64,000 nucleotides of DNA from a virus. The stretch is from IMG/VR virus record IMGVR_UViG_3300037755_000757, positions 952-64,951 of that record. One strand, 5' to 3'. The notes under the pieces are model-generated. The model searched no databases and was not told the origin of the DNA. It saw nothing but the letters and a program-made list of their open reading frames with translations. Positions 1-64,000 of this stretch are shown here, piece by piece (positions within the stretch are counted from its first letter, which is position 1; every line of letters starts with the position of its first letter). A program made the translations under genes and the position numbers.

Positions 1-214
1 ATAGTAGTACTTCTGTATCTGTACCACCTAGGATTAAAATCTGGTAATCACTTTCTTTTAAGCTTTGGACCCAGATTTCGGCCAGTTGTACAGTTCCCAG
101 ATTGCAACCAGAGATATATGCTACCGGGTCGCGTTGCAGATTGCTGTTATTTGCAATTTCTTGCAGCGCTTCAGTCAGTGTGTGCATTTTGCACCAGTTA
201 CGAATTGCATTCAT
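1..214 (-). CDS. hypothetical protein, runs off window edge (MNAIRNWCKMHTLTEALQEI...)
   Basis: Manual translation; ATG at 214 preceded by AAAGGAGACC RBS and promoter 256-284; no stop before position 1. Confidence 0.65.
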   Translation of the reverse strand, partial: MNAIRNWCKMHTLTEALQEIANNSNLQRDPVAYISGCNLGTVQLAEIWVQSLKESDYQILILGGTDTEVLL

Positions 215-255
215 TTTGGTCTCCTTTGCGGCCAGCCCTTGCTGACCATGAATTG

Positions 256-284
256 AATATAGCACTGCTTCAGGCAAAAGACAA
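256..284 (-). promoter_or_regulatory. sigma70-type promoter TTGTCT-N17-TATATT, with palindromic operator-like site TGTGGC-N6-GCCACT (284-301) abutting the -35
   Basis: Exact 17 bp spacing; same architecture at 749-777, 9184-9212, 47274-47302. Confidence 0.7.
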
Positions 285-341
285 GTGGCAATTTCGCCAC
301 AGACAGAAAAAACAACAAAATATATTTTTCGTGGTAGAATA

Positions 342-368
342 GCCACAGCAACCGAGGGTTGCTGTGGC
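342..368. terminator. perfect 12 bp hairpin GCCACAGCAACC-gag-GGTTGCTGTGGC (possible terminator or operator)
   Basis: Perfect inverted repeat just downstream of ORF 389-487. Confidence 0.45.
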
Positions 369-388
369 CGAGTCATACTACTGTGCTA

Positions 389-487
389 TTAATGCAACAG
401 ACTGTAGACAAGTGACGCGCCGCCTGCAAATCCCATGGCGAAAATTACAGAACCGATGCATACATCACGAAGGAATTCTACTGTCAT
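389..487 (-). CDS. 32 aa single-TM peptide (MTVEFLRDVCIGSVIFAMGFAGGASLVYSLLH)
   Basis: Manual translation; GGAG RBS upstream; hydrophobic segment. Confidence 0.5.
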   Translation of the reverse strand: MTVEFLRDVCIGSVIFAMGFAGGASLVYSLLH

Positions 488-511
488 TTTAATCTCCATT
501 GTGGCCAAAGT

Positions 512-538
512 GCCACTGCAACTAAGAGTTGCAGTGGC
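512..538. terminator. perfect 12 bp hairpin GCCACTGCAACT-aag-AGTTGCAGTGGC
   Basis: Perfect inverted repeat just after the stop of ORF 545-709; paralogous to hairpin 342-368. Confidence 0.45.
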
Positions 539-544
539 TTGGAA

Positions 545-709
545 TTACGCTTGCCAGTTGCGACGTTCTGCTGCTAGCTGGGTCTTGCTTATGGGGTTAG
601 TTTCGGCTCCATAAGCCAGTACCGGCGGACACTTGGTGATCGTACCGCCATTGCGGAGGTAGTCCATCACCATGATTGCAACTGCAAGTTGTTCCAGTTT
701 CTTGTCCAT
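545..709 (-). CDS. 54 aa conserved-type phage protein (YLRNGGTITKCPP motif)
   Basis: C-terminal part of track ORF 545-1087; true start taken at 709 because of AAAGGAGACCAAAATG RBS and promoter 749-777. Confidence 0.7.
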   Translation of the reverse strand: MDKKLEQLAVAIMVMDYLRNGGTITKCPPVLAYGAETNPISKTQLAAERRNWQA

Positions 710-748
710 TTTGGTCTCCTTTGCAGTGGCCTTATTGCCACTATCAAT

Positions 749-777
749 ATGATACCACGGCCGGAGGCAAAAGACAA
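749..777 (-). promoter_or_regulatory. promoter TTGTCT-N17-TATCAT flanked by two GTGGC-N6-GCCAC palindromes (725-742, 777-794)
   Basis: 30 bp upstream block near-identical to 273-302. Confidence 0.7.
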
Positions 778-889
778 GTGGCAATTTCGCCACAGCATGA
801 AAAAAGAAAAATAAATTATCGGTGTGGCAGATTCGCCACTGTTGCCCAAGAGACGCACTGCGGCGGATCGGCACCACCTTGGGCGATCC

Positions 890-1750
890 GGAAATTGTGT
901 CCAAATCATGTCCAAAATAAGTTGAAAATGTGTCCAAAATCTTTTGTCCAGGTTGTATACAATCTCTCCAAATGTTTGAGTGTGGCTGATTCGCAACACT
1001 AATATATAAGGAAGATTGTATACAATTCTCCTTATATATCAGTGTGGTATTTATGCAACAAAAATGATTACGGAAGATTGTATACAATCGGGACTAATAT
1101 ATTAGTGTGTCTTTCTTGCAACACTAAACATTTATGAAGATTGTATACAATCGGTCCCAAACATTTTTGTTGCAAAAATACAACACTAATATATAAGGAA
1201 GATTGTATACAATCTCTCCAAATGTTTGAGTGTGGCGAATCAGCAACACTAATCTTTAGTCCGGATTGTATACATGACTGATATGTTGTATATCTGCAAC
1301 AGTAATCTTTGGTCAGGATTGTATGCAAGATTATGTCCAAATTGTGTCCAATTCAAGGCAAAACTGTGTCCAAAATCTTTTGGCTAGACACTACATCTAG
1401 TAGGCAAAGTCTAGTCAGACACTATATGTAATATGATCCAACATTGTTGTATTTTTGCAACAGTGGTCAACTCTTGGGCTGTGGCATTTCTGCAACACAA
1501 ATCATTTGGATCGATTGTATGCAAGATTGTGTCCAAAATAAGTTGAAAATGTGTCCAAAATCTTTTGTCCAGATTGTATACAATCTCGTGTGAGTTGCAT
1601 TTCGGCCACAGTATCATTTCTGCAACGATGTGGCGAAAGAGCAACTGTGGCAGAAAGAGCACTGTTGTGAATCGGCAACTGTGGCTCTTTCGCAACGATG
1701 TGGTATTTGAGCAACTGTGGCAGATCTGCAACTGTGTCATTTCTGCAACA
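890..1750. repeat. non-coding phased repeat region: GATTGTATACAATC palindromes every 62-63 bp, interleaved TGTKGC-N6-GCAACA palindromes, 17 bp tandem array, TGTCCAAA modules, 58 bp direct repeat (909-966/1530-1587)
   Basis: Read directly; palindrome starts at 951, 1014, 1076, 1139, 1201, 1264, then 1317, 1513, 1572. Confidence 0.9.
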
Positions 1751-1784
1751 GACCGAGAGAAAGAGGGTCATTCTTTCGGAGAAT

Positions 1785-2230
1785 GAGATCGTCCGTCTTC
1801 CATTTTTGGACGGTCCGTCTTCCATTTTTTGTCTAACAACCAGTAAAAGATTACGGTTATTGATAGGACGTGTACTGTTTATTAATACGAGAGCCTTCCA
1901 ACTTCCATTACGGCTGTGGATAGGTGGGGGCCGTTGGACCCTCTTTTGTGGTAAAATAGTACCACTGACAGAAGAATTGTCTGTAATGTTAACGTTAACA
2001 GTGATATGTTATATATCAGTCTTGTCACTATAATTCAGTCATGTTAACGTTAACACTGATATGTTGTATATCAGTTGATGTGGTAGGAGAATACCACTGA
2101 TGCACAAATACCACATGAAAGATCTTTCATTCTGTTGCAAAAATGACACAGAATGGATCTTTCATGGAGTCATGCAGAGATGGTCAGTCTCGTTTTCACA
2201 GTGAGATTGTCCGTCTTCCATTTTCCAAAA
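1785..2230. repeat. second repeat block: GTCCGTCTTCCATTTT x3, TGTTAACGTTAACA x2, ACTGATAT-N5-ATATCAGT, GTGGTA-N6-TACCAC x2
   Basis: Copies near 1790, 1814, 2208; 1987, 2042; 1949, 2080. Confidence 0.75.
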
Positions 2231-2277
2231 CGAAAAATGTTCAGCGTTTTTCGACCAAAATTTTCAGGAAATTTTGA

Positions 2278-2970
2278 TCATTTTTCCTCAATCTTATCCT
2301 TCTCAGGTTGTGGAAGAGCTTCAACGACTTCCGTGAATTCCGCGTCAATAGCCTTTTGACCGAATCTTTTCTCCCATTCATCAATGCTGCCCAGGGAGGC
2401 AGGAGCCACCAACACTCCGCCGGTGAAACCGATATTTAGGTCTTGGCGATCCCTGTAACCGGGTTCAACCCTCTTTGCTTCTAGCTCAATGAGCTTGTAC
2501 GGGTAGATCTTTTCTGTGGAGATAACATTCCCGTTGCGGTCATAGTTGATCTTCTCGGTGCCGTTAAAGGCCAGATCTTGGATGAGAGCGACCACGTGAT
2601 CGCGGTATTCTTGCTCCGAGGCGACCACAGCTTCGCCGAAATCCGGATCGGTTTGCATATGTGACCGAACTGTCGACAGCGTCACTCCGGCCGCTGCGGC
2701 GGAATCACCCATCCGATTGGTCCTCGCGTACAGTGAAAGGAACAAAACCTTCTTTCTGTCGGAGAAACCACCCTTGCGATCAATGCGGATTCTTCGCTGT
2801 TTTCTGCCCCGATCGTCGGTGAATTCCTCGATGTAGGTCGTGCGCCCAGATGGGCGGAATCGGCGCTCCCGATCTAGGATGAACTGGGGAACTTGGAGGT
2901 CGGTTTCTTCCGTGATTTCGTCGTCGTATTCTTCGTCATATGTATTATCATGGTCACTTGTCATTTGCAT
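2278..2970 (-). CDS. terS: probable terminase small subunit
   Basis: Acidic N-terminus, HTH-like 'KKVLFLSLYARTNRMGDSAAAAGVTLSTVRSHMQTDPDFGEAV' typical of TerS; terL is not in the window. Confidence 0.6.
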   Translation of the reverse strand: MQMTSDHDNTYDEEYDDEITEETDLQVPQFILDRERRFRPSGRTTYIEEFTDDRGRKQRRIRIDRKGGFSDRKKVLFLSLYARTNRMGDSAAAAGVTLSTVRSHMQTDPDFGEAVVASEQEYRDHVVALIQDLAFNGTEKINYDRNGNVISTEKIYPYKLIELEAKRVEPGYRDRQDLNIGFTGGVLVAPASLGSIDEWEKRFGQKAIDAEFTEVVEALPQPEKDKIEEK

Positions 2971-3095
2971 ACCTGTCTGCGCGAAAGAGAAATCTTCGCA
3001 AGAATCAGAGAATTGAATGTGAGATCAGTTTAACCGACAATTGCCCAAAGAGCAAGCCCACAAACCGTCATCCAAAATCAAAACCACAAATCAAA

Positions 3096-3124
3096 ACATT
3101 ATGTAAACAAAACGGAAATTGCAA
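3096..3124 (-). promoter_or_regulatory. promoter TTGCAA-N17-TAATGT upstream of terS
   Basis: Hexamers with exact 17 bp spacing in an intergenic region. Confidence 0.5.
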
Positions 3125-3130
3125 CCAACA

Positions 3131-3480
3131 GTTGTTACTCTACTCCCTCTACTTCTTCTAGTAGTAGAGTATAAAAGTAAAGCGCAAAAAACCCAGCGAT
3201 AACAACACCTTACGGATCACACTCTACTCCCTCATCCTTCCGGAGCAAAAGCCACCAAGCACAAAAAAAAAATGCGCGCGCTTAGCCAAAACCTTCCGAA
3301 GGATGAGCAAGTAGAGCGTTTACCATAACTCCGAGCTAACCCCTTGTTTTATCTGCATTTTTTCATAATGTGTAAAGAAATAAAGTAAAGCAGGGGATGA
3401 GCAATTTGACTCTAAGTAGAGGGGAGTAGAGTGTGAACCGAACATTTTCCAAAATATTTACCATAACTCCAGACACCAGC
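3131..3480. repeat. origin-like locus A (TACTCTACT/AGTAGAG inverted motifs, AAAGTAAAGCAGG, CCATAACTC); homologous to 49663-49980
   Basis: 21 bp identity 3163-3183 = 49698-49718; further shared blocks in the same order. Confidence 0.75.
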
Positions 3481-3709
3481 GAGTAACATGAACCTCCACA
3501 TCGCTAAACATGAGTACTAAAACCTAAAAATCTGGCATGCTTCTTGCTACCTAAAAAACCAGTAACAAGAAGCATAGAGCAGCAATTTTGGACCTCAAAA
3601 CAGACCTTCACATTCCTAATCGTTCCCTCAAACACACAAAAAGCTTGCGTTGAGAACTCTTGTTAAATAAAAAGGGGTTCCAAACTAGTAACACGAAGGA
3701 TAAAATAGT

Positions 3710-4432
3710 ATGCATCGGCAGATAGATTGGTCAGATTTCGTAAGATACTGGAACGAAAAACCAGAAAATCTGAGGCCATTGGGGGTCTCCTTAGAACTTC
3801 AATCCCCTAGAGCACCAAATTTCAATTTCTCACACGACCTATCAAGACTAAACTTCAATCCATACAAAGCCAAACATCTTCACACAATCTTCCTAGCATA
3901 TCGGAATCCTCAACTCCCACGTTCAGTCATAAACACAAAGATACTGAAATCCTTAGTCACATATGATCCTGTCTACTACGATGGCGAGTATCTCTTCGCC
4001 GAACCGACAGACGCACAGTACGGAGCCGAGTTCCTCCTTGCTTGCCTATTACCCCTTCTCCTTGGGCGAAAGTTGAGGTGGACAGAAATCCAAGGATACC
4101 AGAATTTAGATCCCGCAGATTCCAGGATGCTTTGTGAAACGCTGTGCGAAAAAAGACCGGATGTCTGGTGGCCATACTATAGGCCAGTTCTCTTTGGTCG
4201 TCCTCAAATGCATGTTGGGAAAAAGTTGATGAGACATTTCAAACGTGGAGAACTCACAGATTGTATACTGGAAATTCTACCTAACAGATTAGCGAATATC
4301 GTTAATCATGTCCAGAAACACACAGGTGCTACGAGAAAGGATATTCAAAACAGCGTGACAACAAGTTTGTACAGACTAAAAGTAGAAGGAAAAATAATAA
4401 ACGAAGACGGAATATGGAAACCCCGACAGTAA
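3710..4432 (+). CDS. hypothetical protein, possible C-terminal winged helix; only plus-strand gene
   Basis: 240 aa ORF with AAGGA RBS, own terminator, no competing minus-strand gene. Confidence 0.7.
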   Translation: MHRQIDWSDFVRYWNEKPENLRPLGVSLELQSPRAPNFNFSHDLSRLNFNPYKAKHLHTIFLAYRNPQLPRSVINTKILKSLVTYDPVYYDGEYLFAEPTDAQYGAEFLLACLLPLLLGRKLRWTEIQGYQNLDPADSRMLCETLCEKRPDVWWPYYRPVLFGRPQMHVGKKLMRHFKRGELTDCILEILPNRLANIVNHVQKHTGATRKDIQNSVTTSLYRLKVEGKIINEDGIWKPRQ

Positions 4433-4459
4433 AGGAGACCAATCGCAAAACTGTCGGGG

Positions 4460-4488
4460 AATGGGCCGACCCTTGTCGGCCCATTTTT
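4460..4488 (+). terminator. rho-independent terminator between convergent genes (11 bp stem, CCTT loop, T tract)
   Basis: AATGGGCCGAC-cctt-GTCGGCCCATT followed by TTT. Confidence 0.75.
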
Positions 4489-4502
4489 ATTCGAGAATCT
4501 TT

Positions 4503-4946
4503 TTAGGCGGCTTCCGCGCTCTTCTTCTCCGGCATAAACCGTGACGCTATAGCCAACGACTCGGTGTCTCCCTCTTCAAGCAACCCGACGCTTGTCGCTA
4601 CCTGCGTAGTCTCATGCACCCTTTTCTTGGCGGAGAGCTTTCTTGATTTCCGCCTCTCGCGACGCTGCAAGCGGTCGAGCTCTTCCTCGACCGTTTCAGC
4701 TTCATCATTGAGCACCTCGTGGCGGGCAGCCAACCTGTCTCGCTCGGCTGACAATGAAGTCAGGCGAGCTAATAAGTCATCCATCTCGGTATCAATGCTC
4801 TTCACTTGCGAATGCAACCCCTTCGCCTCATCCAACACCGAAGCCAGCTTCTTCTTACATTCAGCCGTCGTACTCATGGCGATTGCCACCTTTCCTAAAC
4901 GTTTGTCTACCATTACCAAAAACCCCGGACGCCGCGCACTACCCAT
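4503..4946 (-). CDS. coiled-coil hypothetical protein
   Basis: Heptad-rich central region, basic tail. Confidence 0.7.
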   Translation of the reverse strand: MGSARRPGFLVMVDKRLGKVAIAMSTTAECKKKLASVLDEAKGLHSQVKSIDTEMDDLLARLTSLSAERDRLAARHEVLNDEAETVEEELDRLQRRERRKSRKLSAKKRVHETTQVATSVGLLEEGDTESLAIASRFMPEKKSAEAA

Positions 4947-5092
4947 GCCAACCTCCTGTTTAATGTCAGAGACGCCACAGCGCCTCCACCACGCCCGCAG
5001 ACCCCCTTAAGCTACCAATACCCCACCCGCATTTTACCAGCCCCACGGCGTCCGGTAAAGGCCGGAGTGTCTGTAACCCGACCCTTGTCGGG

Positions 5093-5629
5093 TTACAACT
5101 CCTCCGTGACGAGCCGACGCAGCCCGGACAGCTTACGAGCCGAACGGTTCTTCGTATTCACCTCCTCAACGCGATAAAACTTTCGCCCGGACATCAGCAG
5201 ATCGCCCACGACGACGCCTGCCTCCTGGGCAATTTGAACGTGGGAGGGCTGCTCTTCGAATAGATCGTAAAGTCGTACCGTGTACGGGACGACTTCCTCT
5301 AAATCCTTCTCATCGAAGACAGCGACCTCTCCTGTTCCCTTCATCTCTAGTACGAATCTACCCTGCGAGTTCACCGCAATCTTCGTACCAAACTTCCCAT
5401 CCTTGGTCTCGTACAATATACTCATGTCGGGCTGACCCTCGTCGGGCCATTTCTCCTTTTCATAATCATTGGCCTTGCGCCAACTATTCCAATACTCAGG
5501 CTGATTGATGTGAGCCGAAGACACGTACTGAGTGCGAACCATCCACACTTCTTGCCGTTTCTCAACGAGGCGGACTATCTGCCACTTCGTCCCCGTCTTC
5601 AGCTTTACTCGCTGTCCTACTCTGAACAC
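5093..5629 (-). CDS. conserved phage hypothetical protein
   Basis: 'FGTKIAVNSQGRFVLEMKGTG' motif familiar from phage proteins; tightly packed ORF. Confidence 0.7.
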   Translation of the reverse strand: MFRVGQRVKLKTGTKWQIVRLVEKRQEVWMVRTQYVSSAHINQPEYWNSWRKANDYEKEKWPDEGQPDMSILYETKDGKFGTKIAVNSQGRFVLEMKGTGEVAVFDEKDLEEVVPYTVRLYDLFEEQPSHVQIAQEAGVVVGDLLMSGRKFYRVEEVNTKNRSARKLSGLRRLVTEEL

Positions 5630-6410
5630 TTACAATCTTCCTTCCTACAAACCTCCATCCTAGTGATTCGGCCACACGTAATCCACGAATTCTGGCGGAG
5701 TGCACCTCCAGGATCCCCGCCTCCTTGGGCAATTTGCCGAAGTCCGCAACGATAGCTGGCAGGTCAGCTCGCCATTTCTCCACGTCTCCTTCACCGATAC
5801 GGAAGTACGACATGCCCATGAGCAGCACGACCAATTCGTCGTGCTGTATCTCTAAAACGCTGCTCCCGATAGGGTCAACCACCTGATACCGGCTTGATTC
5901 GAGTCGGTACTCGGGCGGATAAATCACAACAAACTTCCCAAGCTGAACAAGATAAGCTTCCGCGATCAGCAGCAAATCGGACCACCAAGGATCTTGCTTC
6001 CAAAGTTCCTTTGAAGCAAAATCCTTGTCCTGCCACAAAGCGATCGGCTCTGTAGCACCAGCCGCCGCCGAAAACACCATGCCACATGTGACCGGATTCC
6101 AATGACTGCCCAATATTCCGGCAAGCCAGCCACACATGAACCCCTTGCACACGCGAGGCCGTGCACTGTAGATCTGGCACGGCTTGTCCGTTCCAGGTTT
6201 ACAGTGACTACAAAGCTCACCATCCAACTTCACAACCTTCACGGGATCGTCACCCGTATCCATGGACATGACTTTGCAGCAGAGATAGCACTGTCCGCAA
6301 GACCGGGCTGTCTTCACTTCCTCGTCAAGACGACCTTCAGTAACGGGACAACCTGGACCGTTACCCTCGCATCCAGCACCGACGCAATCTTTTCTATAGC
6401 ACATGCTCAT
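5562..6410 (-). CDS. YkgJ/CxxCxxCC-type cysteine-cluster (Zn or Fe-S) protein
   Basis: CGQCYLCC...CSHC...CQIYSARPRVCKGFMCGW. Confidence 0.7.
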   Translation of the reverse strand: MSMCYRKDCVGAGCEGNGPGCPVTEGRLDEEVKTARSCGQCYLCCKVMSMDTGDDPVKVVKLDGELCSHCKPGTDKPCQIYSARPRVCKGFMCGWLAGILGSHWNPVTCGMVFSAAAGATEPIALWQDKDFASKELWKQDPWWSDLLLIAEAYLVQLGKFVVIYPPEYRLESSRYQVVDPIGSSVLEIQHDELVVLLMGMSYFRIGEGDVEKWRADLPAIVADFGKLPKEAGILEVHSARIRGLRVAESLGWRFVGRKIVSVQSRTASKAEDGDEVADSPPR

Positions 6411-7060
6411 TTCTTTACCTGCTTGTTCACCTCAATGGCTCCAGCATTATGATAGCCAATCACAAACTCGCTGGTTACTGACTGCGAAACCACGGTCGTC
6501 TTCATGTCAGGATTAAGCATCTCCATGAACTTTTCAGCTTCTTTCTTATCATTCATGATAAGAGCCTTGCCACCAGAACGAGAAGCCGACCGTATCTCCC
6601 GGATTCTGTCCACAACGCCATACCCGAGCCCAGCCTCGGCCCGACGTTGCTTCCCCCTCTCCCTGGGAAACAGAACACGTGAGTACCGGAGTATCTGCTC
6701 AGTAACATCATTATGACACTGAACCGAAGCCTCAGCGTTCTCCCGCTTACCATAAGTCCTCACCAAATCGGTCCCGGGAGTATAGGAGAAGCAGCAGCCA
6801 AAGGAACCCGCTATTTCCTCGTAAAGCGATCGCTGCCATCCGCAGTAGTATTTCATTTTCCACCGAAAGGAGGTTGGACCCGTCCGTTCCAATCGGACAA
6901 GGTCAAGCTCCTTTTGTTCTACGGCATGCTCCTCCATCAGCCGTACGACACCAGCCATAAACGCGTCCGCTTCGGAGGGGTTTTCCGTCCTATCCGCCTT
7001 AGCCTTCAACTTCCTGATCTTGTCAAGGAGCTTTTCTCTGTCAGTCATACTTCCTCCCAC
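6407..7060 (-). CDS. DUF2786-domain protein
   Basis: 'REKLLDKIRKLKAKADRTENPSEADAFMAGVVRLMEEH' N-terminus. Confidence 0.75.
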   Translation of the reverse strand: MGGSMTDREKLLDKIRKLKAKADRTENPSEADAFMAGVVRLMEEHAVEQKELDLVRLERTGPTSFRWKMKYYCGWQRSLYEEIAGSFGCCFSYTPGTDLVRTYGKRENAEASVQCHNDVTEQILRYSRVLFPRERGKQRRAEAGLGYGVVDRIREIRSASRSGGKALIMNDKKEAEKFMEMLNPDMKTTVVSQSVTSEFVIGYHNAGAIEVNKQVKK

Positions 7061-7260
7061 GAGTCAGCCATCAGCACCTTACCAAGGTGATCAACCCGGA
7101 CGAACAAAACGCGATACTTCGGCTTCCCTATCGGGAACTGGATAATCGGGCTTTTCACAAGCACGATTAAACCAATCTTATCGTCCTCGTAGACATCTGC
7201 ACTGAAGAACCTTTTCTTCTGTGCATCCTCAACCCATACGTCCGTGTCAAGCAGCTTCAT
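7045..7260 (-). CDS. hypothetical protein
   Basis: Packed minus-strand ORF overlapping neighbours. Confidence 0.55.
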   Translation of the reverse strand: MKLLDTDVWVEDAQKKRFFSADVYEDDKIGLIVLVKSPIIQFPIGKPKYRVLFVRVDHLGKVLMADSWEEV

Positions 7261-7646
7261 GACACTAAATCCAATATCTTCGTGAGTGGCTGGCCGTCGC
7301 TCCCCTTGGGCGCAACGGCGTGAAACAGATCAGGATTACTGTTGTATGCGTAGACTAGCTGTGTGTCCCACGGCATAGCGCCCAGAAAGGCGTCAAAGAT
7401 CCTGAGATCAGCAACTGGAACCTTCTCCAGTTGCTTCTCTATGAAGTTCAAATGATACCCACTGTCTATGTGGGCTGGAGCACACTGCGACATTTCCAGA
7501 CACACGTCCAGAAGAAGTTTCCTGACATGTGGATGATTATCTATATTCAGGACATCCCCCGCATCCGACCACATACTGCCCGATCCCAGACGGGACCGCA
7601 CAACGGACATCCCCTCGCCTCGGCTTGCATGCGTATTTCTGCCCAC
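7257..7646 (-). CDS. hypothetical protein (true start probably internal)
   Basis: Packed ORF, 4 bp overlap with the next gene. Confidence 0.55.
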   Translation of the reverse strand: MGRNTHASRGEGMSVVRSRLGSGSMWSDAGDVLNIDNHPHVRKLLLDVCLEMSQCAPAHIDSGYHLNFIEKQLEKVPVADLRIFDAFLGAMPWDTQLVYAYNSNPDLFHAVAPKGSDGQPLTKILDLVS

Positions 7647-7828
7647 GGCACGCCAGCAAGGCGTTCCGCTTCTGCTATAGCTTCCGCACGGCGACGCTTC
7701 ATGTGCCTGTCAACGAGGTCGTGACATTCCGACGGCGCTCCAAAAGCGGAAACGTCGGCGTGCGCCACCGCTTCCGCTGCCTCCTGGGCGATAACGACGC
7801 TGAGCGCCTGCCCTAAATTCCTGATCAT
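7547..7828 (-). CDS. hypothetical protein with CxxC
   Basis: GGAGACCAAAAC RBS preceded by conserved hairpin 7843-7864. Confidence 0.65.
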   Translation of the reverse strand: MIRNLGQALSVVIAQEAAEAVAHADVSAFGAPSECHDLVDRHMKRRRAEAIAEAERLAGVPWAEIRMQAEARGCPLCGPVWDRAVCGRMRGMS

Positions 7829-7920
7829 GTTTTGGTCTCCACTTCCGCGACACTTGTCGCGGAATTGCTTTCTGATGCCCTAGCGCATCCAACAGGAGGA
7901 CGTCACCGCCCTCCTGTCAG

Positions 7921-8118
7921 CTAAGCTAGCAGCTTCTCAGCCATCTGCTTGGGAGTAATGAACAGGTCTGGATCACGACCAATATTATCAGACAGGAAAT
8001 AGTGAATTTCACTCGCTATATCCGTATCTTCCCCCTCAAGCAGCTCTTCAATTTCGTCTGCTGCGTTGTGGATAACGTTCAACAGTTCCGCAACGCGAGC
8101 CTTTGATTCTGGTGTCAT
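7921..8118 (-). CDS. hypothetical protein
   Basis: AAAGGAGACCAAG RBS. Confidence 0.7.
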   Translation of the reverse strand: MTPESKARVAELLNVIHNAADEIEELLEGEDTDIASEIHYFLSDNIGRDPDLFITPKQMAEKLLA

Positions 8119-8175
8119 CTTGGTCTCCTTTAGTGCACCCCACAGAAGGACATTTCTGCCCTCCTGAAAGCTGCA

Positions 8176-8661
8176 CTACACAGTGAACTCCTGAATAATG
8201 TACGAAACCGGAAGTCCGTTATGACCTTTCGGTGCCTGAGCATACAACTCTTCGTCGCCGCCGTTCAGCAGAATGTCGCGCTGGACGTCCGTAAGACTGC
8301 TCAACCATTCGTTGAGGAGTTTTACATCTTTTTCGTTGCACGTTTCCAGATAACCCTTGACACTGATGAGAAGTCCCATGTTATCCAGAAGCTCTTCAAG
8401 CAGCGACACCGGTGTCACCTGAACCTCGTCAGTCCATTTCACCCTGTAAGTTTCTTCCGGTCTGGTTATCGCCCATCCGTTTGCCAGACGCTGAGCCCGC
8501 TGTTCGGCCTCTTGGGCGGACAGCTTCCCTGAACGATAATCAGAGTTGATGTCGCCGCAACGGTTCATGGTTCCACCGTCCGGTGTGACTACGTGTATTT
8601 CGCGCATTACGTTGTGACCCTTGTCGCAACGTACCCCTTTTCTTGAGGCACGTCTGTTCAT
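8176..8661 (-). CDS. hypothetical protein (start may be 8607)
   Basis: Packed ORF; conserved hairpin at 8609-8632. Confidence 0.6.
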   Translation of the reverse strand: MNRRASRKGVRCDKGHNVMREIHVVTPDGGTMNRCGDINSDYRSGKLSAQEAEQRAQRLANGWAITRPEETYRVKWTDEVQVTPVSLLEELLDNMGLLISVKGYLETCNEKDVKLLNEWLSSLTDVQRDILLNGGDEELYAQAPKGHNGLPVSYIIQEFTV

Positions 8662-8707
8662 TTAAAACGAAATGGCCCGCCACCCAAGAAGGCGACGAGC
8701 CCTTTCA

Positions 8708-9136
8708 TTATATCCCACCCAAGAACTTGCCGAACGACAGGTCCACAGATTTGCCATCGGCAATCTGTTTCTCCAGCAGTTCCACGTCCAGGTTATCCGT
8801 AACGTAGAACCTGTAACGACGCCCCATCAGTTCGTCCATGGTTGTCTTCAGACTGTAGAACTCAGCCGCTGTGACCGTATGAGTTCCTTCCCAGGAACCC
8901 TTCCAGTAGTGACCTTTGTTGCAGACGAGCACTTGCTCGTTTGCCCCCTTACCCCAATGCGCTTCCCACGTAGAAAATACGTAGTGATGACGATGGGGAA
9001 CACGGTCCTTGATAAGCTCACCGTTCCACTTCAGGAACACGGTTTCGTCACGAGTCTCGAAAGCATCGCCATGAATCCAGGCATTCCACGGATCAACGTA
9101 GCACGTCGCTCCAGTCTTGATACACTTGATTGACAT
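8708..9136 (-). CDS. hypothetical protein
   Basis: AAAGGAGACC RBS, hairpin and promoter directly upstream. Confidence 0.75.
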   Translation of the reverse strand: MSIKCIKTGATCYVDPWNAWIHGDAFETRDETVFLKWNGELIKDRVPHRHHYVFSTWEAHWGKGANEQVLVCNKGHYWKGSWEGTHTVTAAEFYSLKTTMDELMGRRYRFYVTDNLDVELLEKQIADGKSVDLSFGKFLGGI

Positions 9137-9183
9137 TGTGAGTGGTCTCCTTTACGCCCGGACCCTTGTCAGGGCGTATTGTT

Positions 9184-9212
9184 ACCATACCACGCCCCCA
9201 TGCAAAAGACAA
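9184..9212 (-). promoter_or_regulatory. promoter TTGTCT-N17-TATGGT
   Basis: Same TTGTCTTTTG...GTGGTA architecture as 749-777. Confidence 0.7.
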
Positions 9213-9227
9213 CCAAACTTAATCAGC

Positions 9228-9536
9228 TTACAAGAAGTGATCCATCTCCAACAACCTGCTGACCCTTTCTCCTTCACTACCACAGGGCGAGAGAGCCGCC
9301 AAGGCGTCCATCTCGCCCTGCTCACCACCAGCGAAAACTTCCCGCTGGTGCTCCGTAAGCGAACCGAGCCATCTGTCAAGCTGCATGACATCGTGCTCGT
9401 CAACTCCGTCAGCGAACAAGCATTCTTCTGCTTGTTCTAACGCGTCCCTTTCCGACCTCATCATGTTGATCCCGCCGATATCGTACTCAATATTCAGCAC
9501 GACCTCGCGGATCCACGGATACTTGTCAAGCTTCAC
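9228..9536 (-). CDS. hypothetical protein, C-terminus similar in style to 8176-8661 (WLxSLTxxQRxV/I)
   Basis: Shared 'WLSSLTDVQRDIL'/'WLGSLTEHQREVF' motif. Confidence 0.6.
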   Translation of the reverse strand: MKLDKYPWIREVVLNIEYDIGGINMMRSERDALEQAEECLFADGVDEHDVMQLDRWLGSLTEHQREVFAGGEQGEMDALAALSPCGSEGERVSRLLEMDHFL

Positions 9537-10123
9537 CGTTTAACTCCTGGTCCTATGTCGTATCTGTTTAAAACTCGACGAACGCTCACCCCATAAGTTT
9601 TCGTTGCATCGTCTAGAGCATTCTCGATCTGCTCCCGGAGGTCCCCCTCCTTGGGCAAATAGGCCGACGCGTCTCCGAGAAGTTGGAGCACGCCGAGGTA
9701 TCGCATGTAGAGACCGACGTCGTCGCGGAGCTTGTCGAGATGTTTCCCTAAATGCTTGTCAACGATATCGGCCAGATGCAGGTCTCTGTCCCACTCCAGA
9801 TCGCCGTGCTTCTCGCACAGCCGATGAAGAGCTACGAGTGCTTCTTCCCGTTCCACAGCGAGACGAGCCAGTTTTTCTTCGCCATATCCCAGGTTTTTGA
9901 GACAGTGACCGAGGACGTTCTTGTATGCGGCAGCGTATCCCTGAAGGAAGCTTATGTGGTCTCCCAGTTCAACGCATCTCGCCTCCTCCCCAACTCGCCC
10001 AAGGAAGGCCGTGGTCCCTTGCTCTGACCACACCTCACCCGCTGGTTCCCTTGGGCCGTATCGGGAGGCGTCAACCTTGTTCGCAATGAACCAGTTGTCG
10101 CTGCCTAGATTGATAGCGTACAT
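9533..10123 (-). CDS. hypothetical protein
   Basis: GGAGGA RBS, packed ORF. Confidence 0.7.
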   Translation of the reverse strand: MYAINLGSDNWFIANKVDASRYGPREPAGEVWSEQGTTAFLGRVGEEARCVELGDHISFLQGYAAAYKNVLGHCLKNLGYGEEKLARLAVEREEALVALHRLCEKHGDLEWDRDLHLADIVDKHLGKHLDKLRDDVGLYMRYLGVLQLLGDASAYLPKEGDLREQIENALDDATKTYGVSVRRVLNRYDIGPGVKR

Positions 10124-10350
10124 TAATCCTCCGTTATGTTTCTGGGTGAAAATGTTTCACCAGCCGGACCAACACACAAGACAGCGACATTCGCTTGAGC
10201 TTCGTGCATCATGCGAACTGTGATCTTGCACTGCGCTTCTGTCAATCCATTTACTATCTTCAAATCAGAATTCCCGAGTCCCGTGGCTATCATGACTATC
10301 ATCATCCAGGACATTTTCAAAATCTCCCTCTGCGAATTTGGTCCAGCCAT
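10123..10350 (-). CDS. small hypothetical protein, hydrophobic N-terminus
   Basis: 1 bp overlap with the downstream gene. Confidence 0.5.
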   Translation of the reverse strand: MAGPNSQREILKMSWMMIVMIATGLGNSDLKIVNGLTEAQCKITVRMMHEAQANVAVLCVGPAGETFSPRNITED

Positions 10351-10498
10351 GCGTCAGCTCCTTGGGCAAATGGAGCGGGGTGAACTGGACTTCTATGAAT
10401 CCCTCTTGTCCGCACTTTCGTGCGATAGCGTTGCACCCTTTCAACTCTGGATCATCACCACAGTATGTCACTATCTCGAGATTCGCTTTATTTGTCAT
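10265..10498 (-). CDS. hypothetical protein
   Basis: Packed ORF. Confidence 0.45.
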   Translation of the reverse strand: MTNKANLEIVTYCGDDPELKGCNAIARKCGQEGFIEVQFTPLHLPKELTHGWTKFAEGDFENVLDDDSHDSHGTREF

Positions 10499-10685
10499 CC
10501 GGATGCCCCGGTATCCACTCTCCCTCGCCCACCCGCCGAAATGCTCGCTTACTGCTGAATATCGGCTCGTCCATAGGACCTTGCGCGAAATCCACCGTCA
10601 GCGGACGATGACGAAACCTCCCATCACCAGTGTTGTACTGAACTTCGTACGAACTGCCGACCGTCGTAGCATCTATCCAGCTCAC
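10488..10685 (-). CDS. hypothetical protein
   Basis: Packed ORF, ATGA-type overlap. Confidence 0.55.
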   Translation of the reverse strand: MSWIDATTVGSSYEVQYNTGDGRFRHRPLTVDFAQGPMDEPIFSSKRAFRRVGEGEWIPGHPDDK

Positions 10686-11071
10686 AGGAACTCCACCGTT
10701 TCTCCCAGAGACGCAGCCTGTCTCAGTCCTTTGATGAACGTGTCCGTCGTTTCCTTCTGATCGTGTGGGATATCCAGGGACTGCAATCTGTCAGCGATCG
10801 GTCCAGCTAAGTCGGGATCAATAGTTCCCTCGCAGTCCGAGTGAACGAACAAGACCACTAATGGATCTTCAGGAGTCTTCTCCCATTTTCCGTTCAACGT
10901 GTCGTCAGTAAAGAGATCAAAGTCAATATTCGCGACTTCCATTTCGTAATTTCCGAGACCAGTGGCAACTTTCTTTAGACCGTATCCCGCCGCGATAGCC
11001 AGCATATTCCTCCACCTGTTAAATCTTCCGTAACTACCGTCAAAGCAACCGTGTGTCAGATTAAGTCCCAT
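10682..11071 (-). CDS. conserved phage protein (MGLNLTHGCFDGSYGRFNRWR...HSDCEG)
   Basis: Start moved to 11071 on AAGGAG RBS; motif familiar from phage hypotheticals. Confidence 0.7.
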   Translation of the reverse strand: MGLNLTHGCFDGSYGRFNRWRNMLAIAAGYGLKKVATGLGNYEMEVANIDFDLFTDDTLNGKWEKTPEDPLVVLFVHSDCEGTIDPDLAGPIADRLQSLDIPHDQKETTDTFIKGLRQAASLGETVEFL

Positions 11072-11661
11072 TTTCTCTTCTCCTTTGCTAATCTCTTTAT
11101 CCAGCGAGGCAGATTCCAGGCTCCTTGGACTTGGGCATGCTTCTGATACCGAGTAATCAACTGCATGTGAAGATGCTGCAACCCTTCGTTTCCGGCACAG
11201 TAGATGTCGTGCCACGCTAGATCCCATCGCCTATCGCCCGGATCCCACGTCAGGGCATCCGCGAGGTGTACTTTCACTCGCGGATTATCCTTAAATTCCG
11301 CACCAAAGTGGGTCGCGATAGATGCGTCTATTTCCACGACGTCAATGTGCTGGACATCTTCCTTCGTCAAGCACATCCTCACGAAACAGCCAAGACCGAG
11401 GCCCGTTTTTAAAATTCGCCCAGAGGCAAATTTTACCGCCTGCAAGTGACGCGAAAGTTCGGCGTCACTGTCCTCCATGACGGTGTACCCTCCGTATCCG
11501 TCATCATTTACAGTATGAAGTCCGTGCACGCATACGTGCGAAAGATGCGCAACGCCGCATCTCTCGTGGGCATTCATCAAACCATAGCGCCACGGAAACA
11601 GGTCTCGCGGCGCTTTCCCAGCTTCAATTAAGCTTTGTCTGTCCATCCAGAATGTCCGCAC
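11056..11661 (-). CDS. class I SAM-dependent methyltransferase, spermidine-synthase-like
   Basis: 'ILKTGLGLG...IDVVEID...HLADAL...DLAWHDI' Rossmann motifs. Confidence 0.75.
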   Translation of the reverse strand: MRTFWMDRQSLIEAGKAPRDLFPWRYGLMNAHERCGVAHLSHVCVHGLHTVNDDGYGGYTVMEDSDAELSRHLQAVKFASGRILKTGLGLGCFVRMCLTKEDVQHIDVVEIDASIATHFGAEFKDNPRVKVHLADALTWDPGDRRWDLAWHDIYCAGNEGLQHLHMQLITRYQKHAQVQGAWNLPRWIKRLAKEKRKWDLI

Positions 11662-11890
11662 CTTCGTTCAGCAGTTGGGCAAGAGTTCGGGCTTGATCAG
11701 CGGTAAACGTTGTTGCGATATCTCCGTGTTCCACCACTACTGCGCTAGGACTGACTGATACGACATATTTGTGATCCGATATTCTTATCGCATCACTGAA
11801 CAGACTCAGGATCGCGTCCACCATATGCTTCGCGTACGGAGCGTTAACGTTGATCGCTGGACTCAGGATTTTTTCTATCTTTTCTCGCAT
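11624..11890 (-). CDS. hypothetical protein
   Basis: Packed ORF. Confidence 0.55.
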   Translation of the reverse strand: MREKIEKILSPAINVNAPYAKHMVDAILSLFSDAIRISDHKYVVSVSPSAVVVEHGDIATTFTADQARTLAQLLNEGADILDGQTKLN

Positions 11891-12135
11891 GGTGACACCT
11901 TGTCGTGTGGAACAGCCCAGAGAACGTGTCCATCCTTACACTTCAGGAATTCAAAGACATGCTCTGTCCTTAGCGTGTCGGGGTCAACCTTGAAGTAGTA
12001 GTCTCGTTGTCCACGGAAAACCGGCTGGAGTGCTATTCCAGTCGGTTTTCCGTCACTTCCTACTAAAAAACACTCAGCCATCACGCCACCATCATTACAA
12101 TCTCTTCGGCCCCAAACACGGTTCTCTGTCCGCAC
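11875..12135 (-). CDS. hypothetical protein (start probably 12081)
   Basis: Packed ORF. Confidence 0.5.
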   Translation of the reverse strand: MRTENRVWGRRDCNDGGVMAECFLVGSDGKPTGIALQPVFRGQRDYYFKVDPDTLRTEHVFEFLKCKDGHVLWAVPHDKVSPCEKR

Positions 12136-12311
12136 TCGTCACACGGATAATTCCGCGCATCCGGCTCGCAACCATCTCTCTCAGCGCCGCACGATATGCA
12201 AAAGTCAGGATTATCAAGAGAAGTATCCCGCCTTTTGCAGGCCTCTATGACTTCGTCAACATCCAGGATTCCATCCTGGATGGCTTTCTTCACGTCATTG
12301 CTGGTTCCCAT
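12081..12311 (-). CDS. Zn-ribbon protein
   Basis: CISC...EPDARNYPCDECG motif. Confidence 0.75.
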   Translation of the reverse strand: MGTSNDVKKAIQDGILDVDEVIEACKRRDTSLDNPDFCISCGAERDGCEPDARNYPCDECGQRTVFGAEEIVMMVA

Positions 12312-13129
12312 TGACAGACCTCCATTCTCTGTTTGATCCAGTTAGCAACCGAGCCGTCTATTTTCTTGACATAGGAGACCCCGAACTTGAGCGCCCCTTT
12401 CTGCCCAGGAGGGCAGACCGCAAATCCGATATTGTTCAGGAACTTCCCAAATTGTCGATCAATATCCTTGACGTCGGACTGCTCCAGTACGGTGTGAACT
12501 GACGGAATTCCGGTGTGTCCCTTTTCGTAAACCACAATTCGGTGAATTCCCTCCAGCGGCCTGAATTCGTGGTCCAGCGCCATAGTCGTGTCCGCCTCCG
12601 GAATCACGCTGTCCGCCACAGTCGGCTGAGGCAGAGCCGGATGAAAGACAAATCCGTTACTACAGACCTCGACGGAGTCCACCTTTCGAATCCGCCCTCC
12701 AACCTTCACGAAAACCTCAGCTTCCGGCTTTTTCAGCAGTTCCAGCATCATTTCGCGTGATTTCATTTCTTCTTCGACCTCTGTTTCCGAGCCTGCTCCG
12801 CCTGCAATCTTTCGTTCAGCCTCGCAGCTCTCACGTTGAGATCCTTCCTCGCCATTTTCGAGTAGCGAGTATCGTGTTTGGCTCTTCTCCTGGCAGCCAT
12901 CGCCTGTTTCGTTCCGCTCATCTCTCTTCTCCAACAAATAATTCAGACATTTTTGTCCAGCGTGAAGCTCGCAAAGCTTCACGCTTCCTACCACGAATTT
13001 TGCAGTCCTTCGGCAACCGCGAAACTCGTGATACTTCGATCCAACCCCGTACTTGCTGACCTCCGCCTCGCACCAGTCCCTGAACATGTGACGCAGGTGC
13101 TCCTGGTCATACTTCTCAACCTTAATCAT
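12290..13129 (-). CDS. hypothetical protein; probably two domains/genes joined in frame (second start 12766)
   Basis: Linker region overlaps an alternative-frame ORF. Confidence 0.55.
   Translation of the reverse strand: MIKVEKYDQEHLRHMFRDWCEAEVSKYGVGSKYHEFRGCRRTAKFVVGSVKLCELHAGQKCLNYLLEKRDERNETGDGCQEKSQTRYSLLENGEEGSQRESCEAERKIAGGAGSETEVEEEMKSREMMLELLKKPEAEVFVKVGGRIRKVDSVEVCSNGFVFHPALPQPTVADSVIPEADTTMALDHEFRPLEGIHRIVVYEKGHTGIPSVHTVLEQSDVKDIDRQFGKFLNNIGFAVCPPGQKGALKFGVSYVKKIDGSVANWIKQRMEVCQWEPAMT
12763..12921 (-). CDS. 52 aa basic peptide nested in alternative frame (MSGTKQAMAARRRAKHDTRYSKMARK...)
   Basis: Manual translation; GAAGAGAG RBS-like sequence; stop overlaps ATG at 12766 (ATGA). Confidence 0.5.
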   Translation of the reverse strand: MSGTKQAMAARRRAKHDTRYSKMARKDLNVRAARLNERLQAEQARKQRSKKK

Positions 13130-13352
13130 GATTCAGAAAACTGTGATGAATGGTGACGACAGTCCTGTTTCCGTCCCACAAAACGCGGATTTTGCTCCGC
13201 GACCTGGAGACGACCGCTCCCCTCCTGGGCAACTGGGACGTGTGCTTGGCCTGAGGGAAAGTGACCGAGTACAGATCATTCGTTTTTACTCGGTCTCCAA
13301 CGGACAACTTGTTGGCCGTTTCACGATCCATAGCGAAACTCCACCCACCCAC
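13122..13352 (-). CDS. SH3/KOW-like small protein
   Basis: 'LSVGDRVK...RGAVV...IRVLWDG' pattern. Confidence 0.55.
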   Translation of the reverse strand: MGGWSFAMDRETANKLSVGDRVKTNDLYSVTFPQAKHTSQLPRRGAVVSRSRSKIRVLWDGNRTVVTIHHSFLNHD

Positions 13353-13662
13353 TCATCCCACCGAAGCCATTCTTGGCGTTTACCAGCCCCGATATGCTTC
13401 CATCAGGATTGACCACTACTTCGCGGAACTGCGCGCTTCGAGAATCGCGCAGTGTGTCCTTGTACCGACTGATCATAATCTGCCGGTAAACCTGACCATC
13501 CAGCGAAGCAGTTTTCCGTTCCCACTTCCAATTCCAAGGAGCGAGCACCTGAGATGGGGAAGTCTCAGGTGCTCCTCCCTCACGTTCGAGGGGTTTAGAA
13601 TCGAACGCGAAACTGATGGCCGCTACGGAGGCGAGTCCTATCCAAATGTATTTCATTGTCAT
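13321..13662 (-). CDS. exported/membrane protein with GxVNAKNxFGG motif
   Basis: Signal-like N-terminus; 'LRDSRSAQF...GLVNAKNGFGGMSGW'. Confidence 0.65.
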   Translation of the reverse strand: MTMKYIWIGLASVAAISFAFDSKPLEREGGAPETSPSQVLAPWNWKWERKTASLDGQVYRQIMISRYKDTLRDSRSAQFREVVVNPDGSISGLVNAKNGFGGMSGWVEFRYGS

Positions 13663-13988
13663 GGTTCCAATTCGTATGTTTTGAACTCTGCCCAGGAGGA
13701 GTATCTCCGACCCCAGAGCGTTTTTCCGTCAACCACGAGTGCTGGACCATCCTTGGGATGATTGTCCATCAGAGTGCACCAGCACACGATTTCTCGGTTT
13801 ACCATTTTCAGGTAAACTGGTTCGTAAAAATCTGGTCCTAGCCCGGGTGCCTGAATCCGGACTACTTCCTCGTCATACATGAAAGGTAGCCCGAACCCTA
13901 GATTCGGACGACTTATAGTGAACGAAGTTAACAACAGAATAAGGCTCCTGTTTTCCTCCGATATATCTCTTACGAGTATGTCTTTCAT
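13659..13988 (-). CDS. hypothetical protein
   Basis: Packed ORF. Confidence 0.55.
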   Translation of the reverse strand: MKDILVRDISEENRSLILLLTSFTISRPNLGFGLPFMYDEEVVRIQAPGLGPDFYEPVYLKMVNREIVCWCTLMDNHPKDGPALVVDGKTLWGRRYSSWAEFKTYELEP

Positions 13989-13989
13989 G

Positions 13990-14709
13990 TCAGTAGTTCC
14001 TTGACGAGTGTTGCGTAACGCGCCAGTAACCCGATCCTAATCGGGTGATATTCCCGGCGCGGTAACTCCGGCAACCGCAGCAGTCATATTCGTGCGAACA
14101 GCCCCACGCAGTAAAGTGATCGCGAAGCGCAGACTTTACTGCTTCTTCTTCCTCCCCGCTGTAGACCTTCACGAACAACGTTGTCGTGCAAGGCTCACAC
14201 GGATCTTCCGGATCCACCTCATCGCCCAAGGTGCTCGTCGCCTCTATCAGCATCCTACCGACATACTCGTGCTGATCAAGATGCTTCCACGAGCCAACAT
14301 ACCCGTGAGTCAGCCGCCGCTCCAGTATCTCACCGGGCAGCGCCCTGACGTGATCGTCATGATAAGGAGGATCATACAAAGAAAAACCGAACATTCCGTG
14401 CAGCCAACCCTGAAATTCGTTGACAAACATGGCAGCAAGCTGATCGGTTTCGATGCCCTCGCTCTTGATCGTCGTCAGGAGTTCCAACCACGATGCCGAA
14501 GTCATATTCTTGCGCCACCAGTCCCGCGTTTCTTGCGATTCCCACAAAACGTCGTGAAGTTGACCGTGTTCCTTGGTCACGGCGAACGGCCACGTGTCGG
14601 CAACGCCGATGATATTGCCAATGACCAAGATATCACCCTTCTTGACATCTACATCGCACTGAGTTGCGTCATACGCGCTTTCAGTGCTCTTAAATCTGTG
14701 TACAGTCAT
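13990..14709 (-). CDS. hypothetical protein with C-terminal CSHEYDCCGC motif
   Basis: Start at 14709 on AAAGGAGACC RBS; N-terminal 'STESAYDATQCD' phage motif. Confidence 0.7.
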   Translation of the reverse strand: MTVHRFKSTESAYDATQCDVDVKKGDILVIGNIIGVADTWPFAVTKEHGQLHDVLWESQETRDWWRKNMTSASWLELLTTIKSEGIETDQLAAMFVNEFQGWLHGMFGFSLYDPPYHDDHVRALPGEILERRLTHGYVGSWKHLDQHEYVGRMLIEATSTLGDEVDPEDPCEPCTTTLFVKVYSGEEEEAVKSALRDHFTAWGCSHEYDCCGCRSYRAGNITRLGSGYWRVTQHSSRNY

Positions 14710-14814
14710 ATTGGTCTCCTTTGTGTGTGCTGGAGGCGCTTGGCAGCGGGCCACCATAGGGCAGGCCACCATCCAAGCGCCGCTCGAGCATGCTTAGCGG
14801 CCTCCCTAGGCCGT

Positions 14815-15060
14815 CTAAAAGTGTTGCACAGTGCTAAGCACGCGGCTGGCCGTAATACGACCGACGCGTTGATCACCGCAGTACACATCTTCAATGAAAT
14901 TGCTCACCTTTTTGAAAGTGATCTCATTGTCTGATTGCATGCACTGCGAAGCCGTAACGCGCCATGATTCACGAGCGAGCTCTGGGTTGTTGAACACACC
15001 TCCGATTTCGTTTTCCTCGTTTTCCGCAGGAAGATAAGAAATCGCTACATAGACATCCAT
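14815..15060 (-). CDS. hypothetical protein
   Basis: AAAGGAGACCAAAATG RBS preceded by conserved hairpin. Confidence 0.7.
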   Translation of the reverse strand: MDVYVAISYLPAENEENEIGGVFNNPELARESWRVTASQCMQSDNEITFKKVSNFIEDVYCGDQRVGRITASRVLSTVQHF

Positions 15061-15185
15061 TTTGGTCTCCTTTATCTCCCGACCCTTGTCGGGCGATACC
15101 GACTTTTACTGAGTCCTATGCGTGCATTGGACCCTACCACTATAATGCCAAAATTTTGTCAATTTGACAAGCGCATTATTTCCGC

Positions 15186-15428
15186 TTACACCTTCCTCAT
15201 CACCATGTCAGGCTTCGCCAGCGCCATCGCCTGCATGAACTCGTTCCTATCCTGTTCAGTCTGAAAGTATAAACATAGAGGAAGAGTATCTTCCAAGCTT
15301 TCGTGCTGCGCTCTGCCGATCTCTGACACCACGAACTCCGTGATATTATCCACAAGACTATTTTCGGTGTAAAGCTTATCTATAGCAAATCGTCTGCATC
15401 TTTCTCTGAGCGTCACAGCTTCCTCCAC
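15186..15428 (-). CDS. hypothetical protein
   Basis: Packed ORF. Confidence 0.6.
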   Translation of the reverse strand: MEEAVTLRERCRRFAIDKLYTENSLVDNITEFVVSEIGRAQHESLEDTLPLCLYFQTEQDRNEFMQAMALAKPDMVMRKV

Positions 15429-15853
15429 ATAAAATTCTTCAGCATCTCAAAATGATCAAACGCCATTTCGTCCTGCATCAAGTGATACGCGCTCTTCCAA
15501 GCCACCGACGCGGCGTCGTCCCCCGCTGTCGCCTTGGGCTTGATTGTGAGAATGGAATAGAATACTAAGGAGACGACCCGCCCGCGAGGATCACGGTCGG
15601 GTCGGGACCACTGCCCAAGGAGATCCAGGGTGCCAAGGGGTAGGCGGACTGAAGTCTCCTCCAAGAGTTCTCTGTAAGCAGCCTCCTCAATAGTTTCGTC
15701 TGGATCAACGTAACCTCCAGGAAAGGCGATCATGCCTTTGTATGGATCGTTGCGCCTCCTGGTAGTCAGGATCGTTGCGTCTGGAATATGACAAAGAATC
15801 ACATCCACACAGATATACATTGGAGTCGGTATACTCATTTCCACCCCCACCAT
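15413..15853 (-). CDS. Nudix hydrolase (ADP-ribose pyrophosphatase-like)
   Basis: Nudix box 'FPGGYVDPDETIEEAAYRELLEETS' and 'RDPRGRVVS'. Confidence 0.9.
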   Translation of the reverse strand: MVGVEMSIPTPMYICVDVILCHIPDATILTTRRRNDPYKGMIAFPGGYVDPDETIEEAAYRELLEETSVRLPLGTLDLLGQWSRPDRDPRGRVVSLVFYSILTIKPKATAGDDAASVAWKSAYHLMQDEMAFDHFEMLKNFMWRKL

Positions 15854-16575
15854 TCGCGATGCGCATCCACAAGGAAGTTGTCAACGACTGCGACATCTAC
15901 TTTCTTGTCGCAGTCGTTAATCAAATCCTTGAGCTGCGACTCCAACTGATCAATTATTCTCATGACTCTTGTGAAAGATACTTCACCTTTCTTTATCGCC
16001 AGCACAAAGGCTCTCTCACCCTCCAGCATAGGCAGAGTCATTCGTCCTTCGGTCAGCAGCTCTATTCCCTGGAAACCGAGCCGCACGGCGTGCGATGCGA
16101 ACTTGGTATCAAATCCAAATTTCTCCACCAGTTCAGGCCGACTAACTTTCGGACTGCGATTACCCAACAGCTTCTCCCTCTGGGCGATCAGGTAGCCCAG
16201 GAAGCGACGACCTGACTCCTTGCTGATGAGAGATTCCCGCATACTTATCAACCTCTCCCCAACGGGAGTTGTCGATAAGTACTCAGGAAGCCAGAGCAGA
16301 ATAATCACACTTGGATTTCCCTTGACTGCCAGCCTGCAAAACTTTCGCAAGCTGTACATCGTCAGGTCAAGATCTCCAGGCTGACTACGAACATGGGCAG
16401 GCTGACTCCTTTCGATCAGGTGATCTAAGGAAGTCAGCCCGCAGACACGATCAGGAGGTTCAATGAACACGCCCATCTCGTCTCTGTCGTCGGTCCCCTC
16501 TATGGCCGTTCCGAGCGCGCCGGAGCCGACTACTCCTCTTAGAATTTCGTTAGAACGAACTATTACGTTTTTCAT
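15835..16575 (-). CDS. DNA polymerase beta-superfamily nucleotidyltransferase (YcgL/RlaP-like)
   Basis: 'VVGSGALG...DDRDEMGVF...YSLRKFCRLAVKGNPS'. Confidence 0.85.
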   Translation of the reverse strand: MKNVIVRSNEILRGVVGSGALGTAIEGTDDRDEMGVFIEPPDRVCGLTSLDHLIERSQPAHVRSQPGDLDLTMYSLRKFCRLAVKGNPSVIILLWLPEYLSTTPVGERLISMRESLISKESGRRFLGYLIAQREKLLGNRSPKVSRPELVEKFGFDTKFASHAVRLGFQGIELLTEGRMTLPMLEGERAFVLAIKKGEVSFTRVMRIIDQLESQLKDLINDCDKKVDVAVVDNFLVDAHREWWGWK

Positions 16576-16931
16576 TAGTGAGCTCCTGATCCATGCGGTG
16601 TCACCTTAGACAGCGCATCTCTTCTCATGTAGGTTTCTGTCACATGACCAAGAAGTTTTGCCTGAGCTCTTGTTACGTTGTTCATGGATCTAAGTTCTTT
16701 AAGAATTCTCTTGAGTGTTTCATGAATAACAATAAGAATTATGATGCAGATGAACAGCAACCCTAGAATCGGATTGCTGTACGTCAGCAAGATCACAAAT
16801 ACCAGAAGCCCAATTTCCCATCTCTCCTCCCAAAGGAAACGTCCGGCGGACACGACCGATCTAACCAATCCACGGCCGAGGAGAGCAATCCTAATCCTTC
16901 CGCGTCGTAGTCTTCGTCTGATATCGGGCAA
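16575..16931 (-). CDS. small membrane protein (start probably GTG near 16796)
   Basis: Hydrophobic stretch 'ILGLLFICIIILIVI'. Confidence 0.45.
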   Translation of the reverse strand: MPDIRRRLRRGRIRIALLGRGLVRSVVSAGRFLWEERWEIGLLVFVILLTYSNPILGLLFICIIILIVIHETLKRILKELRSMNNVTRAQAKLLGHVTETYMRRDALSKVTPHGSGAH

Positions 16932-17116
16932 CAGCAGTACTCCTCACCGTATGATGTCTGACCCTTGAGCCAAGCCTCTACTTCAAAACTAAACGCGCGA
17001 CGGTCTGTCGCGTATTTTTTCACTTCCTCGTTAAGAGCTTCGAGGACTTTTGGCATAGGAGCGGTCGCAGATACGACCGCCCCCATCCCAATGACGTTTC
17101 CGTTGATCCTGGGCAT
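16793..17116 (-). CDS. hypothetical protein
   Basis: C-terminal 'FGRRDGKLGFW' motif seen in phage proteins. Confidence 0.55.
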   Translation of the reverse strand: MPRINGNVIGMGAVVSATAPMPKVLEALNEEVKKYATDRRAFSFEVEAWLKGQTSYGEEYCCCPISDEDYDAEGLGLLSSAVDWLDRSCPPDVSFGRRDGKLGFWYL

Positions 17117-17508
17117 TACAACTTCGCGAGTTCCGCCTTCAGGTCTTCCTCGGACATGTTAGCCAAAGCTCCTTCCTGCTTCTGTTCCAGAGCAGCAAGG
17201 AGCTTCTGCTTCCGAACGGCATTTGCCGAAGCTTCCTCCGCCTTTTTCTTTTCGTCCAGCTTGACGGAGATGATGTGTTTGACGATCTTGAGCTTTAGCT
17301 CCAGCTCGGCCTTCTCTGGATCAGGACGAGTCTCGACAAAGCTGACCTCCTCCTTACCCTTGAGATCATTGTAGATACCGCGAGCAAGGTGATCCAGATT
17401 TGGTTTCTTAAAACCGGCGGTAAGAGGAAGGTCCCACAGATCTTCTGCGCTGAGAAGACCGACGGATGAAGCGAACCTCAGTTTCTGGCGTGTAGCTTTT
17501 TCAAACAT
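17116..17508 (-). CDS. conserved phage coiled-coil protein
   Basis: 'FEKATRQKLRF.S..G.LSAEDLWDLPL' family. Confidence 0.8.
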   Translation of the reverse strand: MFEKATRQKLRFASSVGLLSAEDLWDLPLTAGFKKPNLDHLARGIYNDLKGKEEVSFVETRPDPEKAELELKLKIVKHIISVKLDEKKKAEEASANAVRKQKLLAALEQKQEGALANMSEEDLKAELAKL

Positions 17509-17522
17509 GACAGTGAAAATCC

Positions 17523-19553
17523 TTATCTTCCAAATTCGACGGTGTAGCCGCGATAAGTGTCTGGTCCCGTCGTTTCGACCACGACCTCATTTTTCTGGGT
17601 AGAGGAGAAACCGATGCCCGATAACTGCTGATCAGTTACCGCGCATCGGGTCTTATCCCCCAGAATTTCGAAGACCTTCCTGTGCTTGTTCAGGTCAGGT
17701 CTCAGGAATTCGTTGTATATTCCTCTCACTGGGAGGGGATTGCTGCATCCTTCAAGAACAAAGAACCAGTGTTTATTTCCAACAGGACTATCCCAATGGT
17801 TGGGGCTGAGAATAACGCTGTTAACCCGAACGTAATTCTGCGTTTTTAGCCCCCACTTCTCCTTGGGCGAACTACCAAAGATCACATGTTCACCCGGCTT
17901 GACTTCGACGACTCGCCTGTCTCTGACGATCACCGTAGCCACCTGAACGTCTCTGTCAACAATCTTCTCATATCTGAAACTGTGGATCCCTAAATCAGAC
18001 TCAATCTCCACCTCAAACCCAGGACTCGTACTCTCTCGCTGTCGATACTGATTCACCCAGATTTTGTACGTTCCGTCCTTGGTCAGTTGAGGCCACCTGA
18101 CATTCTCGACTGGTTCTCTGGTGACACCGGTTCCAGCATTCATGTCAACGTCAAGCAATCCATGTTTCGACCCATAGTAGATATGACGGCCGTCTGGCTC
18201 CATGACATGGATATCCAGATCGTCGTAGTTGGTCCACGTCAGGCTGACTCTCAGACTGACGTCATCTACTCGACCGCCAGCCTTTTTCACTCTTTCTTTA
18301 ATTGAGTCAGCAACGTTCCCATCATAGGACCACGCGAACCCATTGTTCCACTTGAACAGTGGGGTCGCGTGCTCATGCATAGGAGCCGTAATGCTAGCGA
18401 AATTGCCCAGGAGGGCATTATCCAGGAACAGGTGCAATCCGGTCGTACCAGGAAGAACATCGGAAATGAACTGGTCAATGCCGATCTTCTTCGTATCCTT
18501 GTCTTTTGGCCGAGCAGGTTTCACTTCCTCCATGAGGAGGTCTTGTATTGCGTCCTGGAGAGACGGGCGGACTGCACCATCAACATACAAGACGTTGTTC
18601 ACGGACACGTCACCGAAACGAGCATGTCTCCTTGACAGGCTCGGTTCCAGTTCTAACTCACGAATGGTTTTCATAGCCTGATCAACCATGCTCTTCGTAA
18701 TCAGAGACTTTGATCGCTTATAGTTGGTCGGTGCGACCTTGGACTCGTATAGCTTTACCGCCTTCTCTATATCCATGCCTTCCGATAAGTCTTGAACCAG
18801 CGTGCCAATCGCCGAATTCTTGAACCTTGCGGCAGAGCTACCGATATACGACCAAGTCGCTAACTTTCTGGGATGACCAGCATTTATGCCGAGGAGTACG
18901 GTCTGAACGCGAAGGAACTCCATCACGGGGCGAAGAAATTCTTGTCCCCGATAAATCGCGTTGTCCTCGATCAGATCAACAACGGTGTTAACCGCGTCTG
19001 GTGTGAACTCGTGCACAGATCTCCACAGAACGTCGAACGCTGTCCTGGCCTCACCCCGGCGAGCCTCAGCCATGTGATCAAGAAACTGAGACGGGGTAGC
19101 CACGTGGAAGTGATCCCAGCGTCGGACATTACCATCTATCATTTCTCTTGTGACTTCTGCACCATGATTGTGCTCCTTGGTCACGAAGATGTCTCGGATC
19201 TCGGCTGACTTGACGAATTCGGATAGCGCGTTGGCAACTGCCTGATAAGCGTCAGGCAGTCCCACAACATCCCAAACGGAGGCCATGGCTCCGTTCTGTA
19301 TTGCCACAACATTGCCGATCCGCTTAACGAACTGCCGACAGCATGAACAGTCGTGACAGGTTCGCACTCGAAATACTTGATTTGTTCCCTCCGGGAAAGA
19401 ACTCAAGTATTTATCCCATACCTCATCACGATCTATGTCAACAACGAATAGATGGTCGACCGACATCGTGTCAAACTGCCGCCTCACAGCAGCAGAAAAC
19501 AGGTGAAACTGACTGGTCACATCATAATCCTTCTTTGATATAGGCGGTCCCAC
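17523..19553 (-). CDS. large conserved phage protein with YfaP/DUF2135-like domain
   Basis: 'CHDCSCCRQF' N-terminus; 'RVSLTWTNYDDLDIHV...LDVDMNAG...PVENV'. Confidence 0.75.
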   Translation of the reverse strand: MGPPISKKDYDVTSQFHLFSAAVRRQFDTMSVDHLFVVDIDRDEVWDKYLSSFPEGTNQVFRVRTCHDCSCCRQFVKRIGNVVAIQNGAMASVWDVVGLPDAYQAVANALSEFVKSAEIRDIFVTKEHNHGAEVTREMIDGNVRRWDHFHVATPSQFLDHMAEARRGEARTAFDVLWRSVHEFTPDAVNTVVDLIEDNAIYRGQEFLRPVMEFLRVQTVLLGINAGHPRKLATWSYIGSSAARFKNSAIGTLVQDLSEGMDIEKAVKLYESKVAPTNYKRSKSLITKSMVDQAMKTIRELELEPSLSRRHARFGDVSVNNVLYVDGAVRPSLQDAIQDLLMEEVKPARPKDKDTKKIGIDQFISDVLPGTTGLHLFLDNALLGNFASITAPMHEHATPLFKWNNGFAWSYDGNVADSIKERVKKAGGRVDDVSLRVSLTWTNYDDLDIHVMEPDGRHIYYGSKHGLLDVDMNAGTGVTREPVENVRWPQLTKDGTYKIWVNQYRQRESTSPGFEVEIESDLGIHSFRYEKIVDRDVQVATVIVRDRRVVEVKPGEHVIFGSSPKEKWGLKTQNYVRVNSVILSPNHWDSPVGNKHWFFVLEGCSNPLPVRGIYNEFLRPDLNKHRKVFEILGDKTRCAVTDQQLSGIGFSSTQKNEVVVETTGPDTYRGYTVEFGR

Positions 19554-19767
19554 GACTTATGCCTTGATAAGGTTCATTCATGTCTGCTCTCTTATCAGCC
19601 ATGTCAATCGTCCTGCCGTAAGCCTCCAGATCTCCATGAATCCTCAGAGCATTCACGAATTCTCGTGATTGAACTTCTGACTTAAACGTGACAGTGATCT
19701 TGGTCACCGTCTTACGTTTGACAACATCAACTCGGCTCATTTCAAATCTTTCCCCACATTGTCGCAT
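19522..19767 (-). CDS. hypothetical protein
   Basis: Packed ORF. Confidence 0.5.
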   Translation of the reverse strand: MRQCGERFEMSRVDVVKRKTVTKITVTFKSEVQSREFVNALRIHGDLEAYGRTIDMADKRADMNEPYQGISRGTAYIKEGL

Positions 19768-20018
19768 GTCACGAACGGATCATTATCCTTGGCGCACCCG
19801 GCACAGAGTTCTCCTGTCATGATTACTATGCCGCAGACGCTGCATAGTGGATCAGCGAACAAACCCTCGTCACAATCCTTCCAGTAAATCCCGCACGACA
19901 TGCAATATGGTTCGTACTGTTCGTGAGCTGGAGCAGAACAAGTTCGACATCCTACAGCGTCGTCTTCCTGTTTTTCCAACTCAGCTTTTCGGATGTCGAA
20001 CTTGGGCATTAGAACCAA
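19737..20018 (-). CDS. Cys-rich (Zn-binding) hypothetical protein
   Basis: Several CxxC pairs. Confidence 0.55.
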   Translation of the reverse strand: MVLMPKFDIRKAELEKQEDDAVGCRTCSAPAHEQYEPYCMSCGIYWKDCDEGLFADPLCSVCGIVIMTGELCAGCAKDNDPFVTCDNVGKDLK

Positions 20019-20821
20019 ACTTTTCGACGAAACAGAACAGCTGGACCCTTGAGCGGCACGATGTCTTTTTCGGTCAGCTCTGGATCTTTACTCATGTAGA
20101 AAGCCGAGTGGAACTTGGAAGCATTGCGATTGACAGCAAGGTCTTTCAAGCCAGCATCCTCGTCCACGAGCATTTCGTATTCAGCTCCAGAAACAAGAGC
20201 CGGCACTCTCGCCAACGTCACCCCTTCGCCCAGGAAGAGGGCACACAGTCCGGATACAAGGTCGGGATCGGGTTCCTTGGGCCACCAGACCATGTTTCCA
20301 GCAATCATGCCGTCCGGATCGATGACCTCGTAGTGAGTTTCGTAACCACGCTCGCCGAGCTTGTAAGCCGTGTTGAGAGTCTGAACAAACTCAACGCGAG
20401 TGGTATTGCCGAAATTTCCTTCCGGAAACCTGCCCTTCTCATCGTTCCGTATGTTGCCCTCCATCATGAACTGGCCCGGCGATATTTCCGTGATGCGCCA
20501 GTTATCCAGGACCGCCTCTGAGCCAGAGTTGATAGCGGCCTGAAGAGCCACCGTGTACGGATCTTTGCCGAGGTTGAGGCTGGTGTTTCCCTCCTTGGCG
20601 ATAACCAAGCCGGAGTTCTTCAGAATATTCTTGAATCGGTCTACGCGTTTCATTGGTCTTGTCCTACTTCCTGGTTTCCTTGAATTATGATCAGCGCACA
20701 TATCACACATCGCGTACTCAGTCTGGTCGCGCTCAACCCAGACCATAGTTTCGGCAGGTCGCCCGCACGGAATATAGAAGTTCATCGAAAGCGTGGACGC
20801 TTCCTCACAGGTCGCCTTCAT
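20009..20821 (-). CDS. multi-domain hypothetical protein, C-terminal DUF3846-like
   Basis: 'MLVDEDAGLKDLAVNRNAS...LKGPAVLF'. Confidence 0.65.
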   Translation of the reverse strand: MKATCEEASTLSMNFYIPCGRPAETMVWVERDQTEYAMCDMCADHNSRKPGSRTRPMKRVDRFKNILKNSGLVIAKEGNTSLNLGKDPYTVALQAAINSGSEAVLDNWRITEISPGQFMMEGNIRNDEKGRFPEGNFGNTTRVEFVQTLNTAYKLGERGYETHYEVIDPDGMIAGNMVWWPKEPDPDLVSGLCALFLGEGVTLARVPALVSGAEYEMLVDEDAGLKDLAVNRNASKFHSAFYMSKDPELTEKDIVPLKGPAVLFRRKVWF

Positions 20822-21092
20822 CGTACTGTCCTGTTATGGGTTCCAGGTCGAGAGTTTGTTCACCTGTCTCGAGTCTGGAAATGGTGACTGCGGAAGTCTT
20901 TAACTCTTCAGCAACATATGTGAGAGTGAGACCGCTGTGCAACCTCAGTGCTCGCAGATAGCGACCAACCGCGAACCTGAGTATTCCTCGCTCTTTCTTT
21001 ACGGGAGACCGATCATGTCGTACTGGCGATCCAGCAGGGCCATTTCCTGATGGTCCTGTTCTTCTTCCGCTTTTCTCCACCTTCTCCTCCAT
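20805..21092 (-). CDS. XRE/Cro-type HTH protein
   Basis: 'LRALRLHSGLTLTYVAEELKTSAVTISRLETGEQ'. Confidence 0.75.
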   Translation of the reverse strand: MEEKVEKSGRRTGPSGNGPAGSPVRHDRSPVKKERGILRFAVGRYLRALRLHSGLTLTYVAEELKTSAVTISRLETGEQTLDLEPITGQYDEGDL

Positions 21093-21114
21093 TCCCCGAG
21101 CTCTAATCTATATC

Positions 21115-21630
21115 TCAGCTCGTTTTTCGCCTGACTGTTAAGATGTTCACTAGTTTTGATTTCAATAACGTTGGAAGTCCTAACAACCGCAGATACCACT
21201 TACTCTTCTCCTTCGCACGCTGAACTCTGTGGTACATATCTCTCAAATCCTCAGCAAGCAGACCTCCGCATATCTCCTTATTTGAACAGTTGATCGCACC
21301 AGTGTCGTACTCCTGGTGGAAATACTCGCAGCCGTGTCCGCAGTCTACGGCGTCAGCAGCTTCCAACAAGAAGTCGCAATCGCCGTAGGCCAGAAACCAG
21401 CTTTGATCCCTGAGGACCGAGTACTGTTGATAAAAGGCTTCGGCCGAGCTCTTGTGCCTGTCCACGCGATCTAGAAGATTCGCTGTCATCACCAGGAACT
21501 TCTCCAGTTCCTGCTCTGTAGCTCCAGCCCGGTTCAGCACCCTCGTGGCTTCCAGATAACAATCGTCAGTGGACATGCAACTCTCCGACAAGCTTTTCTG
21601 CTTTATGAATGACAGCCATCCTGGGATCAT
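21115..21630 (-). CDS. hypothetical protein (Cys motifs)
   Basis: Packed ORF. Confidence 0.55.
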   Translation of the reverse strand: MIPGWLSFIKQKSLSESCMSTDDCYLEATRVLNRAGATEQELEKFLVMTANLLDRVDRHKSSAEAFYQQYSVLRDQSWFLAYGDCDFLLEAADAVDCGHGCEYFHQEYDTGAINCSNKEICGGLLAEDLRDMYHRVQRAKEKSKWYLRLLGLPTLLKSKLVNILTVRRKTS

Positions 21631-21982
21631 TATCTTCCCAGTCTATGGGCGAGAACAAATAGTATCGCTTCAGAACTTCGAAGAATTCCGGATACCCAAG
21701 CATCAACCGCACGAGCTCCTCGTTAGGCTCTATCCAGTTGCCACGCTGAATCATGGTTGTCAGGTGGAGGTGAACGTTTGGGAACGAGCGCTGGAGCTCG
21801 GCCAGACTCCTGGGCGAACCAGACGCGAGCTGATATACTCGTTCTCCGTCCCACACCACGTAGTAGCCCAGGAAGTTGTCGGCGTCCACCCAATGAACAA
21901 GCCTCACGGCGTGCGATATCATGAGAGCCTCCGAACTTCTGCCTCGTCCATTTTTCCGAACGAGGCGAGCATGGCTCGGCAC
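21566..21982 (-). CDS. hypothetical protein
   Basis: Packed ORF. Confidence 0.55.
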   Translation of the reverse strand: MPSHARLVRKNGRGRSSEALMISHAVRLVHWVDADNFLGYYVVWDGERVYQLASGSPRSLAELQRSFPNVHLHLTTMIQRGNWIEPNEELVRLMLGYPEFFEVLKRYYLFSPIDWEDNDPRMAVIHKAEKLVGELHVH

Positions 21983-22167
21983 CTTTCCATGTCGCGGCGT
22001 ATCTGCGGGCTATGGTCGCGGCAATCTCTCAAAACCTGTTCCCACTTGCGAAGGGCGCAGCGGATATTCGACAGATCCTGCTTGTCTAAAATTAAATTTT
22101 CCATTGTGGTCCCCTTTTGATTGCTGCGGGAAGCAACATGCTCCCCGCAACAGTTAAATGCTACCAT
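21919..22167 (-). CDS. hypothetical protein (start probably 22104)
   Basis: AAAAGGGGACC RBS before MENLILDK. Confidence 0.55.
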   Translation of the reverse strand: MVAFNCCGEHVASRSNQKGTTMENLILDKQDLSNIRCALRKWEQVLRDCRDHSPQIRRDMERCRAMLASFGKMDEAEVRRLS

Positions 22168-22170
22168 GCA

Positions 22171-22485
22171 CTAGGGCATTTGACCAGTATCTGCTTTCAA
22201 TTTTGCTGCAAGCTCACGCATAATATGCGCCGCGTCTGGCTCGTATCCCATGCTGGACCTTGGCCTCAGCAAGAGGACGAGGTCCCTCACTGTGTCAAAC
22301 GCCTCAGCTTTGATGGATAAAAGTTCCACCTGCCTGCGAAGGCGATCTATAGTTTCAGCACCCTTTTCCAGGGCTTCAATCACATTTTTGTTGCTCATCT
22401 CGGTGCCGGAAATCCTGCCAGAAATATCAGAAACAGAAACGCGATAAACAGTGCAATGATTGCTGCGTTCTTCATTTTTCCTCAC
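22171..22485 (-). CDS. coiled-coil hypothetical protein
   Basis: Packed ORF. Confidence 0.55.
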   Translation of the reverse strand: MRKNEERSNHCTVYRVSVSDISGRISGTEMSNKNVIEALEKGAETIDRLRRQVELLSIKAEAFDTVRDLVLLLRPRSSMGYEPDAAHIMRELAAKLKADTGQMP

Positions 22486-22837
22486 ACGTTGTTGAAGTTA
22501 TCTTCCCCTTGGAAGCAGTGATCATGCACAGACCGCCGATTCTAGGGGCCAAAGTAATCTGACGGCCGTCTGCCACCACGAGTGTGACAGAGCTGTCAAC
22601 CTTGTTTGACAGGTATATTGATACGGTCTTCGCAGTCCTCCTCCAGTGCTCGTGCTTCTCTTTGAATTGAACCCATACGTCACCGTTCAGTACTCTGTAT
22701 CGCTCTATGAAAGAGATTTCCGATATTCCGTCAACCTCCTTCACCATCCTCTCCTCGTACGTCGTGACGTACACCACGTATAGGAGAACTGCCAGGATGA
22801 AGAACGATCCTAGCCCGATGTACTGACGTGTCTTCAT
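22472..22837 (-). CDS. membrane-anchored hypothetical protein
   Basis: N-terminal TM helix. Confidence 0.65.
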   Translation of the reverse strand: MKTRQYIGLGSFFILAVLLYVVYVTTYEERMVKEVDGISEISFIERYRVLNGDVWVQFKEKHEHWRRTAKTVSIYLSNKVDSSVTLVVADGRQITLAPRIGGLCMITASKGKITSTTCEEK

Positions 22838-22843
22838 GACAAT

Positions 22844-22874
22844 AAAAAAGGAGCGGTTTTTGGCCGCTCCCTTT
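22844..22874 (-). terminator. rho-independent terminator after the porin gene
   Basis: GGAGCGG/CCGCTCC stem followed by T6 on the minus strand. Confidence 0.8.
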
Positions 22875-22904
22875 CTCCAATGTTGAACTTACTTGATCAG
22901 CCTG

Positions 22905-23612
22905 CTACATTCTGTAACGAAGAGTCACCACCCCACGGATAGCGTCCGAGTCCTCGAACACTTCGTCAAGGCCGTCGTCTGCATCACGGAGCCAGAGATA
23001 ATCCACGCCGAGATCGAGTGAGACATTGTCACGAAGCATCGTTTCGACGCCGCCCCCGGTGACCCACGCCTGAACATCTGCATTACCATCAAGGACTTCA
23101 GAAGACCACTTCTGCCACTCGTGACCAAACTTGGCATAGAGCAGCGTCGTGTTCTCCACGACCAGACCACCCTTCAGACCGCAGCCGAACTGATGCTCCT
23201 TGCGGAAGATCTCGACTTCGCCACCGATACCGAAGCCTTCAACAGTCGTGTCCACGTTGCTCCAAGCGCCGTTGCAGTAAGCGCCGATGCGACCGTTGCC
23301 ATAGCCGTTGAGATAGTCAATTTCGCCGCCGAGGTTGAAACCGTCAGCAGAAAGACCACGAACATTCCCACCGGGGTGAGTGTGACCACCATGAGGAATA
23401 TCGGGAACATTGAGCTGAAGCACGTCATGCTCAATAGCACCCTGGACACCGATACCGAATCCGATGAAGTGAGTCTTGTACTCGTCCACATCAGTGGGAT
23501 TGCCGTAACGCGGAGGCGGATCAAGCCGGTTGGTCCGATTGTCGAGATCAGCAGCATCAGCACCACTCACGAAGAGAGCCATGACGGCCCCCGCTGTAAA
23601 AAGTCTCTTCAT
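22905..23612 (-). CDS. outer-membrane beta-barrel protein, Omp25/Omp31/RopB-like
   Basis: Signal peptide ending A-D-A|ADL, alternating beta strands, C-terminal aromatic 'VVTLRYRM'. Confidence 0.8.
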   Translation of the reverse strand: MKRLFTAGAVMALFVSGADAADLDNRTNRLDPPPRYGNPTDVDEYKTHFIGFGIGVQGAIEHDVLQLNVPDIPHGGHTHPGGNVRGLSADGFNLGGEIDYLNGYGNGRIGAYCNGAWSNVDTTVEGFGIGGEVEIFRKEHQFGCGLKGGLVVENTTLLYAKFGHEWQKWSSEVLDGNADVQAWVTGGGVETMLRDNVSLDLGVDYLWLRDADDGLDEVFEDSDAIRGVVTLRYRM

Positions 23613-23633
23613 GTTAGTCTCCTAGATTAAGAT

Positions 23634-23659
23634 GCCGCTAGGCGGGATTGCCTAGCGGC
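23634..23659 (-). promoter_or_regulatory. 10 bp hairpin just upstream of the porin RBS (5' UTR stabiliser or terminator)
   Basis: GCCGCTAGGC-gggatt-GCCTAGCGGC. Confidence 0.5.
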
Positions 23660-24028
23660 GCAGACACTTTAATTATTCATCCCGCATTCCTCCGTTCCGG
23701 AGTAAAACTCACACACCCATACAGGGTTCAATCCTCAAACCTTTAGCCGTTCTGAAAAGTCGAGATATCCCTACATGTTGGCCTCCACCGTTACGACCCT
23801 TGTCGCATCGCTACCACGCCTTGACAACGTGTATGCCAAAGGTACGCGCGCGGGGCTCTTGAGAACAGCCCCTAATTGTCATTTTTATCAGCGCTGTGGC
23901 TTTTGAGCCACTGCTCCACCACGGACGGTGAAATTACTAACGCGAGCTCGTCTTCAGCCACACGACCCACCAATTCTTGGTGATAGTTGGCCTTCTTCCC
24001 GATCACGGCAATCTTGCCATTTCCAAGA

Positions 24029-24334
24029 TCAACGATTTCCGCCACGGCTTTTCTCCAATGATTCTATTCGCTTGTTCACGTCCGCCACCCACCTACGAAA
24101 GAAACTACGCCTCACTTCGTCGCGAGCGTGCTCCGCAGTCGCAGCGAAGGCCAGCCTCTCCTCCTTGGGCGCTAGGGGACCGCCGCAGCAACTGAAGTCT
24201 GGACAGCACTCGCCGTCCTCCTTGTTCTTTCCAAACGAGCCGTTCGGTGCCCAAGGATTGTGCCACGGTCTTCCAGCGACCCACTCCTCAAGCTGATAGT
24301 TGCTCGCTTCTCTGTAACCTTCAAATTCCGGCAT
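24029..24334 (-). CDS. conserved phage protein (ECCPDFSCC motif)
   Basis: 'WVAGRPWHN...GECCPDFSCC'. Confidence 0.7.
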   Translation of the reverse strand: MPEFEGYREASNYQLEEWVAGRPWHNPWAPNGSFGKNKEDGECCPDFSCCGGPLAPKEERLAFAATAEHARDEVRRSFFRRWVADVNKRIESLEKSRGGNR

Positions 24335-24764
24335 GAGCCAGTCTCCTAAACTCTATGTTGGACGGGGCACGGCACGAGTCAAAGTAATAGGCTGACATGA
24401 TCAGCATGTTTGCTACAAAATCTAGTTCCATCAAGAAGGCTGTGAATATGGCCAGAAGCAGCCACAAGATGCGAAAGTATCTGTCTACACTACTCGGCAA
24501 ATTTTCCTTTCCGTTCAACCATCTCTGATGTTTTTCCTGGCATCTGTCCATCAAGAACCATCCGCCAAGCGAGAAAATTATCAGTCCGAGAAGAATAGCT
24601 GGATGAGGATACTTCGTTACGAAGTACACATTCATGATCGCTGTTCCTCCCAAGAAGCAGTGATATGCCAGAGTCCAGGGAGACACATCGTCTCTGTATG
24701 TGAACACCGCGTCGCTGATCCACTGGTACTTAGACTGGATGAAATCGTCTATTCGGTCTATCAT
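24321..24764 (-). CDS. multi-pass membrane protein
   Basis: 3-4 hydrophobic helices. Confidence 0.7.
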   Translation of the reverse strand: MIDRIDDFIQSKYQWISDAVFTYRDDVSPWTLAYHCFLGGTAIMNVYFVTKYPHPAILLGLIIFSLGGWFLMDRCQEKHQRWLNGKENLPSSVDRYFRILWLLLAIFTAFLMELDFVANMLIMSAYYFDSCRAPSNIEFRRLAHAGI

Positions 24765-25027
24765 AAGTCAAGTTTCCCCTGAATATACGGGCCGTCAACG
24801 GTTTCTATCTTATCAAAACCTTTTGTGAATTGGAAATAGGAAACAAGGACCTTATTGGCCCTTGTGCGATGGAGACTCATGTAAGCATAGATCTCTTTTT
24901 CTCCCCAACCTAGATCAAAGATGTTGAGAAGTAAGGGTGGAGGTTCAGTTATGTGCCATACTGAACCTCCACCCTCAGCTCTAAAACCGACATTCGCTTT
25001 CGTCACTCTGAAGACTTGTGGACGCAT
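24761..25027 (-). CDS. hypothetical protein
   Basis: Packed ORF. Confidence 0.55.
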   Translation of the reverse strand: MRPQVFRVTKANVGFRAEGGGSVWHITEPPPLLLNIFDLGWGEKEIYAYMSLHRTRANKVLVSYFQFTKGFDKIETVDGPYIQGKLDL

Positions 25028-25245
25028 TTCGGGACACCATCGATCATGTTTGAGCAGATTACCCAGACCGGTTGCTTCTTTTCGGAAGTTTGTTGAATCA
25101 TGACCTTCACTTCAACGGATTTTCCTTGCTGACTCCAGTAGTCCCTGATTATGTTCGCGAGTTCGTCGTTGAATTCTCGCTCGCCCATCTTCTCCAGATA
25201 CAGCATCTTTTTACCAAGATCCTGCTGACGCTCATAGTATCCCAC
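25003..25245 (-). CDS. hypothetical protein
   Basis: Packed ORF. Confidence 0.55.
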   Translation of the reverse strand: MGYYERQQDLGKKMLYLEKMGEREFNDELANIIRDYWSQQGKSVEVKVMIQQTSEKKQPVWVICSNMIDGVPKCVHKSSE

Positions 25246-25756
25246 GCATTCTCTCCCACTCTTGTTTAAGGAAGGCGACTGCGTCTTCCTTATTCTTACT
25301 CACGTTATACCAGCGATTGCGACCAGAGGGATGCGGCAGTATGGACCAAGAGAACGGAGGTCGTCTGTCTCCGGCGTTCCAACCAACGGATCCGTAATTA
25401 GGGATTCGTTCCCCTGGATCATCGACCCATTTCAGGAAATCACGCGGTGATGGGACAATCCCGAAGCATTGCGCCACGTTCACGCCCAGGAGGATAACCC
25501 GTCGCCCTCGCAGGAGCGACGCTCCCAAATTTGACGCCGCAGGCATCCAGTCAGCGACTGGAATCGTGGATTCTTGCGCGAACGGGCACAGATTGATCCG
25601 GTCAAACGCCTTCATGTATTCGTATTTGCCGACTCCGATCATGTCTGCGATTTTTCTGCCTGTCGACTGAGGAGAGACGGCCGACAGCGGCTGCCCCTCC
25701 TCTCCTGGGCGAGCCGGTGCGATACCGACGATAACTGTCTTCACCAGTTCCTCCAT
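25232..25756 (-). CDS. uracil-DNA glycosylase-superfamily-like protein
   Basis: 'IVGIAP' (motif A-like), 'RVILLG', 'LPHPSGRNRWYN' (motif B HPS). Confidence 0.65.
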   Translation of the reverse strand: MEELVKTVIVGIAPARPGEEGQPLSAVSPQSTGRKIADMIGVGKYEYMKAFDRINLCPFAQESTIPVADWMPAASNLGASLLRGRRVILLGVNVAQCFGIVPSPRDFLKWVDDPGERIPNYGSVGWNAGDRRPPFSWSILPHPSGRNRWYNVSKNKEDAVAFLKQEWERMRGIL

Positions 25757-25974
25757 CCGGTACGCTTTATCTTCCGAATAGTCATGGCCCCTTTGTCATT
25801 CACAGTCAGACTGATCTCCATGAACGCCTTGAACTTGTTCCCCATGATAGTCTTCATTCGTTCTGGAACCTGATGCTCCTTAATGAAGTACGTTTGTCCG
25901 GTCTTCGGATACAGCATCCAGTGCCTGTTCGGGTCAGTGGTAGTCATGGGCTTCTGCACTTTGAAGATTGTCAT
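25741..25974 (-). CDS. hypothetical protein
   Basis: Packed ORF. Confidence 0.55.
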   Translation of the reverse strand: MTIFKVQKPMTTTDPNRHWMLYPKTGQTYFIKEHQVPERMKTIMGNKFKAFMEISLTVNDKGAMTIRKIKRTGWRNW

Positions 25975-26978
25975 ACCTTGATGCGCTCCATATTGAGCTG
26001 AGACCTGAACGCGTCCACAGAGGCGTTTGGTTCTCCTTCAACCAGCCCCCAGATCTCCTTCCATTCAGACTCCTTCATCATGAGCATGACTCTTCGCTCT
26101 TCTGAACTCTCTATCATGTAGCGATTGAAGAAGGACTTCACCTGAGCCATGACATAGCCGTCGTGTGATACCGATTCCTGAACTGTCTTTGTGAAAACGT
26201 CTCCAGACAAATAGTAATCATCAAAGCTGAGAGTACCTTCAAAGGTTTTGTTCTCGTTTGCCGTGATGATGATTTGGATAAGGTCTGGATCCTTAAGCTT
26301 CATTACAGCTTCGGAAATATATCTCTTGACCGTGTACTCGCTACCAGGAGTTCTATCCTCAGTGAGAGGAAGAAATTTCGTGATATTGTAGGTGTAAATC
26401 GAAGGACGCGGCAGGGTCATGCAGCGAATGCCGCGATAGTACAGGTAGCTTGACTGTCCGGAGTAGAATTCTACGCCTTCTGACTCCGCCCTTCGAGTCA
26501 GACTCTGATCCAAGAAAACCTTGCCTTTGCTGCTGTGGAGTTTGATCATCTCTGGATGATCAATATACATGCGAGTCACCCCTTCAGTAGGAGTAGATAA
26601 CGGCCCGACTGTGGTCGTCCCGTTCTCATCGCGAGTGTTAGACTCCAACTCACGGTAAGCCTGCCAGAAGTCCCAGTTCTTACCCAAGTCAGTAGTGAAC
26701 GGAAGCTCTCCCAGTCTCTTCTGACCGACGAGCCAGCAGATACGCTCAATCTCCTGTCCACGGAAATCGCGTTTGTCTTTATAGAAAGACCACCGAGTCT
26801 TGCCAATGTCAATGTAGACCTGAGCATCATTTCGGAGAAGCACTGCTATCGCGTATTTCAGTCCTGTCCCAAAGTATCCAATCGGGCTGTCCGTATTCGG
26901 CTTGGCAGTCACACCGAATGTCGTAAACGCGATAGGGTCAATTTCACTGTCAGTCTTAAAGATGACGTACTCAGTCAT
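25971..26978 (-). CDS. GHKL (Hsp90/MutL-like) ATPase-related protein
   Basis: 'FGVTAK...IGYFGTGLKYAIAVLLR' and 'AYRELESNTRDE'. Confidence 0.65.
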   Translation of the reverse strand: MTEYVIFKTDSEIDPIAFTTFGVTAKPNTDSPIGYFGTGLKYAIAVLLRNDAQVYIDIGKTRWSFYKDKRDFRGQEIERICWLVGQKRLGELPFTTDLGKNWDFWQAYRELESNTRDENGTTTVGPLSTPTEGVTRMYIDHPEMIKLHSSKGKVFLDQSLTRRAESEGVEFYSGQSSYLYYRGIRCMTLPRPSIYTYNITKFLPLTEDRTPGSEYTVKRYISEAVMKLKDPDLIQIIITANENKTFEGTLSFDDYYLSGDVFTKTVQESVSHDGYVMAQVKSFFNRYMIESSEERRVMLMMKESEWKEIWGLVEGEPNASVDAFRSQLNMERIKV

Positions 26979-27210
26979 TACTGGTCTCCGTTATGATACT
27001 CACGTATTCTTGTCCATCATAGAAGTCAAGTTCTGGATACTTCTCCAAAACTTCTTCTATGGTTCCCTTGTGTATCCACTCGTAATTCAGATTAACAGCC
27101 CAAGGTTTCTCCCTAATAATGAAAGCGATAGTTGGTCTAGCCGCCGCGACCGGCACCCTGCCCAGGAGGAGGCGAACAGCACTCAGCAGATTACTCTCCG
27201 CCACCCTCAT
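26971..27210 (-). CDS. hypothetical protein (start uncertain)
   Basis: Packed ORF. Confidence 0.4.
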   Translation of the reverse strand: MRVAESNLLSAVRLLLGRVPVAAARPTIAFIIREKPWAVNLNYEWIHKGTIEEVLEKYPELDFYDGQEYVSIITETSND

Positions 27211-27302
27211 GACCTCCCTGACGCCACTGCCAGCACGCCCCTAGTATATAGCGTAAACGGTTCTACAAACCGCCCACGCAACGCCGGAGGGCTGCTGAGC
27301 GC

Positions 27303-27311
27303 ATTATACCA
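27303..27311 (-). promoter_or_regulatory. extended -10 element TGgTATAAT
   Basis: Perfect TGnTATAAT in the intergenic gap after the primase. Confidence 0.5.
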
Positions 27312-27341
27312 GCGGCCACGCCCAAAGGCACGCGCGCCCTA

Positions 27342-29693
27342 TCAAAATGGGGTTTTCTTTTTCTGGCTGTTTATAAACTGTATGTCTTCCCAGCTTGATA
27401 AACCGTGCGCCTGTTTCCAAGAATCACGACATTCTTGCAAAGTTCCGAACTGATAGAAATATTTTCTGCCAGTCTTTTTATACACTCTGCCAGCGTCAAC
27501 TTCCTCGTAGTCTGTCGGCTTCTGAACTCGCCCAAGGTGCGGGACAACACGCTTCAGGAAGCGACCGAGAGAAGTCTGGTTGCCTCTCTTAGAGATCTTC
27601 CAGTTGTCAGCGTACGAAATGAAGTCGTCGACAATCGTATCCACCATGACCTCCTCATTCCAATCATCATGATCCGATATCAGCCTTCCTTCTTGCAGCT
27701 TGTTGAACCACCATTCTTCTTCAACGTTCAGGCTTAAGAGCTTCTGTTCCATCAGAGCATCTGTCTGTGGTATGTCTCTGACCTCGTACCCTTCCAGATC
27801 TATGCTTTGAAGATAGTACAAGAGAGCTTCGCAACCCCCGTTGTCCATCTGCTTTATCATGTTTCCAAAGTAAACAGAGTCCTGAATCTTATTGTCAGAA
27901 ACCTCCAGAACGAGGTAGCGTCTTTCGTCACCAGATGCACGAATTACGTGAGGATCGTTCGCAGCCATTATAAGATGGATATAGCTGCGAGATGGTTCAA
28001 CGTCCAGACCCTTGTGCTCGATAGGTATGAACTTTTCTGTGATGAGCATCTTGAGAACTGACTCATGCTTTCTGTCGCCAGCGTAGAACGCCTCGTCAGC
28101 AAACAGCAAAGATACGTCACGAAGATGAGCGTTGAACTTGCCTACAAGATGTTCAGAGTTAGAAATTTGCATGTAGTGTCTTCCGAATAGTCGCCCGAAG
28201 ATTGTGGCGACTATGGACTTCCCAACACCCTTCTTTCCTCTGAGAACTATGGCTGTCTCGCCGTGAGTGTCTGGCTGCTGAACACACCGAGCCATCCATC
28301 TGATGAGATACCAGTAGACTTCCTTGCTTCCAGAACAGACATTGTTCTCTAAGTGATCCAGATACAGAGAACAGTCACCGGGTTTCGACAACACCGCGAA
28401 TCCTCGCCACAGATTGTACAGTCCCGGTTCTTCCTTCCCTGGAGAGAATCTCATGTAGTCATACTGCCTTCTGTACTGATGGTTCAGCCACCACTTGCCC
28501 AAGGGGATGGTGACGGACGCTCCGTCCTTGTTCTCACCGATCTTCACTTTCTGATTGTTGTAGCGATTCCCGATGTCTGCGAATGAGGATATCGTGACCC
28601 TGGACCTGTTGAGGCTTTCGTCGTACTCTTCCTGAATAATGCGACACTTTCCTCCAATGCTGCCGATGACTGCGTGCCTCTCATTCATCTGCATCAGGTG
28701 AGGACTGACGCCGTGTTCCTTGGCTTTTTTAATCTGCCGTATAGCGTATCGTTTCGGGTTTTTCTGCTCTATGACAGACTCAGAAATACCGAACTTCTCG
28801 TTCGTGATGATCCCGTATATTATGTCGTCAGGAACACCGATCTCCACCAACCGGCAGACCGATCTCCACAGCCACGCAGACCGACTGTTATCGCCCTTGA
28901 GCCTTATGTCCGGGTCTCTCCCTTGGGCTATTGAGATGCGAAGAGAGTCGTCAGCATTGTATCCGTCAAGAACATCCAGGTCGTGAACTAGTTGAGGATC
29001 CTCCGACAGATCAACTTCTATTCCGAACCCTGTATCCTTTTTCTCCTCTAAGTTTTGAATATCTCCGGCTGGTTTGAAGTCCGAAAGTTCGTACTTCAAG
29101 TCCTCAAACTTCAGAGCTACAGCTTTTCTTTTCGTTCTTCCCTTCTTCTGTTTCTTTGCGTCCGGAATATTGGTCGTTCCTGGGAGACGCATTATCCGAT
29201 CTATGTTGTGGCAATTGTCACCGCCGAAGACCTGCTCGAGTCTCCTGTTGTATGCCTCAAATTCTTCGCAAAGCTGAACACGCCCGTCAACTATCACAGG
29301 CGTCTTTAGCTTCCAAAACGCCTGATAACCGCCACCAGAGTCAATCACCACGGTTGGTTCAGGAATGCCTTCTGGTAGTTCCCCCATCAGAAGAGACAGA
29401 ATGCGACCACGTTCTTTGCCTATATCGGCCCCTTCTTTAGGGTCGATATCCACATGCAGCCAGTCCCCGGCCAGCATGACTTCTTTCATAGGCTTCTTGT
29501 TAACAGAACTAATTGTTCTGTTAACTGTAAAATAGATATTGCGAATACCCTCGTGCTCGCTGACAAAATTGTCAACAAGCGCGAGGTCATCGAAAGTTTT
29601 CGTAATTATTGACTGCTTGTCAAGACTTATTGCCGTAAGAATCCACGGACCATCCGGTCTCCACTTGCTAAGAAATTCCCCTGCTTCCCCCAC
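27342..29693 (-). CDS. primase-helicase (RepB-type primase N-terminus + DUF5906/SF3 helicase)
   Basis: 'WLHVDID...VIDSGGGYQAFW...RIMRLPGT'; Walker A 'GKKGVGKS', Walker B 'LFADEA'. Confidence 0.9.
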   Translation of the reverse strand: MGEAGEFLSKWRPDGPWILTAISLDKQSIITKTFDDLALVDNFVSEHEGIRNIYFTVNRTISSVNKKPMKEVMLAGDWLHVDIDPKEGADIGKERGRILSLLMGELPEGIPEPTVVIDSGGGYQAFWKLKTPVIVDGRVQLCEEFEAYNRRLEQVFGGDNCHNIDRIMRLPGTTNIPDAKKQKKGRTKRKAVALKFEDLKYELSDFKPAGDIQNLEEKKDTGFGIEVDLSEDPQLVHDLDVLDGYNADDSLRISIAQGRDPDIRLKGDNSRSAWLWRSVCRLVEIGVPDDIIYGIITNEKFGISESVIEQKNPKRYAIRQIKKAKEHGVSPHLMQMNERHAVIGSIGGKCRIIQEEYDESLNRSRVTISSFADIGNRYNNQKVKIGENKDGASVTIPLGKWWLNHQYRRQYDYMRFSPGKEEPGLYNLWRGFAVLSKPGDCSLYLDHLENNVCSGSKEVYWYLIRWMARCVQQPDTHGETAIVLRGKKGVGKSIVATIFGRLFGRHYMQISNSEHLVGKFNAHLRDVSLLFADEAFYAGDRKHESVLKMLITEKFIPIEHKGLDVEPSRSYIHLIMAANDPHVIRASGDERRYLVLEVSDNKIQDSVYFGNMIKQMDNGGCEALLYYLQSIDLEGYEVRDIPQTDALMEQKLLSLNVEEEWWFNKLQEGRLISDHDDWNEEVMVDTIVDDFISYADNWKISKRGNQTSLGRFLKRVVPHLGRVQKPTDYEEVDAGRVYKKTGRKYFYQFGTLQECRDSWKQAHGLSSWEDIQFINSQKKKTPF

Positions 29694-29694
29694 T

Positions 29695-30111
29695 TCAGCA
29701 CTCCCAGAACCAAATCAGTCTCTCACAGCTAACTATGCCGCATTCCATCTGACGAATCCAGTTGCGACTGAGACCAGACTCTGCAGAAAGTTTTTCCTGG
29801 GTCCACCCACAACGTCTACGATAGAGCATGCATCGTTCGTAATCAAGTAAGAACATGACCTTTGGTTCTGGGATATCAGGAAATTCCCGTGTTCCTTTCT
29901 CAAGCATCACGTAACTATTTCTCGTAATGCCGAGACGGTCAGCGGCCTGCTGCTGAGTTTCCTTTGATCTTCTTCTACTTATAAGAAACTTCTCGTGGCG
30001 TTCCAGTGCTTTCTCATCCAGTCCATCAGTACGGGACCGTTCAGCCCCTTCATGTGGAGAAGACAATTCTCGAACATCTCCGGTTTCGTCATGTTCCCTA
30101 ACTTCTGACAC
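29695..30111 (-). CDS. tandem two-HTH (XRE) regulator
   Basis: 'TQQQAADRLGITRNSYVMLEKG' and 'WTQEKLSAESGLSRNWIRQMECG'. Confidence 0.8.
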   Translation of the reverse strand: MSEVREHDETGDVRELSSPHEGAERSRTDGLDEKALERHEKFLISRRRSKETQQQAADRLGITRNSYVMLEKGTREFPDIPEPKVMFLLDYERCMLYRRRCGWTQEKLSAESGLSRNWIRQMECGIVSCERLIWFWEC

Positions 30112-30410
30112 GCCAGTACTCCATCAAAGAAGAACCAGTCTCGGTACACCTGCAAGCAGACCAAGACTTGTTCTCCCGTTTTTGCTCTCTTATTTATCCA
30201 CCTGATCTGTGTATCCAGTATCGGATGTTTTAACCTCACCGGACGAGAGCCCGGGAAAGGTGGCCAGTTACTCAGTCTCTTACATTCTATCCAACCATAT
30301 CTGCAATTAACATCTGGAGTGCCTTCTCTGACTCTGTTTTCCACAGGAATCGCGTGCAAAGGTTTGAGGACTCTAACGAGATTTGCTCGCGTTCCATTGT
30401 TCTCACTCAT
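29979..30410 (-). CDS. PD-(D/E)XK nuclease, VRR-NUC/resolvase-like
   Basis: 'GTPDV...WIECK...QIRWINKR'. Confidence 0.75.
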   Translation of the reverse strand: MSENNGTRANLVRVLKPLHAIPVENRVREGTPDVNCRYGWIECKRLSNWPPFPGSRPVRLKHPILDTQIRWINKRAKTGEQVLVCLQVYRDWFFFDGVLACQKLGNMTKPEMFENCLLHMKGLNGPVLMDWMRKHWNATRSFL

Positions 30411-30868
30411 CGTGCCGCCTGCGGCCCCCTCTCCTGGGCTTGATATTTACCATCATATTCCTGCTCCGTTGGTTCGTCTAGCAGGTGAAATATCACCTGC
30501 GCTATCCCAACACCACGATATATCTTAATCGGTGTCTTTGAGTGATTGGTTAACTCAAGAGTCAACCAACCAGACCAACCCGGTTCTATCACAGTATTCT
30601 GGACGGCCAGTCCTTGTCTCGCCCAGGAGGACTTGTCGTGCACAATCCCCACGATGTCATTCGGCATCGTGAATCTTTCTATCGTGGATGCAAGCGTGAA
30701 TGCTCCTGGATTAAGAACTATCCAGTTTCTTTCACCAGTTCCGTCAAACTCAACGCGAACGTCGTAACCGCACGCGCTCAGTCCATACGTTCGGCCACGA
30801 TGTTCAGTGCGATCCTCTATAGGAGTGAGAAGACCTTTCTTCCGTATGGACTGAGCGGACAGTATCAT
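30407..30868 (-). CDS. dcd: dCTP deaminase
   Basis: 'DKSSWARQG...TVIEPGWSGWLTLEL...GIAQVIF'. Confidence 0.9.
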   Translation of the reverse strand: MILSAQSIRKKGLLTPIEDRTEHRGRTYGLSACGYDVRVEFDGTGERNWIVLNPGAFTLASTIERFTMPNDIVGIVHDKSSWARQGLAVQNTVIEPGWSGWLTLELTNHSKTPIKIYRGVGIAQVIFHLLDEPTEQEYDGKYQAQERGPQAAR

Positions 30869-31059
30869 AACAGTTCCTTCTCTTCAGCCAAGCGTTCAGG
30901 CAATGTCAAGATGCCGATATCAGAACCATCGGTAGCTTGAAACTCGCATGCAGATTTAGGAAGCCAGACCGCGTCGCGGTCTGGGTCCCATTTCACGAGA
31001 AACGCGTCGGGTGTTTCGTGCACCACGACAACGTCAATATCAACCAGATTTGATTTCAC
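30865..31059 (-). CDS. conserved small phage protein (WLPKS...TLPExLAxEK)
   Basis: GTG start inferred at 31059 within track ORF 30865-31143. Confidence 0.65.
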   Translation of the reverse strand: MKSNLVDIDVVVVHETPDAFLVKWDPDRDAVWLPKSACEFQATDGSDIGILTLPERLAEEKELL

Positions 31060-31573
31060 GGAAGATCTCAATCGCGTGGAGCGCCTGCGTTTTCGCGTCG
31101 TCGAGCGCATTGTGGTAGGTTCCCTTCCTGTCAAACTGAACAAGAGGACGAAGACCCTTCAGTGTCCGGTAGCATCGGTTGTTCCAGAACTTCCACGGTA
31201 GAGTAGAGTCCAGAGCCTTGTAGGCGCAAGCCATGATAGCGTTATCAAAGTCCGAACCATTGCCCCAGATCTTGACCTTGGTACGATCCCAGAACGACAG
31301 ATAGCTCTTGAAATCTCCCAGGGCTTGTCCAAGCGAAACATTCGTCTGTTTTGCTTCTTCAAGCACAATGGCAGCTTCCTCTTTCTGCCTTGACCACCAA
31401 TCCAGCGTTGACTGATCATATCCCAATCCAGCCGCGTAGCAGCTTTCAGTATTGACCACCGTGTAGAACTCGCGACCGAGCCCGTTGGCGCTGAACTCGA
31501 CAGCACCGATAGACAGGATAGCGCATCCCGGCGACATACCGAGAGTTTCCAGATCAACCATTATATTCGACAT
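31040..31573 (-). CDS. DEDDh 3'-5' exo(ribo)nuclease
   Basis: 'MVDLETLG...WGNGSDFD...HNALDDA'. Confidence 0.9.
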   Translation of the reverse strand: MSNIMVDLETLGMSPGCAILSIGAVEFSANGLGREFYTVVNTESCYAAGLGYDQSTLDWWSRQKEEAAIVLEEAKQTNVSLGQALGDFKSYLSFWDRTKVKIWGNGSDFDNAIMACAYKALDSTLPWKFWNNRCYRTLKGLRPLVQFDRKGTYHNALDDAKTQALHAIEIFREIKSG

Positions 31574-31844
31574 TAAATACTCCTGTTAATCCCCAATCAC
31601 GATATTGATTTAGTTTCTGTTTTCTCCTAGAAGTAATATCGTTACCGCACTGAGGTAGATTTGTTTCAACAAAATAGTCCAGAGCGGCGTAAACATCCGC
31701 TATTTCCTTAGGTAGTCTTTCTCGTGCTTCCCCCCTTCCGTCTGGGTGCCCCATCCTGGGAAACGGTCCAGCCTTGCCGAGCAACTGCGAAAGCTCTCCC
31801 ATTTCTTCTATAAGTTTGAATATTCCCTTCCAGTGCTCACGCAT
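31554..31844 (-). CDS. MazG-like nucleotide pyrophosphohydrolase
   Basis: 'KLIEEMGELSQ...EIADVYA'. Confidence 0.7.
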   Translation of the reverse strand: MREHWKGIFKLIEEMGELSQLLGKAGPFPRMGHPDGRGEARERLPKEIADVYAALDYFVETNLPQCGNDITSRRKQKLNQYRDWGLTGVFNVEYNG

Positions 31845-33900
31845 TTTTCAGGTTTCCCCAGTTTGGTCCATACTCAGCATCAACCTTGAACGGAACCAGA
31901 GGTTTCGCGTAAGGAAGAATACAGTCACGCATTATTTCCGCCATCCGCAGAACTTCTTTCGGATCTTGGCAACTCGCGTTAGCTTCGTCGTGAACTTGCA
32001 ACTGAAGATAGTGACCAGCCTTGTCAATCTCGATCAAGGCCAGTTTCATCTGATCCGCAGACGAACCCTGTATAACTCTGTTGAGAGCCTTGTGTGTCCA
32101 ATCGTAGGATCCGTCTTCTCGAGTGGCGAAATGTAGTCTTCTGCCCAAAACCGTTCGGACAAATCCGACGCTTTCGGCTCTGTCCGAAGCTGCTCTTGCG
32201 AGCTTTCGCACGTAAGGGACATTTTCGTCGAAGCCGTCGAGAACGGCCTGTCCCTCCACGCCAGCAACTTCTCGGAAACTACCTTTTCCAAGATCTTGCC
32301 TAGCGTTCCAAGCTTCTCCTCTGGTTTCAAAATAGTAGGACTCCTTCTCTCTACCCCACCCTACTGTGAGTCTCCAGCGCGTTGGTAAGCCTAGATCACG
32401 ACACAGTTTTGGACCGCCTTCCCCGTAGCATATGCCCAAAAATATGTTCTTGCACGCCGCGCGTTTCACCTTGTAGTCGCCCTTTTCCATAGCGTCTACG
32501 GCCTCATCTCCGTGCACGAGGCGTGTCATCATGTCGTGGTTGTCGGCGTCAGGGTCGTTAACGTATCTTTGAGCAGCTTCCTTGGCCCTCGGTAAATCCA
32601 GGACAGCCGCGAAATGTGTGGTCCATCTGGGCTCCTGTTGGGAGTAATCGCAGCACCCCCACACAGAATCCGGTTCAGCAACGTAGATCTGCCTCCACAT
32701 TCCGGCCACGTCAGGGTCTCGGTCTTTGCTTGGCTGCTGCTGAAGATTTGGGTCAACAGCCGAAAGGCGGCCGAAACGGACGCCTTTCTGTTCTCCTTTT
32801 TCGTCTTCCCTTGCGATTTGGTTGAAGGTGCAATGTATTCTTCCATTGATCATGTAACGTTCAATTGATGCCACGAATGTGGTTCTGATCTTGTCGAGCT
32901 TTCTCGCCCGACGAATAGCTGCCGGAACGGGATGGTCGATTCCTTCGAGAAAGGAGGCGTCGATGTTAGGAAGACCGGTCTTGGGTGTTCTTCCAACCTT
33001 AATACCGATTGCTTCGAGTGCAGGAGCGACTGCATCAGCTTTGAATAAGTCTCCGAGTCCAATTTTGACGGAAGTGGCATCTGTAATTTTCCTCAGCTCT
33101 TTCATCTGCTCTGTCAGTGACCAAGCAGCAATCTGGGACAATCTGTCGGTATCTATGAGAACGCCGCGCTGACGCATCTTGACCAGCACAGGAAGCACCC
33201 TGGACTCAACTTCCCATATTTGTCGCAGACCTAGTCCCTCAATCTTCTCCTCCTGTCGTCGCAGAATTTCGAGGGGAGACGTGACGTCTCTTTCCGCGTA
33301 TCCTCCCACATATTTAGCGTGAAGTCTCCACAATCCTTTCTTTGGGTGAACCCCTGCCTGATGCGCTGCTCTCTCAAGCAGTTCCTCATCCTTTGCTTCA
33401 ACTCCCCATCTCTCACCAATGTTCTTAAGACTGAAGCTCTGGTGAAGCTCGTAAATCAGCGGATCTGCGACCTGGACATCTCGGAAAACAGCGTCAGAGT
33501 TAAAGATAATTCCATCAGTTGCCGCCCAATCAATGTCATAATTGAGATTGGCTCCTACGATTTCACCATCAAACTTTGCGCACTGCTCGCCAAGATACGC
33601 AATCACTTCCTGGGCAGGAAGATTACCGCCGCCCTCGTGACGATATGGAAGATAGTAAGATGGTCCTCCGTCAATAGCAAACGACCATCCTACCGCGTAT
33701 CCCTCGCGCCTACATCCTGGGCCGAGAGTCGTGAGATGTGGATCATAAGTTTCCACGTCAATGGCTACCCGCTTAGCATTCGCCCAGGAGGGGAGCTGGC
33801 TAACCGCCAACGCCGTCCAGTCCGAAGGAACTTCGAACATGCCTAGCTGAAGAGCGCTTCCGTCAGACGCGTCATATTTTCTGCTCTTCCGAACTGCCAT
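31837..33900 (-). CDS. polA: family A DNA polymerase with 3'-5' exonuclease
   Basis: 'AIDVET', motif A 'CCDYSQQEPR', motif B 'KNIFLGICYG', motif C 'LQVHDE'. Confidence 0.95.
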   Translation of the reverse strand: MAVRKSRKYDASDGSALQLGMFEVPSDWTALAVSQLPSWANAKRVAIDVETYDPHLTTLGPGCRREGYAVGWSFAIDGGPSYYLPYRHEGGGNLPAQEVIAYLGEQCAKFDGEIVGANLNYDIDWAATDGIIFNSDAVFRDVQVADPLIYELHQSFSLKNIGERWGVEAKDEELLERAAHQAGVHPKKGLWRLHAKYVGGYAERDVTSPLEILRRQEEKIEGLGLRQIWEVESRVLPVLVKMRQRGVLIDTDRLSQIAAWSLTEQMKELRKITDATSVKIGLGDLFKADAVAPALEAIGIKVGRTPKTGLPNIDASFLEGIDHPVPAAIRRARKLDKIRTTFVASIERYMINGRIHCTFNQIAREDEKGEQKGVRFGRLSAVDPNLQQQPSKDRDPDVAGMWRQIYVAEPDSVWGCCDYSQQEPRWTTHFAAVLDLPRAKEAAQRYVNDPDADNHDMMTRLVHGDEAVDAMEKGDYKVKRAACKNIFLGICYGEGGPKLCRDLGLPTRWRLTVGWGREKESYYFETRGEAWNARQDLGKGSFREVAGVEGQAVLDGFDENVPYVRKLARAASDRAESVGFVRTVLGRRLHFATREDGSYDWTHKALNRVIQGSSADQMKLALIEIDKAGHYLQLQVHDEANASCQDPKEVLRMAEIMRDCILPYAKPLVPFKVDAEYGPNWGNLKNA

Positions 33901-34366
33901 CTACTTCTCCACACCCTCTTCCAACGCTTCCTTCGTCATCTTTCTTGACGAACTCGTAAAACGGTATCCAACCTTTCGGACAATGGAAACCCCAAACACG
34001 AAAACGTGGTCCCGTGATGAACAACGTTCTCGCGTTGCCATGCGGAACCACCAGTCGGTGAGCGAACTTGCCATTCCGGAACACCCACCTCCCTGGGCGA
34101 ATAACACGGACGGCCTCATAGTCTCCGTCTAGGTAGTGCTCAATAAGCACTCCTTTCAAGCAGAGGGATAAACTCCACCAAGGATGATCGTGAAGTGCCC
34201 GATCATCGTCGTCGTGCAGCATCTCATGTCTGTAGATATTGAAGACCTTATTACGAGGAATGACCCACCATCTCTCCATGTAAGGGTCATCCTTGCTTGG
34301 TCCAATAACAAAGTCAGGCTCTCGCGAAACTCTGTCGAATATTTTATTGAGAAATCTGACCAGCAT
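33872..34366 (-). CDS. cupin-fold protein
   Basis: 'LHDHPW...IEH...FAHRL'. Confidence 0.7.
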   Translation of the reverse strand: MLVRFLNKIFDRVSREPDFVIGPSKDDPYMERWWVIPRNKVFNIYRHEMLHDDDDRALHDHPWWSLSLCLKGVLIEHYLDGDYEAVRVIRPGRWVFRNGKFAHRLVVPHGNARTLFITGPRFRVWGFHCPKGWIPFYEFVKKDDEGSVGRGCGEVDGSSEEQKI

Positions 34367-34751
34367 TGGCTATCTCTATCATCTCATCAATCATGTTTCG
34401 GATAATTTGTAGATCGCGAACATCAGCCCAACGAGTCAGAGCCACGCATATTCCTATCTCCCGTGGCTCTAGAGAATTGTGGTTGGCGAATTTCTTGATG
34501 CAGTGGTCAACAATATCCGGGGACACTATCTGCTTGCTGACGCCACCACCGATGAAAACCTCCTGAAGTTTCGCCGCGAAGTGAGCAGCTTTTTGAAGAT
34601 CTTGTACACCGTTCTTCTTTCGCCACCGACAGACATACTTACTGATCTGACCTTCCAGATATCCAAATCCGACATCATGGACAAGATCCCAATGCTGATA
34701 TTCACAAGCATAGTGGGTTCCCCCCACCTGTGTTTCATTCGCTAATGTCAT
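34344..34751 (-). CDS. DUF3310-family protein
   Basis: 'QVGGTHY...QHWD...KYVCRWRKKNGVQDLQKA'. Confidence 0.85.
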   Translation of the reverse strand: MTLANETQVGGTHYACEYQHWDLVHDVGFGYLEGQISKYVCRWRKKNGVQDLQKAAHFAAKLQEVFIGGGVSKQIVSPDIVDHCIKKFANHNSLEPREIGICVALTRWADVRDLQIIRNMIDEMIEIANAGQISQ

Positions 34752-35283
34752 CGCTCAACTCCGGTAAATATTCCCAGTCTGCATGATAAGATTCATATAT
34801 CAGTTTTCTGGTATTCCAAGGTATTTTGTCCTTATTCTTATCAAACCATAAACCTATTCTGCTATGCATCCTTTTCAAGTTAGTGTTGCCAAGAGCAATT
34901 TGATCTTTGCAGAAATAGTAAAGCTCTAGCAGATCAATAGCCTTTACGGTCCACTTCCAGTATTCATCTTGAGGAGTATTTGGAAAGTTGAGACCGTGCA
35001 TGAGACCGGCTTCGACTTCGTCAAGCTTTTCGCTATCAATCAAACCGAACCACTTGCTCGTAGCCGGAATATCACCGGTGGAGCGTTCCGGCTGGTCGTG
35101 CCCGATAATGTGCCACAGCACATCGACAGGAGCGTCAGGTTCAACCTCTCTCAGAATACACAGCATCCCGTATGTGTGAAAACCGTTATTGTACGAACCA
35201 AGAATAGGCTCCCTGTGGCATCTCTCCACTATGGAAGCTTCGCGCATGTACTTGATTCTCTTTAAGGGCGTATCTAGGAGCAT
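34735..35283 (-). CDS. HD-domain 5'-deoxynucleotidase (YfbR-like, degenerate)
   Basis: 'VERCH...GFHTY...IIGHDQPERSTGDIP...KAIDLLE'. Confidence 0.75.
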   Translation of the reverse strand: MLLDTPLKRIKYMREASIVERCHREPILGSYNNGFHTYGMLCILREVEPDAPVDVLWHIIGHDQPERSTGDIPATSKWFGLIDSEKLDEVEAGLMHGLNFPNTPQDEYWKWTVKAIDLLELYYFCKDQIALGNTNLKRMHSRIGLWFDKNKDKIPWNTRKLIYESYHADWEYLPELSDDISE

Positions 35284-36290
35284 TACTTATTCCTTCTTTC
35301 CAGCCACTGGCGACAGGCCATATTCCAGTCGGTGGCTTTACAATGTCTTATCTCACGGATAGCAGTGTCAACTCTGTTAAGATCATCCTTATTCTTCCAA
35401 GCGTCCCACGCCATCTGGATGGGAGTAACTACTCGCCTGAAAAATTTGTCAGCGAATCCCGTGATGCACCCCTGTTCCATGAACACTGACAAATCCTGGA
35501 ACCATGTTCCAATGTCAGTATTAACCATGCTGAAGGGTTGAACCTGTCTGCTGGAGTATGGGCAGTAGAACGGGTATTCCAAGACTTCCAGCGTCTTCTT
35601 AAGCGTTTCTTCGTAAGCATGCCAATTCGCGCTCACCTGCCAATATCGCCCAAGAGGCACACCGACCCACGCCGCCAAAACCTCGTGGAGCATGCTGAAG
35701 TGAACCGCGTTCGCGCCATATGCTCCCCAGATGATGTCGTTTGATCGGTTGAACACGATCATGTCCAACAGACCATTCTGGTTGACCTGGAAGTTCGCCA
35801 TCAGGTTACACGGAACGTCCTTCCCCACACGGCACAGATCAACGGGTCCATCCCACATTTGTAAAACTGCGCGGCGATCGTTTGGGTCGTCGTGCAGCTT
35901 CTGGGCAATGACAGCGAGCTGATCCATTGGATCGTTCGGATCCTTGTAACAGTCAGGAAAATAATTCCTCCAGCGCTTTCCGTAAGCGCCGTGGAACGTG
36001 ACACCGTTGTCACTGAACTGTGCAATATTGGAAGAATACCGAGATATCCATTCCACGTCGTTTCGCCCAGAGAGCATCCACAGCCCTTCCATGAAGTGGA
36101 AGAACGGATTGGCATCCCTCTCTGGGAAGAACACCACGCGCTCGTCCGGCTTTTGATACACGGTTGTCACTGGTCCTGGGTGGACAAGCACTGGACCCGC
36201 TCGGCTGGCTCTCGGCACACCGAACGCCCTGACATGCTCTAATCCACTGAACAATGCTTGCTGAACATTTCTTGCTTCAATTGTCTTCAT
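35283..36290 (-). CDS. thymidylate-synthase-family dUMP hydroxymethylase
   Basis: Catalytic 'PCN', 'RSND' and specificity Asn in 'WGAYGANAVHFS' (dUMP-type, YuA/M6-like). Confidence 0.85.
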   Translation of the reverse strand: MKTIEARNVQQALFSGLEHVRAFGVPRASRAGPVLVHPGPVTTVYQKPDERVVFFPERDANPFFHFMEGLWMLSGRNDVEWISRYSSNIAQFSDNGVTFHGAYGKRWRNYFPDCYKDPNDPMDQLAVIAQKLHDDPNDRRAVLQMWDGPVDLCRVGKDVPCNLMANFQVNQNGLLDMIVFNRSNDIIWGAYGANAVHFSMLHEVLAAWVGVPLGRYWQVSANWHAYEETLKKTLEVLEYPFYCPYSSRQVQPFSMVNTDIGTWFQDLSVFMEQGCITGFADKFFRRVVTPIQMAWDAWKNKDDLNRVDTAIREIRHCKATDWNMACRQWLERRNK

Positions 36291-37285
36291 AGCCCAAGGA
36301 ACTCCTCGTACCGCGGTCCGATAATTTTCGGATCGTGTTTCTCTAAACTTCTAAATCCACCCTCAACGATGCATTCACTCTCAATGTCGTCCATCTGCAT
36401 CAGATGCTCGGCCAGAGTTTCACCATCTTCGACAACAGTGCAGTTCTCCCCATCCTGCATGTCATCATCATATTTACCATACTGATCAGTGTGACCACCA
36501 TGAATCCATTCTTCATTAATGATCACATGACAGCCTGCATCCCAAGCTTCAAGAAACGAGTACTGTGTCCCGCCTCCGTCTCCCTTGATAACAGACATAT
36601 CACACGCAATGCGAGCTTCGGAGAGCAATTCGTAAGCAGCGTTTTCCGTACGGTCATAGTGATTGATAGACTGAACCCATTCAGGATAGTTCGGGCATAT
36701 CTTGAATCTGGTGTATAAGCGGTTTTCGAAGCCCCTGATGGTGATCTTCTTATCATCAGGTAGTAACCTGTTCGCGTCCAATAAGATATGGGTACGCTTG
36801 TCAAAGTCAATGCGACACGTACTTATGGCGAACACCGTTTTTTCGTGGGTATGTTCGTTTCCAAAACGGACATAGGGATGACGAATAAATGTAGCTCTCG
36901 GAAGCGCTCTCAGCGCTACCTTTCGTATCACAGCGCAGCGCTCGCCACCAGAGAGCTCGGGCAAATTTTTTAGCTCTGTTGGATCGTGAACAATCAGGTG
37001 AGCCCCGTTGTGATACAGAGTGCTAGTTTCGTTTCGGAAGTTTTTCGCACCCGCAACAATGATAGAAGGGTTCTTCTCAACCTGTCCGACAGCCACGCTA
37101 AGAGACACATTCTGATAGCGAAGTCCGTAACCGAAAGGACGTAGTGTCCGTTCGGTCTTCGGCCTCACCTTGAACAGCCGGACCTCGTGCCCTTGGGCTT
37201 CCAGGGTGCGGGCCAGATGATAGGTGTATGTGACCCATCCTCCGGTCGTGTTAGGACTAAGATAGTACAGATCTACTTGACTCAT
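36287..37285 (-). CDS. GT-B fold glycosyltransferase
   Basis: 'GGWVTYTYHL...GHEV' N-terminus; 'RIDFDK'; 'GGGTQYSFLEAWDAG'. Confidence 0.75.
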   Translation of the reverse strand: MSQVDLYYLSPNTTGGWVTYTYHLARTLEAQGHEVRLFKVRPKTERTLRPFGYGLRYQNVSLSVAVGQVEKNPSIIVAGAKNFRNETSTLYHNGAHLIVHDPTELKNLPELSGGERCAVIRKVALRALPRATFIRHPYVRFGNEHTHEKTVFAISTCRIDFDKRTHILLDANRLLPDDKKITIRGFENRLYTRFKICPNYPEWVQSINHYDRTENAAYELLSEARIACDMSVIKGDGGGTQYSFLEAWDAGCHVIINEEWIHGGHTDQYGKYDDDMQDGENCTVVEDGETLAEHLMQMDDIESECIVEGGFRSLEKHDPKIIGPRYEEFLGL

Positions 37286-38010
37286 CGCGCAAATATTCCC
37301 GTGGTTACTTTATAGAAACGATTTATTGTAGGCTCCTTGACAGCGTAGAACCCCATCATCAGCAAGTCATCCCAAAGCTCTTGGAAAGATCTTTTATCAC
37401 TGTCTCTAAGAAAATGAAATTCAAACGCCAAGAGTTCTACCGAGTTTGGTATCAGAGTCCAGTCAAGTTTATACTCATACCCTTCAATGTCACACTTGAT
37501 CATTAAAGGGTTTAGTCTCAAGAAGCGACTAAATGATTTTGCCTTGACAGTGATTTTCTCTCGCCCACGAACAGGTCTAGTGCTGTTCGAGGCTGGATTA
37601 ATTTTCCCAAGCCAAAGGTGAGATTCTCCGTCTTCCGTCGCAACGGCCACAGGCTGAATCTCATCAGCCTGTGTCAAGTTTTTCTCTAATATCCTGAGAT
37701 TATTTGGATCAGGTTCAACACATATGAAGGAATAGTCCCCGTCAGTTTTCTCGTGGCGAACATAGTTGGCGAACATTCCAGTATGAGCACCAAGATCCAG
37801 AATGGTTGCCTTCTCTGGAAGCTTTTCCACAGCTTCTTTCCATCTTTTTTGTCTAACCCAGACATCCATGTCAGTGGAACCTCTATGATAGAACTGTTCC
37901 TTGGCATTCCAGAGAATATCATGGCCAGATCTGGGATCGTCTAGGATTTTGTTGATATGTGTTCTCCCTGCGTCCGAAAATCTCATTGGCCATGTTCTCT
38001 TATTCCCCAT
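37282..38010 (-). CDS. FkbM-family SAM methyltransferase
   Basis: 'ILDLGAHTG...CVEPDPNN...IKCDIEGYE'. Confidence 0.9.
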   Translation of the reverse strand: MGNKRTWPMRFSDAGRTHINKILDDPRSGHDILWNAKEQFYHRGSTDMDVWVRQKRWKEAVEKLPEKATILDLGAHTGMFANYVRHEKTDGDYSFICVEPDPNNLRILEKNLTQADEIQPVAVATEDGESHLWLGKINPASNSTRPVRGREKITVKAKSFSRFLRLNPLMIKCDIEGYEYKLDWTLIPNSVELLAFEFHFLRDSDKRSFQELWDDLLMMGFYAVKEPTINRFYKVTTGIFAR

Positions 38011-39007
38011 CGCTCTTCTCCCAGGGGCGAAGTACAGGTTCTGTGAGTGGTCCGCTCTCGATCATAACCTGTATAGCTGCTCTGTCCCAATCATCAGCCT
38101 TAGGTAGTTCTAATTGTCCTTTATGGTCCGGAAGCAAACCAGGACGATAACTCTTATGATCACAGCCATTGCAAGCACCGACAGAACGATCTCCGTGATA
38201 CAGCATCTTCCTCATGGCATACATGCGAGGGTGATGCCAGATCTCATCAATGTCCAGCTCGTTTATATTTCCGACAGGCATGACACCGCGCCAGTCGTTA
38301 CAGCAGACGGCCACGCTACCATCCCACCGAAAACTGATTTCCCTGAACGGCTTGGCACAGCGATGCCCATCAGCATTGTTGTTCTTCGGAGCTCCAGCGC
38401 CGCAGTGGTTGCCCAGAGAGGCGTGTGTGCCCTTGGTGCTGACGTCTATCGGGCGTATCCACACGAGCCTTCGAGAGTTCTTACGTTGGTGCGGATTGGC
38501 GACGGGACCGTCATCAGGGTACTTGTAGACGCTCACCTTCTTGGTGAACAGATCACCAAGAAGAAAGGTGTCTTCTGCTTCCATCCACGCAGACTCAAGC
38601 TTCTCCCATATCTTCGGAACGAGCTTGATGTTCTGATATTCGTCCAGAGCCAGCGTGTTCAATCCAGCGTTGAACAGCGCGTCTATCTTGCCCAAGGAGT
38701 CGCCCTGAAGTCCTCCGCCGTTACTCTCCATGAGCATGTAGTTTCGCGGAAGATGCTCACGAAATATTCCAATGATTTCTGCGTGATCAGGATTCATGGT
38801 TGGCTCGCCGTGCATGGCGAACTCCAGCCGCGAATTCCAACCGCTAGTCTTCATGTCGCTCGCTATCTTGGAAGCCGTCTCCCTAGTGAGAAACTTGAAG
38901 TTGTGTTCTTTGCCGCGAATACCATTCAGCCCGCAAAACGAGCATCTTAGTTGACATCCCTCAGTCAGCTCGATCTGAACGCAATACGGTGGAGCCTGTC
39001 TGTACAT
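38000..39007 (-). CDS. radical SAM enzyme with SPASM/Twitch domain
   Basis: CxxxCxxC 'GCQLRCSFC', 'AMHGEP'; C-terminal 'CAKPF...VCCND...CNGC'. Confidence 0.9.
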   Translation of the reverse strand: MYRQAPPYCVQIELTEGCQLRCSFCGLNGIRGKEHNFKFLTRETASKIASDMKTSGWNSRLEFAMHGEPTMNPDHAEIIGIFREHLPRNYMLMESNGGGLQGDSLGKIDALFNAGLNTLALDEYQNIKLVPKIWEKLESAWMEAEDTFLLGDLFTKKVSVYKYPDDGPVANPHQRKNSRRLVWIRPIDVSTKGTHASLGNHCGAGAPKNNNADGHRCAKPFREISFRWDGSVAVCCNDWRGVMPVGNINELDIDEIWHHPRMYAMRKMLYHGDRSVGACNGCDHKSYRPGLLPDHKGQLELPKADDWDRAAIQVMIESGPLTEPVLRPWEKSDGE

Positions 39008-39683
39008 TCTTACTCGCCTTCTTAAAATAGATTACTGGTCGTCCGTTCGGCTTAACTCTAACGAATTCTGGCCACAGCGCTCTCAGTTCTTCAACATCCT
39101 GAAGAACATCCTCTCTCCAGTCCGAGCATCCACCCGGAGCGCCCTCCTTGTCATCCTGGGCGTAATCAGTGAGAACGGCTGTCTTCCCGCCGCGAGTTAT
39201 GACCTGAAGATGGAAGTCGTGATCCTCCCCTGTTTCCAGTCGAAAGCTCGGTTTCGGCTGTGGCAGTTTGTCGCGATTTATGACCATCACATGAAATATT
39301 TTGGAGAACTCTTTCATTAGTGGGGGTGCCGTGTTAATCATAAACCTAGGATGAATTCCTGTCAAAGCGTATCTGTTGCTCACCTCGTTCAAGCGACTTA
39401 TCAGCGTGCTTGTCGCGAACATATTAGTCAGACCACCTATGGACAGCTTACGAAAGAACCGCAAATCGTCGTCCATTATGGCGAACTTTGACTCTGAAGC
39501 TCTGTCCAAGATTAGCTGTCTCTTGGCTCTGATCTTTTCATCGGTAGTCTCAATCCAATCCCCAGAGTAATCCGGGGGCAGATCTTCACGCCTGCACACG
39601 AACGTTATGTCAGCAACTTCCTTGAAGAAGTCGTAGGTCAACTGCTGATACGGGCGAGACCGAGTCGGGATGTATATTCTCAT
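38961..39683 (-). CDS. GT-A fold glycosyltransferase, TAGT/GREB1/base-J-GT-like
   Basis: 'IYIPTRSRP...KRQLIL...FAIMDDD...EDHDF...GGCS'. Confidence 0.7.
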   Translation of the reverse strand: MRIYIPTRSRPYQQLTYDFFKEVADITFVCRREDLPPDYSGDWIETTDEKIRAKRQLILDRASESKFAIMDDDLRFFRKLSIGGLTNMFATSTLISRLNEVSNRYALTGIHPRFMINTAPPLMKEFSKIFHVMVINRDKLPQPKPSFRLETGEDHDFHLQVITRGGKTAVLTDYAQDDKEGAPGGCSDWREDVLQDVEELRALWPEFVRVKPNGRPVIYFKKASKNVQTGSTVLRSDRAD

Positions 39684-40141
39684 ATTTCACCTAAAGCATG
39701 GGTCTTGAACAAGGCTGGCTTCGCAACAAAGAATGTCACCATATAATATCCTGTACTTGTCGGTCCAACGATACCGTTTCCGGATGGATCATGGTATATT
39801 TCGCCGTCGCGACAGACAACGCAGTGATTGGCTCCTATTCTGCTTTTACCAGACAACAGATAAGCCACTCCAGGGGAGAACGCAGAAATGGTCAATAGTA
39901 TAGATTCATAGTCACTAGTATCATACGGAATATTCATTTCCTTAAGACCCAGTGGACCTAGGAACTTCCGCATCCTATCTTCTCGTTCTTCCCTATCTAT
40001 AGGACCATTCTGGCATCCCTCATAGATATGCGGAACATCTTCTACAGGGAGACCGAGAACCATAGCCATGCAGCAGCGAAAGCAGTCTCCCCACTTACCG
40101 TTCTCGGGATCATGCTGAATCGTGTTGTTTATTTTGTCCAT
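39680..40141 (-). CDS. papain-like (C39-like) Cys-His-Asp fold protein
   Basis: 'GDCFRCCMAMVLGL...NHCVV...HDPSG'. Confidence 0.55.
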   Translation of the reverse strand: MDKINNTIQHDPENGKWGDCFRCCMAMVLGLPVEDVPHIYEGCQNGPIDREEREDRMRKFLGPLGLKEMNIPYDTSDYESILLTISAFSPGVAYLLSGKSRIGANHCVVCRDGEIYHDPSGNGIVGPTSTGYYMVTFFVAKPALFKTHALGEI

Positions 40142-40470
40142 TTGTCCATCGTTCTTTGTTTTAAAGTTCCAAGTCTAACCTTGACAGGCACCAGTCTTCT
40201 GACCAGTCCGCCGTTCTGAACATGCGACAGCATCATGTTTGTGAGACCAGCCTTTTCGGCGTGAGTTGGCTTATACCATTCTACTCTGGCTGGAATATCT
40301 GCGAGTATAGGCTGAGGAACATTATAGAAAAGACTTCGCCCCTCCAAGCGACCACATAGAGGACACTGATCCATGAACGGTGTGACCCCGATATCAAGAT
40401 CGGCGGAGACCCATCCTCCGCCGCACGCATTACATAGATACACATTCTTACGAACAAACTTCTTCGCCAT
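40129..40470 (-). CDS. Zn-ribbon protein
   Basis: CNAC...TPFMDQCPLC. Confidence 0.6.
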   Translation of the reverse strand: MAKKFVRKNVYLCNACGGGWVSADLDIGVTPFMDQCPLCGRLEGRSLFYNVPQPILADIPARVEWYKPTHAEKAGLTNMMLSHVQNGGLVRRLVPVKVRLGTLKQRTMDKWTK

Positions 40471-40482
40471 TAGACACCATCA

Positions 40483-40884
40483 CTAGTGTTTTCCAAATCT
40501 ACACTCAAAATGCTGCTGTTTAGCTCTTTCAGATCTTCTTTTCCTTTCTTCCGGATCACTAGCTATTTCCTTTGCAGCTTTGCTCATTTTTAGTTTAGTC
40601 TCAGGTTTGTGTTTTCTTTTTGAGGAATGAAGAGATTTATGATCAGGGTCATTCATTAACCGTAGATTATCTAAATCATTGTTTTCTTTATTATCATCTC
40701 TATGATGAACAACTTCCCATCTCTCTAGTTTTCTTCCTAGTTTTTTCTCCATTCTGAGTCTATGCTGCCGAACCCATTTTCCGTTATGAAGTTCCATAAC
40801 ATATCCATGAGTTGAACAAACGTAAGTATCACCCTCATAACACTTACCTCTCCTCTTTCCGGCCATACGAGTTAGCACCCTCAC
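40483..40884 (-). mobile_element. free-standing HNH homing endonuclease (HNH + NUMOD3-like)
   Basis: 'QHRLRME...VVHHRDDNKENNDLDNL'; 'HKPETKLKMSKA'; visibly AT-richer than flanks. Confidence 0.85.
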
Positions 40885-41774
40885 CCTGAACGAAATCTAC
40901 TTCTTGGACGTCCCTGACCAAGCAATACACGCTGATACTTATCCCATTCACAAAGCTGAAACTGTATGTCATGAGGAGCCAACTTACCAAATTCCTCTGG
41001 CCAATAGTCGCCTTGGAAATCGCAAAGATCTCTTATGAGCGAAGCTGCCTTTACCTGAGAAATCTTGGTTCCAGGAGCTTTGGGATCATCATGCCCAAGG
41101 AGGCGGGCCGCGCCGCGCAACGCTCCGGGACCGATCGGGGTGTACAGTAGCCAGTCACTAGGGAAAGAAAAACCATCCACATTGACTGGTCCCCAAAATC
41201 CCGTATACATCGTGTCAAGAACTACTTCCTTGGCCATGAAACCGGTTCCACCAAACCCGACGACATTCTTCATGTGAGCGATAAGATCTTCCCACTTGTT
41301 CGTGGTTTCCACAACATGAATAAGTCCTGACAGAGCGTTAAACAGACCTTTGATGAAATAGTCCACAACAACGTTCTGCTTCGGTGCTGCTATGCCCTGA
41401 TTCGTTATTACGTAGGCTCCAGTGAAAACTCGCTGGCCTTCTGACAAGCGCGTTTTAGCGATGCTTTTGACTCGTTCCGGATCAAATAAAATTGGATCCT
41501 GCCAGCCGATAGCGCGTGCAAATTCGATAGTGCCGAAGTACCGAAACAGCGCGCAGTTCAGGAGTATCTCACTCTTGTCGCTGTTACTGTGGCGAGAGTA
41601 GAAATCTTCGATAAGCTCGCGGCTCGTGCGATCATGCTGGCGACGAACATTGGTGAATTTGTAAGCGGCCAAGATATCATCCTGGGTCCACGGAGCGGGC
41701 GAACCCGCCTCCCTTCGGAGGCGGATCCGTTCCCTTTCAGCCATAAAGCCGAAAAAGTCAGCGGCTTGCCGCAT
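40881..41774 (-). CDS. 5-hmdU DNA kinase (formerly aGPT-Pplase1 family)
   Basis: 'FMAERERI...PWTQDDILAAYKFTNVRRQHDRTS...FRYFG...QLCEWDKY'. Confidence 0.8.
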   Translation of the reverse strand: MRQAADFFGFMAERERIRLRREAGSPAPWTQDDILAAYKFTNVRRQHDRTSRELIEDFYSRHSNSDKSEILLNCALFRYFGTIEFARAIGWQDPILFDPERVKSIAKTRLSEGQRVFTGAYVITNQGIAAPKQNVVVDYFIKGLFNALSGLIHVVETTNKWEDLIAHMKNVVGFGGTGFMAKEVVLDTMYTGFWGPVNVDGFSFPSDWLLYTPIGPGALRGAARLLGHDDPKAPGTKISQVKAASLIRDLCDFQGDYWPEEFGKLAPHDIQFQLCEWDKYQRVLLGQGRPRSRFRSG

Positions 41775-42442
41775 TATGCGTCGGCCTTTTCGGCGTCAGC
41801 CTTGGCTTCGTCAGCCTTCTGCTTCTTGGCTTCGTCAGCCTTCTTCTTGGCTTCAAGACGATTCTCAACGCCGTTCTTCTTGCACCATTCGGCGTATTCG
41901 CGTTCGTACTCTTCCTGAGTCGGCTCGACCAGTTCCATGAGCTTGTAGACGACATAGTAGTGAACGTCGAGAGGCGTCATGTTGTCGCCCTCGGCGCAGT
42001 CCAGAAGAGTCATGCCGTCCTTGTAGTTTTCCCAACGGGCGATACGATAGCCGGTGCCAGGATGAGCAGCAATCTTCCGGATGCGACGGAACATCGCCTT
42101 GGTAGGATTTTCGACTTTCTGAGGAGCCGCAGACTTCGGCGTAGGACGAGGTTCCTTGGGCTTGGCTTCTTTCTTTGCCTTTGCCTTTTCTGCCTTTTCC
42201 TCAGGCTTGGCACGCTTCGCCTGGAGCTTGCTGAGGGCTTTCCAAGATGAATCAGCACCCTGCTGAGCATCCTTGAAACCTTTGATAGCCTGAACACCGA
42301 GCTGTTCAGCAACCTTGTTGCGAAGCGTCAAAAGCTCCTCAACACCCATGGCCTTGAGGCTTTCCTCAGTGTAGTTTTCACCCTGAAATTCAATAGTATC
42401 AGTCATTCTGGTTTCCTGTTCTGAGTTGAAACAACGCACCAT
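41774..42442 (-). CDS. Lys/Ala-rich putative DNA-binding protein (start probably 42406)
   Basis: KAKAKKEAKPKEP low-complexity basic segment. Confidence 0.6.
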   Translation of the reverse strand: MVRCFNSEQETRMTDTIEFQGENYTEESLKAMGVEELLTLRNKVAEQLGVQAIKGFKDAQQGADSSWKALSKLQAKRAKPEEKAEKAKAKKEAKPKEPRPTPKSAAPQKVENPTKAMFRRIRKIAAHPGTGYRIARWENYKDGMTLLDCAEGDNMTPLDVHYYVVYKLMELVEPTQEEYEREYAEWCKKNGVENRLEAKKKADEAKKQKADEAKADAEKADA

Positions 42443-42456
42443 CGCGCGTTAAATTA

Positions 42457-42485
42457 ACCTTAAAGCATCCTGGTCTTATCTGCAA
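42457..42485 (-). promoter_or_regulatory. promoter TTGCAG-N17-TAAGGT
   Basis: Hexamer spacing in the intergenic gap. Confidence 0.4.
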
Positions 42486-42491
42486 GAGCTA

Positions 42492-44285
42492 TTAATCACT
42501 GCACTCCCCTGTTATGGAACAGGCGATCACTTCTTCGCTTGGCTTCTTTTCAACAGCCTTGATGACATCCTCATAATTGCCGTTCGGGCGATAGGTGGTG
42601 CATCCTTTGCCTCCTCCGTTGAAAACTTTCCAGTAGATTTCTTTAAACTGATCGTATGGAAAATCGGTGGGAACGTTGCAGGTTTTGCTGACAGCAGAAT
42701 CAACGTTTCTTTGAGCAGTCACGATGACGTTGACGTGCTGATCAACACTGACATTCTGTGACAGTCTTCCCTCAATGCGGAGATTGCTGACACCGTAGTC
42801 TTCCACTTCTACGATCTCGGTTCCGTTTTTCATTATGACACGTCTCTGCTGCCTGTAGCCGAGCACAGGCTCTATTCCTGAACTGACGTTGTTGGCGCAG
42901 AAACTGATAGTTCCAGTTGGAGCTATAGAGGTGAGATGGCTGTTACGAATTCCTTTATTACGAATATAGTGCTGAACATCTTCGTCAAGAGTTTTAATGA
43001 ACGGACTCTCACAATATTGATCAGCGTCGAACAAGGGAAATGCTCCCTTTTCCATTGCTAGATCAGCACTGGCGAGATAGCAGTGGCGAGTAATAAACCT
43101 CTGGATCTTGTCCTGCAACGCGACGAACTCATCGTCACCATAACTCGGTCGCCCAAGGAGCGCCTCAACGGCGTTCGCCAGTCCGGTCACACCGAGGCCC
43201 ATGCGCCTCTTTTGCTTCGCCTCCTGGGCTTGCTGAGGGAGAGGATAACGTGATCTGTCAACGACGTTGTCCATAGCCCTCACAACGTGAGGGATATCCT
43301 CTTCCAACTGTTCCCAGTCAAATTCGTAATCCGGTTTGACAGGCTGACCTCCCCCTCCTGAAGCTCCTACATGGCGAAGATAAGCCGTCAAATTGAAAGA
43401 TCCAAGAAGACAGGCTCCATACGGAGGCAACGGTTGCTCGCCACACGGATTCGTAGCAGCAATAGTCTCACAATAATAGAGATTGTTCCAGTAGTTAATG
43501 CGATCAATAAAAAGAACACCGGGCTCGGCCCAGTCATACGTTCCTCTCATTATCATTTCCCAGAGAGCTACGGCGTCAATCTCTCGATACTTGCGACCAC
43601 CAAAGCGCAGAGCGAAAGGTCTCTCTGCGGCGACACATTCCATGAATTCGTCGGTAATACCGACACTGAAATTGAAGCCTGTGAAAGGCCGGTACTTGTA
43701 TGGGATATCCTTTGCAGCCTGCTTCGCTCTGACAAATTCTTCAATATCAGGATGATCAACCCGCAACACGAGCATCTGAGCTCCTCGTCTGTTTCCAGCT
43801 GAAGAGGTCGCCTGACACACGGCATTGTAGATCGGCGCGAACGCCATAGGGCCATCAGTGACAGATTGAACCGAGGCGATAGTGTCTCCCCTTGGGCGAA
43901 GAGTGCTGATATCGTAACCAACTCCCCCTCCCTGTCTCATGGTAGTCGCAGCGTCGACAGCCGTATGCATGATTGATCTTGGGGGATGCATTCCGTATTC
44001 CAGTTTCGCTATGTCACTGGCCGTCGGGCCATCAACGAAACTGTCATGAATAGTCGCCATCACGAAACAGTTGTACAGGGTCACATTCTTGAGTGATCCT
44101 GCTCCCGCCTGTACTCGCCCAGGAGGCAAAAAGCGCAATCCGGTCAGCGCTCGTCTGAAAGCCATATAGTGATCATGGTTATCCTGCAACGCGGAAGCAA
44201 TTCTATTGCAGCACTCCCTATGATCTTCACCTATTCCCCTGTATTTCTCGGCGTGAACCCTGTCAGATGCTTCACACATCACCAT
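42492..44285 (-). CDS. nrdJ: class II (B12-dependent) ribonucleotide reductase
   Basis: 'TLYNC', 'TNPCGEQPLPPYGACLLGSFNL', 'SIAPTGTIS', 'KGCTTYR'; no small subunit nearby. Confidence 0.9.
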   Translation of the reverse strand: MVMCEASDRVHAEKYRGIGEDHRECCNRIASALQDNHDHYMAFRRALTGLRFLPPGRVQAGAGSLKNVTLYNCFVMATIHDSFVDGPTASDIAKLEYGMHPPRSIMHTAVDAATTMRQGGGVGYDISTLRPRGDTIASVQSVTDGPMAFAPIYNAVCQATSSAGNRRGAQMLVLRVDHPDIEEFVRAKQAAKDIPYKYRPFTGFNFSVGITDEFMECVAAERPFALRFGGRKYREIDAVALWEMIMRGTYDWAEPGVLFIDRINYWNNLYYCETIAATNPCGEQPLPPYGACLLGSFNLTAYLRHVGASGGGGQPVKPDYEFDWEQLEEDIPHVVRAMDNVVDRSRYPLPQQAQEAKQKRRMGLGVTGLANAVEALLGRPSYGDDEFVALQDKIQRFITRHCYLASADLAMEKGAFPLFDADQYCESPFIKTLDEDVQHYIRNKGIRNSHLTSIAPTGTISFCANNVSSGIEPVLGYRQQRRVIMKNGTEIVEVEDYGVSNLRIEGRLSQNVSVDQHVNVIVTAQRNVDSAVSKTCNVPTDFPYDQFKEIYWKVFNGGGKGCTTYRPNGNYEDVIKAVEKKPSEEVIACSITGECSD

Positions 44286-44508
44286 AGTGGTATTCCTTCA
44301 AACTCTTAAGATCAGACACAGCCTTCTCAAGCACGGTGATGGCTTCGTCTAATTCGTGTTTATACAACTTCCTCTTAGTCAGCATATGGTTCACGTAGTA
44401 TAGTCCCTTACTCGCTTCAGAGTGAATGCGAGTCAGTGTACCCCCTACATTCTGACGATTGTCACCTTTTCTGCGGCTCTCGTTATCCCTGTGTAGAGCC
44501 ATCTCCAT
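44272..44508 (-). CDS. hypothetical protein
   Basis: Packed ORF. Confidence 0.45.
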   Translation of the reverse strand: MEMALHRDNESRRKGDNRQNVGGTLTRIHSEASKGLYYVNHMLTKRKLYKHELDEAITVLEKAVSDLKSLKEYHYGDV

Positions 44509-45647
44509 CTGTCCTTTCTGAAAACGTGAGCTTCGTCAAACAAGAGAACATTATCCCACTGGCTTCCCTGTGACTTGTGAACAGTCAGAGCATACCCGTA
44601 ATCAAACTCCTGAGCGTCCTTACGCTCGTACCATTGAAGTTCTTCGCTGCAACCAAGCATGTGATGCTCGTGCGCCAAAACTTCCTGAACGATCCTGCTG
44701 TTTTCACCACGAATAGACATCAAGATTTTTCTATCATCAACTTCTCCGACTTCCGCCACGTGAAATATGGCCCCGTTAAGAAGTCCTTCCTCGTGGTTAT
44801 TTCTTAAGCACACGAGTTTATCTTCGACTACCGGATACGGGCTCTCTCTGCCGAGCAGATTCCTGAATCGCTTGTTGCTTGCCGATCTGGTCTTATTTTT
44901 TCCAACCAAGATCTGGTCATAATCGAAGACCATTTCAGGATTGGCTTTTTCAATGACTCCACAATTTCCATAATCGCCCAAGGGGATGCTCTCCGCATTA
45001 CGGACTTTGGTCGCCATCCAGATTATCGGGCTCTCGCCTGCCTGTCGGTGAACCTCGGTCAGCATTACGTCAGGAGTCACGTTTTCGGTGAAGTATCCTG
45101 CTCCTCCAACTGGTGGTAACTGAGCAGGATCCCCGAGTACTAGCACTTTCGTGCCGAAGCTCAGGAGATCAAGAGCCATGTCTTGGTCAACCATAGAACA
45201 TTCGTCGATTACGACAAGCGAGGCTTCCTTGACAGCACTGTCCAGATTCTTCACAAAGAATGGTTGCTTCAGGTTGCTCTTTTCAAGTGATATCTCCTTT
45301 TGGATATCAACAATCTGAGGATGATCTTCATTATGTTTTTCAGATAATTCCTCTAGCTCTTTTTCAAGCTCCCTAAGTCTCGCGTCCCCCTTCTCGCGAG
45401 ACTTATATATGAGAGAGTGTATCGTTGTCGCACCCTCACAGCCCTTTGTCCGCATCACGTATGCGGCCTTTCCAGTATATGCACCGAACAGAACCGTGCC
45501 GTTAACATCCTGAGCAAATATGCGCGCCAAGGTTGTCTTACCCGTCCCCGCGAACCCGAATAGCCTAAACACCTGAGCCGCGTTGGGATCACGCAGCCAC
45601 TCACCAACTTTTCTTAACGCGTCTTCCTGTTGTGGAGACCAATCCAT
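44445..45647 (-). CDS. RecD/Dda-like SF1B helicase
   Basis: 'GFAGTGKTT', 'IDECSM', 'LGDPAQLPPV', 'YALTVHKSQGSQW'. Confidence 0.92.
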   Translation of the reverse strand: MDWSPQQEDALRKVGEWLRDPNAAQVFRLFGFAGTGKTTLARIFAQDVNGTVLFGAYTGKAAYVMRTKGCEGATTIHSLIYKSREKGDARLRELEKELEELSEKHNEDHPQIVDIQKEISLEKSNLKQPFFVKNLDSAVKEASLVVIDECSMVDQDMALDLLSFGTKVLVLGDPAQLPPVGGAGYFTENVTPDVMLTEVHRQAGESPIIWMATKVRNAESIPLGDYGNCGVIEKANPEMVFDYDQILVGKNKTRSASNKRFRNLLGRESPYPVVEDKLVCLRNNHEEGLLNGAIFHVAEVGEVDDRKILMSIRGENSRIVQEVLAHEHHMLGCSEELQWYERKDAQEFDYGYALTVHKSQGSQWDNVLLFDEAHVFRKDRWRWLYTGITRAAEKVTIVRM

Positions 45648-45671
45648 AAATCTATACTCACATGTTCTACT

Positions 45672-45720
45672 GAAATAAATGCTGACCGAGCTCCTGTGGG
45701 AGGAACAAACTCGGCCAGCA
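45672..45720 (-). terminator. terminator after the SSB-like gene
   Basis: 11 bp stem (G-U on minus RNA) then ATTTATTTC; extra 8 bp hairpin 45723-45743. Confidence 0.55.
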
Positions 45721-45743
45721 CCTTCTACGTCTAGAACGTAGAA

Positions 45744-46565
45744 TTAGAACGGAGTTTCACCGTCACCAGCTACAGACTCCTGCTTTGTCATGTCTGCCTT
45801 GGCAGTTCCAGACAGAATCATTTCGCGGAAGTCCATTGCAGACTGCAGAACCGCAGCTCCAGCCTTCGGGTCAACCAGAGAATTGACCCAAGTGCCGTTG
45901 AACGCTTGGATGAGATAGTTGAACGAGGTTCCTGACGGACGAGTTTCCTTTGTTGTCCGGATACGTGCTCTGTTTGCGAATATCGGAGGACGCTTTCCAC
46001 CGACGCGCAGCATGAACATTGAAGTCGTCCAATCCTTGAACGGCTTGATTTTCGTAGAAGCAAAGCTCATGACAGCGAAACCGTTAACACTTTCACCAAG
46101 ATCGTCGAGAATAAGTCCATACATGTAGTACGTCTCAATGACCTCGTTTCCGTTGTTTTTGAACATGATCCGCTTACCCTCGTCATCCTTGGGCGGCATA
46201 CGGGAACCGTTATTCTTCGCAATCAGGTTCTGAACGAGTTCACTGCTGGGATCGTGTTGAGCTACGAACCCGCCGCCCTTGTTGCGAGGAACCCATTCAA
46301 CCCACTGCTCATCACGATGAACAGGAACAAAGACGAACCCTGTTTCACCTGAAATGATCTCCTGAGTAACGGAGTTCAGAATAGCTCCAGGCTCTGCACC
46401 AGGAACAGTCTGGTTTTCTACTTCCGGCGAAGTTTTCTGGAGCAGATTGAGAAAAGGAATTGACAGGTCGTTTGACGAGATATCTTCAAAACCTTCGTCA
46501 CTGTCATACTCGTAGTTGGCTGGGACTTGTCCCTTGTCTGCCTTTGCTACTTCTTTACTAGCCAT
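45744..46565 (-). CDS. putative ssDNA-binding/annealing protein
   Basis: Start at MASKEV; acidic tail ending in Phe; syntenic with helicases. Confidence 0.65.
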   Translation of the reverse strand: MASKEVAKADKGQVPANYEYDSDEGFEDISSNDLSIPFLNLLQKTSPEVENQTVPGAEPGAILNSVTQEIISGETGFVFVPVHRDEQWVEWVPRNKGGGFVAQHDPSSELVQNLIAKNNGSRMPPKDDEGKRIMFKNNGNEVIETYYMYGLILDDLGESVNGFAVMSFASTKIKPFKDWTTSMFMLRVGGKRPPIFANRARIRTTKETRPSGTSFNYLIQAFNGTWVNSLVDPKAGAAVLQSAMDFREMILSGTAKADMTKQESVAGDGETPF

Positions 46566-46704
46566 TCGTTTGTCTTTCGTTGTTAAGAGCCGTGAAATCC
46601 TGATGAACGCAGGATTTATCCCCCGTCCGCCTTTGCATCGGACCCCAAGACGCGTACCTGTACATGAGTCTCCCCCTCGCGGCATAGAGAGGCGGGGAAT
46701 TCCG

Positions 46705-47247
46705 TTATTTGTCTTTGATTTTGGTCTTCTTAGAAACGTGAACTCCGAAGAGTTCCATGGGGATTTGTTCGCCAGACTCAAGCTTCTTCCTCGCCCAGGA
46801 GGTCAGGGTCGAGTGGTGGACGGAGTTCTCGCGCGTGTAGACTGGACACTTCGGATTTGAATTAAGAAACTCTTCGAAAGCCTTGGCCTTGTCTTCCTGG
46901 TTCTTGTTAAATTCGATAACGAACTTCTGCTTGACAATAGAGCCAGAATTATGCTCTGCTAGCCATTTCGCCCCCTCGTCCGCCCTGTCCTTGGGCAGCG
47001 AGGCGCGCACCGCGTCACTAATAGTGACCTTGCGTCCATCCGGAAGTTCTGTACTTCCGTTCATACCATCCATGAAATTGGGAATTTCAATTTCGCTGAT
47101 CTGCCGAAGCTTCTTTTTTTCTTCGTCGAGCGCTTCTTCAAGCTCTGCTACTCGCTTCTCTGAAGCTTGCTGTCTGTTAGCCAGTTCCTGCAGAGCGACA
47201 ACCCTATTATGACCGATACCAGCGGTCTCGTACTCGTCGTATGACAT
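46705..47247 (-). CDS. conserved replication-module coiled-coil protein
   Basis: 'EIEIPNFM...LPDGRKV...SVHHSTL' family in YuA-like gene order. Confidence 0.75.
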   Translation of the reverse strand: MSYDEYETAGIGHNRVVALQELANRQQASEKRVAELEEALDEEKKKLRQISEIEIPNFMDGMNGSTELPDGRKVTISDAVRASLPKDRADEGAKWLAEHNSGSIVKQKFVIEFNKNQEDKAKAFEEFLNSNPKCPVYTRENSVHHSTLTSWARKKLESGEQIPMELFGVHVSKKTKIKDK

Positions 47248-47273
47248 CGTTACTCCTGACCCTCAATGAAGAC

Positions 47274-47302
47274 ACATTACCACTAAGGCGTTTAAAAGAC
47301 AA
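47274..47302 (-). promoter_or_regulatory. promoter TTGTCT-N17-TAATGT
   Basis: Same TTGTCTTTT...GTGGTA class as early promoters. Confidence 0.7.
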
Positions 47303-47326
47303 GTTAAGGATGCGTAAAAACGATAA

Positions 47327-47677
47327 TTAGTAGACCCTCACCTGAACTGAAACATAGTCCTTATCGCGACCTGACCACTGCAAAAGCTGAAGTAATCCTA
47401 GGTTATGATCAGCAGCTATCGCGCTGGCCATTCCTATTAATACGGGATTGCCGACCAATAAGAGATGATCGTCATTCCCGTATGTGTCAAGCTTCTTCTT
47501 CATTTCCTCAACAAGTTTCTGCGCGCCAAACGGGCTCGCCGTTGGGCTCAGGAGATACACCAGTTCCCCGAATTTCTCTGCCTTGTTTATCGAAGGAAAT
47601 TTGGGGACAAGATCACCCTTAGCATGATCAAACCTCATCTGCTTTTGAACAATGTAAACTGTCATGATCAAATCCAC
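47327..47677 (-). CDS. conserved phage hypothetical protein
   Basis: 'AEKFGELVYLL...DDHLLLVGNPVLIG...LLQW' family. Confidence 0.75.
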   Translation of the reverse strand: MDLIMTVYIVQKQMRFDHAKGDLVPKFPSINKAEKFGELVYLLSPTASPFGAQKLVEEMKKKLDTYGNDDHLLLVGNPVLIGMASAIAADHNLGLLQLLQWSGRDKDYVSVQVRVY

Positions 47678-49161
47678 TCCTCGATCTGGTCACCAAGGAT
47701 GCCAGCCGATATATCTCTTTTTTCACGGAGGTTTTCCACCGTTTTTTGATCCATGGTTCCAGGACACACGATATCTGTGTAGAGAACAGCCTGATCGCTC
47801 ATTCCAGCGCGATGAGGTCTGTCTTCAGACTGCAACCTGTCTATAAGTCTGAAACTGTTGGCATAATAGATCGTGTGCTTGGATATTGTGAGAGTGAGAC
47901 CCGGCCCTCCCTTCTGGGCAGTGCCAACGAACCAGTCAGCATCACCATGTTGAAATCTCAGCTTATTCTTCTCAGCAGTCTCAGAATCAATTTTACCGTC
48001 GTATCTGACAGCACCGTCGCCAAGGAGGTCGAGCAGCTTCTCCACGTCTCTGGTAAATCTGACCCAGACTATTGTAGGTCCTGAAGACTCGTCGCGCAAC
48101 TGTTCCATAACACCGAGTCTGTTATTCTTACCCGGTATCTCCATGAATGGTTCTGGATCAATTGTATCATGATCAACTGGAACATAACCACACAGAACCT
48201 GCTGGAGCCTGAGAAGCTTGACGATAGCCAAGTCTATATCAACGTAAGAACCGTCAGCGAACTCGTGGTACAATTTGTCTCTGATGTTATCATAAACAGA
48301 TTGTTGCTCTTTGGACATCTCAAAATAACGCTTGGTGTAGAGCTTCGGAGGTAGATCAAGCACGTTGGATTTCAAAACTCTGTCTGTGAGCTTGGCTATC
48401 CATTCCGTCAGCTCGTCCAGGTTCCGGTAGCCCAGGAGGACGGGGTAGTCCGGCATCCGACGTCCGGCGTACATCTGAACAAGTTCCTCTTGCGTTGCGT
48501 ACTTGCCGAAGTGCGCGCGGAACTCTTCGGCTCCACCGATACCACGTCTCTTCCAAAACTGGTCGTCAAGGAAGCGTATCTGCGCGTAAAGATCAAACGG
48601 TCCCTTCGCCATAGGAGTTCCGGTAAGAATACGGCGATAGAGAGCGTGCTTGCCAGCAGCGACAGCGGACAGAGTTCTCTTTGCTCCTGGGCTCTTGATA
48701 TTGTGCGATTCGTCCAGAACCATCATGCAGCGACGGCTCTTCAGAAACTTCCAGACTAGATCCTTACCAACCTTTGTCATGAACGCGGGATAGCTTATGA
48801 GCAGAATGGCGAAGCCCTCGTGTTCCAAGAGCCTCGCCATTCTTTGCTTATGGTTCAATGTGTGCTTGCGTTCTGACTTGAAGACCTCCGCCACAGTATC
48901 ATCAGCCACGTCTGGAAGCATGTGAGAAGGGAGTTCGTCAGACTTCCAGTTTCTCTCAACTCCAGGAGGGGCCACGACCAACATTCCATTTATCTTGCCC
49001 GACAGATAAAGGAAGCAACCAGTGTCAATGACCGGTTTCGTTTTCGCGGTTCCCTGTTCCCAGAGGAGTCCCCACGCCCTAGTCTCAGCGTGCTGGAGGA
49101 GATGCTCCCTCTGATGCTTGAATGGCTCAATCAAGTGAGGATAGTCTTCAATATTCATCAT
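47668..49161 (-). CDS. SNF2-like SF2 helicase
   Basis: 'EQGTAKT', 'LDESH', 'ILTGTP', 'QSEDRPHRAG'. Confidence 0.92.
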   Translation of the reverse strand: MMNIEDYPHLIEPFKHQREHLLQHAETRAWGLLWEQGTAKTKPVIDTGCFLYLSGKINGMLVVAPPGVERNWKSDELPSHMLPDVADDTVAEVFKSERKHTLNHKQRMARLLEHEGFAILLISYPAFMTKVGKDLVWKFLKSRRCMMVLDESHNIKSPGAKRTLSAVAAGKHALYRRILTGTPMAKGPFDLYAQIRFLDDQFWKRRGIGGAEEFRAHFGKYATQEELVQMYAGRRMPDYPVLLGYRNLDELTEWIAKLTDRVLKSNVLDLPPKLYTKRYFEMSKEQQSVYDNIRDKLYHEFADGSYVDIDLAIVKLLRLQQVLCGYVPVDHDTIDPEPFMEIPGKNNRLGVMEQLRDESSGPTIVWVRFTRDVEKLLDLLGDGAVRYDGKIDSETAEKNKLRFQHGDADWFVGTAQKGGPGLTLTISKHTIYYANSFRLIDRLQSEDRPHRAGMSDQAVLYTDIVCPGTMDQKTVENLREKRDISAGILGDQIEEWI

Positions 49162-49202
49162 GATGCTCCTTTTCTAGACCGACAACTATAACACACGCGT
49201 AC

Positions 49203-49409
49203 TCAGGAAGATAGCTTCCTGTATCTTTCAGCCAGTTCAGCGTAATGCTGTTTCCTATACTTTTCAATCAGCTCACGATCAACTCTGACCTGACAACCAT
49301 CAATCTCGACAATGGTCCCCATCGCCATCGCTTCGCCAAGCGTCAAGCCTTCGTTTGGTCCAGAGCCGATAAGCGCGTCAAGAAATGTCTGTCTCAACAT
49401 TTTCTCCAT
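49203..49409 (-). CDS. hypothetical protein
   Basis: Packed ORF. Confidence 0.5.
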   Translation of the reverse strand: MEKMLRQTFLDALIGSGPNEGLTLGEAMAMGTIVEIDGCQVRVDRELIEKYRKQHYAELAERYRKLSS

Positions 49410-49648
49410 GTTCCATTTTTCAACCAGCCATGCCAGTGATCAACGATATTCAAAGACGGATGCAGACTCTGAGTCTTATCGTTAAAATCCCACGACGGGG
49501 AGGGCTCGCCGTCCTTCTTGCCCAAGGAGATGGCGCTGCGCCCTCGGCATCTTCCGCATGGACAGATAAACCAGAACAGCTTGTATTTCTGATCAGGGAA
49601 GTACTCTCCTGGTTCTTTAACTTGATCTTTAGAAGTCTTCAAAAGCAT
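49394..49648 (-). CDS. DUF6527-like protein
   Basis: 'FICPCG...SWDF...SLHPSL...WHGWLKNG'. Confidence 0.65.
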   Translation of the reverse strand: MLLKTSKDQVKEPGEYFPDQKYKLFWFICPCGRCRGRSAISLGKKDGEPSPSWDFNDKTQSLHPSLNIVDHWHGWLKNGTWRKC

Positions 49649-49662
49649 GACAGTTACAACCG

Positions 49663-49980
49663 GTAGTTGTTACTCTACTTACTCTACAATTTTAACAAGT
49701 AGAGTATAAAAGTAAAGCAGCACTTTTGCAGCAATTACAACGGCTTAGACGGTGAGTTATGGTAAACCCTCTACTTACTCTACTTTTTGGGCCAATTTTG
49801 GGTTGCACAACTTTTGCGCGTTTTGCGCCGCAACTGCAAAATAGGTTGTGCAAGTAAAGCAGGTAGAGTTTTTTCCATAACTCAGGAGCTAAGCCTTTGT
49901 AATTAAAGCATTCTTCCGTACTCTACTTTTTTCTATTGTGCACTGCAAAAGTAAAGCAGGACAACCCAAGTAGAGCATAA
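49663..49980. repeat. origin-like locus B, homologous to 3131-3480
   Basis: Multiple TACTCTACT/AGTAGAG motifs, inverted GAGTTATGG/CCATAACTC pair. Confidence 0.75.
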
Positions 49981-49991
49981 CACGACAAACT

Positions 49992-50486
49992 TTACGCCAG
50001 ATCCGGCCGATACTCGAAATGAGGACCGTCAATAAACGCAGATCTTCGCTGACTTCTTCGCAGAGACACGTAATGATCCACTCTCGCTTTGAGCATGTCA
50101 GGAGACGCAAACTGGTTCGCTCGGTTCGGACTTATCAACTCCCAGCAGCCACCCCACCGAATCGGAACTCCCTTTCGGTTGGACACCTGTGTCATCGCGA
50201 ACGCCACGTGACACGTCGGCATCCACTCCCATCTGGGCTGACCGTTGATATACGGAACAAGATCAACGGCGTACCCGAATCCGTCTGATTTAACAAGATG
50301 ATGACTCTTCATCGTCTTGCTGACACCTTTTGCAACGTACTCTTTCTGTTCAGCAAGAGTGCGGGGTCCATCCAGCACAGTGAAATCTTGTGTCGTGATC
50401 TTTATCGCTTCTTCGACCAGCCCAAGGAGAACAGGGTGGACGCCTTCAAGGTTGGAGCGAGAACGTTTTCCAAGAAAATAGGTCAT
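49992..50486 (-). CDS. endolysin, M15 (L-Ala-D-Glu) peptidase
   Basis: 'GPRTLAEQ...SHH...AVDL...IRWGG...DGPHFE'. Confidence 0.9.
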   Translation of the reverse strand: MTYFLGKRSRSNLEGVHPVLLGLVEEAIKITTQDFTVLDGPRTLAEQKEYVAKGVSKTMKSHHLVKSDGFGYAVDLVPYINGQPRWEWMPTCHVAFAMTQVSNRKGVPIRWGGCWELISPNRANQFASPDMLKARVDHYVSLRRSQRRSAFIDGPHFEYRPDLA

Positions 50487-50764
50487 TTGCCGAGCATTCC
50501 TTTCAATCCGAGCCAGATAGCTCCAGCTATACCAGTGATCAATAGAGTCAGAACTGTTGTCATCCCTATCCAGCTCATCTTTTCAGTGGCCATTCTCCAT
50601 TTTCGTAAGTGAATAAGGTCAGCCCGGAATTCTTTGTCTCTCATCAGATCTGCCACCTCCTTCAGCGATGACATCTGTCTCTGCATTTCAAACTTGTCTC
50701 TAGTATCAAACCCTAAAGAACCTAAGACTTCCTGGACTGCTACCCTTACTTCATCATCCGTCAT
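50483..50764 (-). CDS. membrane protein in lysis cassette (holin/antiholin-like)
   Basis: C-terminal TM helix. Confidence 0.55.
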   Translation of the reverse strand: MTDDEVRVAVQEVLGSLGFDTRDKFEMQRQMSSLKEVADLMRDKEFRADLIHLRKWRMATEKMSWIGMTTVLTLLITGIAGAIWLGLKGMLGK

Positions 50765-51128
50765 TTTGTTTCCTGTAGTATTGAAGTCTCCACTTGGCCT
50801 CCTTTATCCATCTCAGAAGCTCGGCCTGATTCTGAGCCAACTCCTCGTATTCTTTGGGAGTCAGTGATATATAGACCCATTGTTCGGCTGTGGGGAGGCG
50901 TTCGTTAGAAAAGACTTCCCACTGTATTTCCTTCAAATTGACAGGTGCCGGATCCGGAAGCACACGTGTCTTAGGTGATTCAACCGGAACAATCCTTACG
51001 GACTTTTCCGGTGGCGCACTCGAGCATGCGGATAACGTCAGCAGTACCGCGATTAACGCGATTTTCGATAAGACCTGGCTTAGACTGAGCGAGTGCTCCG
51101 AAATTGTGCTCTGAGAATATGCCATCAA
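50754..51128 (-). CDS. o-spanin lipoprotein (true start nearer the lipobox)
   Basis: Lipobox 'LSAC', Pro-rich; overlaps i-spanin. Confidence 0.7.
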   Translation of the reverse strand: MMAYSQSTISEHSLSLSQVLSKIALIAVLLTLSACSSAPPEKSVRIVPVESPKTRVLPDPAPVNLKEIQWEVFSNERLPTAEQWVYISLTPKEYEELAQNQAELLRWIKEAKWRLQYYRKQNDG

Positions 51129-51432
51129 GTCTCTCCAGTTCGGCTCTCGCCGCTATCTGATTATCTTGCATTTCCTGAACGCTCCTGACCAGTTCGTCTT
51201 GGGCATTTCGCAACTGATCAATATTTTCTAGAGCGAGCTTATTGTTCATCTCTTCAGCTTGAAGTTTCAATGCTAACGATTCATTACTGGCAATGAGATC
51301 ATTAATACTGACTTGCATGTTAGAGATATACCAGTAAGCAGCCAGACCGAGTCCGGCTGCCACCAGCAGAGGAAAGTATCTCCAGAGAATGGTCATTTTC
51401 CTATTGTCCTTATAGCTGCTATATCTTGCCAA
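50980..51432 (-). CDS. i-spanin
   Basis: N-terminal TM plus long coiled coil, 'KPGLIE'. Confidence 0.75.
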   Translation of the reverse strand: MARYSSYKDNRKMTILWRYFPLLVAAGLGLAAYWYISNMQVSINDLIASNESLALKLQAEEMNNKLALENIDQLRNAQDELVRSVQEMQDNQIAARAELERLDGIFSEHNFGALAQSKPGLIENRVNRGTADVIRMLECATGKVRKDCSG

Positions 51433-51704
51433 GCTGCCCCGAACACGTATGACCCCACCATTGAGACGATTGTGAAGAACGACATTGTCACTACTGTCTC
51501 AGCCACAGAACCAGTCATCCCTGTATATAGTACATAGCTGATCGCCAACATACAAAATATGGTCGTGAGCCACAGCATGCGCCGCCTTGCGTGCCAGCTA
51601 AACCCCGCGCTAACGCTGGAGGCCCCCTGAGGGTCCGAGGGCTGGTCCGGCGTGGCTTGGGTGTGGTTGCTTACCGGGCCGGTGTTTGGGCTGTCCTGGA
51701 CCAT
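51393..51704 (-). CDS. two-TM holin-like protein
   Basis: 'WHARRRM' then two TM helices, 'YVFGAAWQD'. Confidence 0.65.
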   Translation of the reverse strand: MVQDSPNTGPVSNHTQATPDQPSDPQGASSVSAGFSWHARRRMLWLTTIFCMLAISYVLYTGMTGSVAETVVTMSFFTIVSMVGSYVFGAAWQDIAAIRTIGK

Positions 51705-51716
51705 CTGTGTGGCTCG

Positions 51717-51977
51717 CTATTTTGGTTTTGCCTCAAAAATACCGTCTGAATAGGTTCCACCGATCTCGCAGCCATCAGCCCAATCGACGATCAGCTTGCC
51801 CGGCAACATGAAGTCGTCATCTGCGCTGATGATGTTATCGACAGTACCACTGTCCATGCTGATCACTGCGCGTCGCTTCGCTTTAGCGTCTCGAGCCTGT
51901 TGCAGCGCCGCCCGCTTGCGTCTAAAGGCTTCGCGATCCTGCTTTACTTGTTTCTGTACCATCAAATCCTCCATCAA
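51717..51977 (-). CDS. small protein after the tail fibre (possible fibre chaperone)
   Basis: 'CEIGGTYSDGIFEAK'; position. Confidence 0.55.
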   Translation of the reverse strand: MMEDLMVQKQVKQDREAFRRKRAALQQARDAKAKRRAVISMDSGTVDNIISADDDFMLPGKLIVDWADGCEIGGTYSDGIFEAKPK

Positions 51978-52948
51978 TCAGCGACCGGGAACACGATTAC
52001 ATCGACGCGGCCATCGCCACCCGCGCCGCTGGTTCCAGAGGATGTTCCGCCGCCGCCGCCTCCCGGCTGTGAACCGGCCACGCCTGCCGCACTTCCGCCA
52101 GCACCGCCAGCACCCCCAGACAGTGACGTACCTCCAGCACCGCCACCACCTCCGTCAAGACCGCCACCGCCACCGCCGCCGCCGTGAATTGAATTTCCGC
52201 CATCGCCGGAGGCAGACCCACTGTCGCCCCCTCCCCCTCCGCCTCCGCCTCCATAAACAGAGCCGCCGCCGTCATTGTTACCGTCATGCCCGCCACCGCC
52301 ACCACCGAATGTGCTCGCACCTCCGGGGGTTCCAGCGGCTCCACCCAAAGGCGATCCGCCAGCCGCTCCACTCTGGCCACTGGAATTTGATCCTGACGAA
52401 AGAAGGCCACCGCCACCGCCACCGCCACCGCCATTACCGCCAGTACCTACTCCCCCGCGCCCGCCACCGAAGGCCGAAGCGACGGATCCGAAAGTGGTAG
52501 TGCCTCCAGCGTTACCGTTTCCGCCAGATTGCCCCACTCCGCCCGCGCCGATTGTTACGGTTTCCGTCGAACCAAGCTCGGAAAGCAATTTCCAAATTTC
52601 GATACAAGCGGCACCGCCTCCACCACCTCCTGAATCAGAACTATCTCGCGCGCCGCCAGAACCGCCACCACCCCAAAGACGAATTAGTACCTGACTGTTG
52701 GCTCCAAATCCGGTGTCGGTAGGCTTAGTCCATGTTCCAGAGCTATTGAAGCGCTGGAAGTCCTGAGAGCCACTTCCGCCCCCCGCTCCAGCATTTTGAA
52801 ACGACGGCAGATCGCTAGGACCATTGCTCGTTAGAACCTGACCAGCAACTCCCTTACTGTTGTTCGATGTTATGTGAGGAGACGCTTGTCCAGGGTTAGA
52901 GTAGTCCCAAACCACATTTTCATTATCTGTGAGATCTCTGTCAGCCAT
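51974..52948 (-). CDS. glycine-rich tail fibre/minor tail protein
   Basis: 'FNSSGTWTKP...RLWGGGGSGG' and GGxGG repeats. Confidence 0.8.
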   Translation of the reverse strand: MADRDLTDNENVVWDYSNPGQASPHITSNNSKGVAGQVLTSNGPSDLPSFQNAGAGGGSGSQDFQRFNSSGTWTKPTDTGFGANSQVLIRLWGGGGSGGARDSSDSGGGGGGAACIEIWKLLSELGSTETVTIGAGGVGQSGGNGNAGGTTTFGSVASAFGGGRGGVGTGGNGGGGGGGGGLLSSGSNSSGQSGAAGGSPLGGAAGTPGGASTFGGGGGGHDGNNDGGGSVYGGGGGGGGGDSGSASGDGGNSIHGGGGGGGGLDGGGGGAGGTSLSGGAGGAGGSAAGVAGSQPGGGGGGTSSGTSGAGGDGRVDVIVFPVAD

Positions 52949-52957
52949 GTCTGTATC

Positions 52958-55900
52958 CTAGTATGGTGCGCGAATGCGAGAGCCATCCGGCGCGTATATG
53001 TCATCAGTTCCGAGTTGACCTGTCACGAATGGTTGAGGGGCTTCGTCGACAAGGGTCAACGAAGCAGACAGATCAGGATTAATCTTAACTCCCAGAACAA
53101 GCATGCGCTTATTCACACTTGTAAATGGCCCAGAGGCCACAAGACAGTCTCGCAGCAAAGGCTCCCAGAAATCTATCCAGTCGGCTCCGACGCCCGGTTC
53201 TGAAAGTGATCCGGACGTGTGGTCTGCGATGCAGGTGTACGACTCACCCCCGTTTACGACGACGTCCTCCTGGGCATACGACGTGGATCCGGCCCACGAA
53301 CCTTCGTCAGTCAGATAGGACGGCAAGGGCTGAGGAGTGGAGAACGTTAAAACAGAAGTTTCGTCCTCTTCATCAACCTGTGCTGTGAGTGTCGTTCCGT
53401 CCTGAAGTTGTATGACCACTCCGGCCGGAAATCCTGCGTCAGAATAGAATACTGACTCTGATCCAAGAGAACCGTTTTCGGTAAAACCGCCTCCTGTCCC
53501 CTTGTTTGTCGGGAAGTCTCCGTCTTGCCCAGAGAGGTAGACCAGCGGGGACGTTCCGGGAGCAGATCCGTCCGAACCTAAGTTCGTGGGGCGGCCATTC
53601 GTACTGATAAAGTCTCGTCTGTTAGCTTCAACGCTGAAATCTATAAACAGTCCATCTTCTAACCAGACTTCTGCGAGCGAGCCTTCAAATAGTTGACTGC
53701 CGTTAGGACGCCCGCCTACAGATGCGTCGTCTGTGGTGAAGTCAATATCGTCATCGGTGTAGGTTGATACTGTGAGGTCTGACTCTATATCATTGATGAC
53801 GATGTGTCTGTCATCAGTATCACTGAGGTCCACACTCCCACAGACATGACTCCATTCACCAGGAAGCAGCGTCGTGTCAGCCTCAATGTCAAGAATAACT
53901 GTTCCTGCGGCGTTTCTACCGAATAAGCGGATGGCTCCGGTTGTTCTTAGAACTATCGCAAATCTAACCTGATCTCCAGAAGTCTCTATAGAAATCAGGT
54001 GTTGGTCAGCAGTAGGAAGCTCTTCTGGATTTATCCAGAATGAGAAGGCTACTGATCCGCTGTCAGCAGCACCAGATAACCCAGCTCCACGAATCAGATA
54101 AGCAGCTTCGGGATCTGGGAACGCATCGCCTTGAACATCAAAGTTTCTGACGTATCGAGCTTCCCCGACTGTTAGCCTGAACTCGTCAACCCAGCCAAGC
54201 CACGGAGAATTGGCGGTATCTCCTCCAAGACGACCTATAGCCAATTCGTCTTCACTGTCGTTCACGGATCCTGTAAAGGCGAGGCTGCCTTGTTGAACTC
54301 CGTCTATGAACATTCGAAGGATATCACGCTCTCTGGTGAATGCAAGGTGGTGCCAGCCGGGATTATTCTCGTCATTATCATAGGTATCCTGACTTGTGAT
54401 CGTGAAATCAGTAGTTCCTTGCCAGACGTTAGCATAGATTCGACCATCAGCGTTTCTCTGAAGTAGCCACGCTCTTCCGTTACTGTCTCCAGCTGCATCC
54501 CCCTGTCCGGCCATGTGCCTACTGCTGCCGACTGCGGCATCAACGAAGAACCAGCACTCAATCGTGAAGTCCTGATCGCCCAAGGTGAAGCCAGAGCTGT
54601 CCGGAGTATCAATATAGTCCCCAGTTCCGTCAAACTGTCCTGATGCAGTTCCAAATCTGAACTCACCGGTGTCAAGGTCAGCGTCTCCTTCGGCGGTGAA
54701 CGTGTGCGCTCCTAACGAACTATCCGTGAACGTTGTAGAACCGTCGGATCCGTCAAAGTGAAGCAGCAGCTTCGTGTTCAAATCTTGTAGAAACTTGGCA
54801 CCGATAGCATCCCCGACGAGATCCAACCGAAGAGCTGTATCCACATGAATATCAGTAATATCTCCACCAGAGGTATCAGCTTTCAGGATGCGAGCGCTGT
54901 CTGTATGTCTGCGAAGAGTGTCATGCGCGAGAGCTACGAGTGACCCTTTCGTGCAGTACAGATGCTGGATATCAGTTCCAACCTGATACAAGGCACTCCT
55001 CAGAATTAGTTGCCTGAGGTCCCTCGTTGCTCTGTCCCTTGCTGAGGCTTCATTCGTTATCCCGGTGTAGTCAATAGCCTCGATTATGTTGGCTGGGAAT
55101 TTTCGGTAAGCAAATATCTCTCTAGGAAGGTAATCATTATCCTCATCATTAAACGCTATGCGGAGGCCGTCAGGTAGACGCGGGAAGGCTCTCCTTATAG
55201 CCAGTCCAGAACTATTCCTCTGTGTGAATGCTTCAATAGGACTCTCGTCAGATCGGTCATTATCAATTACGACACCGACCTTGTCAGAAATTCTGTTCGA
55301 TGCGTTACCTGTCGCAGCGATAACCCGAAGCACGTCGGTGAGTGAACGTTCTGACGAGAAGAATGCGTTGCACTCTCTAGTCGGGGCAAAAGGATAAGGA
55401 GCAGTTGGCGGCGTAAAGTTTTCTGTCCAGCGCGCTATGCCAACAGATAAACGGAATTCGTCGATCCAGCCGTTTAAAGAGCCGGAACCGTTGCTGCTAT
55501 GAGCTCCAACAACTAGGATTTCAGCGCAGGGGTTCACACTGCCAGTAATAGCAGGTGATGCTTGCACCTGCCCATCCACGAAGGAGATCAGCGTATTTCC
55601 GCTACGAACGAGGGCAACATGATGAAAGTCACCATCAGCAGCCAATGCTCCCGCCGAAGAGTTCGCATTCACAAAACCTGAACCTTGATATACTCGAAAC
55701 TCCAAGGTTCCATTAGTCAGCACAACCAGACTGAATGAGGAATCTACATTGCCCGCACCGCCTCTGTGCCCAGCAATCCCCGTCGTTGCTGCAAGCGAGT
55801 TTAAGCGAACCTGCGCTTCAATTGTGAAGTCCTGTGGCCCTAGCGTAAAATCCGCATGATCCGGCGTCGAAATATAGTCACCCGTTCCGTCAAACAGCCC

Positions 55901-57826
55901 CGACGCGCCGCCGAACTTGCTCTGCGCCGTGTCGATCTGCGCATCGCCAGATGCCGTCCAGACCTTGCCCGTCTCGTCGGTGAAGGTTGTCGAAGCGTCG
56001 GCGCCATCGAAATGCAGCAGGGACTCTGTGTATTTGCCATCACTTTCACAGTACTCGAACCATTCTTCAAGGCTATCGTCGTCTAGCTGACCTTCCACTA
56101 TCCTCGTATCAACACTCTGTCCTCCTAGAGCGAGATGCCTATACCAAGAGGCTGGATTCTGTGTCGGCTCGAACGTGTTCCAATCGGATCCATTCCACGT
56201 GTTCGCGTAACCGGTCGCTAGTACGGAAAGCTGATTGATAGACACGTTCTTCGCTTTGATAGCGATAAGGGAAATGCCCTTTTCGCCGAGAGGGTATTCA
56301 TCCCAGACGCTGGAAACAGCAGACCAAGTCATACCAGCAGGGATCTTTGACTGCTCTTCTCTTATTGCTGGAGGACTGGAAGCTGGCACATGTGAAAAGA
56401 AGTAGGGGACAACACTATTGTATTCATAGTCAGCAAATGAAAACAGGTTTGCGTCGTAGGCGTACCCCCTCTTTACCTGGATATCATAAATTCCCTTGGG
56501 GAATATTTCAGGATCAAGATAAACTATGACAGTTCCGTCTATTTGACCCACGTTCTGTGCAAACAGAGTACTCGTATCATCAAAATAATCGTCAACCGCA
56601 AAGTCCTCATCATTCTCTGTATCAGTAACGAATAGGGCAGCCTTCCAAGGCGGGAAACTTGGAGCCTGATCTGGTCTTGTTAAGCTGGTCGGAGGTTCCT
56701 CAAATACGAGCTTGATGATGCCGCGAAAAGGCTGAGGTCTCTCCCTCTGAGCATGGAACTCTGGCAGGTTGATCCAAGCGCTGGACCCAGCCTTACGAAT
56801 TCGCATCCGAACGCCCATACCGCCAGGAGCAGTTCCACCAGCATCGTCCTGTCTGATCAAGGTGCTCCACGCAAAAGTGAGCCACACCTCATCCGGATCT
56901 AGTCTAGTTCTGGCTGAATGCCACTGAGGATAGTCTATCTCTGGATCATCCTCATTCTGAAGTTCGTCGGTAGCGTCATCCTTTATTTTGTGACCAGAGA
57001 CTTCAGAGTTAACCTGATTCTCGTAGACCTGCTGAGTTATCAACGTGATATCGGTATCATCGTTAACGACATCACGAACTTCGTAATCAATGTCAGCAAA
57101 ATCTTCGATCGGAGCTCCGTTGACACGTATATCCTCAAACAGATGAGCTCCGTTCAGACCGACAATCGTGTATACAAACTGATCATCGTTGACGGACTCA
57201 CTCCAAGGAAGAATTATGTGTGGAGGAGAAACACGATGCTTTCCCGCAACGAACGGGATTGGCTTACCCGCTCCTAGAACGTTGCCTCGGACAGCAGCTG
57301 ATCCTAGACTTGAGACATTGTCACTATCCTCGGTTTCTCCAGCACCCCCCAAGGAGGGAGTGGGACTCAGGGCGTTTATCGCGAGAGAGCCAACTATAGC
57401 GACGCCAGCGGCGGCAAGAGCCGCTGACGTTGATCCAGCCGCGAACAAGGTCGTTCCAGCAATGCCAGTCAACGCTCCGCCAGAGATGGCCGTTACTGCT
57501 ATAACCAGAGCAATAGCAGCAATCGTTCCGATGATGCTCTTTCCACCACCCTCTCCGCCCCCACCATCGCGAAAGCGAATGCAGATGCGAAGAATGTACC
57601 GACTATTTCCCTTCGGTTTGACCTTGTTCCACAGATTCCTTGGAACCTCCCACTCGCCCAGGAAGACAAGGCCATGCGTCCACACCTCAGGCGGCAGATT
57701 CGGGATGTCCAGCAGGATGTCCAGGATTGTTTGCCCCTCCTGGGCGACATGCGTCCGGACGTCAAGTCTCAGGGGTGACGGATGCAGTGCCACAGGAATT
57801 TTATTTGGAACAATGATCTCAGACAT
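52958..57826 (-). CDS. tail tip/host-specificity protein with three LamG-like domains and a CBM5/12-like motif
   Basis: J-like N-terminal core; two 'LLHFDG..STTFTD...WIDEFRL' LamG copies, a third LamG, 'WAGSTSYAQEDVVVNGGESYTCIADHTS'. Confidence 0.85.
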   Translation of the reverse strand: MSEIIVPNKIPVALHPSPLRLDVRTHVAQEGQTILDILLDIPNLPPEVWTHGLVFLGEWEVPRNLWNKVKPKGNSRYILRICIRFRDGGGGEGGGKSIIGTIAAIALVIAVTAISGGALTGIAGTTLFAAGSTSAALAAAGVAIVGSLAINALSPTPSLGGAGETEDSDNVSSLGSAAVRGNVLGAGKPIPFVAGKHRVSPPHIILPWSESVNDDQFVYTIVGLNGAHLFEDIRVNGAPIEDFADIDYEVRDVVNDDTDITLITQQVYENQVNSEVSGHKIKDDATDELQNEDDPEIDYPQWHSARTRLDPDEVWLTFAWSTLIRQDDAGGTAPGGMGVRMRIRKAGSSAWINLPEFHAQRERPQPFRGIIKLVFEEPPTSLTRPDQAPSFPPWKAALFVTDTENDEDFAVDDYFDDTSTLFAQNVGQIDGTVIVYLDPEIFPKGIYDIQVKRGYAYDANLFSFADYEYNSVVPYFFSHVPASSPPAIREEQSKIPAGMTWSAVSSVWDEYPLGEKGISLIAIKAKNVSINQLSVLATGYANTWNGSDWNTFEPTQNPASWYRHLALGGQSVDTRIVEGQLDDDSLEEWFEYCESDGKYTESLLHFDGADASTTFTDETGKVWTASGDAQIDTAQSKFGGASGLFDGTGDYISTPDHADFTLGPQDFTIEAQVRLNSLAATTGIAGHRGGAGNVDSSFSLVVLTNGTLEFRVYQGSGFVNANSSAGALAADGDFHHVALVRSGNTLISFVDGQVQASPAITGSVNPCAEILVVGAHSSNGSGSLNGWIDEFRLSVGIARWTENFTPPTAPYPFAPTRECNAFFSSERSLTDVLRVIAATGNASNRISDKVGVVIDNDRSDESPIEAFTQRNSSGLAIRRAFPRLPDGLRIAFNDEDNDYLPREIFAYRKFPANIIEAIDYTGITNEASARDRATRDLRQLILRSALYQVGTDIQHLYCTKGSLVALAHDTLRRHTDSARILKADTSGGDITDIHVDTALRLDLVGDAIGAKFLQDLNTKLLLHFDGSDGSTTFTDSSLGAHTFTAEGDADLDTGEFRFGTASGQFDGTGDYIDTPDSSGFTLGDQDFTIECWFFVDAAVGSSRHMAGQGDAAGDSNGRAWLLQRNADGRIYANVWQGTTDFTITSQDTYDNDENNPGWHHLAFTRERDILRMFIDGVQQGSLAFTGSVNDSEDELAIGRLGGDTANSPWLGWVDEFRLTVGEARYVRNFDVQGDAFPDPEAAYLIRGAGLSGAADSGSVAFSFWINPEELPTADQHLISIETSGDQVRFAIVLRTTGAIRLFGRNAAGTVILDIEADTTLLPGEWSHVCGSVDLSDTDDRHIVINDIESDLTVSTYTDDDIDFTTDDASVGGRPNGSQLFEGSLAEVWLEDGLFIDFSVEANRRDFISTNGRPTNLGSDGSAPGTSPLVYLSGQDGDFPTNKGTGGGFTENGSLGSESVFYSDAGFPAGVVIQLQDGTTLTAQVDEEDETSVLTFSTPQPLPSYLTDEGSWAGSTSYAQEDVVVNGGESYTCIADHTSGSLSEPGVGADWIDFWEPLLRDCLVASGPFTSVNKRMLVLGVKINPDLSASLTLVDEAPQPFVTGQLGTDDIYAPDGSRIRAPY

Positions 57827-58292
57827 CTTTTAACCTATAGAATCCCAGAACTCTAGACTTTATTTTCGGATGACGATGGTACTCTGCTATCGTAACTCCA
57901 GACTTCTTTTCAATATGAATTAACTTCCCGGGGGTGACTACAAGACCGATGTGCACTGGCAGTGAACGAACAGCACCTTCTACGCGAAATTGCCCCTTCA
58001 TGAGCACGGCGTCAAACGGTTTTTCCTGATCTACCTTTTCCCATTCGTCACTAGTCTCGGAACTCTTGATGATCTTTCGTGCCTTTGCCATAAGATCACC
58101 TGCTGCCACATCTGCGTGACTTGAAATCTCCCTGCCAAGCTGTTCCTTAAATATGAGCTTGAGTAGACCCCAACAGTCGCACCCATCGTGACTTTCTCCT
58201 CTGTCCAGGTACGGTATCGTTATGTAAGACTCTGCCCATCTCATCTGAAGAATACCGGAGATGTTGCGTTGTTGACTCTTCTTCCTGGACAT
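57819..58292 (-). CDS. NlpC/P60 tail-associated protein
   Basis: 'DGCDCWGL...HIGLVV...LIHI'. Confidence 0.9.
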   Translation of the reverse strand: MSRKKSQQRNISGILQMRWAESYITIPYLDRGESHDGCDCWGLLKLIFKEQLGREISSHADVAAGDLMAKARKIIKSSETSDEWEKVDQEKPFDAVLMKGQFRVEGAVRSLPVHIGLVVTPGKLIHIEKKSGVTIAEYHRHPKIKSRVLGFYRLKDV

Positions 58293-58732
58293 GGCTCAGT
58301 AGATAAGCCACGAATCGCCAGTTTTCCGGAAACAGTTACTGCGTTGATCTCCACGTCGACAAGTTCCAGGTTCATCACCTCGTACTCAATCACGTCTGGA
58401 GTTTCACGAAGCACTGACTGAAGCATGACTACCAGCGTTTCCTCAGACAGATTCAGTATTGTTGTACCTATACGATCATCCACATTCTGAATAGTCAGCG
58501 TTGCTTCCGGTTCCCTGTCGTCGTCAGATAAGAAGTTAACCTCAAACGGAAACGTCGTGAACACCAGCCCGTTAGAGGTTAAAGTCTTGAACTCGTGTGG
58601 ATTTCCCGAAACAAATCTGTACGGCTCGTCAAACGAAGGATGATCAATAGTCAGCAATGCTCGAAAATCGTCGTCACGAAACGGCTTGAAAAGCTGTCTC
58701 CGAAACCGTGCCGACAAATTTCTGTTATGCAT
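58241..58732 (-). CDS. DUF1833-like minor tail protein
   Basis: 'LLTIDHPSF...FPFEV...ATLTIQNVD'. Confidence 0.8.
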   Translation of the reverse strand: MHNRNLSARFRRQLFKPFRDDDFRALLTIDHPSFDEPYRFVSGNPHEFKTLTSNGLVFTTFPFEVNFLSDDDREPEATLTIQNVDDRIGTTILNLSEETLVVMLQSVLRETPDVIEYEVMNLELVDVEINAVTVSGKLAIRGLSTEPCPGRRVNNATSPVFFR

Positions 58733-59096
58733 CGCCTAACCTGTAAATCGATACGGACACTCTCCACATGTCAAAGCCTACTGCTTCTTCCTGTGGAGGA
58801 CTCTCTGCGTCAAACTGATATCTTCCAGTTCCTGACAGAGCAGGATTATCCCACTGGAACACCCTCGTTCCGTTCTTCAGAGTCGTATTGTAGAACGTGT
58901 AGAACGCGTCCCTCTGGGCTGTTGTCCAAACAAACGAAGACTGTATCTTCCTAGCGTCAAGAGTTGATCTTCTCCAAGTTGTCGGAAGCCCTATGTCAGG
59001 CTTGAATGACGACGAGGTTGGAAGAAGCGACGAACCGTATCCGTTGTATTCTGGTCTGTGTGGAACCGTGGATTCCGGCCAAACTGGATATGACAT
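58725..59096 (-). CDS. distal tail protein-like
   Basis: 'FYTFYNTTLKNGTRVFQWDNP'; follows tape measure. Confidence 0.75.
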   Translation of the reverse strand: MSYPVWPESTVPHRPEYNGYGSSLLPTSSSFKPDIGLPTTWRRSTLDARKIQSSFVWTTAQRDAFYTFYNTTLKNGTRVFQWDNPALSGTGRYQFDAESPPQEEAVGFDMWRVSVSIYRLGDA

Positions 59097-59097
59097 A

Positions 59098-61686
59098 CTA
59101 TCTCCTTACCGGCCTGACAGAACTTCCGAATCTGCCTCTCATAGAATCATCAAACCGACCACTTGCCAGAGCTCCGTCTACAGCGTCCAGAGTCAACTCT
59201 ATTATCTCTCTTCCGCCGCTGCCGCTTCGGCGTTCCTGCCTGACGTTTGCTCCTGCGTTGTTGTTTACGATGACTGTCGTGCCCCCGCCTGCCTGTTGCC
59301 CAGAGGGAGTAAAGTCAATGCGCTCGCCCGGCGAGGCTTTAGCCACGACGAGTTGACTATCAGGCCCTCCTGAGCCACCAACCGTGATGGAGCCACCGTG
59401 CTGGAATGCCGGTATTCCGGGGATACCGACTCCTCCTCCGAGAGCACCAAGTAGAGGACGCAGCACGACAGCACGAATAAGAATACGAGCAAAGTCGGCC
59501 AGAATACTGTCTGTCAGCGATTTGAAATTGAGTTTGCCTGTCTTGACAAACTCGACAAACACGTCCTCAATACCCTTGAATGCTCCACCAATCGCGTCTG
59601 ACAACTGGGATCCAGTATCAGAAATGGACTTATTGAGTTCAATGAGGCCAGACTGGAACTTCGAGAAAGAGTCATCCTGAGTCTTCAAGAACGTAAGACG
59701 GATATTGTCAAGCTCACGATTAAACTCTTCTACAGTAATCTTTCCGTCTGCAAGTAGAGTGATAAGAGCCCGTTGCTGATTAGCATACTCTTCCGCAGGA
59801 CCACGAAGGTCAGTCAGTATGTCTGACTGAGCTTCTAACTGATAGTTCTCTTCAACCAGACTTGTGATAGCCTGACGCTCTGTGTCAAGAAGCTCGCGCT
59901 TTATCTTCAGCTCAGCATCCTGGATAGCCTTAAGCTTTTCGCGCTCAAGACCTTGAACACGAAGCAGAGCATTCTGGTTCTCCAGTCTGCGAAGAATATC
60001 TGCAACTTTTTCGGCACCCTTGGGAGGACGATCTGGTCTCTCACCAACGCGCCCAAGATCCACTTCCGTGGTTGTTGTGAACCCTGACCTGCGAGCTCTG
60101 CGAATAGCCTCCTGCCCAAACTGATCAAGAGCATCGCCAACCTCACCGACAAAGTCTCTCTTGAGAGCGTCTGTGAAACCTTTGTTGAACTCTCCCGCAA
60201 AATCGCTACCAGCCCCGGAAACTTCACCTTTGAAGCTTTCCAGATTAACTTTCACATCGTTCAGCGACTCTCCGAATACTCTTCCAAGACCCGCCCTCTC
60301 TGCGAGATTGTCTATACCGCTGAATAGAGAGGCGATAGCGTCAATGATAGCGTTGATCGCATTCTGAGTGATATCGATCAACTCGTTGAATGCAACGACA
60401 AACACATCTTTGAGAACAGGGCCAAGATTATCGAATGTCAGAACAATAGCATCTCTTGACCCAATGAACAGGCCGATTAAAGAGTTTAACGCGGACTTCG
60501 CGATAAAGCCCAGGAGGGTGAAAAACACCGTCGCCGCTCCGCCGATCCGATCCCACACAAGCAGAGCAGTGCCCAGGAGAAGCTGGAAGCCCTCGGTAAT
60601 CTTTGTCAGGACTGGTTCTGCTATTTCAACGAACAGACCAAACGCCTCGGAAGCCGCGTCTCTGAGACTGACCAATCCGTCCTCGGTTATCTTTATTTCC
60701 TTGCCGAAAGTGGAGATGAATCCTATCGCAGCGCCGATACCAGCGATCAGCAGAACAAGCGGATTTGCCAGAAGTGTGAGCAAAGCGGCAGAAGCAAACC
60801 GTATCGCTGCGCCGAGGAAAAAGAAGTTTCTCGCCAAAAGTCCTAAAGACAGACCAGCCAAGGCTCCTGTCAGAGTTAGAACAGATCCTACCAGAACGTC
60901 CATGTTATGGGCGACAGAAATTATCGCTCTGGCAACCGACTCGCTCGCGCCCGTAGCGTCATCGACCGCGTCAACCAGAGTCAGCCATTCCGCGTTAAAG
61001 ACGTTGAAAGCCTGAGCAATCGTCGGGATAGTCTGAGCAAACTTTTCCGCAATCTCTACTCTGGCTTCCCTGAAAGCTTTTAGAACAGTCTCACCAGTGA
61101 GTACGCCAGCTCGGCCCATCTCGCGCAGTTCACCACGAGTAGCGCCAAGACTCTTTGCAATAATATCCGCGACAAATGGCAATTGCTCTAAGACTGAACG
61201 GAGCTCGTCTCCGGACAGCCTGTTCGACGCTAAGCCCTGTCCTAGCTGAACGAGCGCAGCGTTAGCCTCTCGGGCAGACGCGCCAGAGAGAATAACCGCC
61301 TGATTCAGTGACTCTGTGAACTGAAGTGTCTCGGACTGTGCGATACCCAACTCTCTGATCGAGAGTGCGACTCTGGCGTAAACGTCAGCAGTTGAGTTAA
61401 ACTCAGATCTCGTATCACGAGCCACGCGAAACAGTTCGGCCTGGATTTGGTTAAGCTCTTCTGCAGAATCAGAAACGAGACGAATGCGGTTCTCGTAGCT
61501 GGTCAGAGAGTCAACTGTCTGCTGAATCGATCGCACGAGTCCAGCCGCACCCAGAACGAAAAGTGCATTCTGTAGGATGCGCAGACCGCGTGTCGCTCTG
61601 TTCGCACTTTCAACGATCTGACCAAGCTGACGAGCAACCGTTCTTGCGCCAGTCTGGCGAACACCGATGTTGATATTGTTAGCCAC
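59098..61686 (-). CDS. tape measure protein (862 aa)
   Basis: Tape-measure domain 'QLGQGLASNRLSGDELRSVLEQ'; C-terminal lambda-like segment. Confidence 0.92.
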   Translation of the reverse strand: MANNINIGVRQTGARTVARQLGQIVESANRATRGLRILQNALFVLGAAGLVRSIQQTVDSLTSYENRIRLVSDSAEELNQIQAELFRVARDTRSEFNSTADVYARVALSIRELGIAQSETLQFTESLNQAVILSGASAREANAALVQLGQGLASNRLSGDELRSVLEQLPFVADIIAKSLGATRGELREMGRAGVLTGETVLKAFREARVEIAEKFAQTIPTIAQAFNVFNAEWLTLVDAVDDATGASESVARAIISVAHNMDVLVGSVLTLTGALAGLSLGLLARNFFFLGAAIRFASAALLTLLANPLVLLIAGIGAAIGFISTFGKEIKITEDGLVSLRDAASEAFGLFVEIAEPVLTKITEGFQLLLGTALLVWDRIGGAATVFFTLLGFIAKSALNSLIGLFIGSRDAIVLTFDNLGPVLKDVFVVAFNELIDITQNAINAIIDAIASLFSGIDNLAERAGLGRVFGESLNDVKVNLESFKGEVSGAGSDFAGEFNKGFTDALKRDFVGEVGDALDQFGQEAIRRARRSGFTTTTEVDLGRVGERPDRPPKGAEKVADILRRLENQNALLRVQGLEREKLKAIQDAELKIKRELLDTERQAITSLVEENYQLEAQSDILTDLRGPAEEYANQQRALITLLADGKITVEEFNRELDNIRLTFLKTQDDSFSKFQSGLIELNKSISDTGSQLSDAIGGAFKGIEDVFVEFVKTGKLNFKSLTDSILADFARILIRAVVLRPLLGALGGGVGIPGIPAFQHGGSITVGGSGGPDSQLVVAKASPGERIDFTPSGQQAGGGTTVIVNNNAGANVRQERRSGSGGREIIELTLDAVDGALASGRFDDSMRGRFGSSVRPVRR

Positions 61687-62119
61687 GGATTATCAACCTC
61701 GCGGTGGTGACAAGACGACGAGCTCGTATGAGAGAGGTGTTTACCCAATCTCTTGGCTGTTGCAGAGAGTGACCGTTTCTCAGCTTCTCCAGATAAGGAA
61801 TAGAGTTGGATATGTAGATAGTCTGGCCTTCGCGAACCTGGGCGATCACTGCTCGCCCAGCCCCTATAGCCGCGCTCGCGTTAGCAGTCTCACCAATCCC
61901 AAGATGTCGACCAGGAGCGTAAGCAGGAATGACCCCGGTGGTCGGAGCATTCAGGCTCACTCGCCAGTTACTTCTGGCGACACCTTTGTCGACAGGAGTT
62001 CCACGCACTAAATCTTCTAATGCAGTGATCGCAACTCTGCGAGTGAGTAGATCTGATCTCTCAACAACGCCCCTAGCGACTCTCCTCATGTAGTTGGCAA
62101 ATCGCTGGAACGCCATCAC
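61679..62119 (-). CDS. HK97 gp10-like tail completion protein
   Basis: 'TPVDKGVARSNW...IYISNSIPYLEKL'. Confidence 0.8.
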   Translation of the reverse strand: MMAFQRFANYMRRVARGVVERSDLLTRRVAITALEDLVRGTPVDKGVARSNWRVSLNAPTTGVIPAYAPGRHLGIGETANASAAIGAGRAVIAQVREGQTIYISNSIPYLEKLRNGHSLQQPRDWVNTSLIRARRLVTTARLIIRG

Positions 62120-62409
62120 TTCTTCCTCAGCTTGTACTCCAAGAATGCAGCGTCCATCTTCTGAACGTGACGGTGCATTCTATAAGTCTGCTCCTCCGTC
62201 AATTCGTTCATGAGACAATACTGCTGAACTGTTACCCAAGATATCGGTCCAGGAGCCATGCCTATGCTTCGACTGTCGCTGAGCTCGCAAAAACCAGTGT
62301 AATACAGTTCCAGACCTCGCACAAGGTCTGGAGCTTCTTCGATGCGCTTTGGGACAGGCATTCTGTTTCGTTCGGCATCAGCCAGAATGCGTCCCTCAAT
62401 TGGTCCCAT
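62116..62409 (-). CDS. tail assembly chaperone, frameshift extension
   Basis: In the -1 frame of the upstream chaperone; frame open from the slippery site. Confidence 0.8.
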   Translation of the reverse strand: MGPIEGRILADAERNRMPVPKRIEEAPDLVRGLELYYTGFCELSDSRSIGMAPGPISWVTVQQYCLMNELTEEQTYRMHRHVQKMDAAFLEYKLRKK

Positions 62410-62432
62410 CTCTAAATAGTAGAGCAGGACCT

Positions 62433-62891
62433 CTACAAGTTTTTTCCTTCATCCTCAATTTCGTCTGCGCGAAATACTGCTACAGATTCAGCCTGTTCGC
62501 GGACGTCGAGAAACAGCTTCGGAAGAGCCTTGAATACAGCGATGATGTTCTCTTTGGTCACTGGAAGCAGAGATCCATCCTTCGCCTGAATCCCTTTCTC
62601 CCAGATAGTCTGTGCAATGATATTGTCATCACCCTTCGCCGTTTCCCAATCCATGATAACAGCGGTTGCGTACACTTCGTAGAGAATAGCCATGCTGCGA
62701 GCATTGCTGAAATTGCCGCTCGCAATCTGACGACGATGAGGACGAGTGAGAGTCTCAAGAGTCTTTGCATACTTCTTGTTCGTCTCACCAGCGTAGGTGA
62801 CACGAATACGGAAATCACCGTAATCGAGCCACACACCTTCTTTCTCTACGTTTGGGTCAGTAGAAAACTGATTCCACATACTGGCTTTCAT
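62433..62891 (-). CDS. tail assembly chaperone
   Basis: 'EKEGVWLDYG..RIRV..AG..N..Y'; between tube and tape measure. Confidence 0.85.
   Translation of the reverse strand: MKASMWNQFSTDPNVEKEGVWLDYGDFRIRVTYAGETNKKYAKTLETLTRPHRRQIASGNFSNARSMAILYEVYATAVIMDWETAKGDDNIIAQTIWEKGIQAKDGSLLPVTKENIIAVFKALPKLFLDVREQAESVAVFRADEIEDEGKNL
62439..62445 (-). other. -1 ribosomal frameshift site A AAA AAC
   Basis: GGA AAA AAC TTG TAG; -1 frame reads KKLVEVLLYYLEMGPIE into 62116-62409. Confidence 0.8.
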
Positions 62892-62906
62892 GTATTCTGT
62901 CCTCTT

Positions 62907-64000
62907 TTATTCTGCTGCGTCGGGAAGGTAATGGAAGAAGTTGAACATGATCGTATGGTCAAGAGCAGTGGCAACCTTACGACCGCGAGCTGCGTCGATA
63001 GCCAAGGGCAGCGTGATCGGGCTGTCAACCTCAACGTTGAGACGACCATCACCCAAGGAAATAAGTGGAATATCAATACCGATTCCACGATTTTCCTTGG
63101 CCAGGAACATGTCCAAAGTCACATCGCTGTTGTTGCGAACTGCCTGAACAGCGGTAACATTTCCGAAGTATGCAGTCGCCTGACCGCTGACCTGGAAGTT
63201 TCCGGCCGTGACCTCAAACCCACCAAGAACTCCGACCGCCTTGTTCACGGTAGCGTTGTTACTGATCGTGAGAGTGAAGTCAGTGAGATAAGCGAACAAC
63301 GCGTCAGGCGCTTCGTCTGACTCGCTAACAATCGCCATCTTGATGCTCGTGACATCGCTGGACGTGTTGAACACGTCGGCAGATTCAGGATCATCAACTG
63401 AACTCTGCAACGGGCCGGTATCGCCGGTCCGTTGCAGATTGTCCAGCCCAACGAAAGTGAGATCAGACTGAAGCAGAGCAGCGGTTGGAATATTCAGAAC
63501 GAACTGGTTGAAAACCTGACCGGTCAGCAATTCTGACTGAACTTCGGACGGCTCTGCGTCGTCCGGAACACCGAGTGTGCGCTCAAGCTGATACGTGCGA
63601 CGAACGATGTTCGCCCCCAATTCATTCTTCAGTGTGTCACCAAAGAATATTTGAATTGTTCCTGCGGCATTCGCCTCAGTAACCATGTCAGCCGCAGATT
63701 TGTCGAGCACGAGAGCGTTCGTATCAATAGAACGAATACGCTTCAGCCCGTTATTCACAGCATTGGTGAAACTTGTTCCAGCGTCGTCACCACCGATCCA
63801 GATCAACTGGCCCGGAATAAGACCAAAATCCTCAAAGTCCAGTGACGAGCTAACGATAGTCGCATAGGCACCAGAAACGTCTACGTCCAGATCACCAGCT
63901 TCACCCTGAAGACCGACAACCTTGATATAGGCTCCGGCCGGAGGCGTTTCGTCAACAAGCTGTCCGTCCTCAACTTCAACCGAAGTGTCAGCGACTACGG
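62907..64000 (-). CDS. major tail tube protein, 5' part outside window
   Basis: YuA-like tube C-terminus 'AVGVLGGFEVTAGNF..SG..TAYF'. Confidence 0.85.
   Translation of the reverse strand, partial: VVADTSVEVEDGQLVDETPPAGAYIKVVGLQGEAGDLDVDVSGAYATIVSSSLDFEDFGLIPGQLIWIGGDDAGTSFTNAVNNGLKRIRSIDTNALVLDKSAADMVTEANAAGTIQIFFGDTLKNELGANIVRRTYQLERTLGVPDDAEPSEVQSELLTGQVFNQFVLNIPTAALLQSDLTFVGLDNLQRTGDTGPLQSSVDDPESADVFNTSSDVTSIKMAIVSESDEAPDALFAYLTDFTLTISNNATVNKAVGVLGGFEVTAGNFQVSGQATAYFGNVTAVQAVRNNSDVTLDMFLAKENRGIGIDIPLISLGDGRLNVEVDSPITLPLAIDAARGRKVATALDHTIMFNFFHYLPDAAE

What the first reader, a model, noticed from the sequence alone, without database searches (positions are those of the whole stretch)
840..61800. 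Genome-wide dispersed asymmetric motif (Y)YGCCCARGRRG, about one copy per kb, inside genes, both strands, all six frames
Seen by manual scan: the exact 10-mer GCCCAGGAGG occurs 16 times (+ at 12403, 13690, 18405, 25484, 27160, 30621, 33782, 44117, 46793, 48430; reverse at 5221, 7780, 13221, 43220, 53266, 57736). GCCCAAGGAG occurs 12 times (+ at 15613, 38690, 41093, 43151, 49520, 50420; reverse at 4058, 5721, 9647, 10358, 17859, 24161). Under equal base frequencies about 0.1 copy of each is expected. The core GCCCARG occurs roughly 70 times (about 33 +, 37 -) against about 16 expected. It is translated in every frame (LPKE, AQE, RPGE; LLG, PPG, SWA), so selection is on the DNA, not the protein. 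Orientation is unrelated to transcription and spacing is fairly even. Inference: a dispersed binding or processing site, e.g. for a phage nucleoid/condensing protein, Chi-like recombination signals, programmed nicks (T5/phiKMV precedent), stoperator-like sites, or targeting of DNA modification (one strand is T-free, the other T-rich).
Basis: partly seen in the sequence, partly recalled or inferred. Interest (0 to 1): 0.85.

Follow-up and report, generated by a model that had tools for sequence, protein, structure and literature searches.

The report
Family-wide GCCCARG word in hypermodified-thymine phages
The short DNA word GCCCARG is written about once per kilobase, on both strands and through every reading frame, into this 77.6-kb phage and into all its relatives that I tested, whatever their host, so it is a real phage-lineage DNA signal whose reader and function are still unknown.

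Summary
The window holds 17 GCCCAGGAGG, 12 GCCCAAGGAG and 73 GCCCARG. Dinucleotide shuffles give 0.09, 0.12 and 12.

In the whole 77,652-bp genome, where every gene is on the minus strand, there are 84 core sites against 39 after synonymous-codon shuffling. All six frames are enriched.

New here: GCCCA[AG]G is the first or a top-16 (mostly top-4) enriched 7-mer, by the same null, in nine related genomes that make up six further lineages:
- three marine IMG/VR contigs
- Pseudomonas phages Ab18, M6 and PaSz-9
- Bordetella phage CN1
- sewage phage Simon
- alphaproteobacterial phage PhiJL001

It is not enriched in three unrelated Pseudomonas phages, a ViI-like phage, Xoo-sp2 or cyanophage Pam3.

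The sites are close to Poisson-spaced. Each is only weakly conserved, and they sit wherever the protein sequence allows. What is kept is the number of sites, not their places.

Disfavoured: host Chi, stoperators, one-strand nick motifs and VSP-type repair bias.

Best guess (about 0.3): the word is the binding site of a lineage-specific phage protein. The best candidate is the tandem-HTH protein next to the primase-helicase gene.

No description turned up in the papers I could search. This scan has noted similar dispersed words before, but only in crAss-like phages.

The parts
844..61843 (.). Dispersed family of 73 GCCCA[AG]G sites in the window (84 in the whole genome).

Consensus in this phage: T-Y-GCCCA-(A)-GGAG-(G), followed by about 12 nt that are G-rich and T-poor on the motif strand.

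Plus-strand sites, given by their first base: 844, 2389, 9997, 12403, 13690, 14224, 15613, 16195, 18405, 20228, 21866, 24249, 25484, 27098, 27160, 27530, 28497, 30621, 33782, 35648, 36292, 38690, 41093, 43151, 44117, 44976, 46793, 48430, 49520, 50420, 54578, 57656, 60051, 60508, 60571.

Minus-strand sites, given by their highest coordinate: 884, 1479, 4067, 5230, 5730, 7311, 7789, 8517, 9656, 10056, 10367, 11136, 13230, 15539, 17114, 17868, 20007, 20282, 21815, 24170, 25710, 28928, 30439, 33615, 33722, 34098, 37198, 39161, 42161, 43229, 43897, 46194, 46996, 48692, 51204, 53275, 57745, 61843.
   Evidence: Positions. Logo. Enrichment. Flank composition: T is 11-13% against 24-26% background in both orientations.
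33609..33788 (.). Densest local group: three sites within 180 bp at the 5' end of the DNA polymerase I gene (33615 minus, 33722 minus, 33782 plus).
   Evidence: Two of the three recur in relatives because they lie on the conserved peptides S-W-A and G-P-G. In L001 the same peptide region carries the word on the other strand.
29695..30111 (-). Candidate reader: a 138-aa single-chain protein with two XRE-type helix-turn-helix units. Its stop codon lies one base from the start of the primase-helicase gene.
   Evidence: Pfam finds HTH_3 and HTH_31 twice. The internal repeat with RRR...Q...G..R motifs is seen. AlphaFold gives pLDDT above 90 for residues 40-138, folded as two three-helix units. Each unit resembles Cro, C-protein or SinR domains; no solved chain matches the whole protein. 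The protein is restricted to this phage family, 81 records. It is present in every genome with the word and absent from Pam3 and Xoo-sp2.
27342..29693 (-). Primase-helicase, 783 aa. A second candidate reader or partner.
   Evidence: PHROG DNA primase, 1e-72. Pfam finds DUF5906 (SF3-type NTPase) and a marginal RepB' primase N-terminal domain, 24.1 bits against a cut-off of 24.3.
40881..41774 (-). Protein of the 5-hmdU DNA kinase family, part of the thymidine-hypermodification cluster. A third candidate reader.
   Evidence: Pfam HMUDK_hel, 1e-37. A thymidylate-synthase homologue lies at 35283-36290, a radical SAM enzyme at 38000-39007, a TAGT-like glycosyltransferase at 38961-39683 and an FkbM methyltransferase at 37282-38010.
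34344..34751 (-). 135-aa protein (phrog_5839, with weak similarity to nucleotide kinases). Its presence also matches that of the word.
   Evidence: It is present in every genome with the word that I tested, and was not detected in Pam3, Xoo-sp2 or the controls.

Best explanation
GCCCARG is a DNA-level 'family word' of the Mesyanzhinovviridae-like siphophages, which make hypermodified thymidine. This 77.6-kb sediment phage is a distant, larger member of that group. Here the word is extended to TY-GCCCA-(A)-GGAG-(G), with a G-rich, T-poor 3' flank.

Shown:
- The word is kept at 1-3 copies per kb on both strands by a force acting on synonymous sites.
- The force acts in all six frames.
- Placement is close to random and single sites are only weakly constrained. 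What is kept is the number of sites, not their places.
- The word follows the phage lineage across Pseudomonas, Bordetella, an alphaproteobacterial host and unknown aquatic hosts.
- It does not follow the host, the packaging and structural module, or thymidine hypermodification in general.

Inferred:
- It is the recognition site of a phage-encoded, sequence-specific DNA-binding protein.
- The best candidate is the single-chain tandem-HTH protein at 29695-30111, translationally coupled to the primase-helicase gene. Two unlike HTH units in one chain fit an asymmetric two-part site (GCCCA plus GGAG, spaced by 0 or 1 base).
- Roughly one site per 2 kb on each strand is the scale of an Okazaki fragment. 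The protein may therefore mark or organise replicating phage DNA, for example by recruiting the primase-helicase.
For: Enrichment over nulls.

First or among the top 16 (mostly top 4) enriched 7-mers in nine related genomes that make up six further lineages (observed/expected):
- L001 29/8, L004 23/7, L005 18/5
- Ab18 138/69
- Simon 132/69
- CN1 91/51 for GCCCAGG and 49/22 for GCCCAAG
- M6 61/37 and PaSz-9 67/37
- PhiJL001 26/13
. A tenth contig, L108, gives weaker support: its top 7-mer is CCCAAGG at 12/3.3, while GCCCAGG ranks 12th and GCCCAAG 64th.

Not enriched in the unrelated Pseudomonas phages F116 and phiKMV, and only mildly in D3112 (z 0.5-3.6). Absent from a ViI-like Kuttervirus and from Xoo-sp2. 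Only z 2.8 in Pam3.

Gene presence across genomes: Pam3 keeps the primase, polymerase, helicases, RNR, TS-like and HMUDK-like genes but lacks the tandem HTH and the word. Xoo-sp2 keeps TerL but lacks both.

Pseudomonas Chi is GCTGGCGC (PMC12315714). Five proteobacterial genomes carry GCCCARGRRG at 0.01-0.02 per kb, the same as a control word, against 0.61 per kb here.

No single-substitution neighbour of the word is depleted in the way biased repair would predict.

Motif sites are more conserved than matched windows in all nine close-pair comparisons, for example 0.92 against 0.86 and 0.40 against 0.26.

HTH structure and family restriction.
Against: No binding data exist. The link to the HTH protein rests on two related genomes that lack the word (Pam3 and Xoo-sp2), and the genomes that carry it are phylogenetically non-independent.

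Pam3 has its own top 7-mer, CCCGAGC (56/19). It resembles GCCCRRG, so a reader that Pam3 does keep, such as the primase-helicase or the kinase, may simply have drifted in specificity.

The HTH protein could instead serve the nine phage-specific promoters known in YuA (PMC10914365), or the palindrome arrays at 951-1750 of this window.

The weak constraint on single sites is also what a neutral drive would give.
Confidence: 0.3

Rival explanations
1. The word is a priming or loading site read directly by the RepB'-like primase / SF3 helicase fusion. It marks where lagging-strand primers start or where the helicase loads. A long recognition word would have to be enriched to give one start per Okazaki-fragment length on either strand.
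For: Density per strand is about 1 per 0.7-1.9 kb. RepB' of RSF1010 is a sequence-specific primase (my own knowledge, not tested here). The N-terminal RepB_primase hit is marginal. The T-poor, G-rich flank on the motif strand would suit reading of one strand in a genome with bulky thymine adducts. Pam3's CCCGAGC could be a drifted specificity.
Against: Pam3 has a 44% identical primase but no GCCCARG enrichment. The Pfam hit is just below the cut-off. No polarity switch is seen in the relatives. Known phage primases read three bases.
Confidence: 0.15
2. The word is a targeting or loading site of the thymidine-hypermodification machinery, that is, the kinase with its TerS-like helical DNA-binding domain. 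Alternatively it is a site whose T in the complementary C-Y-T-G-G-G-C must carry, or must lack, the adduct.
For: Every genome with the word encodes the TS-like hydroxymethylase and an HMUDK-family protein. The T of the complement lies in a TG context, which is the preferred context of hypermodification in M6, ViI and W-14 (PMC6449724). The literature states that conversion is sequence-specific (PMC8989533).
Against: A ViI-like phage with the kinase shows no such word. Pam3 has the pathway but not the word. Up to half of all T are modified in M6 and ViI, far more than about 100 sites can explain. A target does not need to be over-represented.
Confidence: 0.1
3. The sites are programmed single-strand interruptions (nicks) made at the word on either strand.
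For: Nick-associated words conserved across a phage family are known: WACTRTGAC in 61 tf-like phages (PMC11780129). Ab18 encodes a DNA ligase.
Against: Known nick words lie on one strand only, at about 9-13 per genome, clustered toward one side. Here there are 84-167 per genome, equally on both strands. That many nicks on both strands, some 40-90 bp apart, would fragment the DNA. No nickase was identified among the roughly 40 window proteins scanned.
Confidence: 0.06
4. The word is read by a conserved host factor: a Chi-like signal, a signal for a translocase such as FtsK, a topoisomerase site, or a target or decoy of a host defence system.
For: Over-represented asymmetric words in phages can be host Chi (PMC12315714). 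Strong sites in this genome show end polarity: the first six are all minus and the last seven all plus, Mann-Whitney p = 0.003.
Against: The Pseudomonas Chi is a different word, and it is neither abundant nor clearly one-oriented in Ab18 and M6. The word is the same across gamma-, beta- and alphaproteobacterial hosts. Three other Pseudomonas phages lack it. No polarity is seen in relatives. The family packages by headful from permuted genomes (PMC11946847). A homologue of Pam3 gp33 (Pfam DUF7307) is present; gp33 is labelled a host-nuclease inhibitor in the Pam3 record, an annotation I did not test.
Confidence: 0.07
5. The word is a neutral by-product of a context-specific mutation or repair bias, analogous to very-short-patch repair, in a lineage that replicates with 5-hmdU. 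It has no function of its own.
For: Sites occupy whatever positions the protein allows. Single sites are only weakly conserved.
Against: No transition neighbour of the word is depleted. A specific 7-10 bp context enriched 2-18 fold per frame needs a sequence-specific reader anyway. The word is conserved across lineages with 50-64% GC, while ViI-like hmU phages lack it.
Confidence: 0.1

Closest known systems
DNA uptake sequences (USS of Pasteurellaceae, DUS of Neisseriaceae)
   Same: An asymmetric 9-12 bp word at about 1 per kb, on both strands, inside genes in all frames, placed where the protein tolerates it. Number is maintained rather than position.
   Different: Uptake sequences belong to bacterial chromosomes and are driven by competence-mediated uptake. 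Here the carrier is a virulent phage lineage, and no uptake step is known that could drive the word.
Chi sites, including Chi-rich lambdoid and Pseudomonas phages (PMC12315714)
   Same: An over-represented asymmetric G-rich word, the most frequent octamer of the phage genome, at about one per 1-2 kb.
   Different: Chi is the host's word (GCTGGTGG in E. coli, GCTGGCGC in Pseudomonas). It is almost wholly one-oriented (20:3, 32:0) and clustered near one end. GCCCARG is host-independent, strand-symmetric and dispersed.
Stoperators of Cluster A mycobacteriophages (my own knowledge, not tested here)
   Same: An asymmetric site of about 13 bp, tens of copies across the genome, bound by a phage HTH repressor as a monomer.
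   Different: Stoperators have one orientation relative to transcription, lie mostly between genes, and occur in temperate phages. Here the ratio is 43:41, about 77% of sites lie inside genes, and the family is virulent.
Nick-associated words of tf-like, phiKMV-like and T5 phages (PMC11780129)
   Same: A short word conserved across a whole phage family even though the genomes are not alike at the nucleotide level. It lies mostly inside genes and its function is unknown.
   Different: Those words lie on one strand only, at about 9-13 copies, clustered on one side. The present word is ten times denser and on both strands.
Dispersed GC-rich words of crAss-like phages, noted earlier by this scan (e1-1937818 and others)
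   Same: A family-wide word private to the phage lineage, with lineage 'dialects', written through genes, with an unknown reader.
   Different: Those words are 13-20 nt long, occur about 15-35 times, and are evenly spaced and strand-alternating. Here the core is 7 bp, spacing is random, density is about ten times higher, and the phage family is unrelated.

Membership tests
Chi (RecBCD/AddAB hotspot) | The word equals the host's Chi. | tested here: not met
   For the Pseudomonas-infecting relatives the host Chi is GCTGGCGC (PMC12315714). That word occurs only 11+7 times in Ab18 and 4+5 in M6. The host of the window phage is unknown.
Chi (RecBCD/AddAB hotspot) | Strong single orientation relative to the DNA end at which the enzyme enters. 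| tested here: not met
   43 plus to 41 minus. Both strands are enriched alike over the codon null: 2.8 fold on the sense strand and 3.5 fold on the antisense strand. There is weak end polarity in this genome only.
Stoperators | One orientation relative to transcription. | tested here: not met
   All genes are on the minus strand, yet the sites split 43:41.
Stoperators | Bound by the phage repressor. | not testable with these tools
   A candidate tandem-HTH protein exists. There is no binding assay.
Nick-associated motifs | The word is confined to one strand, with a physical nick at each copy. | tested here: not met
   Both strands carry the word. Nicks themselves cannot be tested, because only contigs of a sediment metagenome hold this DNA.
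Architecture-imparting skewed words (KOPS type) | Orientation switches at the origin and terminus. | tested here: inconclusive
   In this genome the strong sites give Mann-Whitney p = 0.003, and the switch falls in the non-coding repeat region. No such pattern is seen in Ab18, CN1, Simon or M6.
Uptake-sequence-like density words | About 1 per kb, both strands, all frames, placed at permissive positions, weak constraint on each site. | tested here: met
Uptake-sequence-like density words | Driven by preferential DNA uptake by a competent host. | not testable with these tools
   The carrier is a phage. No analogous step is known.
Sequence-specific thymidine hypermodification target | The word accompanies the 5-hmdU kinase pathway wherever that pathway occurs. 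| tested here: not met
   A ViI-like Kuttervirus and Pam3 have the pathway but no GCCCARG enrichment.
Mesyanzhinovviridae-like phage (the carrier genome) | Shared, syntenic replication, hypermodification and structural genes. | tested here: met
   31 genes have orthologues at 30-65% amino-acid identity in Ab18, CN1, M6, Simon and the IMG/VR contigs. The genome is larger (77.6 against 56-64 kb) and has a lower GC content (51 against 62-64%).

The most novel reading that the evidence does not exclude
A family of virulent phages writes a private word into every gene, on both strands. The word directs its own DNA machinery: either as distributed priming or loading sites for a RepB'-like primase-helicase recruited by a single-chain tandem-HTH adaptor, or as a 'self' mark that tells phage DNA from host DNA. 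This would be a phage-encoded counterpart of Chi or of uptake sequences that does not depend on the host.
Probability: 0.2. Interest if true: 0.85.

Novelty: new variant of a known kind. Interest (0 to 1): 0.7.

Why it matters
Mesyanzhinovviridae (YuA, M6, Ab18, PaMx11 and relatives) are widely isolated, are used in Pseudomonas phage-therapy cocktails, and are the model for thymidine hypermodification. If their commonest heptamer is a functional signal, then an unknown step in how these phages handle their DNA has a sequence handle that can be tested directly: by binding assays, by primer, nick and modification mapping, and by synonymous recoding. It also bears on genome engineering, because codon-optimised or recoded phages would lose the word. 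Together with the crAss-like cases it suggests that lineage-private dispersed DNA words are a recurrent and little-studied feature of phage genomes.

Tried and rejected
1. Codon or codon-pair bias. Rejected: all six frames are enriched over synonymous shuffles.

2. Base or dinucleotide composition. Rejected.

3. Host signature. Three unrelated P. aeruginosa phages are not enriched under the codon null, although low-order Markov models made them look mildly enriched. Five proteobacterial genomes are at control level. The true host could not be found: the OMP gene has no close relative in genome contigs, and the best RNR hits are 46-48% identical to alphaproteobacterial and other MAGs. The source is a sediment metagenome.

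4. Positional conservation. The raw excess is 91 coincident pairs against 7.4. With the matching tolerance narrowed from ±2 to ±1 alignment columns there are 83 pairs. The excess disappears once amino-acid constraints and the higher site number are allowed for: 13.8 x (256/104.5)^2 = 83.

5. Regular spacing or paired sites. Only a slight excess of gaps of 40-100 bp (103 against 84) and a deficit below 20 bp.

6. VSP-like repair. No neighbour of the word is depleted.

7. Internal Shine-Dalgarno or nested starts at sense-strand copies. No consistent start codon lies downstream.

8. Replication-linked polarity. Weak in this genome and absent in relatives.

9. Literature. No paper I could search describes the word.

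10. The 676-aa protein at 17523-19553 has no Pfam or PDB sequence match.

11. The whole-protein fold search of the HTH model gave only single-domain matches.

Full report
**What the DNA is.** The window is bases 952-64951 of a 77,652-bp viral record. Its 127-bp terminal overlap is the usual sign of a circular assembly. The only public run that holds it is a sediment metagenome.

All 94-98 called genes lie on the minus strand. The annotated genes include:
- a tape-measure protein and a J-like tail protein, DNA polymerase I, a primase-helicase, SNF2 and Dda-like helicases and a ribonucleotide reductase
- a 5-hmdU DNA kinase-family protein, a thymidylate-synthase homologue and a radical SAM enzyme
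- a TAGT-like glycosyltransferase and an FkbM methyltransferase
- a small terminase subunit at 2278-2970

Thirty-one genes have orthologues at 30-65% identity in Pseudomonas phages Ab18 and M6, Bordetella phage CN1, sewage phage Simon and marine IMG/VR contigs, in the same order. The phage is therefore a distant, larger (77.6 against 56-64 kb) and lower-GC (51 against 62-64%) relative of the Mesyanzhinovviridae, whose DNA carries hypermodified thymidine (PMC5889632, PMC8989533).

**The observation.** The counts are right apart from one missed copy. The words are the commonest 8-, 9- and 10-mers of the window. Aligning the 73 core sites gives T-Y-GCCCA-R-G-R-R-G. The two frequent 10-mers differ by one inserted A between GCCCA and GGAG. 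On the motif strand the next 12 nt are G-rich and T-poor in both orientations relative to the genes.

Enrichment survives every null model I tried:

| Null | Word | Observed | Expected |
|---|---|---|---|
| Dinucleotide shuffle, window | GCCCARG | 73 | 12.2 |
| Dinucleotide shuffle, window | GCCCAGGAGG | 17 | 0.09 |
| Markov order 2 / order 4, genome | GCCCAGG | 37 | 8.5 / 8.5 |
| Markov order 2 / order 4, genome | GCCCAAG | 47 | 9.1 / 19.7 |
| Synonymous-codon shuffle, genome | GCCCARG | 84 | 39.3 |
| Codon permutation, genome | GCCCARG | 84 | 35.6 |

Five of the six frames are individually enriched 1.9-6.6 fold; the sixth, at 1.56 fold, is not significant by itself. Spacing is close to random, with a CV of 0.90.

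**The word belongs to the lineage.** I applied the same synonymous-shuffle scan of all 7-mers to relatives and controls.

| Genome | Word | Observed/expected | Rank among 7-mers |
|---|---|---|---|
| L001 (marine) | GCCCAAG | 29/8 | first |
| L004 (marine) | GCCCAAG | 23/7 | first |
| L005 (marine) | GCCCAAG | 18/5 | second |
| Ab18 | GCCCAGG | 138/69 | first |
| Simon | GCCCAGG | 132/69 | first |
| CN1 | GCCCAGG; GCCCAAG | 91/51; 49/22 | first; third |
| M6 | GCCCAGG | 61/37 | z 5.3; not among the six top-ranked |
| PaSz-9 | GCCCAGG | 67/37 | 16th |
| PhiJL001 | GCCCAAG | 26/13 | fourth |
| L108 (new metagenomic lineage) | CCCAAGG | 12/3.3 | first |

The YuA-like and CN1 genomes also favour CGCCCGGG. 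The shared form is therefore (C)GCCC-R-R-G, with lineage dialects.

There is no clear enrichment in:
- the unrelated P. aeruginosa phages F116, phiKMV and D3112 (z 0.5, 1.7 and 3.0; D3112 ranks tenth only under a low-order Markov model)
- a ViI-like Kuttervirus, which also hypermodifies thymidine
- Xoo-sp2, which shares the terminase and structural genes
- cyanophage Pam3, a myovirus that shares the whole replication and hypermodification module (GCCCAGG rank 187; its own top word is CCCGAGC at 56/19)

Five proteobacterial genomes hold GCCCARGRRG at 0.01-0.02 per kb, the same as a control word, against 0.61 per kb here.

**How it is maintained.** Sites coincide at orthologous positions far more often than random placement predicts (91 pairs against 7.4). 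After synonymous shuffling the expectation is 13.8 pairs from 104.5 sites. Scaling by the squared ratio of site numbers gives 83, exactly the count observed at the ±1-column matching tolerance used for this test.

The polymerase alignment shows how this works. The word sits on the peptides S-W-A and G-P-G where the residues allow it, shifts by two codons in L004, and is written on the other strand in L001.

In pairs of genomes 79-97% identical, motif sites are more conserved than phase-matched neighbouring windows in all nine comparisons, but only slightly. No single-substitution neighbour of the word is depleted in the way a repair bias would require.

The picture is many redundant sites, each weakly constrained, with turnover. 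Uptake sequences in bacterial chromosomes show the same pattern.

**What it is not.**
- *Host Chi.* The Pseudomonas Chi is GCTGGCGC. Chi-rich phages carry it almost wholly in one orientation near one end (PMC12315714). Here both strands are enriched alike, and a homologue of Pam3 gp33 is present; the Pam3 record labels gp33 a host-nuclease inhibitor.
- *Stoperators.* These have one orientation relative to transcription.
- *Nick words of tf-like phages.* These lie on one strand at 9-13 copies (PMC11780129).
- *Promoters.* YuA has only nine sites of its phage-specific promoter motif (PMC10914365).
- *A general companion of thymidine hypermodification.* The ViI-like phage and Pam3 both lack the word. 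The T of the complementary CYTGGGC does, however, lie in the TG context that hypermodification prefers (PMC6449724).

**Who might read it.** Among genes conserved in the lineage, only two match the word in their presence and absence. One is a 135-aa protein at 34344-34751. The other is the 138-aa protein at 29695-30111.

The second is an internal duplication of an XRE-type HTH. Its model is confident, with pLDDT above 90 over residues 40-138, and shows two three-helix units. No solved whole-chain analogue was found. The protein is found in only 81 phage records, all of this family, and its gene ends one base before the primase-helicase gene. Pam3 has an unrelated gene at that position.

A single chain with two unlike HTH units fits an asymmetric two-part site with a one-base spacer variant. 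This is inference from a small and phylogenetically non-independent sample. The primase-helicase, with its marginal RepB'-like N-terminus, and the kinase with its TerS-like helical domain remain candidates. Pam3's CCCGAGC could be a drifted form of the same specificity.

**Verdict.** Its specific mechanisms are mostly disfavoured or untested.

My committed reading, at about 0.3, is a binding site for a lineage-specific phage protein that serves the phage's own DNA metabolism. I found no description of the word in the searchable literature. This scan has reported analogous but different words in crAss-like phages.

Noticed in passing
window 951-1264 (and 1592-1750): The palindrome-containing word GATTGTATACAATC is the second most abundant 10-14-mer of the window, with about 12 copies. 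It lies in the 42% GC non-coding stretch downstream of terS. This region also separates terS from terL by about 6 kb around the assembly junction.
   Followed up: partly
whole genome; strong sites at genome 5018-11318 and 61459-77219: The first six GCCCA(A)GGAG sites are all on the minus strand and the last seven all on the plus strand (Mann-Whitney p = 0.003). The switch falls in the non-coding repeat region. Relatives show no such polarity.
   Followed up: partly
window 17523-19553 (-): A 676-aa protein (phrog_1735, E 2e-231) with no Pfam or PDB sequence match. It is shared at 42-47% identity with Ackermannviridae, phiCbK-like, roseophage DSS3_VP1, Zuri, PB119 and a cyanophage. It carries three contradictory annotations in public records.
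   Followed up: partly
L103 (Pseudanabaena phage Pam3): Pam3's most enriched 7-mers under the codon null are CCCGAGC (56/19) and a group of HIP1-like words (GGATCGC, CGATCCC). So a cyanophage carries both a private word and what looks like its host's hyper-abundant palindrome.
   Followed up: partly
L017, L106, L013 (M6, PaSz-9, CN1): YuA-like and CN1 genomes have further enriched words: GGGCGTCC (34-36 against 10-12), CGCCCGGG, and TCCTCCGCG / CGCGGAGGA.
   Followed up: no
P0002-P0005; L111, L112: Closer relatives of this phage exist in other metagenomes, with the HTH protein 60-83% identical. They are known only from 1-3 kb contigs.
   Followed up: partly
window 46705-47247 (-): A 180-aa ORF that my gene caller missed matches Pfam DUF7307 (Pam3 gp33-like), which is annotated in Pam3 as a host-nuclease inhibitor. 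It lies between the gp32-like and gp34-like genes, as in Pam3.
   Followed up: partly
L021 (WTCE01000072.1, 48 kb, labelled Crocinitomix MAG): The best genome-contig hit to the phage RNR (46%) lies on a 48-kb contig of a Bacteroidota MAG. It may be a binned phage contig rather than host DNA.
   Followed up: no

What the first reader, a model, noticed from the sequence alone, without database searches (positions are those of the whole stretch)
945..1330. Phased array of two interleaved palindromes with a 62-63 bp period next to terS
Seen: GATTGTATACAATC (14 bp palindrome, minor variants) starts at 951, 1014, 1076, 1139, 1201, 1264, with spacings 63, 62, 63, 62, 63, i.e. about six helical turns. 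Midway in each unit sits a second palindrome, TGTKGY-N6-RCAACA. Inference: an ordered two-protein nucleoprotein scaffold with all sites on one helix face, as in packaging (pac/cos) or replication origins. Lying just downstream of the probable terS favours a genome-end/packaging role. TTGTATACAA also resembles GntR-family operators.
Basis: partly seen in the sequence, partly recalled or inferred. Interest (0 to 1): 0.75.

Follow-up and report, generated by a model that had tools for sequence, protein, structure and literature searches.

The report
Phased two-palindrome array near phage genome end
A non-coding stretch of an uncultured 77.5-kb phage holds a real, evenly spaced array of two alternating palindromic protein-docking sites; it is shared with related phages in 0 to 7 copies, and it lies in a control region between the small-terminase gene and the early genes that appears to be present twice per virus DNA molecule.

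Summary
GATTGTATACAATC (A) occurs only in this non-coding region. It starts at 951, 1014, 1076, 1139 and 1201, with decayed copies at 1264, 1317 and 1513 and a perfect copy at 1572. Six matches were found against 0.16 expected by chance. A second site, TGTKGY-N6-RCAACA (B), lies 31-32 bp (three helical turns) from each A centre.

The unit length (62/63 bp) is not a multiple of 3. No Rfam family matches and nothing codes here.

Related uncultured phages carry the same A-B pair at the same 31-32 bp spacing, but in 3, 3, 2, 1 or 0 copies. Two strains about 98-99% identical differ only by an A-B-A indel. The array is therefore an amplifiable, dispensable accessory of a conserved control region.

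The region's other motifs (an 11-bp C repeat, B and D) travel with a conserved early protein, p167, whose C-terminal domain may be a winged helix. They do not travel with TerS type.

Independent unitigs covering 273-1559 have 2.0-2.65 times the k-mer depth of the 50.9-kb main contig. This suggests terminal redundancy.

Best reading (confidence about 0.5): a cooperative nucleoprotein array in the terminal/early-control module. It resembles the T5 terminal-repeat untranslated region in form, but it is not a proven pac site, origin or centromere.

The parts
712..2277 (.). 1.57-kb non-coding control region between terS and the first early gene. It holds five repeat families (A, B, C, D, E), all with fixed polarity.
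   Evidence: The repeats match nothing outside window 217-2277.
951..1248 (.). Five full A-B units. A sites are at 951, 1014, 1076, 1139, 1201; B sites are at 981, 1043, 1106, 1168, 1231. The period is 62-63 bp and A-B centres are 31-32 bp apart.
1264..1330 (.). Two decayed units: A6 at 1264 (right arm lost), B6 at 1284 (22 bp from A6), and A7 at 1317 (TTGTATGCAA core).
898..950 (+). C-repeat cluster (TGTCCAAAAT, 11-bp register) that immediately precedes the first A site. The same C-then-A order is found in every relative that has an A site.
1330..1376 (+). Second C-repeat cluster, closing the array.
1445..1497 (+). Two further B sites (1445, 1480). The second is 31 bp from the decayed A at 1513.
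1513..1585 (.). Near-duplicate of 894-966 (92% over 74 bp): decayed A (1513), C cluster, perfect A (1572).
1592..1750 (+). Tandem 17-bp array of B-type sites (TGTGGC-N6-GCAAC). This is a neighbouring element of the same control region.
2278..2970 (-). Small terminase gene (terS). It is the last gene before the non-coding region on the coding strand.
   Evidence: phrog_4044, E 4e-22; tblastn to annotated terS of Pseudomonas and Bordetella phages.
749..793 (-). First early promoter-like site (TTGTCT-17-TATCAT with TG). A GTGGC-N6-GCCAC palindrome abuts its -35 hexamer. It lies about 180 bp from A1.
   Evidence: consensus scan only.
545..711 (-). First small early gene (55 aa), followed by a hairpin and a 32-aa membrane-peptide gene (388-487).
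   Evidence: Homologues occupy the same place in L132 and L145.
273..1559 (.). Stretch with 2.0-2.65 times the k-mer depth of the main contig (candidate terminal redundancy). Its true limits are unknown: there are no data left of 273, and to the right it is hidden inside a 50.9-kb contig.

Best explanation
The array is a non-coding bank of paired protein-binding sites. Its elementary unit is one A palindrome (GATTGTATACAATC) and one B site ((TTAG)TGTKGY-N6-RCAACA(CTAA)). Their centres are 31-32 bp apart, i.e. three helical turns, so both lie on the same face of the helix. This phage has amplified that unit to five full and two decayed copies. The A-B module belongs to a conserved control region of about 1-1.6 kb that sits between terS and a block of small early genes, and that region appears to be terminally redundant in the packaged DNA. 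Proposed mechanism (inferred, not shown): dimeric binders occupy A and B, contact each other across three turns, and bend or wrap the DNA into a compact nucleoprotein filament. This complex would act as a dose-dependent accessory of the genome-end/early-control module, serving end handling (packaging recognition, end protection or entry control) and/or control of the early promoters about 180 bp away.
For: Real and non-random: 6 A sites found against 0.16 expected, and none elsewhere in 77.5 kb. Non-coding: the unit of 62/63 bp is not a multiple of 3, there is no Rfam family, and no ORF is conserved. DNA-level constraint: A-B centre spacing of 31-32 bp is invariant in the window and in L132, L133/L134, L135 and L146, even where there is a single A. 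The A 14-mer and the B arms are conserved, while the B centres and linkers vary. B keeps its asymmetric arms (TGTGGC...GCAACA) in one orientation. These arms give a G.A or U.C mismatch as RNA, so this is not a hairpin under RNA selection. Module context: the C-then-A-then-D-then-B order is kept in all relatives. Motifs C, B and D co-occur with early protein p167 in 10 of 10 loci that have them. They are absent from 4 loci that lack p167 but have a closer TerS. The C-terminal domain of p167 gives weak winged-helix-like matches in two searches. Terminal redundancy: seven unitigs of single-copy 31-mers over 273-1559 have depth 796-1064, against 400.8 for the 50.9-kb contig that starts at 1543. 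The only loose end is the paralogous locus near 49.8 kb, not a second strain. Layout: terS and terL are separated by this region plus about 10 small orphan genes with their own promoter-like and hairpin signals, as expected if the concatemer junction lies here.
Against: No binding has been shown and no reader has been identified. The structural matches for p167 are weak (Z at most 4.1, TM about 0.55). Depth comes from contigs of one run that is probably the source sample. The limits of the 2x block are unseen, and a second strain sharing exactly this stretch, or local over-replication, is not excluded. Relatives at about 55% TerL identity (Mesyanzhinovviridae) are thought to be circularly permuted headful packagers (PMC11946847), which does not favour fixed terminal repeats. 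The period being close to 6 x 10.45 bp has a chance probability of roughly 0.1 on its own. A strain with no A site (L145) shows the array is not needed, so it could have little function.
Confidence: 0.5

Rival explanations
1. It is the pac (or cos-type) recognition site. TerS oligomers bind the phased sites and direct the first terminase cut.
For: It lies within 1 kb of the terS stop codon. The multi-site, phased layout resembles SPP1 pacL/pacR (own knowledge). The 2x depth suggests that terminal redundancy begins or ends nearby. terS and terL flank the region.
Against: A sites number 0-3 in close relatives, and a strain with none exists. The accompanying motifs C, B and D persist in L148/L149, where TerS is only 35-41% identical, yet they are missing in L136, L138, L143 and L144, where TerS is 53-58% identical. 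The sites are palindromes of the kind read by dimers, whereas TerS rings usually read short direct boxes (own knowledge).
Confidence: 0.15
2. It is (part of) the replication origin. Initiator proteins bind the repeats next to AT-rich DNA and open the duplex, and the raised depth reflects local over-replication.
For: The region is AT-rich (38% GC in 1001-2000 against about 50% elsewhere). Tandem 17-bp and 11-bp direct repeats lie nearby. Depth peaks at 766-938 and falls to both sides.
Against: There are no DnaA boxes in the array, and only one 1-mismatch box in the whole 1.6 kb. The replication genes lie 25-48 kb away. Two other homologous non-coding loci (3131-3480 and about 49.7 kb, next to the helicase gene) are alternative origin candidates. 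The copy number varies from 0 to 7. A narrow twofold block is not the usual shape of an origin gradient.
Confidence: 0.12
3. It is a largely neutral or selfish minisatellite. One functional A-B module was amplified by slippage or unequal recombination between its own repeats, and the extra units do nothing.
For: Copy number runs 0, 1, 2, 3, 3 and about 7 among relatives. The L145/L146 indel is bounded by C repeats. Units 1 and 5 share 34-36 identical bases, so the duplication is recent. The last two units are decaying.
Against: Five units keep perfect or near-perfect A sites and exact 31-32 bp spacing, while linkers and B centres have diverged. This points to selection on the sites and their phase.
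Confidence: 0.1
4. It acts as RNA. The region is the long 3' tail of the terS transcript or a separate RNA, and the nested palindromes form long hairpins (stability, RNase III processing or termination).
For: Single-strand folding of 940-1340 gives -89.9 kcal/mol, z = -14. No terminator-like site is predicted on the coding strand between terS and 793.
Against: No Rfam family matches; there are only sub-threshold microRNA-hairpin hits, which any long palindrome gives. The B arms keep a consistent non-pairing position. Any array of palindromes at symmetric spacing is self-complementary by construction.
Confidence: 0.05
5. It is a plasmid-type centromere (sopC-like) for a phage-plasmid lifestyle.
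For: It consists of tandem, helically phased units that each carry a palindromic site, with variable unit number, as in F sopC (own knowledge).
Against: The complete genome has no ParB, ParA/CbiA or integrase matches. The gene content is that of a virulent phage, with its own polymerase, primase, helicases and RNR.
Confidence: 0.03

Closest known systems
Untranslated Repeat Region 3 / injection-stop (iss) region in the left terminal repeat of T5-like phages (Davison, bioRxiv 10.1101/866236)
   Same: It is a gene-free stretch of about 1.2 kb packed with nested direct repeats, inverted repeats and palindromes, including nine tandem copies of one repeat. Some spacings are whole numbers of helical turns. 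It sits at the inner end of a terminal repeat beside small (pre-)early genes, and it is more conserved than the neighbouring ORFs. Here the gene-free stretch is 1.57 kb, with five repeat families, about nine tandem 17-bp B-type units, 3- and 6-turn spacings, 2x depth, and adjacent small early genes.
   Different: The hallmark paired DnaA boxes of T5 are absent here. The sequences are unrelated. Terminal-repeat status here rests only on contig depth. Two-step DNA entry is unknown for this lineage. The A-B array varies from 0 to 7 units among close relatives.
T7 concatemer junction: terminal repeat flanked by short-repeat arrays SRL/SRR (own knowledge)
   Same: Arrays of short repeats of unknown reader lie next to the terminal redundancy, between the last late gene and the early promoters.
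   Different: The T7 repeats are short direct heptamers, not alternating palindromes. The T7 terminal repeat is 160 bp with mapped ends.
F plasmid sopC and similar centromeres (12 x 43-bp units, each with a palindromic SopB site; own knowledge)
   Same: Tandem units of a whole number of helical turns each carry a dimer-type palindrome. One unit is enough, and the number varies.
   Different: Two different palindromes alternate here. The genome has no ParA/ParB. The phage has a virulent-type gene set.
SPP1/SF6 pac (pacL-pacC-pacR boxes bound by TerS G1P; own knowledge)
   Same: It is a multi-site, phased, probably bent recognition region close to terS.
   Different: The motif set follows an early-gene module and not the TerS lineage. 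The array is dispensable in a natural strain.
BIME-2 arrays of E. coli (alternating Y and Z2 REP palindromes; own knowledge)
   Same: They are extragenic tandem arrays in which two palindrome types alternate at fixed linkers, with variable copy number.
   Different: The A-B array is confined to one locus, is AT-rich, lacks the REP head motif, and the phage has no RAYT/Y1 transposase.

Membership tests
TerS-recognised pac site (SPP1/P22/P1 type) | The site lies in or next to the terS gene. | tested here: met
   The array starts about 950 bp beyond the terS stop codon, in the same non-coding region.
TerS-recognised pac site (SPP1/P22/P1 type) | The recognition motifs co-vary with the TerS DNA-binding protein. 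| tested here: not met
   Motifs C, B and D are present with a 35-41% identical TerS (L148/L149) and absent with a 53-58% identical TerS (L136, L138, L143, L144). For motif A alone the sample is too small to say.
TerS-recognised pac site (SPP1/P22/P1 type) | Packaging series or termini start at the site. | not testable with these tools
   Only Logan contigs were available, so there were no read starts.
Direct terminal repeat / terminal redundancy | The repeat has about twice the sequencing depth of the unique genome. | tested here: met
   Single-copy-31-mer unitigs over 273-1559 have depth 796-1064, against 400.8 for the 50.9-kb contig. This is one run, probably the source sample.
Direct terminal repeat / terminal redundancy | The repeat has sharp boundaries marked by read-end pile-ups. 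| not testable with these tools
   No raw reads were available. There was no cover left of 273, and the right limit is hidden inside a long contig.
T5-type iss untranslated region | A large untranslated repeat and palindrome region lies in the terminal repeat beside pre-early genes. | tested here: inconclusive
   The form and position match, but terminal-repeat status is inferred from depth only.
T5-type iss untranslated region | There are conserved paired DnaA boxes. | tested here: not met
   There is one 1-mismatch box (1915-1923) in 700-2300 and none in the array.
Iteron-type replication origin | Direct repeats lie next to an AT-rich unwinding element and the initiator gene. | tested here: inconclusive
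   AT-rich DNA and nearby direct repeats are present. However, A and B are palindromes, and the primase, helicase and polymerase genes lie 25-48 kb away.
sopC/parS-type centromere | A cognate ParA/ParB (or ParR/ParM) pair is encoded by the replicon. | tested here: not met
   PF02195 and PF01656 give no match in the complete genome.
CRISPR array | Identical repeats of 23-47 bp are separated by unrelated spacers. | tested here: not met
   The conserved part is only 14-18 bp, and the 'spacers' share the B palindrome and D boxes.
GntR-family operator | The element encodes a GntR-type regulator able to read the TTGTATACAA core. | tested here: not met
   PF00392 gives no match at E up to 1 in the genome. 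A host GntR protein cannot be excluded. The operator resemblance itself comes from memory and was not tested.
REP/BIME arrays | Copies are dispersed and a RAYT (Y1 transposase) is present. | tested here: not met
   The A site is confined to one locus and PF01797 gives no match.

The most novel reading that the evidence does not exclude
The array is the core of a new kind of genome-end 'cap' in a siphophage lineage with hypermodified thymine. Early or virion proteins would read T-rich palindromes, possibly in their modified form (as SPO1 TF1 prefers hydroxymethyluracil DNA). They would wrap the terminal repeat into a phased filament that pauses or protects the entering DNA end, working like the T5 injection-stop region but with a different reader and no DnaA boxes. 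Unit number would be tuned by rapid expansion and contraction.
Probability: 0.12. Interest if true: 0.75.

Novelty: new variant of a known kind. Interest (0 to 1): 0.45.

Why it matters
Repeat-laden non-coding regions at phage genome ends (T5 iss, the T7 junction arrays) have been known for decades, yet their readers and mechanisms are still largely unknown. This element offers an unusually clean case. It has a two-site unit with fixed three-turn geometry. Nature supplies a copy-number series from 0 to 7, including near-isogenic strains with and without it. A co-inherited early protein is a candidate reader. The phage probably carries hypermodified thymine. If the terminal-repeat reading holds, it would also show that this branch of Mesyanzhinovviridae-like phages has moved its genome ends, together with a pre-early module, between terS and terL.

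Tried and rejected
- **Phage DNA search:** blastn of 700-2300 against 50,697 phage records gave no match.
- **IMG/VR searches:** the exact two-copy 14-mer pattern gave none. The search for related loci with TerS gave none.
- **Metagenome scan:** The multi-copy hits L039 and L043 are unrelated plain 62-bp minisatellites. Only L123 was a true relative.
- **A-plus-B pattern scans:** the scan of 185,579 prokaryote genomes gave 0 hits, so there is no host clue. In IMG/VR it added only L150, an unrelated phage with a chance match.
- **Rfam:** only sub-threshold microRNA-hairpin matches.
- **Sequencing runs:** no RNA holder was listed. The one DNA run is kept as contigs, so termini and strand could not be read, and window 1-272 had no cover.
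- **Promoters inside the units:** only two weak 9-of-12 matches, fewer than in shuffles. This reading was rejected.
- **Host-factor sites:** no DnaA, CtrA or IHF sites in the array.
- **More distant relatives:** Ab18 and Simon have no comparable array, nor do L136, L138 and L143.
- **p167 fold:** Foldseek against the PDB gave nothing at E up to 0.001. VIA-align gave Z at most 4.1 and the Atlas gave TM about 0.55 to winged-helix domains; these are leads only.
- **Pfam on 75 small proteins:** one clear HTH protein (95 aa, window 20805-21092) and a weaker double-HTH frame (29695-30111). No RHH and no GntR were found.
- **Literature search for TTGTATACAA:** only engineered Gateway att sites.
- **TerL relatives:** they span several packaging types at 33-60% identity, so TerL did not settle the end type.

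Full report
**Setting.** The window is bases 952-64951 of a 77,652-bp virus contig. The two contig ends overlap by 127 bp, so this is a circular assembly of 77,525 bp, and CheckV rates it 100% complete. It is a siphophage with nearly all genes on the minus strand. It carries a tape-measure protein, a family A DNA polymerase, a primase, two helicases and RNR. It is distantly related (about 50-60% amino-acid identity) to Pseudomonas PaMx11/Ab18/YuA-like phages, Bordetella CN1-like phages and phage Simon.

The gene at 2278-2970(-) is a small terminase (phrog_4044). The large terminase and portal genes lie outside the window, at genome 73005-74498 and 71475-72998. Read along the coding strand, the order is:
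- terS;
- a 1.57-kb gene-free region (window 2277 down to 712);
- about ten small orphan genes with their own promoter-like and hairpin signals;
- terL.

In Ab18 and Simon, terS abuts terL.

**The observation.** The 14-bp palindrome A (GATTGTATACAATC) starts at 951, 1014, 1076, 1139 and 1201. A decayed copy follows at 1264, so the spacings are 63, 62, 63, 62, 63. There are further copies at 1317 and 1513 (decayed) and 1572 (perfect). Chance expectation is 0.16 per window, and no copy exists elsewhere in the genome.

Site B (TGTKGY-N6-RCAACA, often flanked by TTAG...CTAA) lies between successive A sites. Centre-to-centre distances run 32, 31, 31, 31, 32, 31 and so on, which is three helical turns. 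A third small palindrome, D (CTAATATATTAG and variants), fills several linkers. Because every element is a palindrome at symmetric spacing, the five-unit block is itself a long imperfect palindrome. As single-stranded DNA it folds at -89.9 kcal/mol, z = -14.

B keeps the same asymmetric arms on the plus strand. The C repeats (TGTCCA: 11 copies in the region against 0 of the reverse complement) all point one way, so the region has polarity. The unit length is not a multiple of three. No Rfam family matches, and promoter-like hits inside the units are no more frequent than in shuffles.

**Assembly check.** An independent k=31 assembly of the one public run that holds this DNA tiles 922-1559 with unitigs that contain only single-copy 31-mers. 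Their depths are similar (985, 913, 837, 800, 796). No unit is therefore collapsed or duplicated by the assembler.

**Relatives.** TerS and early-protein searches recovered uncultured relatives with 88-89% identical TerL. All have terS, then a non-coding region of about 0.7-1.1 kb, then small genes, then terL. The region shows the same motif order: a promoter with a GTGGC-N6-GCCAC palindrome, a C-repeat cluster, A, D, B, further C and B sites, and CTCTTCCA-type repeats before terS.

The number of A sites varies as follows.

| Locus | A sites |
|---|---|
| This window | 5 full, plus 2 decayed in the array and 2 more (1 decayed, 1 perfect) at 1513-1585 |
| L132 | 3 |
| L133/L134 | 3 |
| L146 | 2 |
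| L135 | 1 |
| L145 | 0 |

L145 and L146 come from one study and are about 98-99% identical on both sides of a 115-bp indel. That indel removes exactly an A-B-A module between C repeats. The junction 31-mers of L145 are new, so it is a real variant and not a mis-join.

Wherever A is present, the next B centre is 31-32 bp away, and where a further A follows it lies 31 bp beyond that B. Across all units, the A 14-mer and the B arms are the information-rich columns, while B centres and linkers vary. The elementary unit is therefore one A-B pair three turns apart, and this phage holds an amplified version.

**Who reads it?** In loci with 68-80% identical TerL, the motifs C, B and D occur only where a conserved early protein, p167 (genome 245-748, minus strand), is present. 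They are present in L148 and L149, whose TerS is only 35-41% identical. They are missing in L136, L138, L143 and L144, which lack p167 although their TerS is 53-58% identical. The motif set thus travels with the early-gene module and not with TerS.

p167 has a disordered Lys/Ala/Pro-rich N-terminal half and a confidently modelled C-terminal domain (residues 83-166). That domain gives only weak matches to winged-helix domains such as PriA WH, MexR, Fur and HxlR/ArsR-type. This is a lead, not an identification.

The only Pfam-detectable HTH proteins are a 95-aa protein (20805-21092) and a weaker double-HTH frame (29695-30111). There is no GntR, ParB, ParA, integrase or Y1 transposase. Motif A itself is restricted to the close clade, so its reader cannot be inferred from phyletic pattern.

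**Depth.** Seven unitigs covering 273-1559 have k-mer depths of 796-1064. The 50,893-bp contig that begins at 1543 has depth 400.8. All of their 31-mers are single-copy in the assembled genome, so the ratio of 2.0-2.65 is not a repeat artefact.

Every unitig break coincides with a short internal repeat. The long contig runs on unbroken. The only loose end belongs to the paralogous locus near 49.8 kb. A second strain sharing exactly this stretch would have to diverge inside a 13-base repeat block.

The simplest reading is that this stretch is present twice per packaged genome, i.e. terminal redundancy collapsed by a circular assembly. The caveats are:
- this is one run, and probably the source sample;
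- there are no data left of 273;
- the right limit is hidden in a long contig;
- relatives in Mesyanzhinovviridae are considered headful packagers (PMC11946847);
- local over-replication is not excluded.

**Interpretation.** The strict three-turn geometry, the conservation of sites but not linkers, and the polarity point to cooperative protein binding on one helix face. The natural copy-number series, including zero, shows an accessory, dose-type element rather than the indispensable core of a pac site or origin. Two observations place it in a genome-end/early-control module: its position in a probably terminally redundant, gene-free region between the last late gene and the early promoters, and its co-inheritance with an early protein.

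In form, the nearest described thing is the untranslated Repeat Region 3 (iss) of T5-like phages. That region is also about 1.2 kb, lies at the inner end of a terminal repeat beside pre-early genes, holds nested repeats and palindromes with nine tandem copies of one repeat and helical-turn spacings, and is more conserved than the ORFs around it (10.1101/866236). The T5 hallmark of paired DnaA boxes is absent here, so this is a likeness of architecture and not membership.

The rival readings (TerS pac site, origin, neutral minisatellite, RNA structure, centromere) are weighed in their own sections.

**Verdict.** The finding is real, non-random, non-coding and conserved. It is a new variant of the known class of repeat arrays at phage genome ends and control regions.

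Noticed in passing
window 273-1559: The k-mer depth of independent unitigs is 2.0-2.65 times that of the 50.9-kb main contig of the same phage. This is candidate terminal redundancy collapsed in the circular assembly. The limits are not seen.
   Followed up: partly
L145:700-1660 vs L146:700-1800: Two ~98-99% identical strains from one study differ by a 115-bp indel that removes exactly an A-B-A module between C repeats. A third strain (L147) carries an extra 62-aa gene with its own promoter inserted in the same region.
   Followed up: yes
genome 245-748 (minus strand; left of the window), protein P0056: A conserved early protein (167 aa) has a Lys/Ala/Pro-rich disordered N-terminal half and a possible winged-helix C-terminal domain. 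It co-occurs with the ATTGTGTCCA (C) repeats in all 10 loci that have them and is absent from 4 loci that lack them.
   Followed up: partly
window 981-998 and 1231-1248: Units 1 and 5 are direct repeats, identical for 36 bases. However, the 6-bp centre of B is the exact reverse complement (TGATTC against GAATCA) while the asymmetric arms keep their orientation. This suggests flipping of the centre between the inverted arms, or selection on arm asymmetry.
   Followed up: no
window 1592-1750: About nine tandem 17-bp B-type sites (TGTGGC-N6-GCAAC) sit right after a perfect A site. Shorter versions occur in L133, L145 and L146.
   Followed up: partly
window 1791-1828 and 2209-2224: There are three exact copies of GTCCGTCTTCCATTTT between the B array and terS. 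Relatives have CACTCTTCCA-type repeats at the same place.
   Followed up: no
window 285-300, 726-741, 778-793, 824-839: Perfect GTGGC-N6-GCCAC palindromes abut the -35 hexamer of two early promoter-like sites and lie just after one start site. On the coding strand they also look like hairpin-plus-T-run terminators, so they may act as RNA hairpins, operators or both.
   Followed up: no
window 388-487 (minus strand): A 32-aa hydrophobic peptide gene with its own RBS is conserved in L133 and L147. It lies in the candidate terminal redundancy.
   Followed up: no
window 2971-3709 and about 49654-49900: The non-coding region upstream of terS shares 65-bp (80%) and shorter matches with a second non-coding locus next to the helicase gene. 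Several relatives' contigs end there, probably because of this repeat.
   Followed up: partly
window 3710-4432 (plus strand): The only plus-strand gene (240 aa, no family) has 30-35% identical homologues in the same opposite-strand position upstream of terS in L132 and L135. It belongs to the conserved layout and is not specific to the array.
   Followed up: partly
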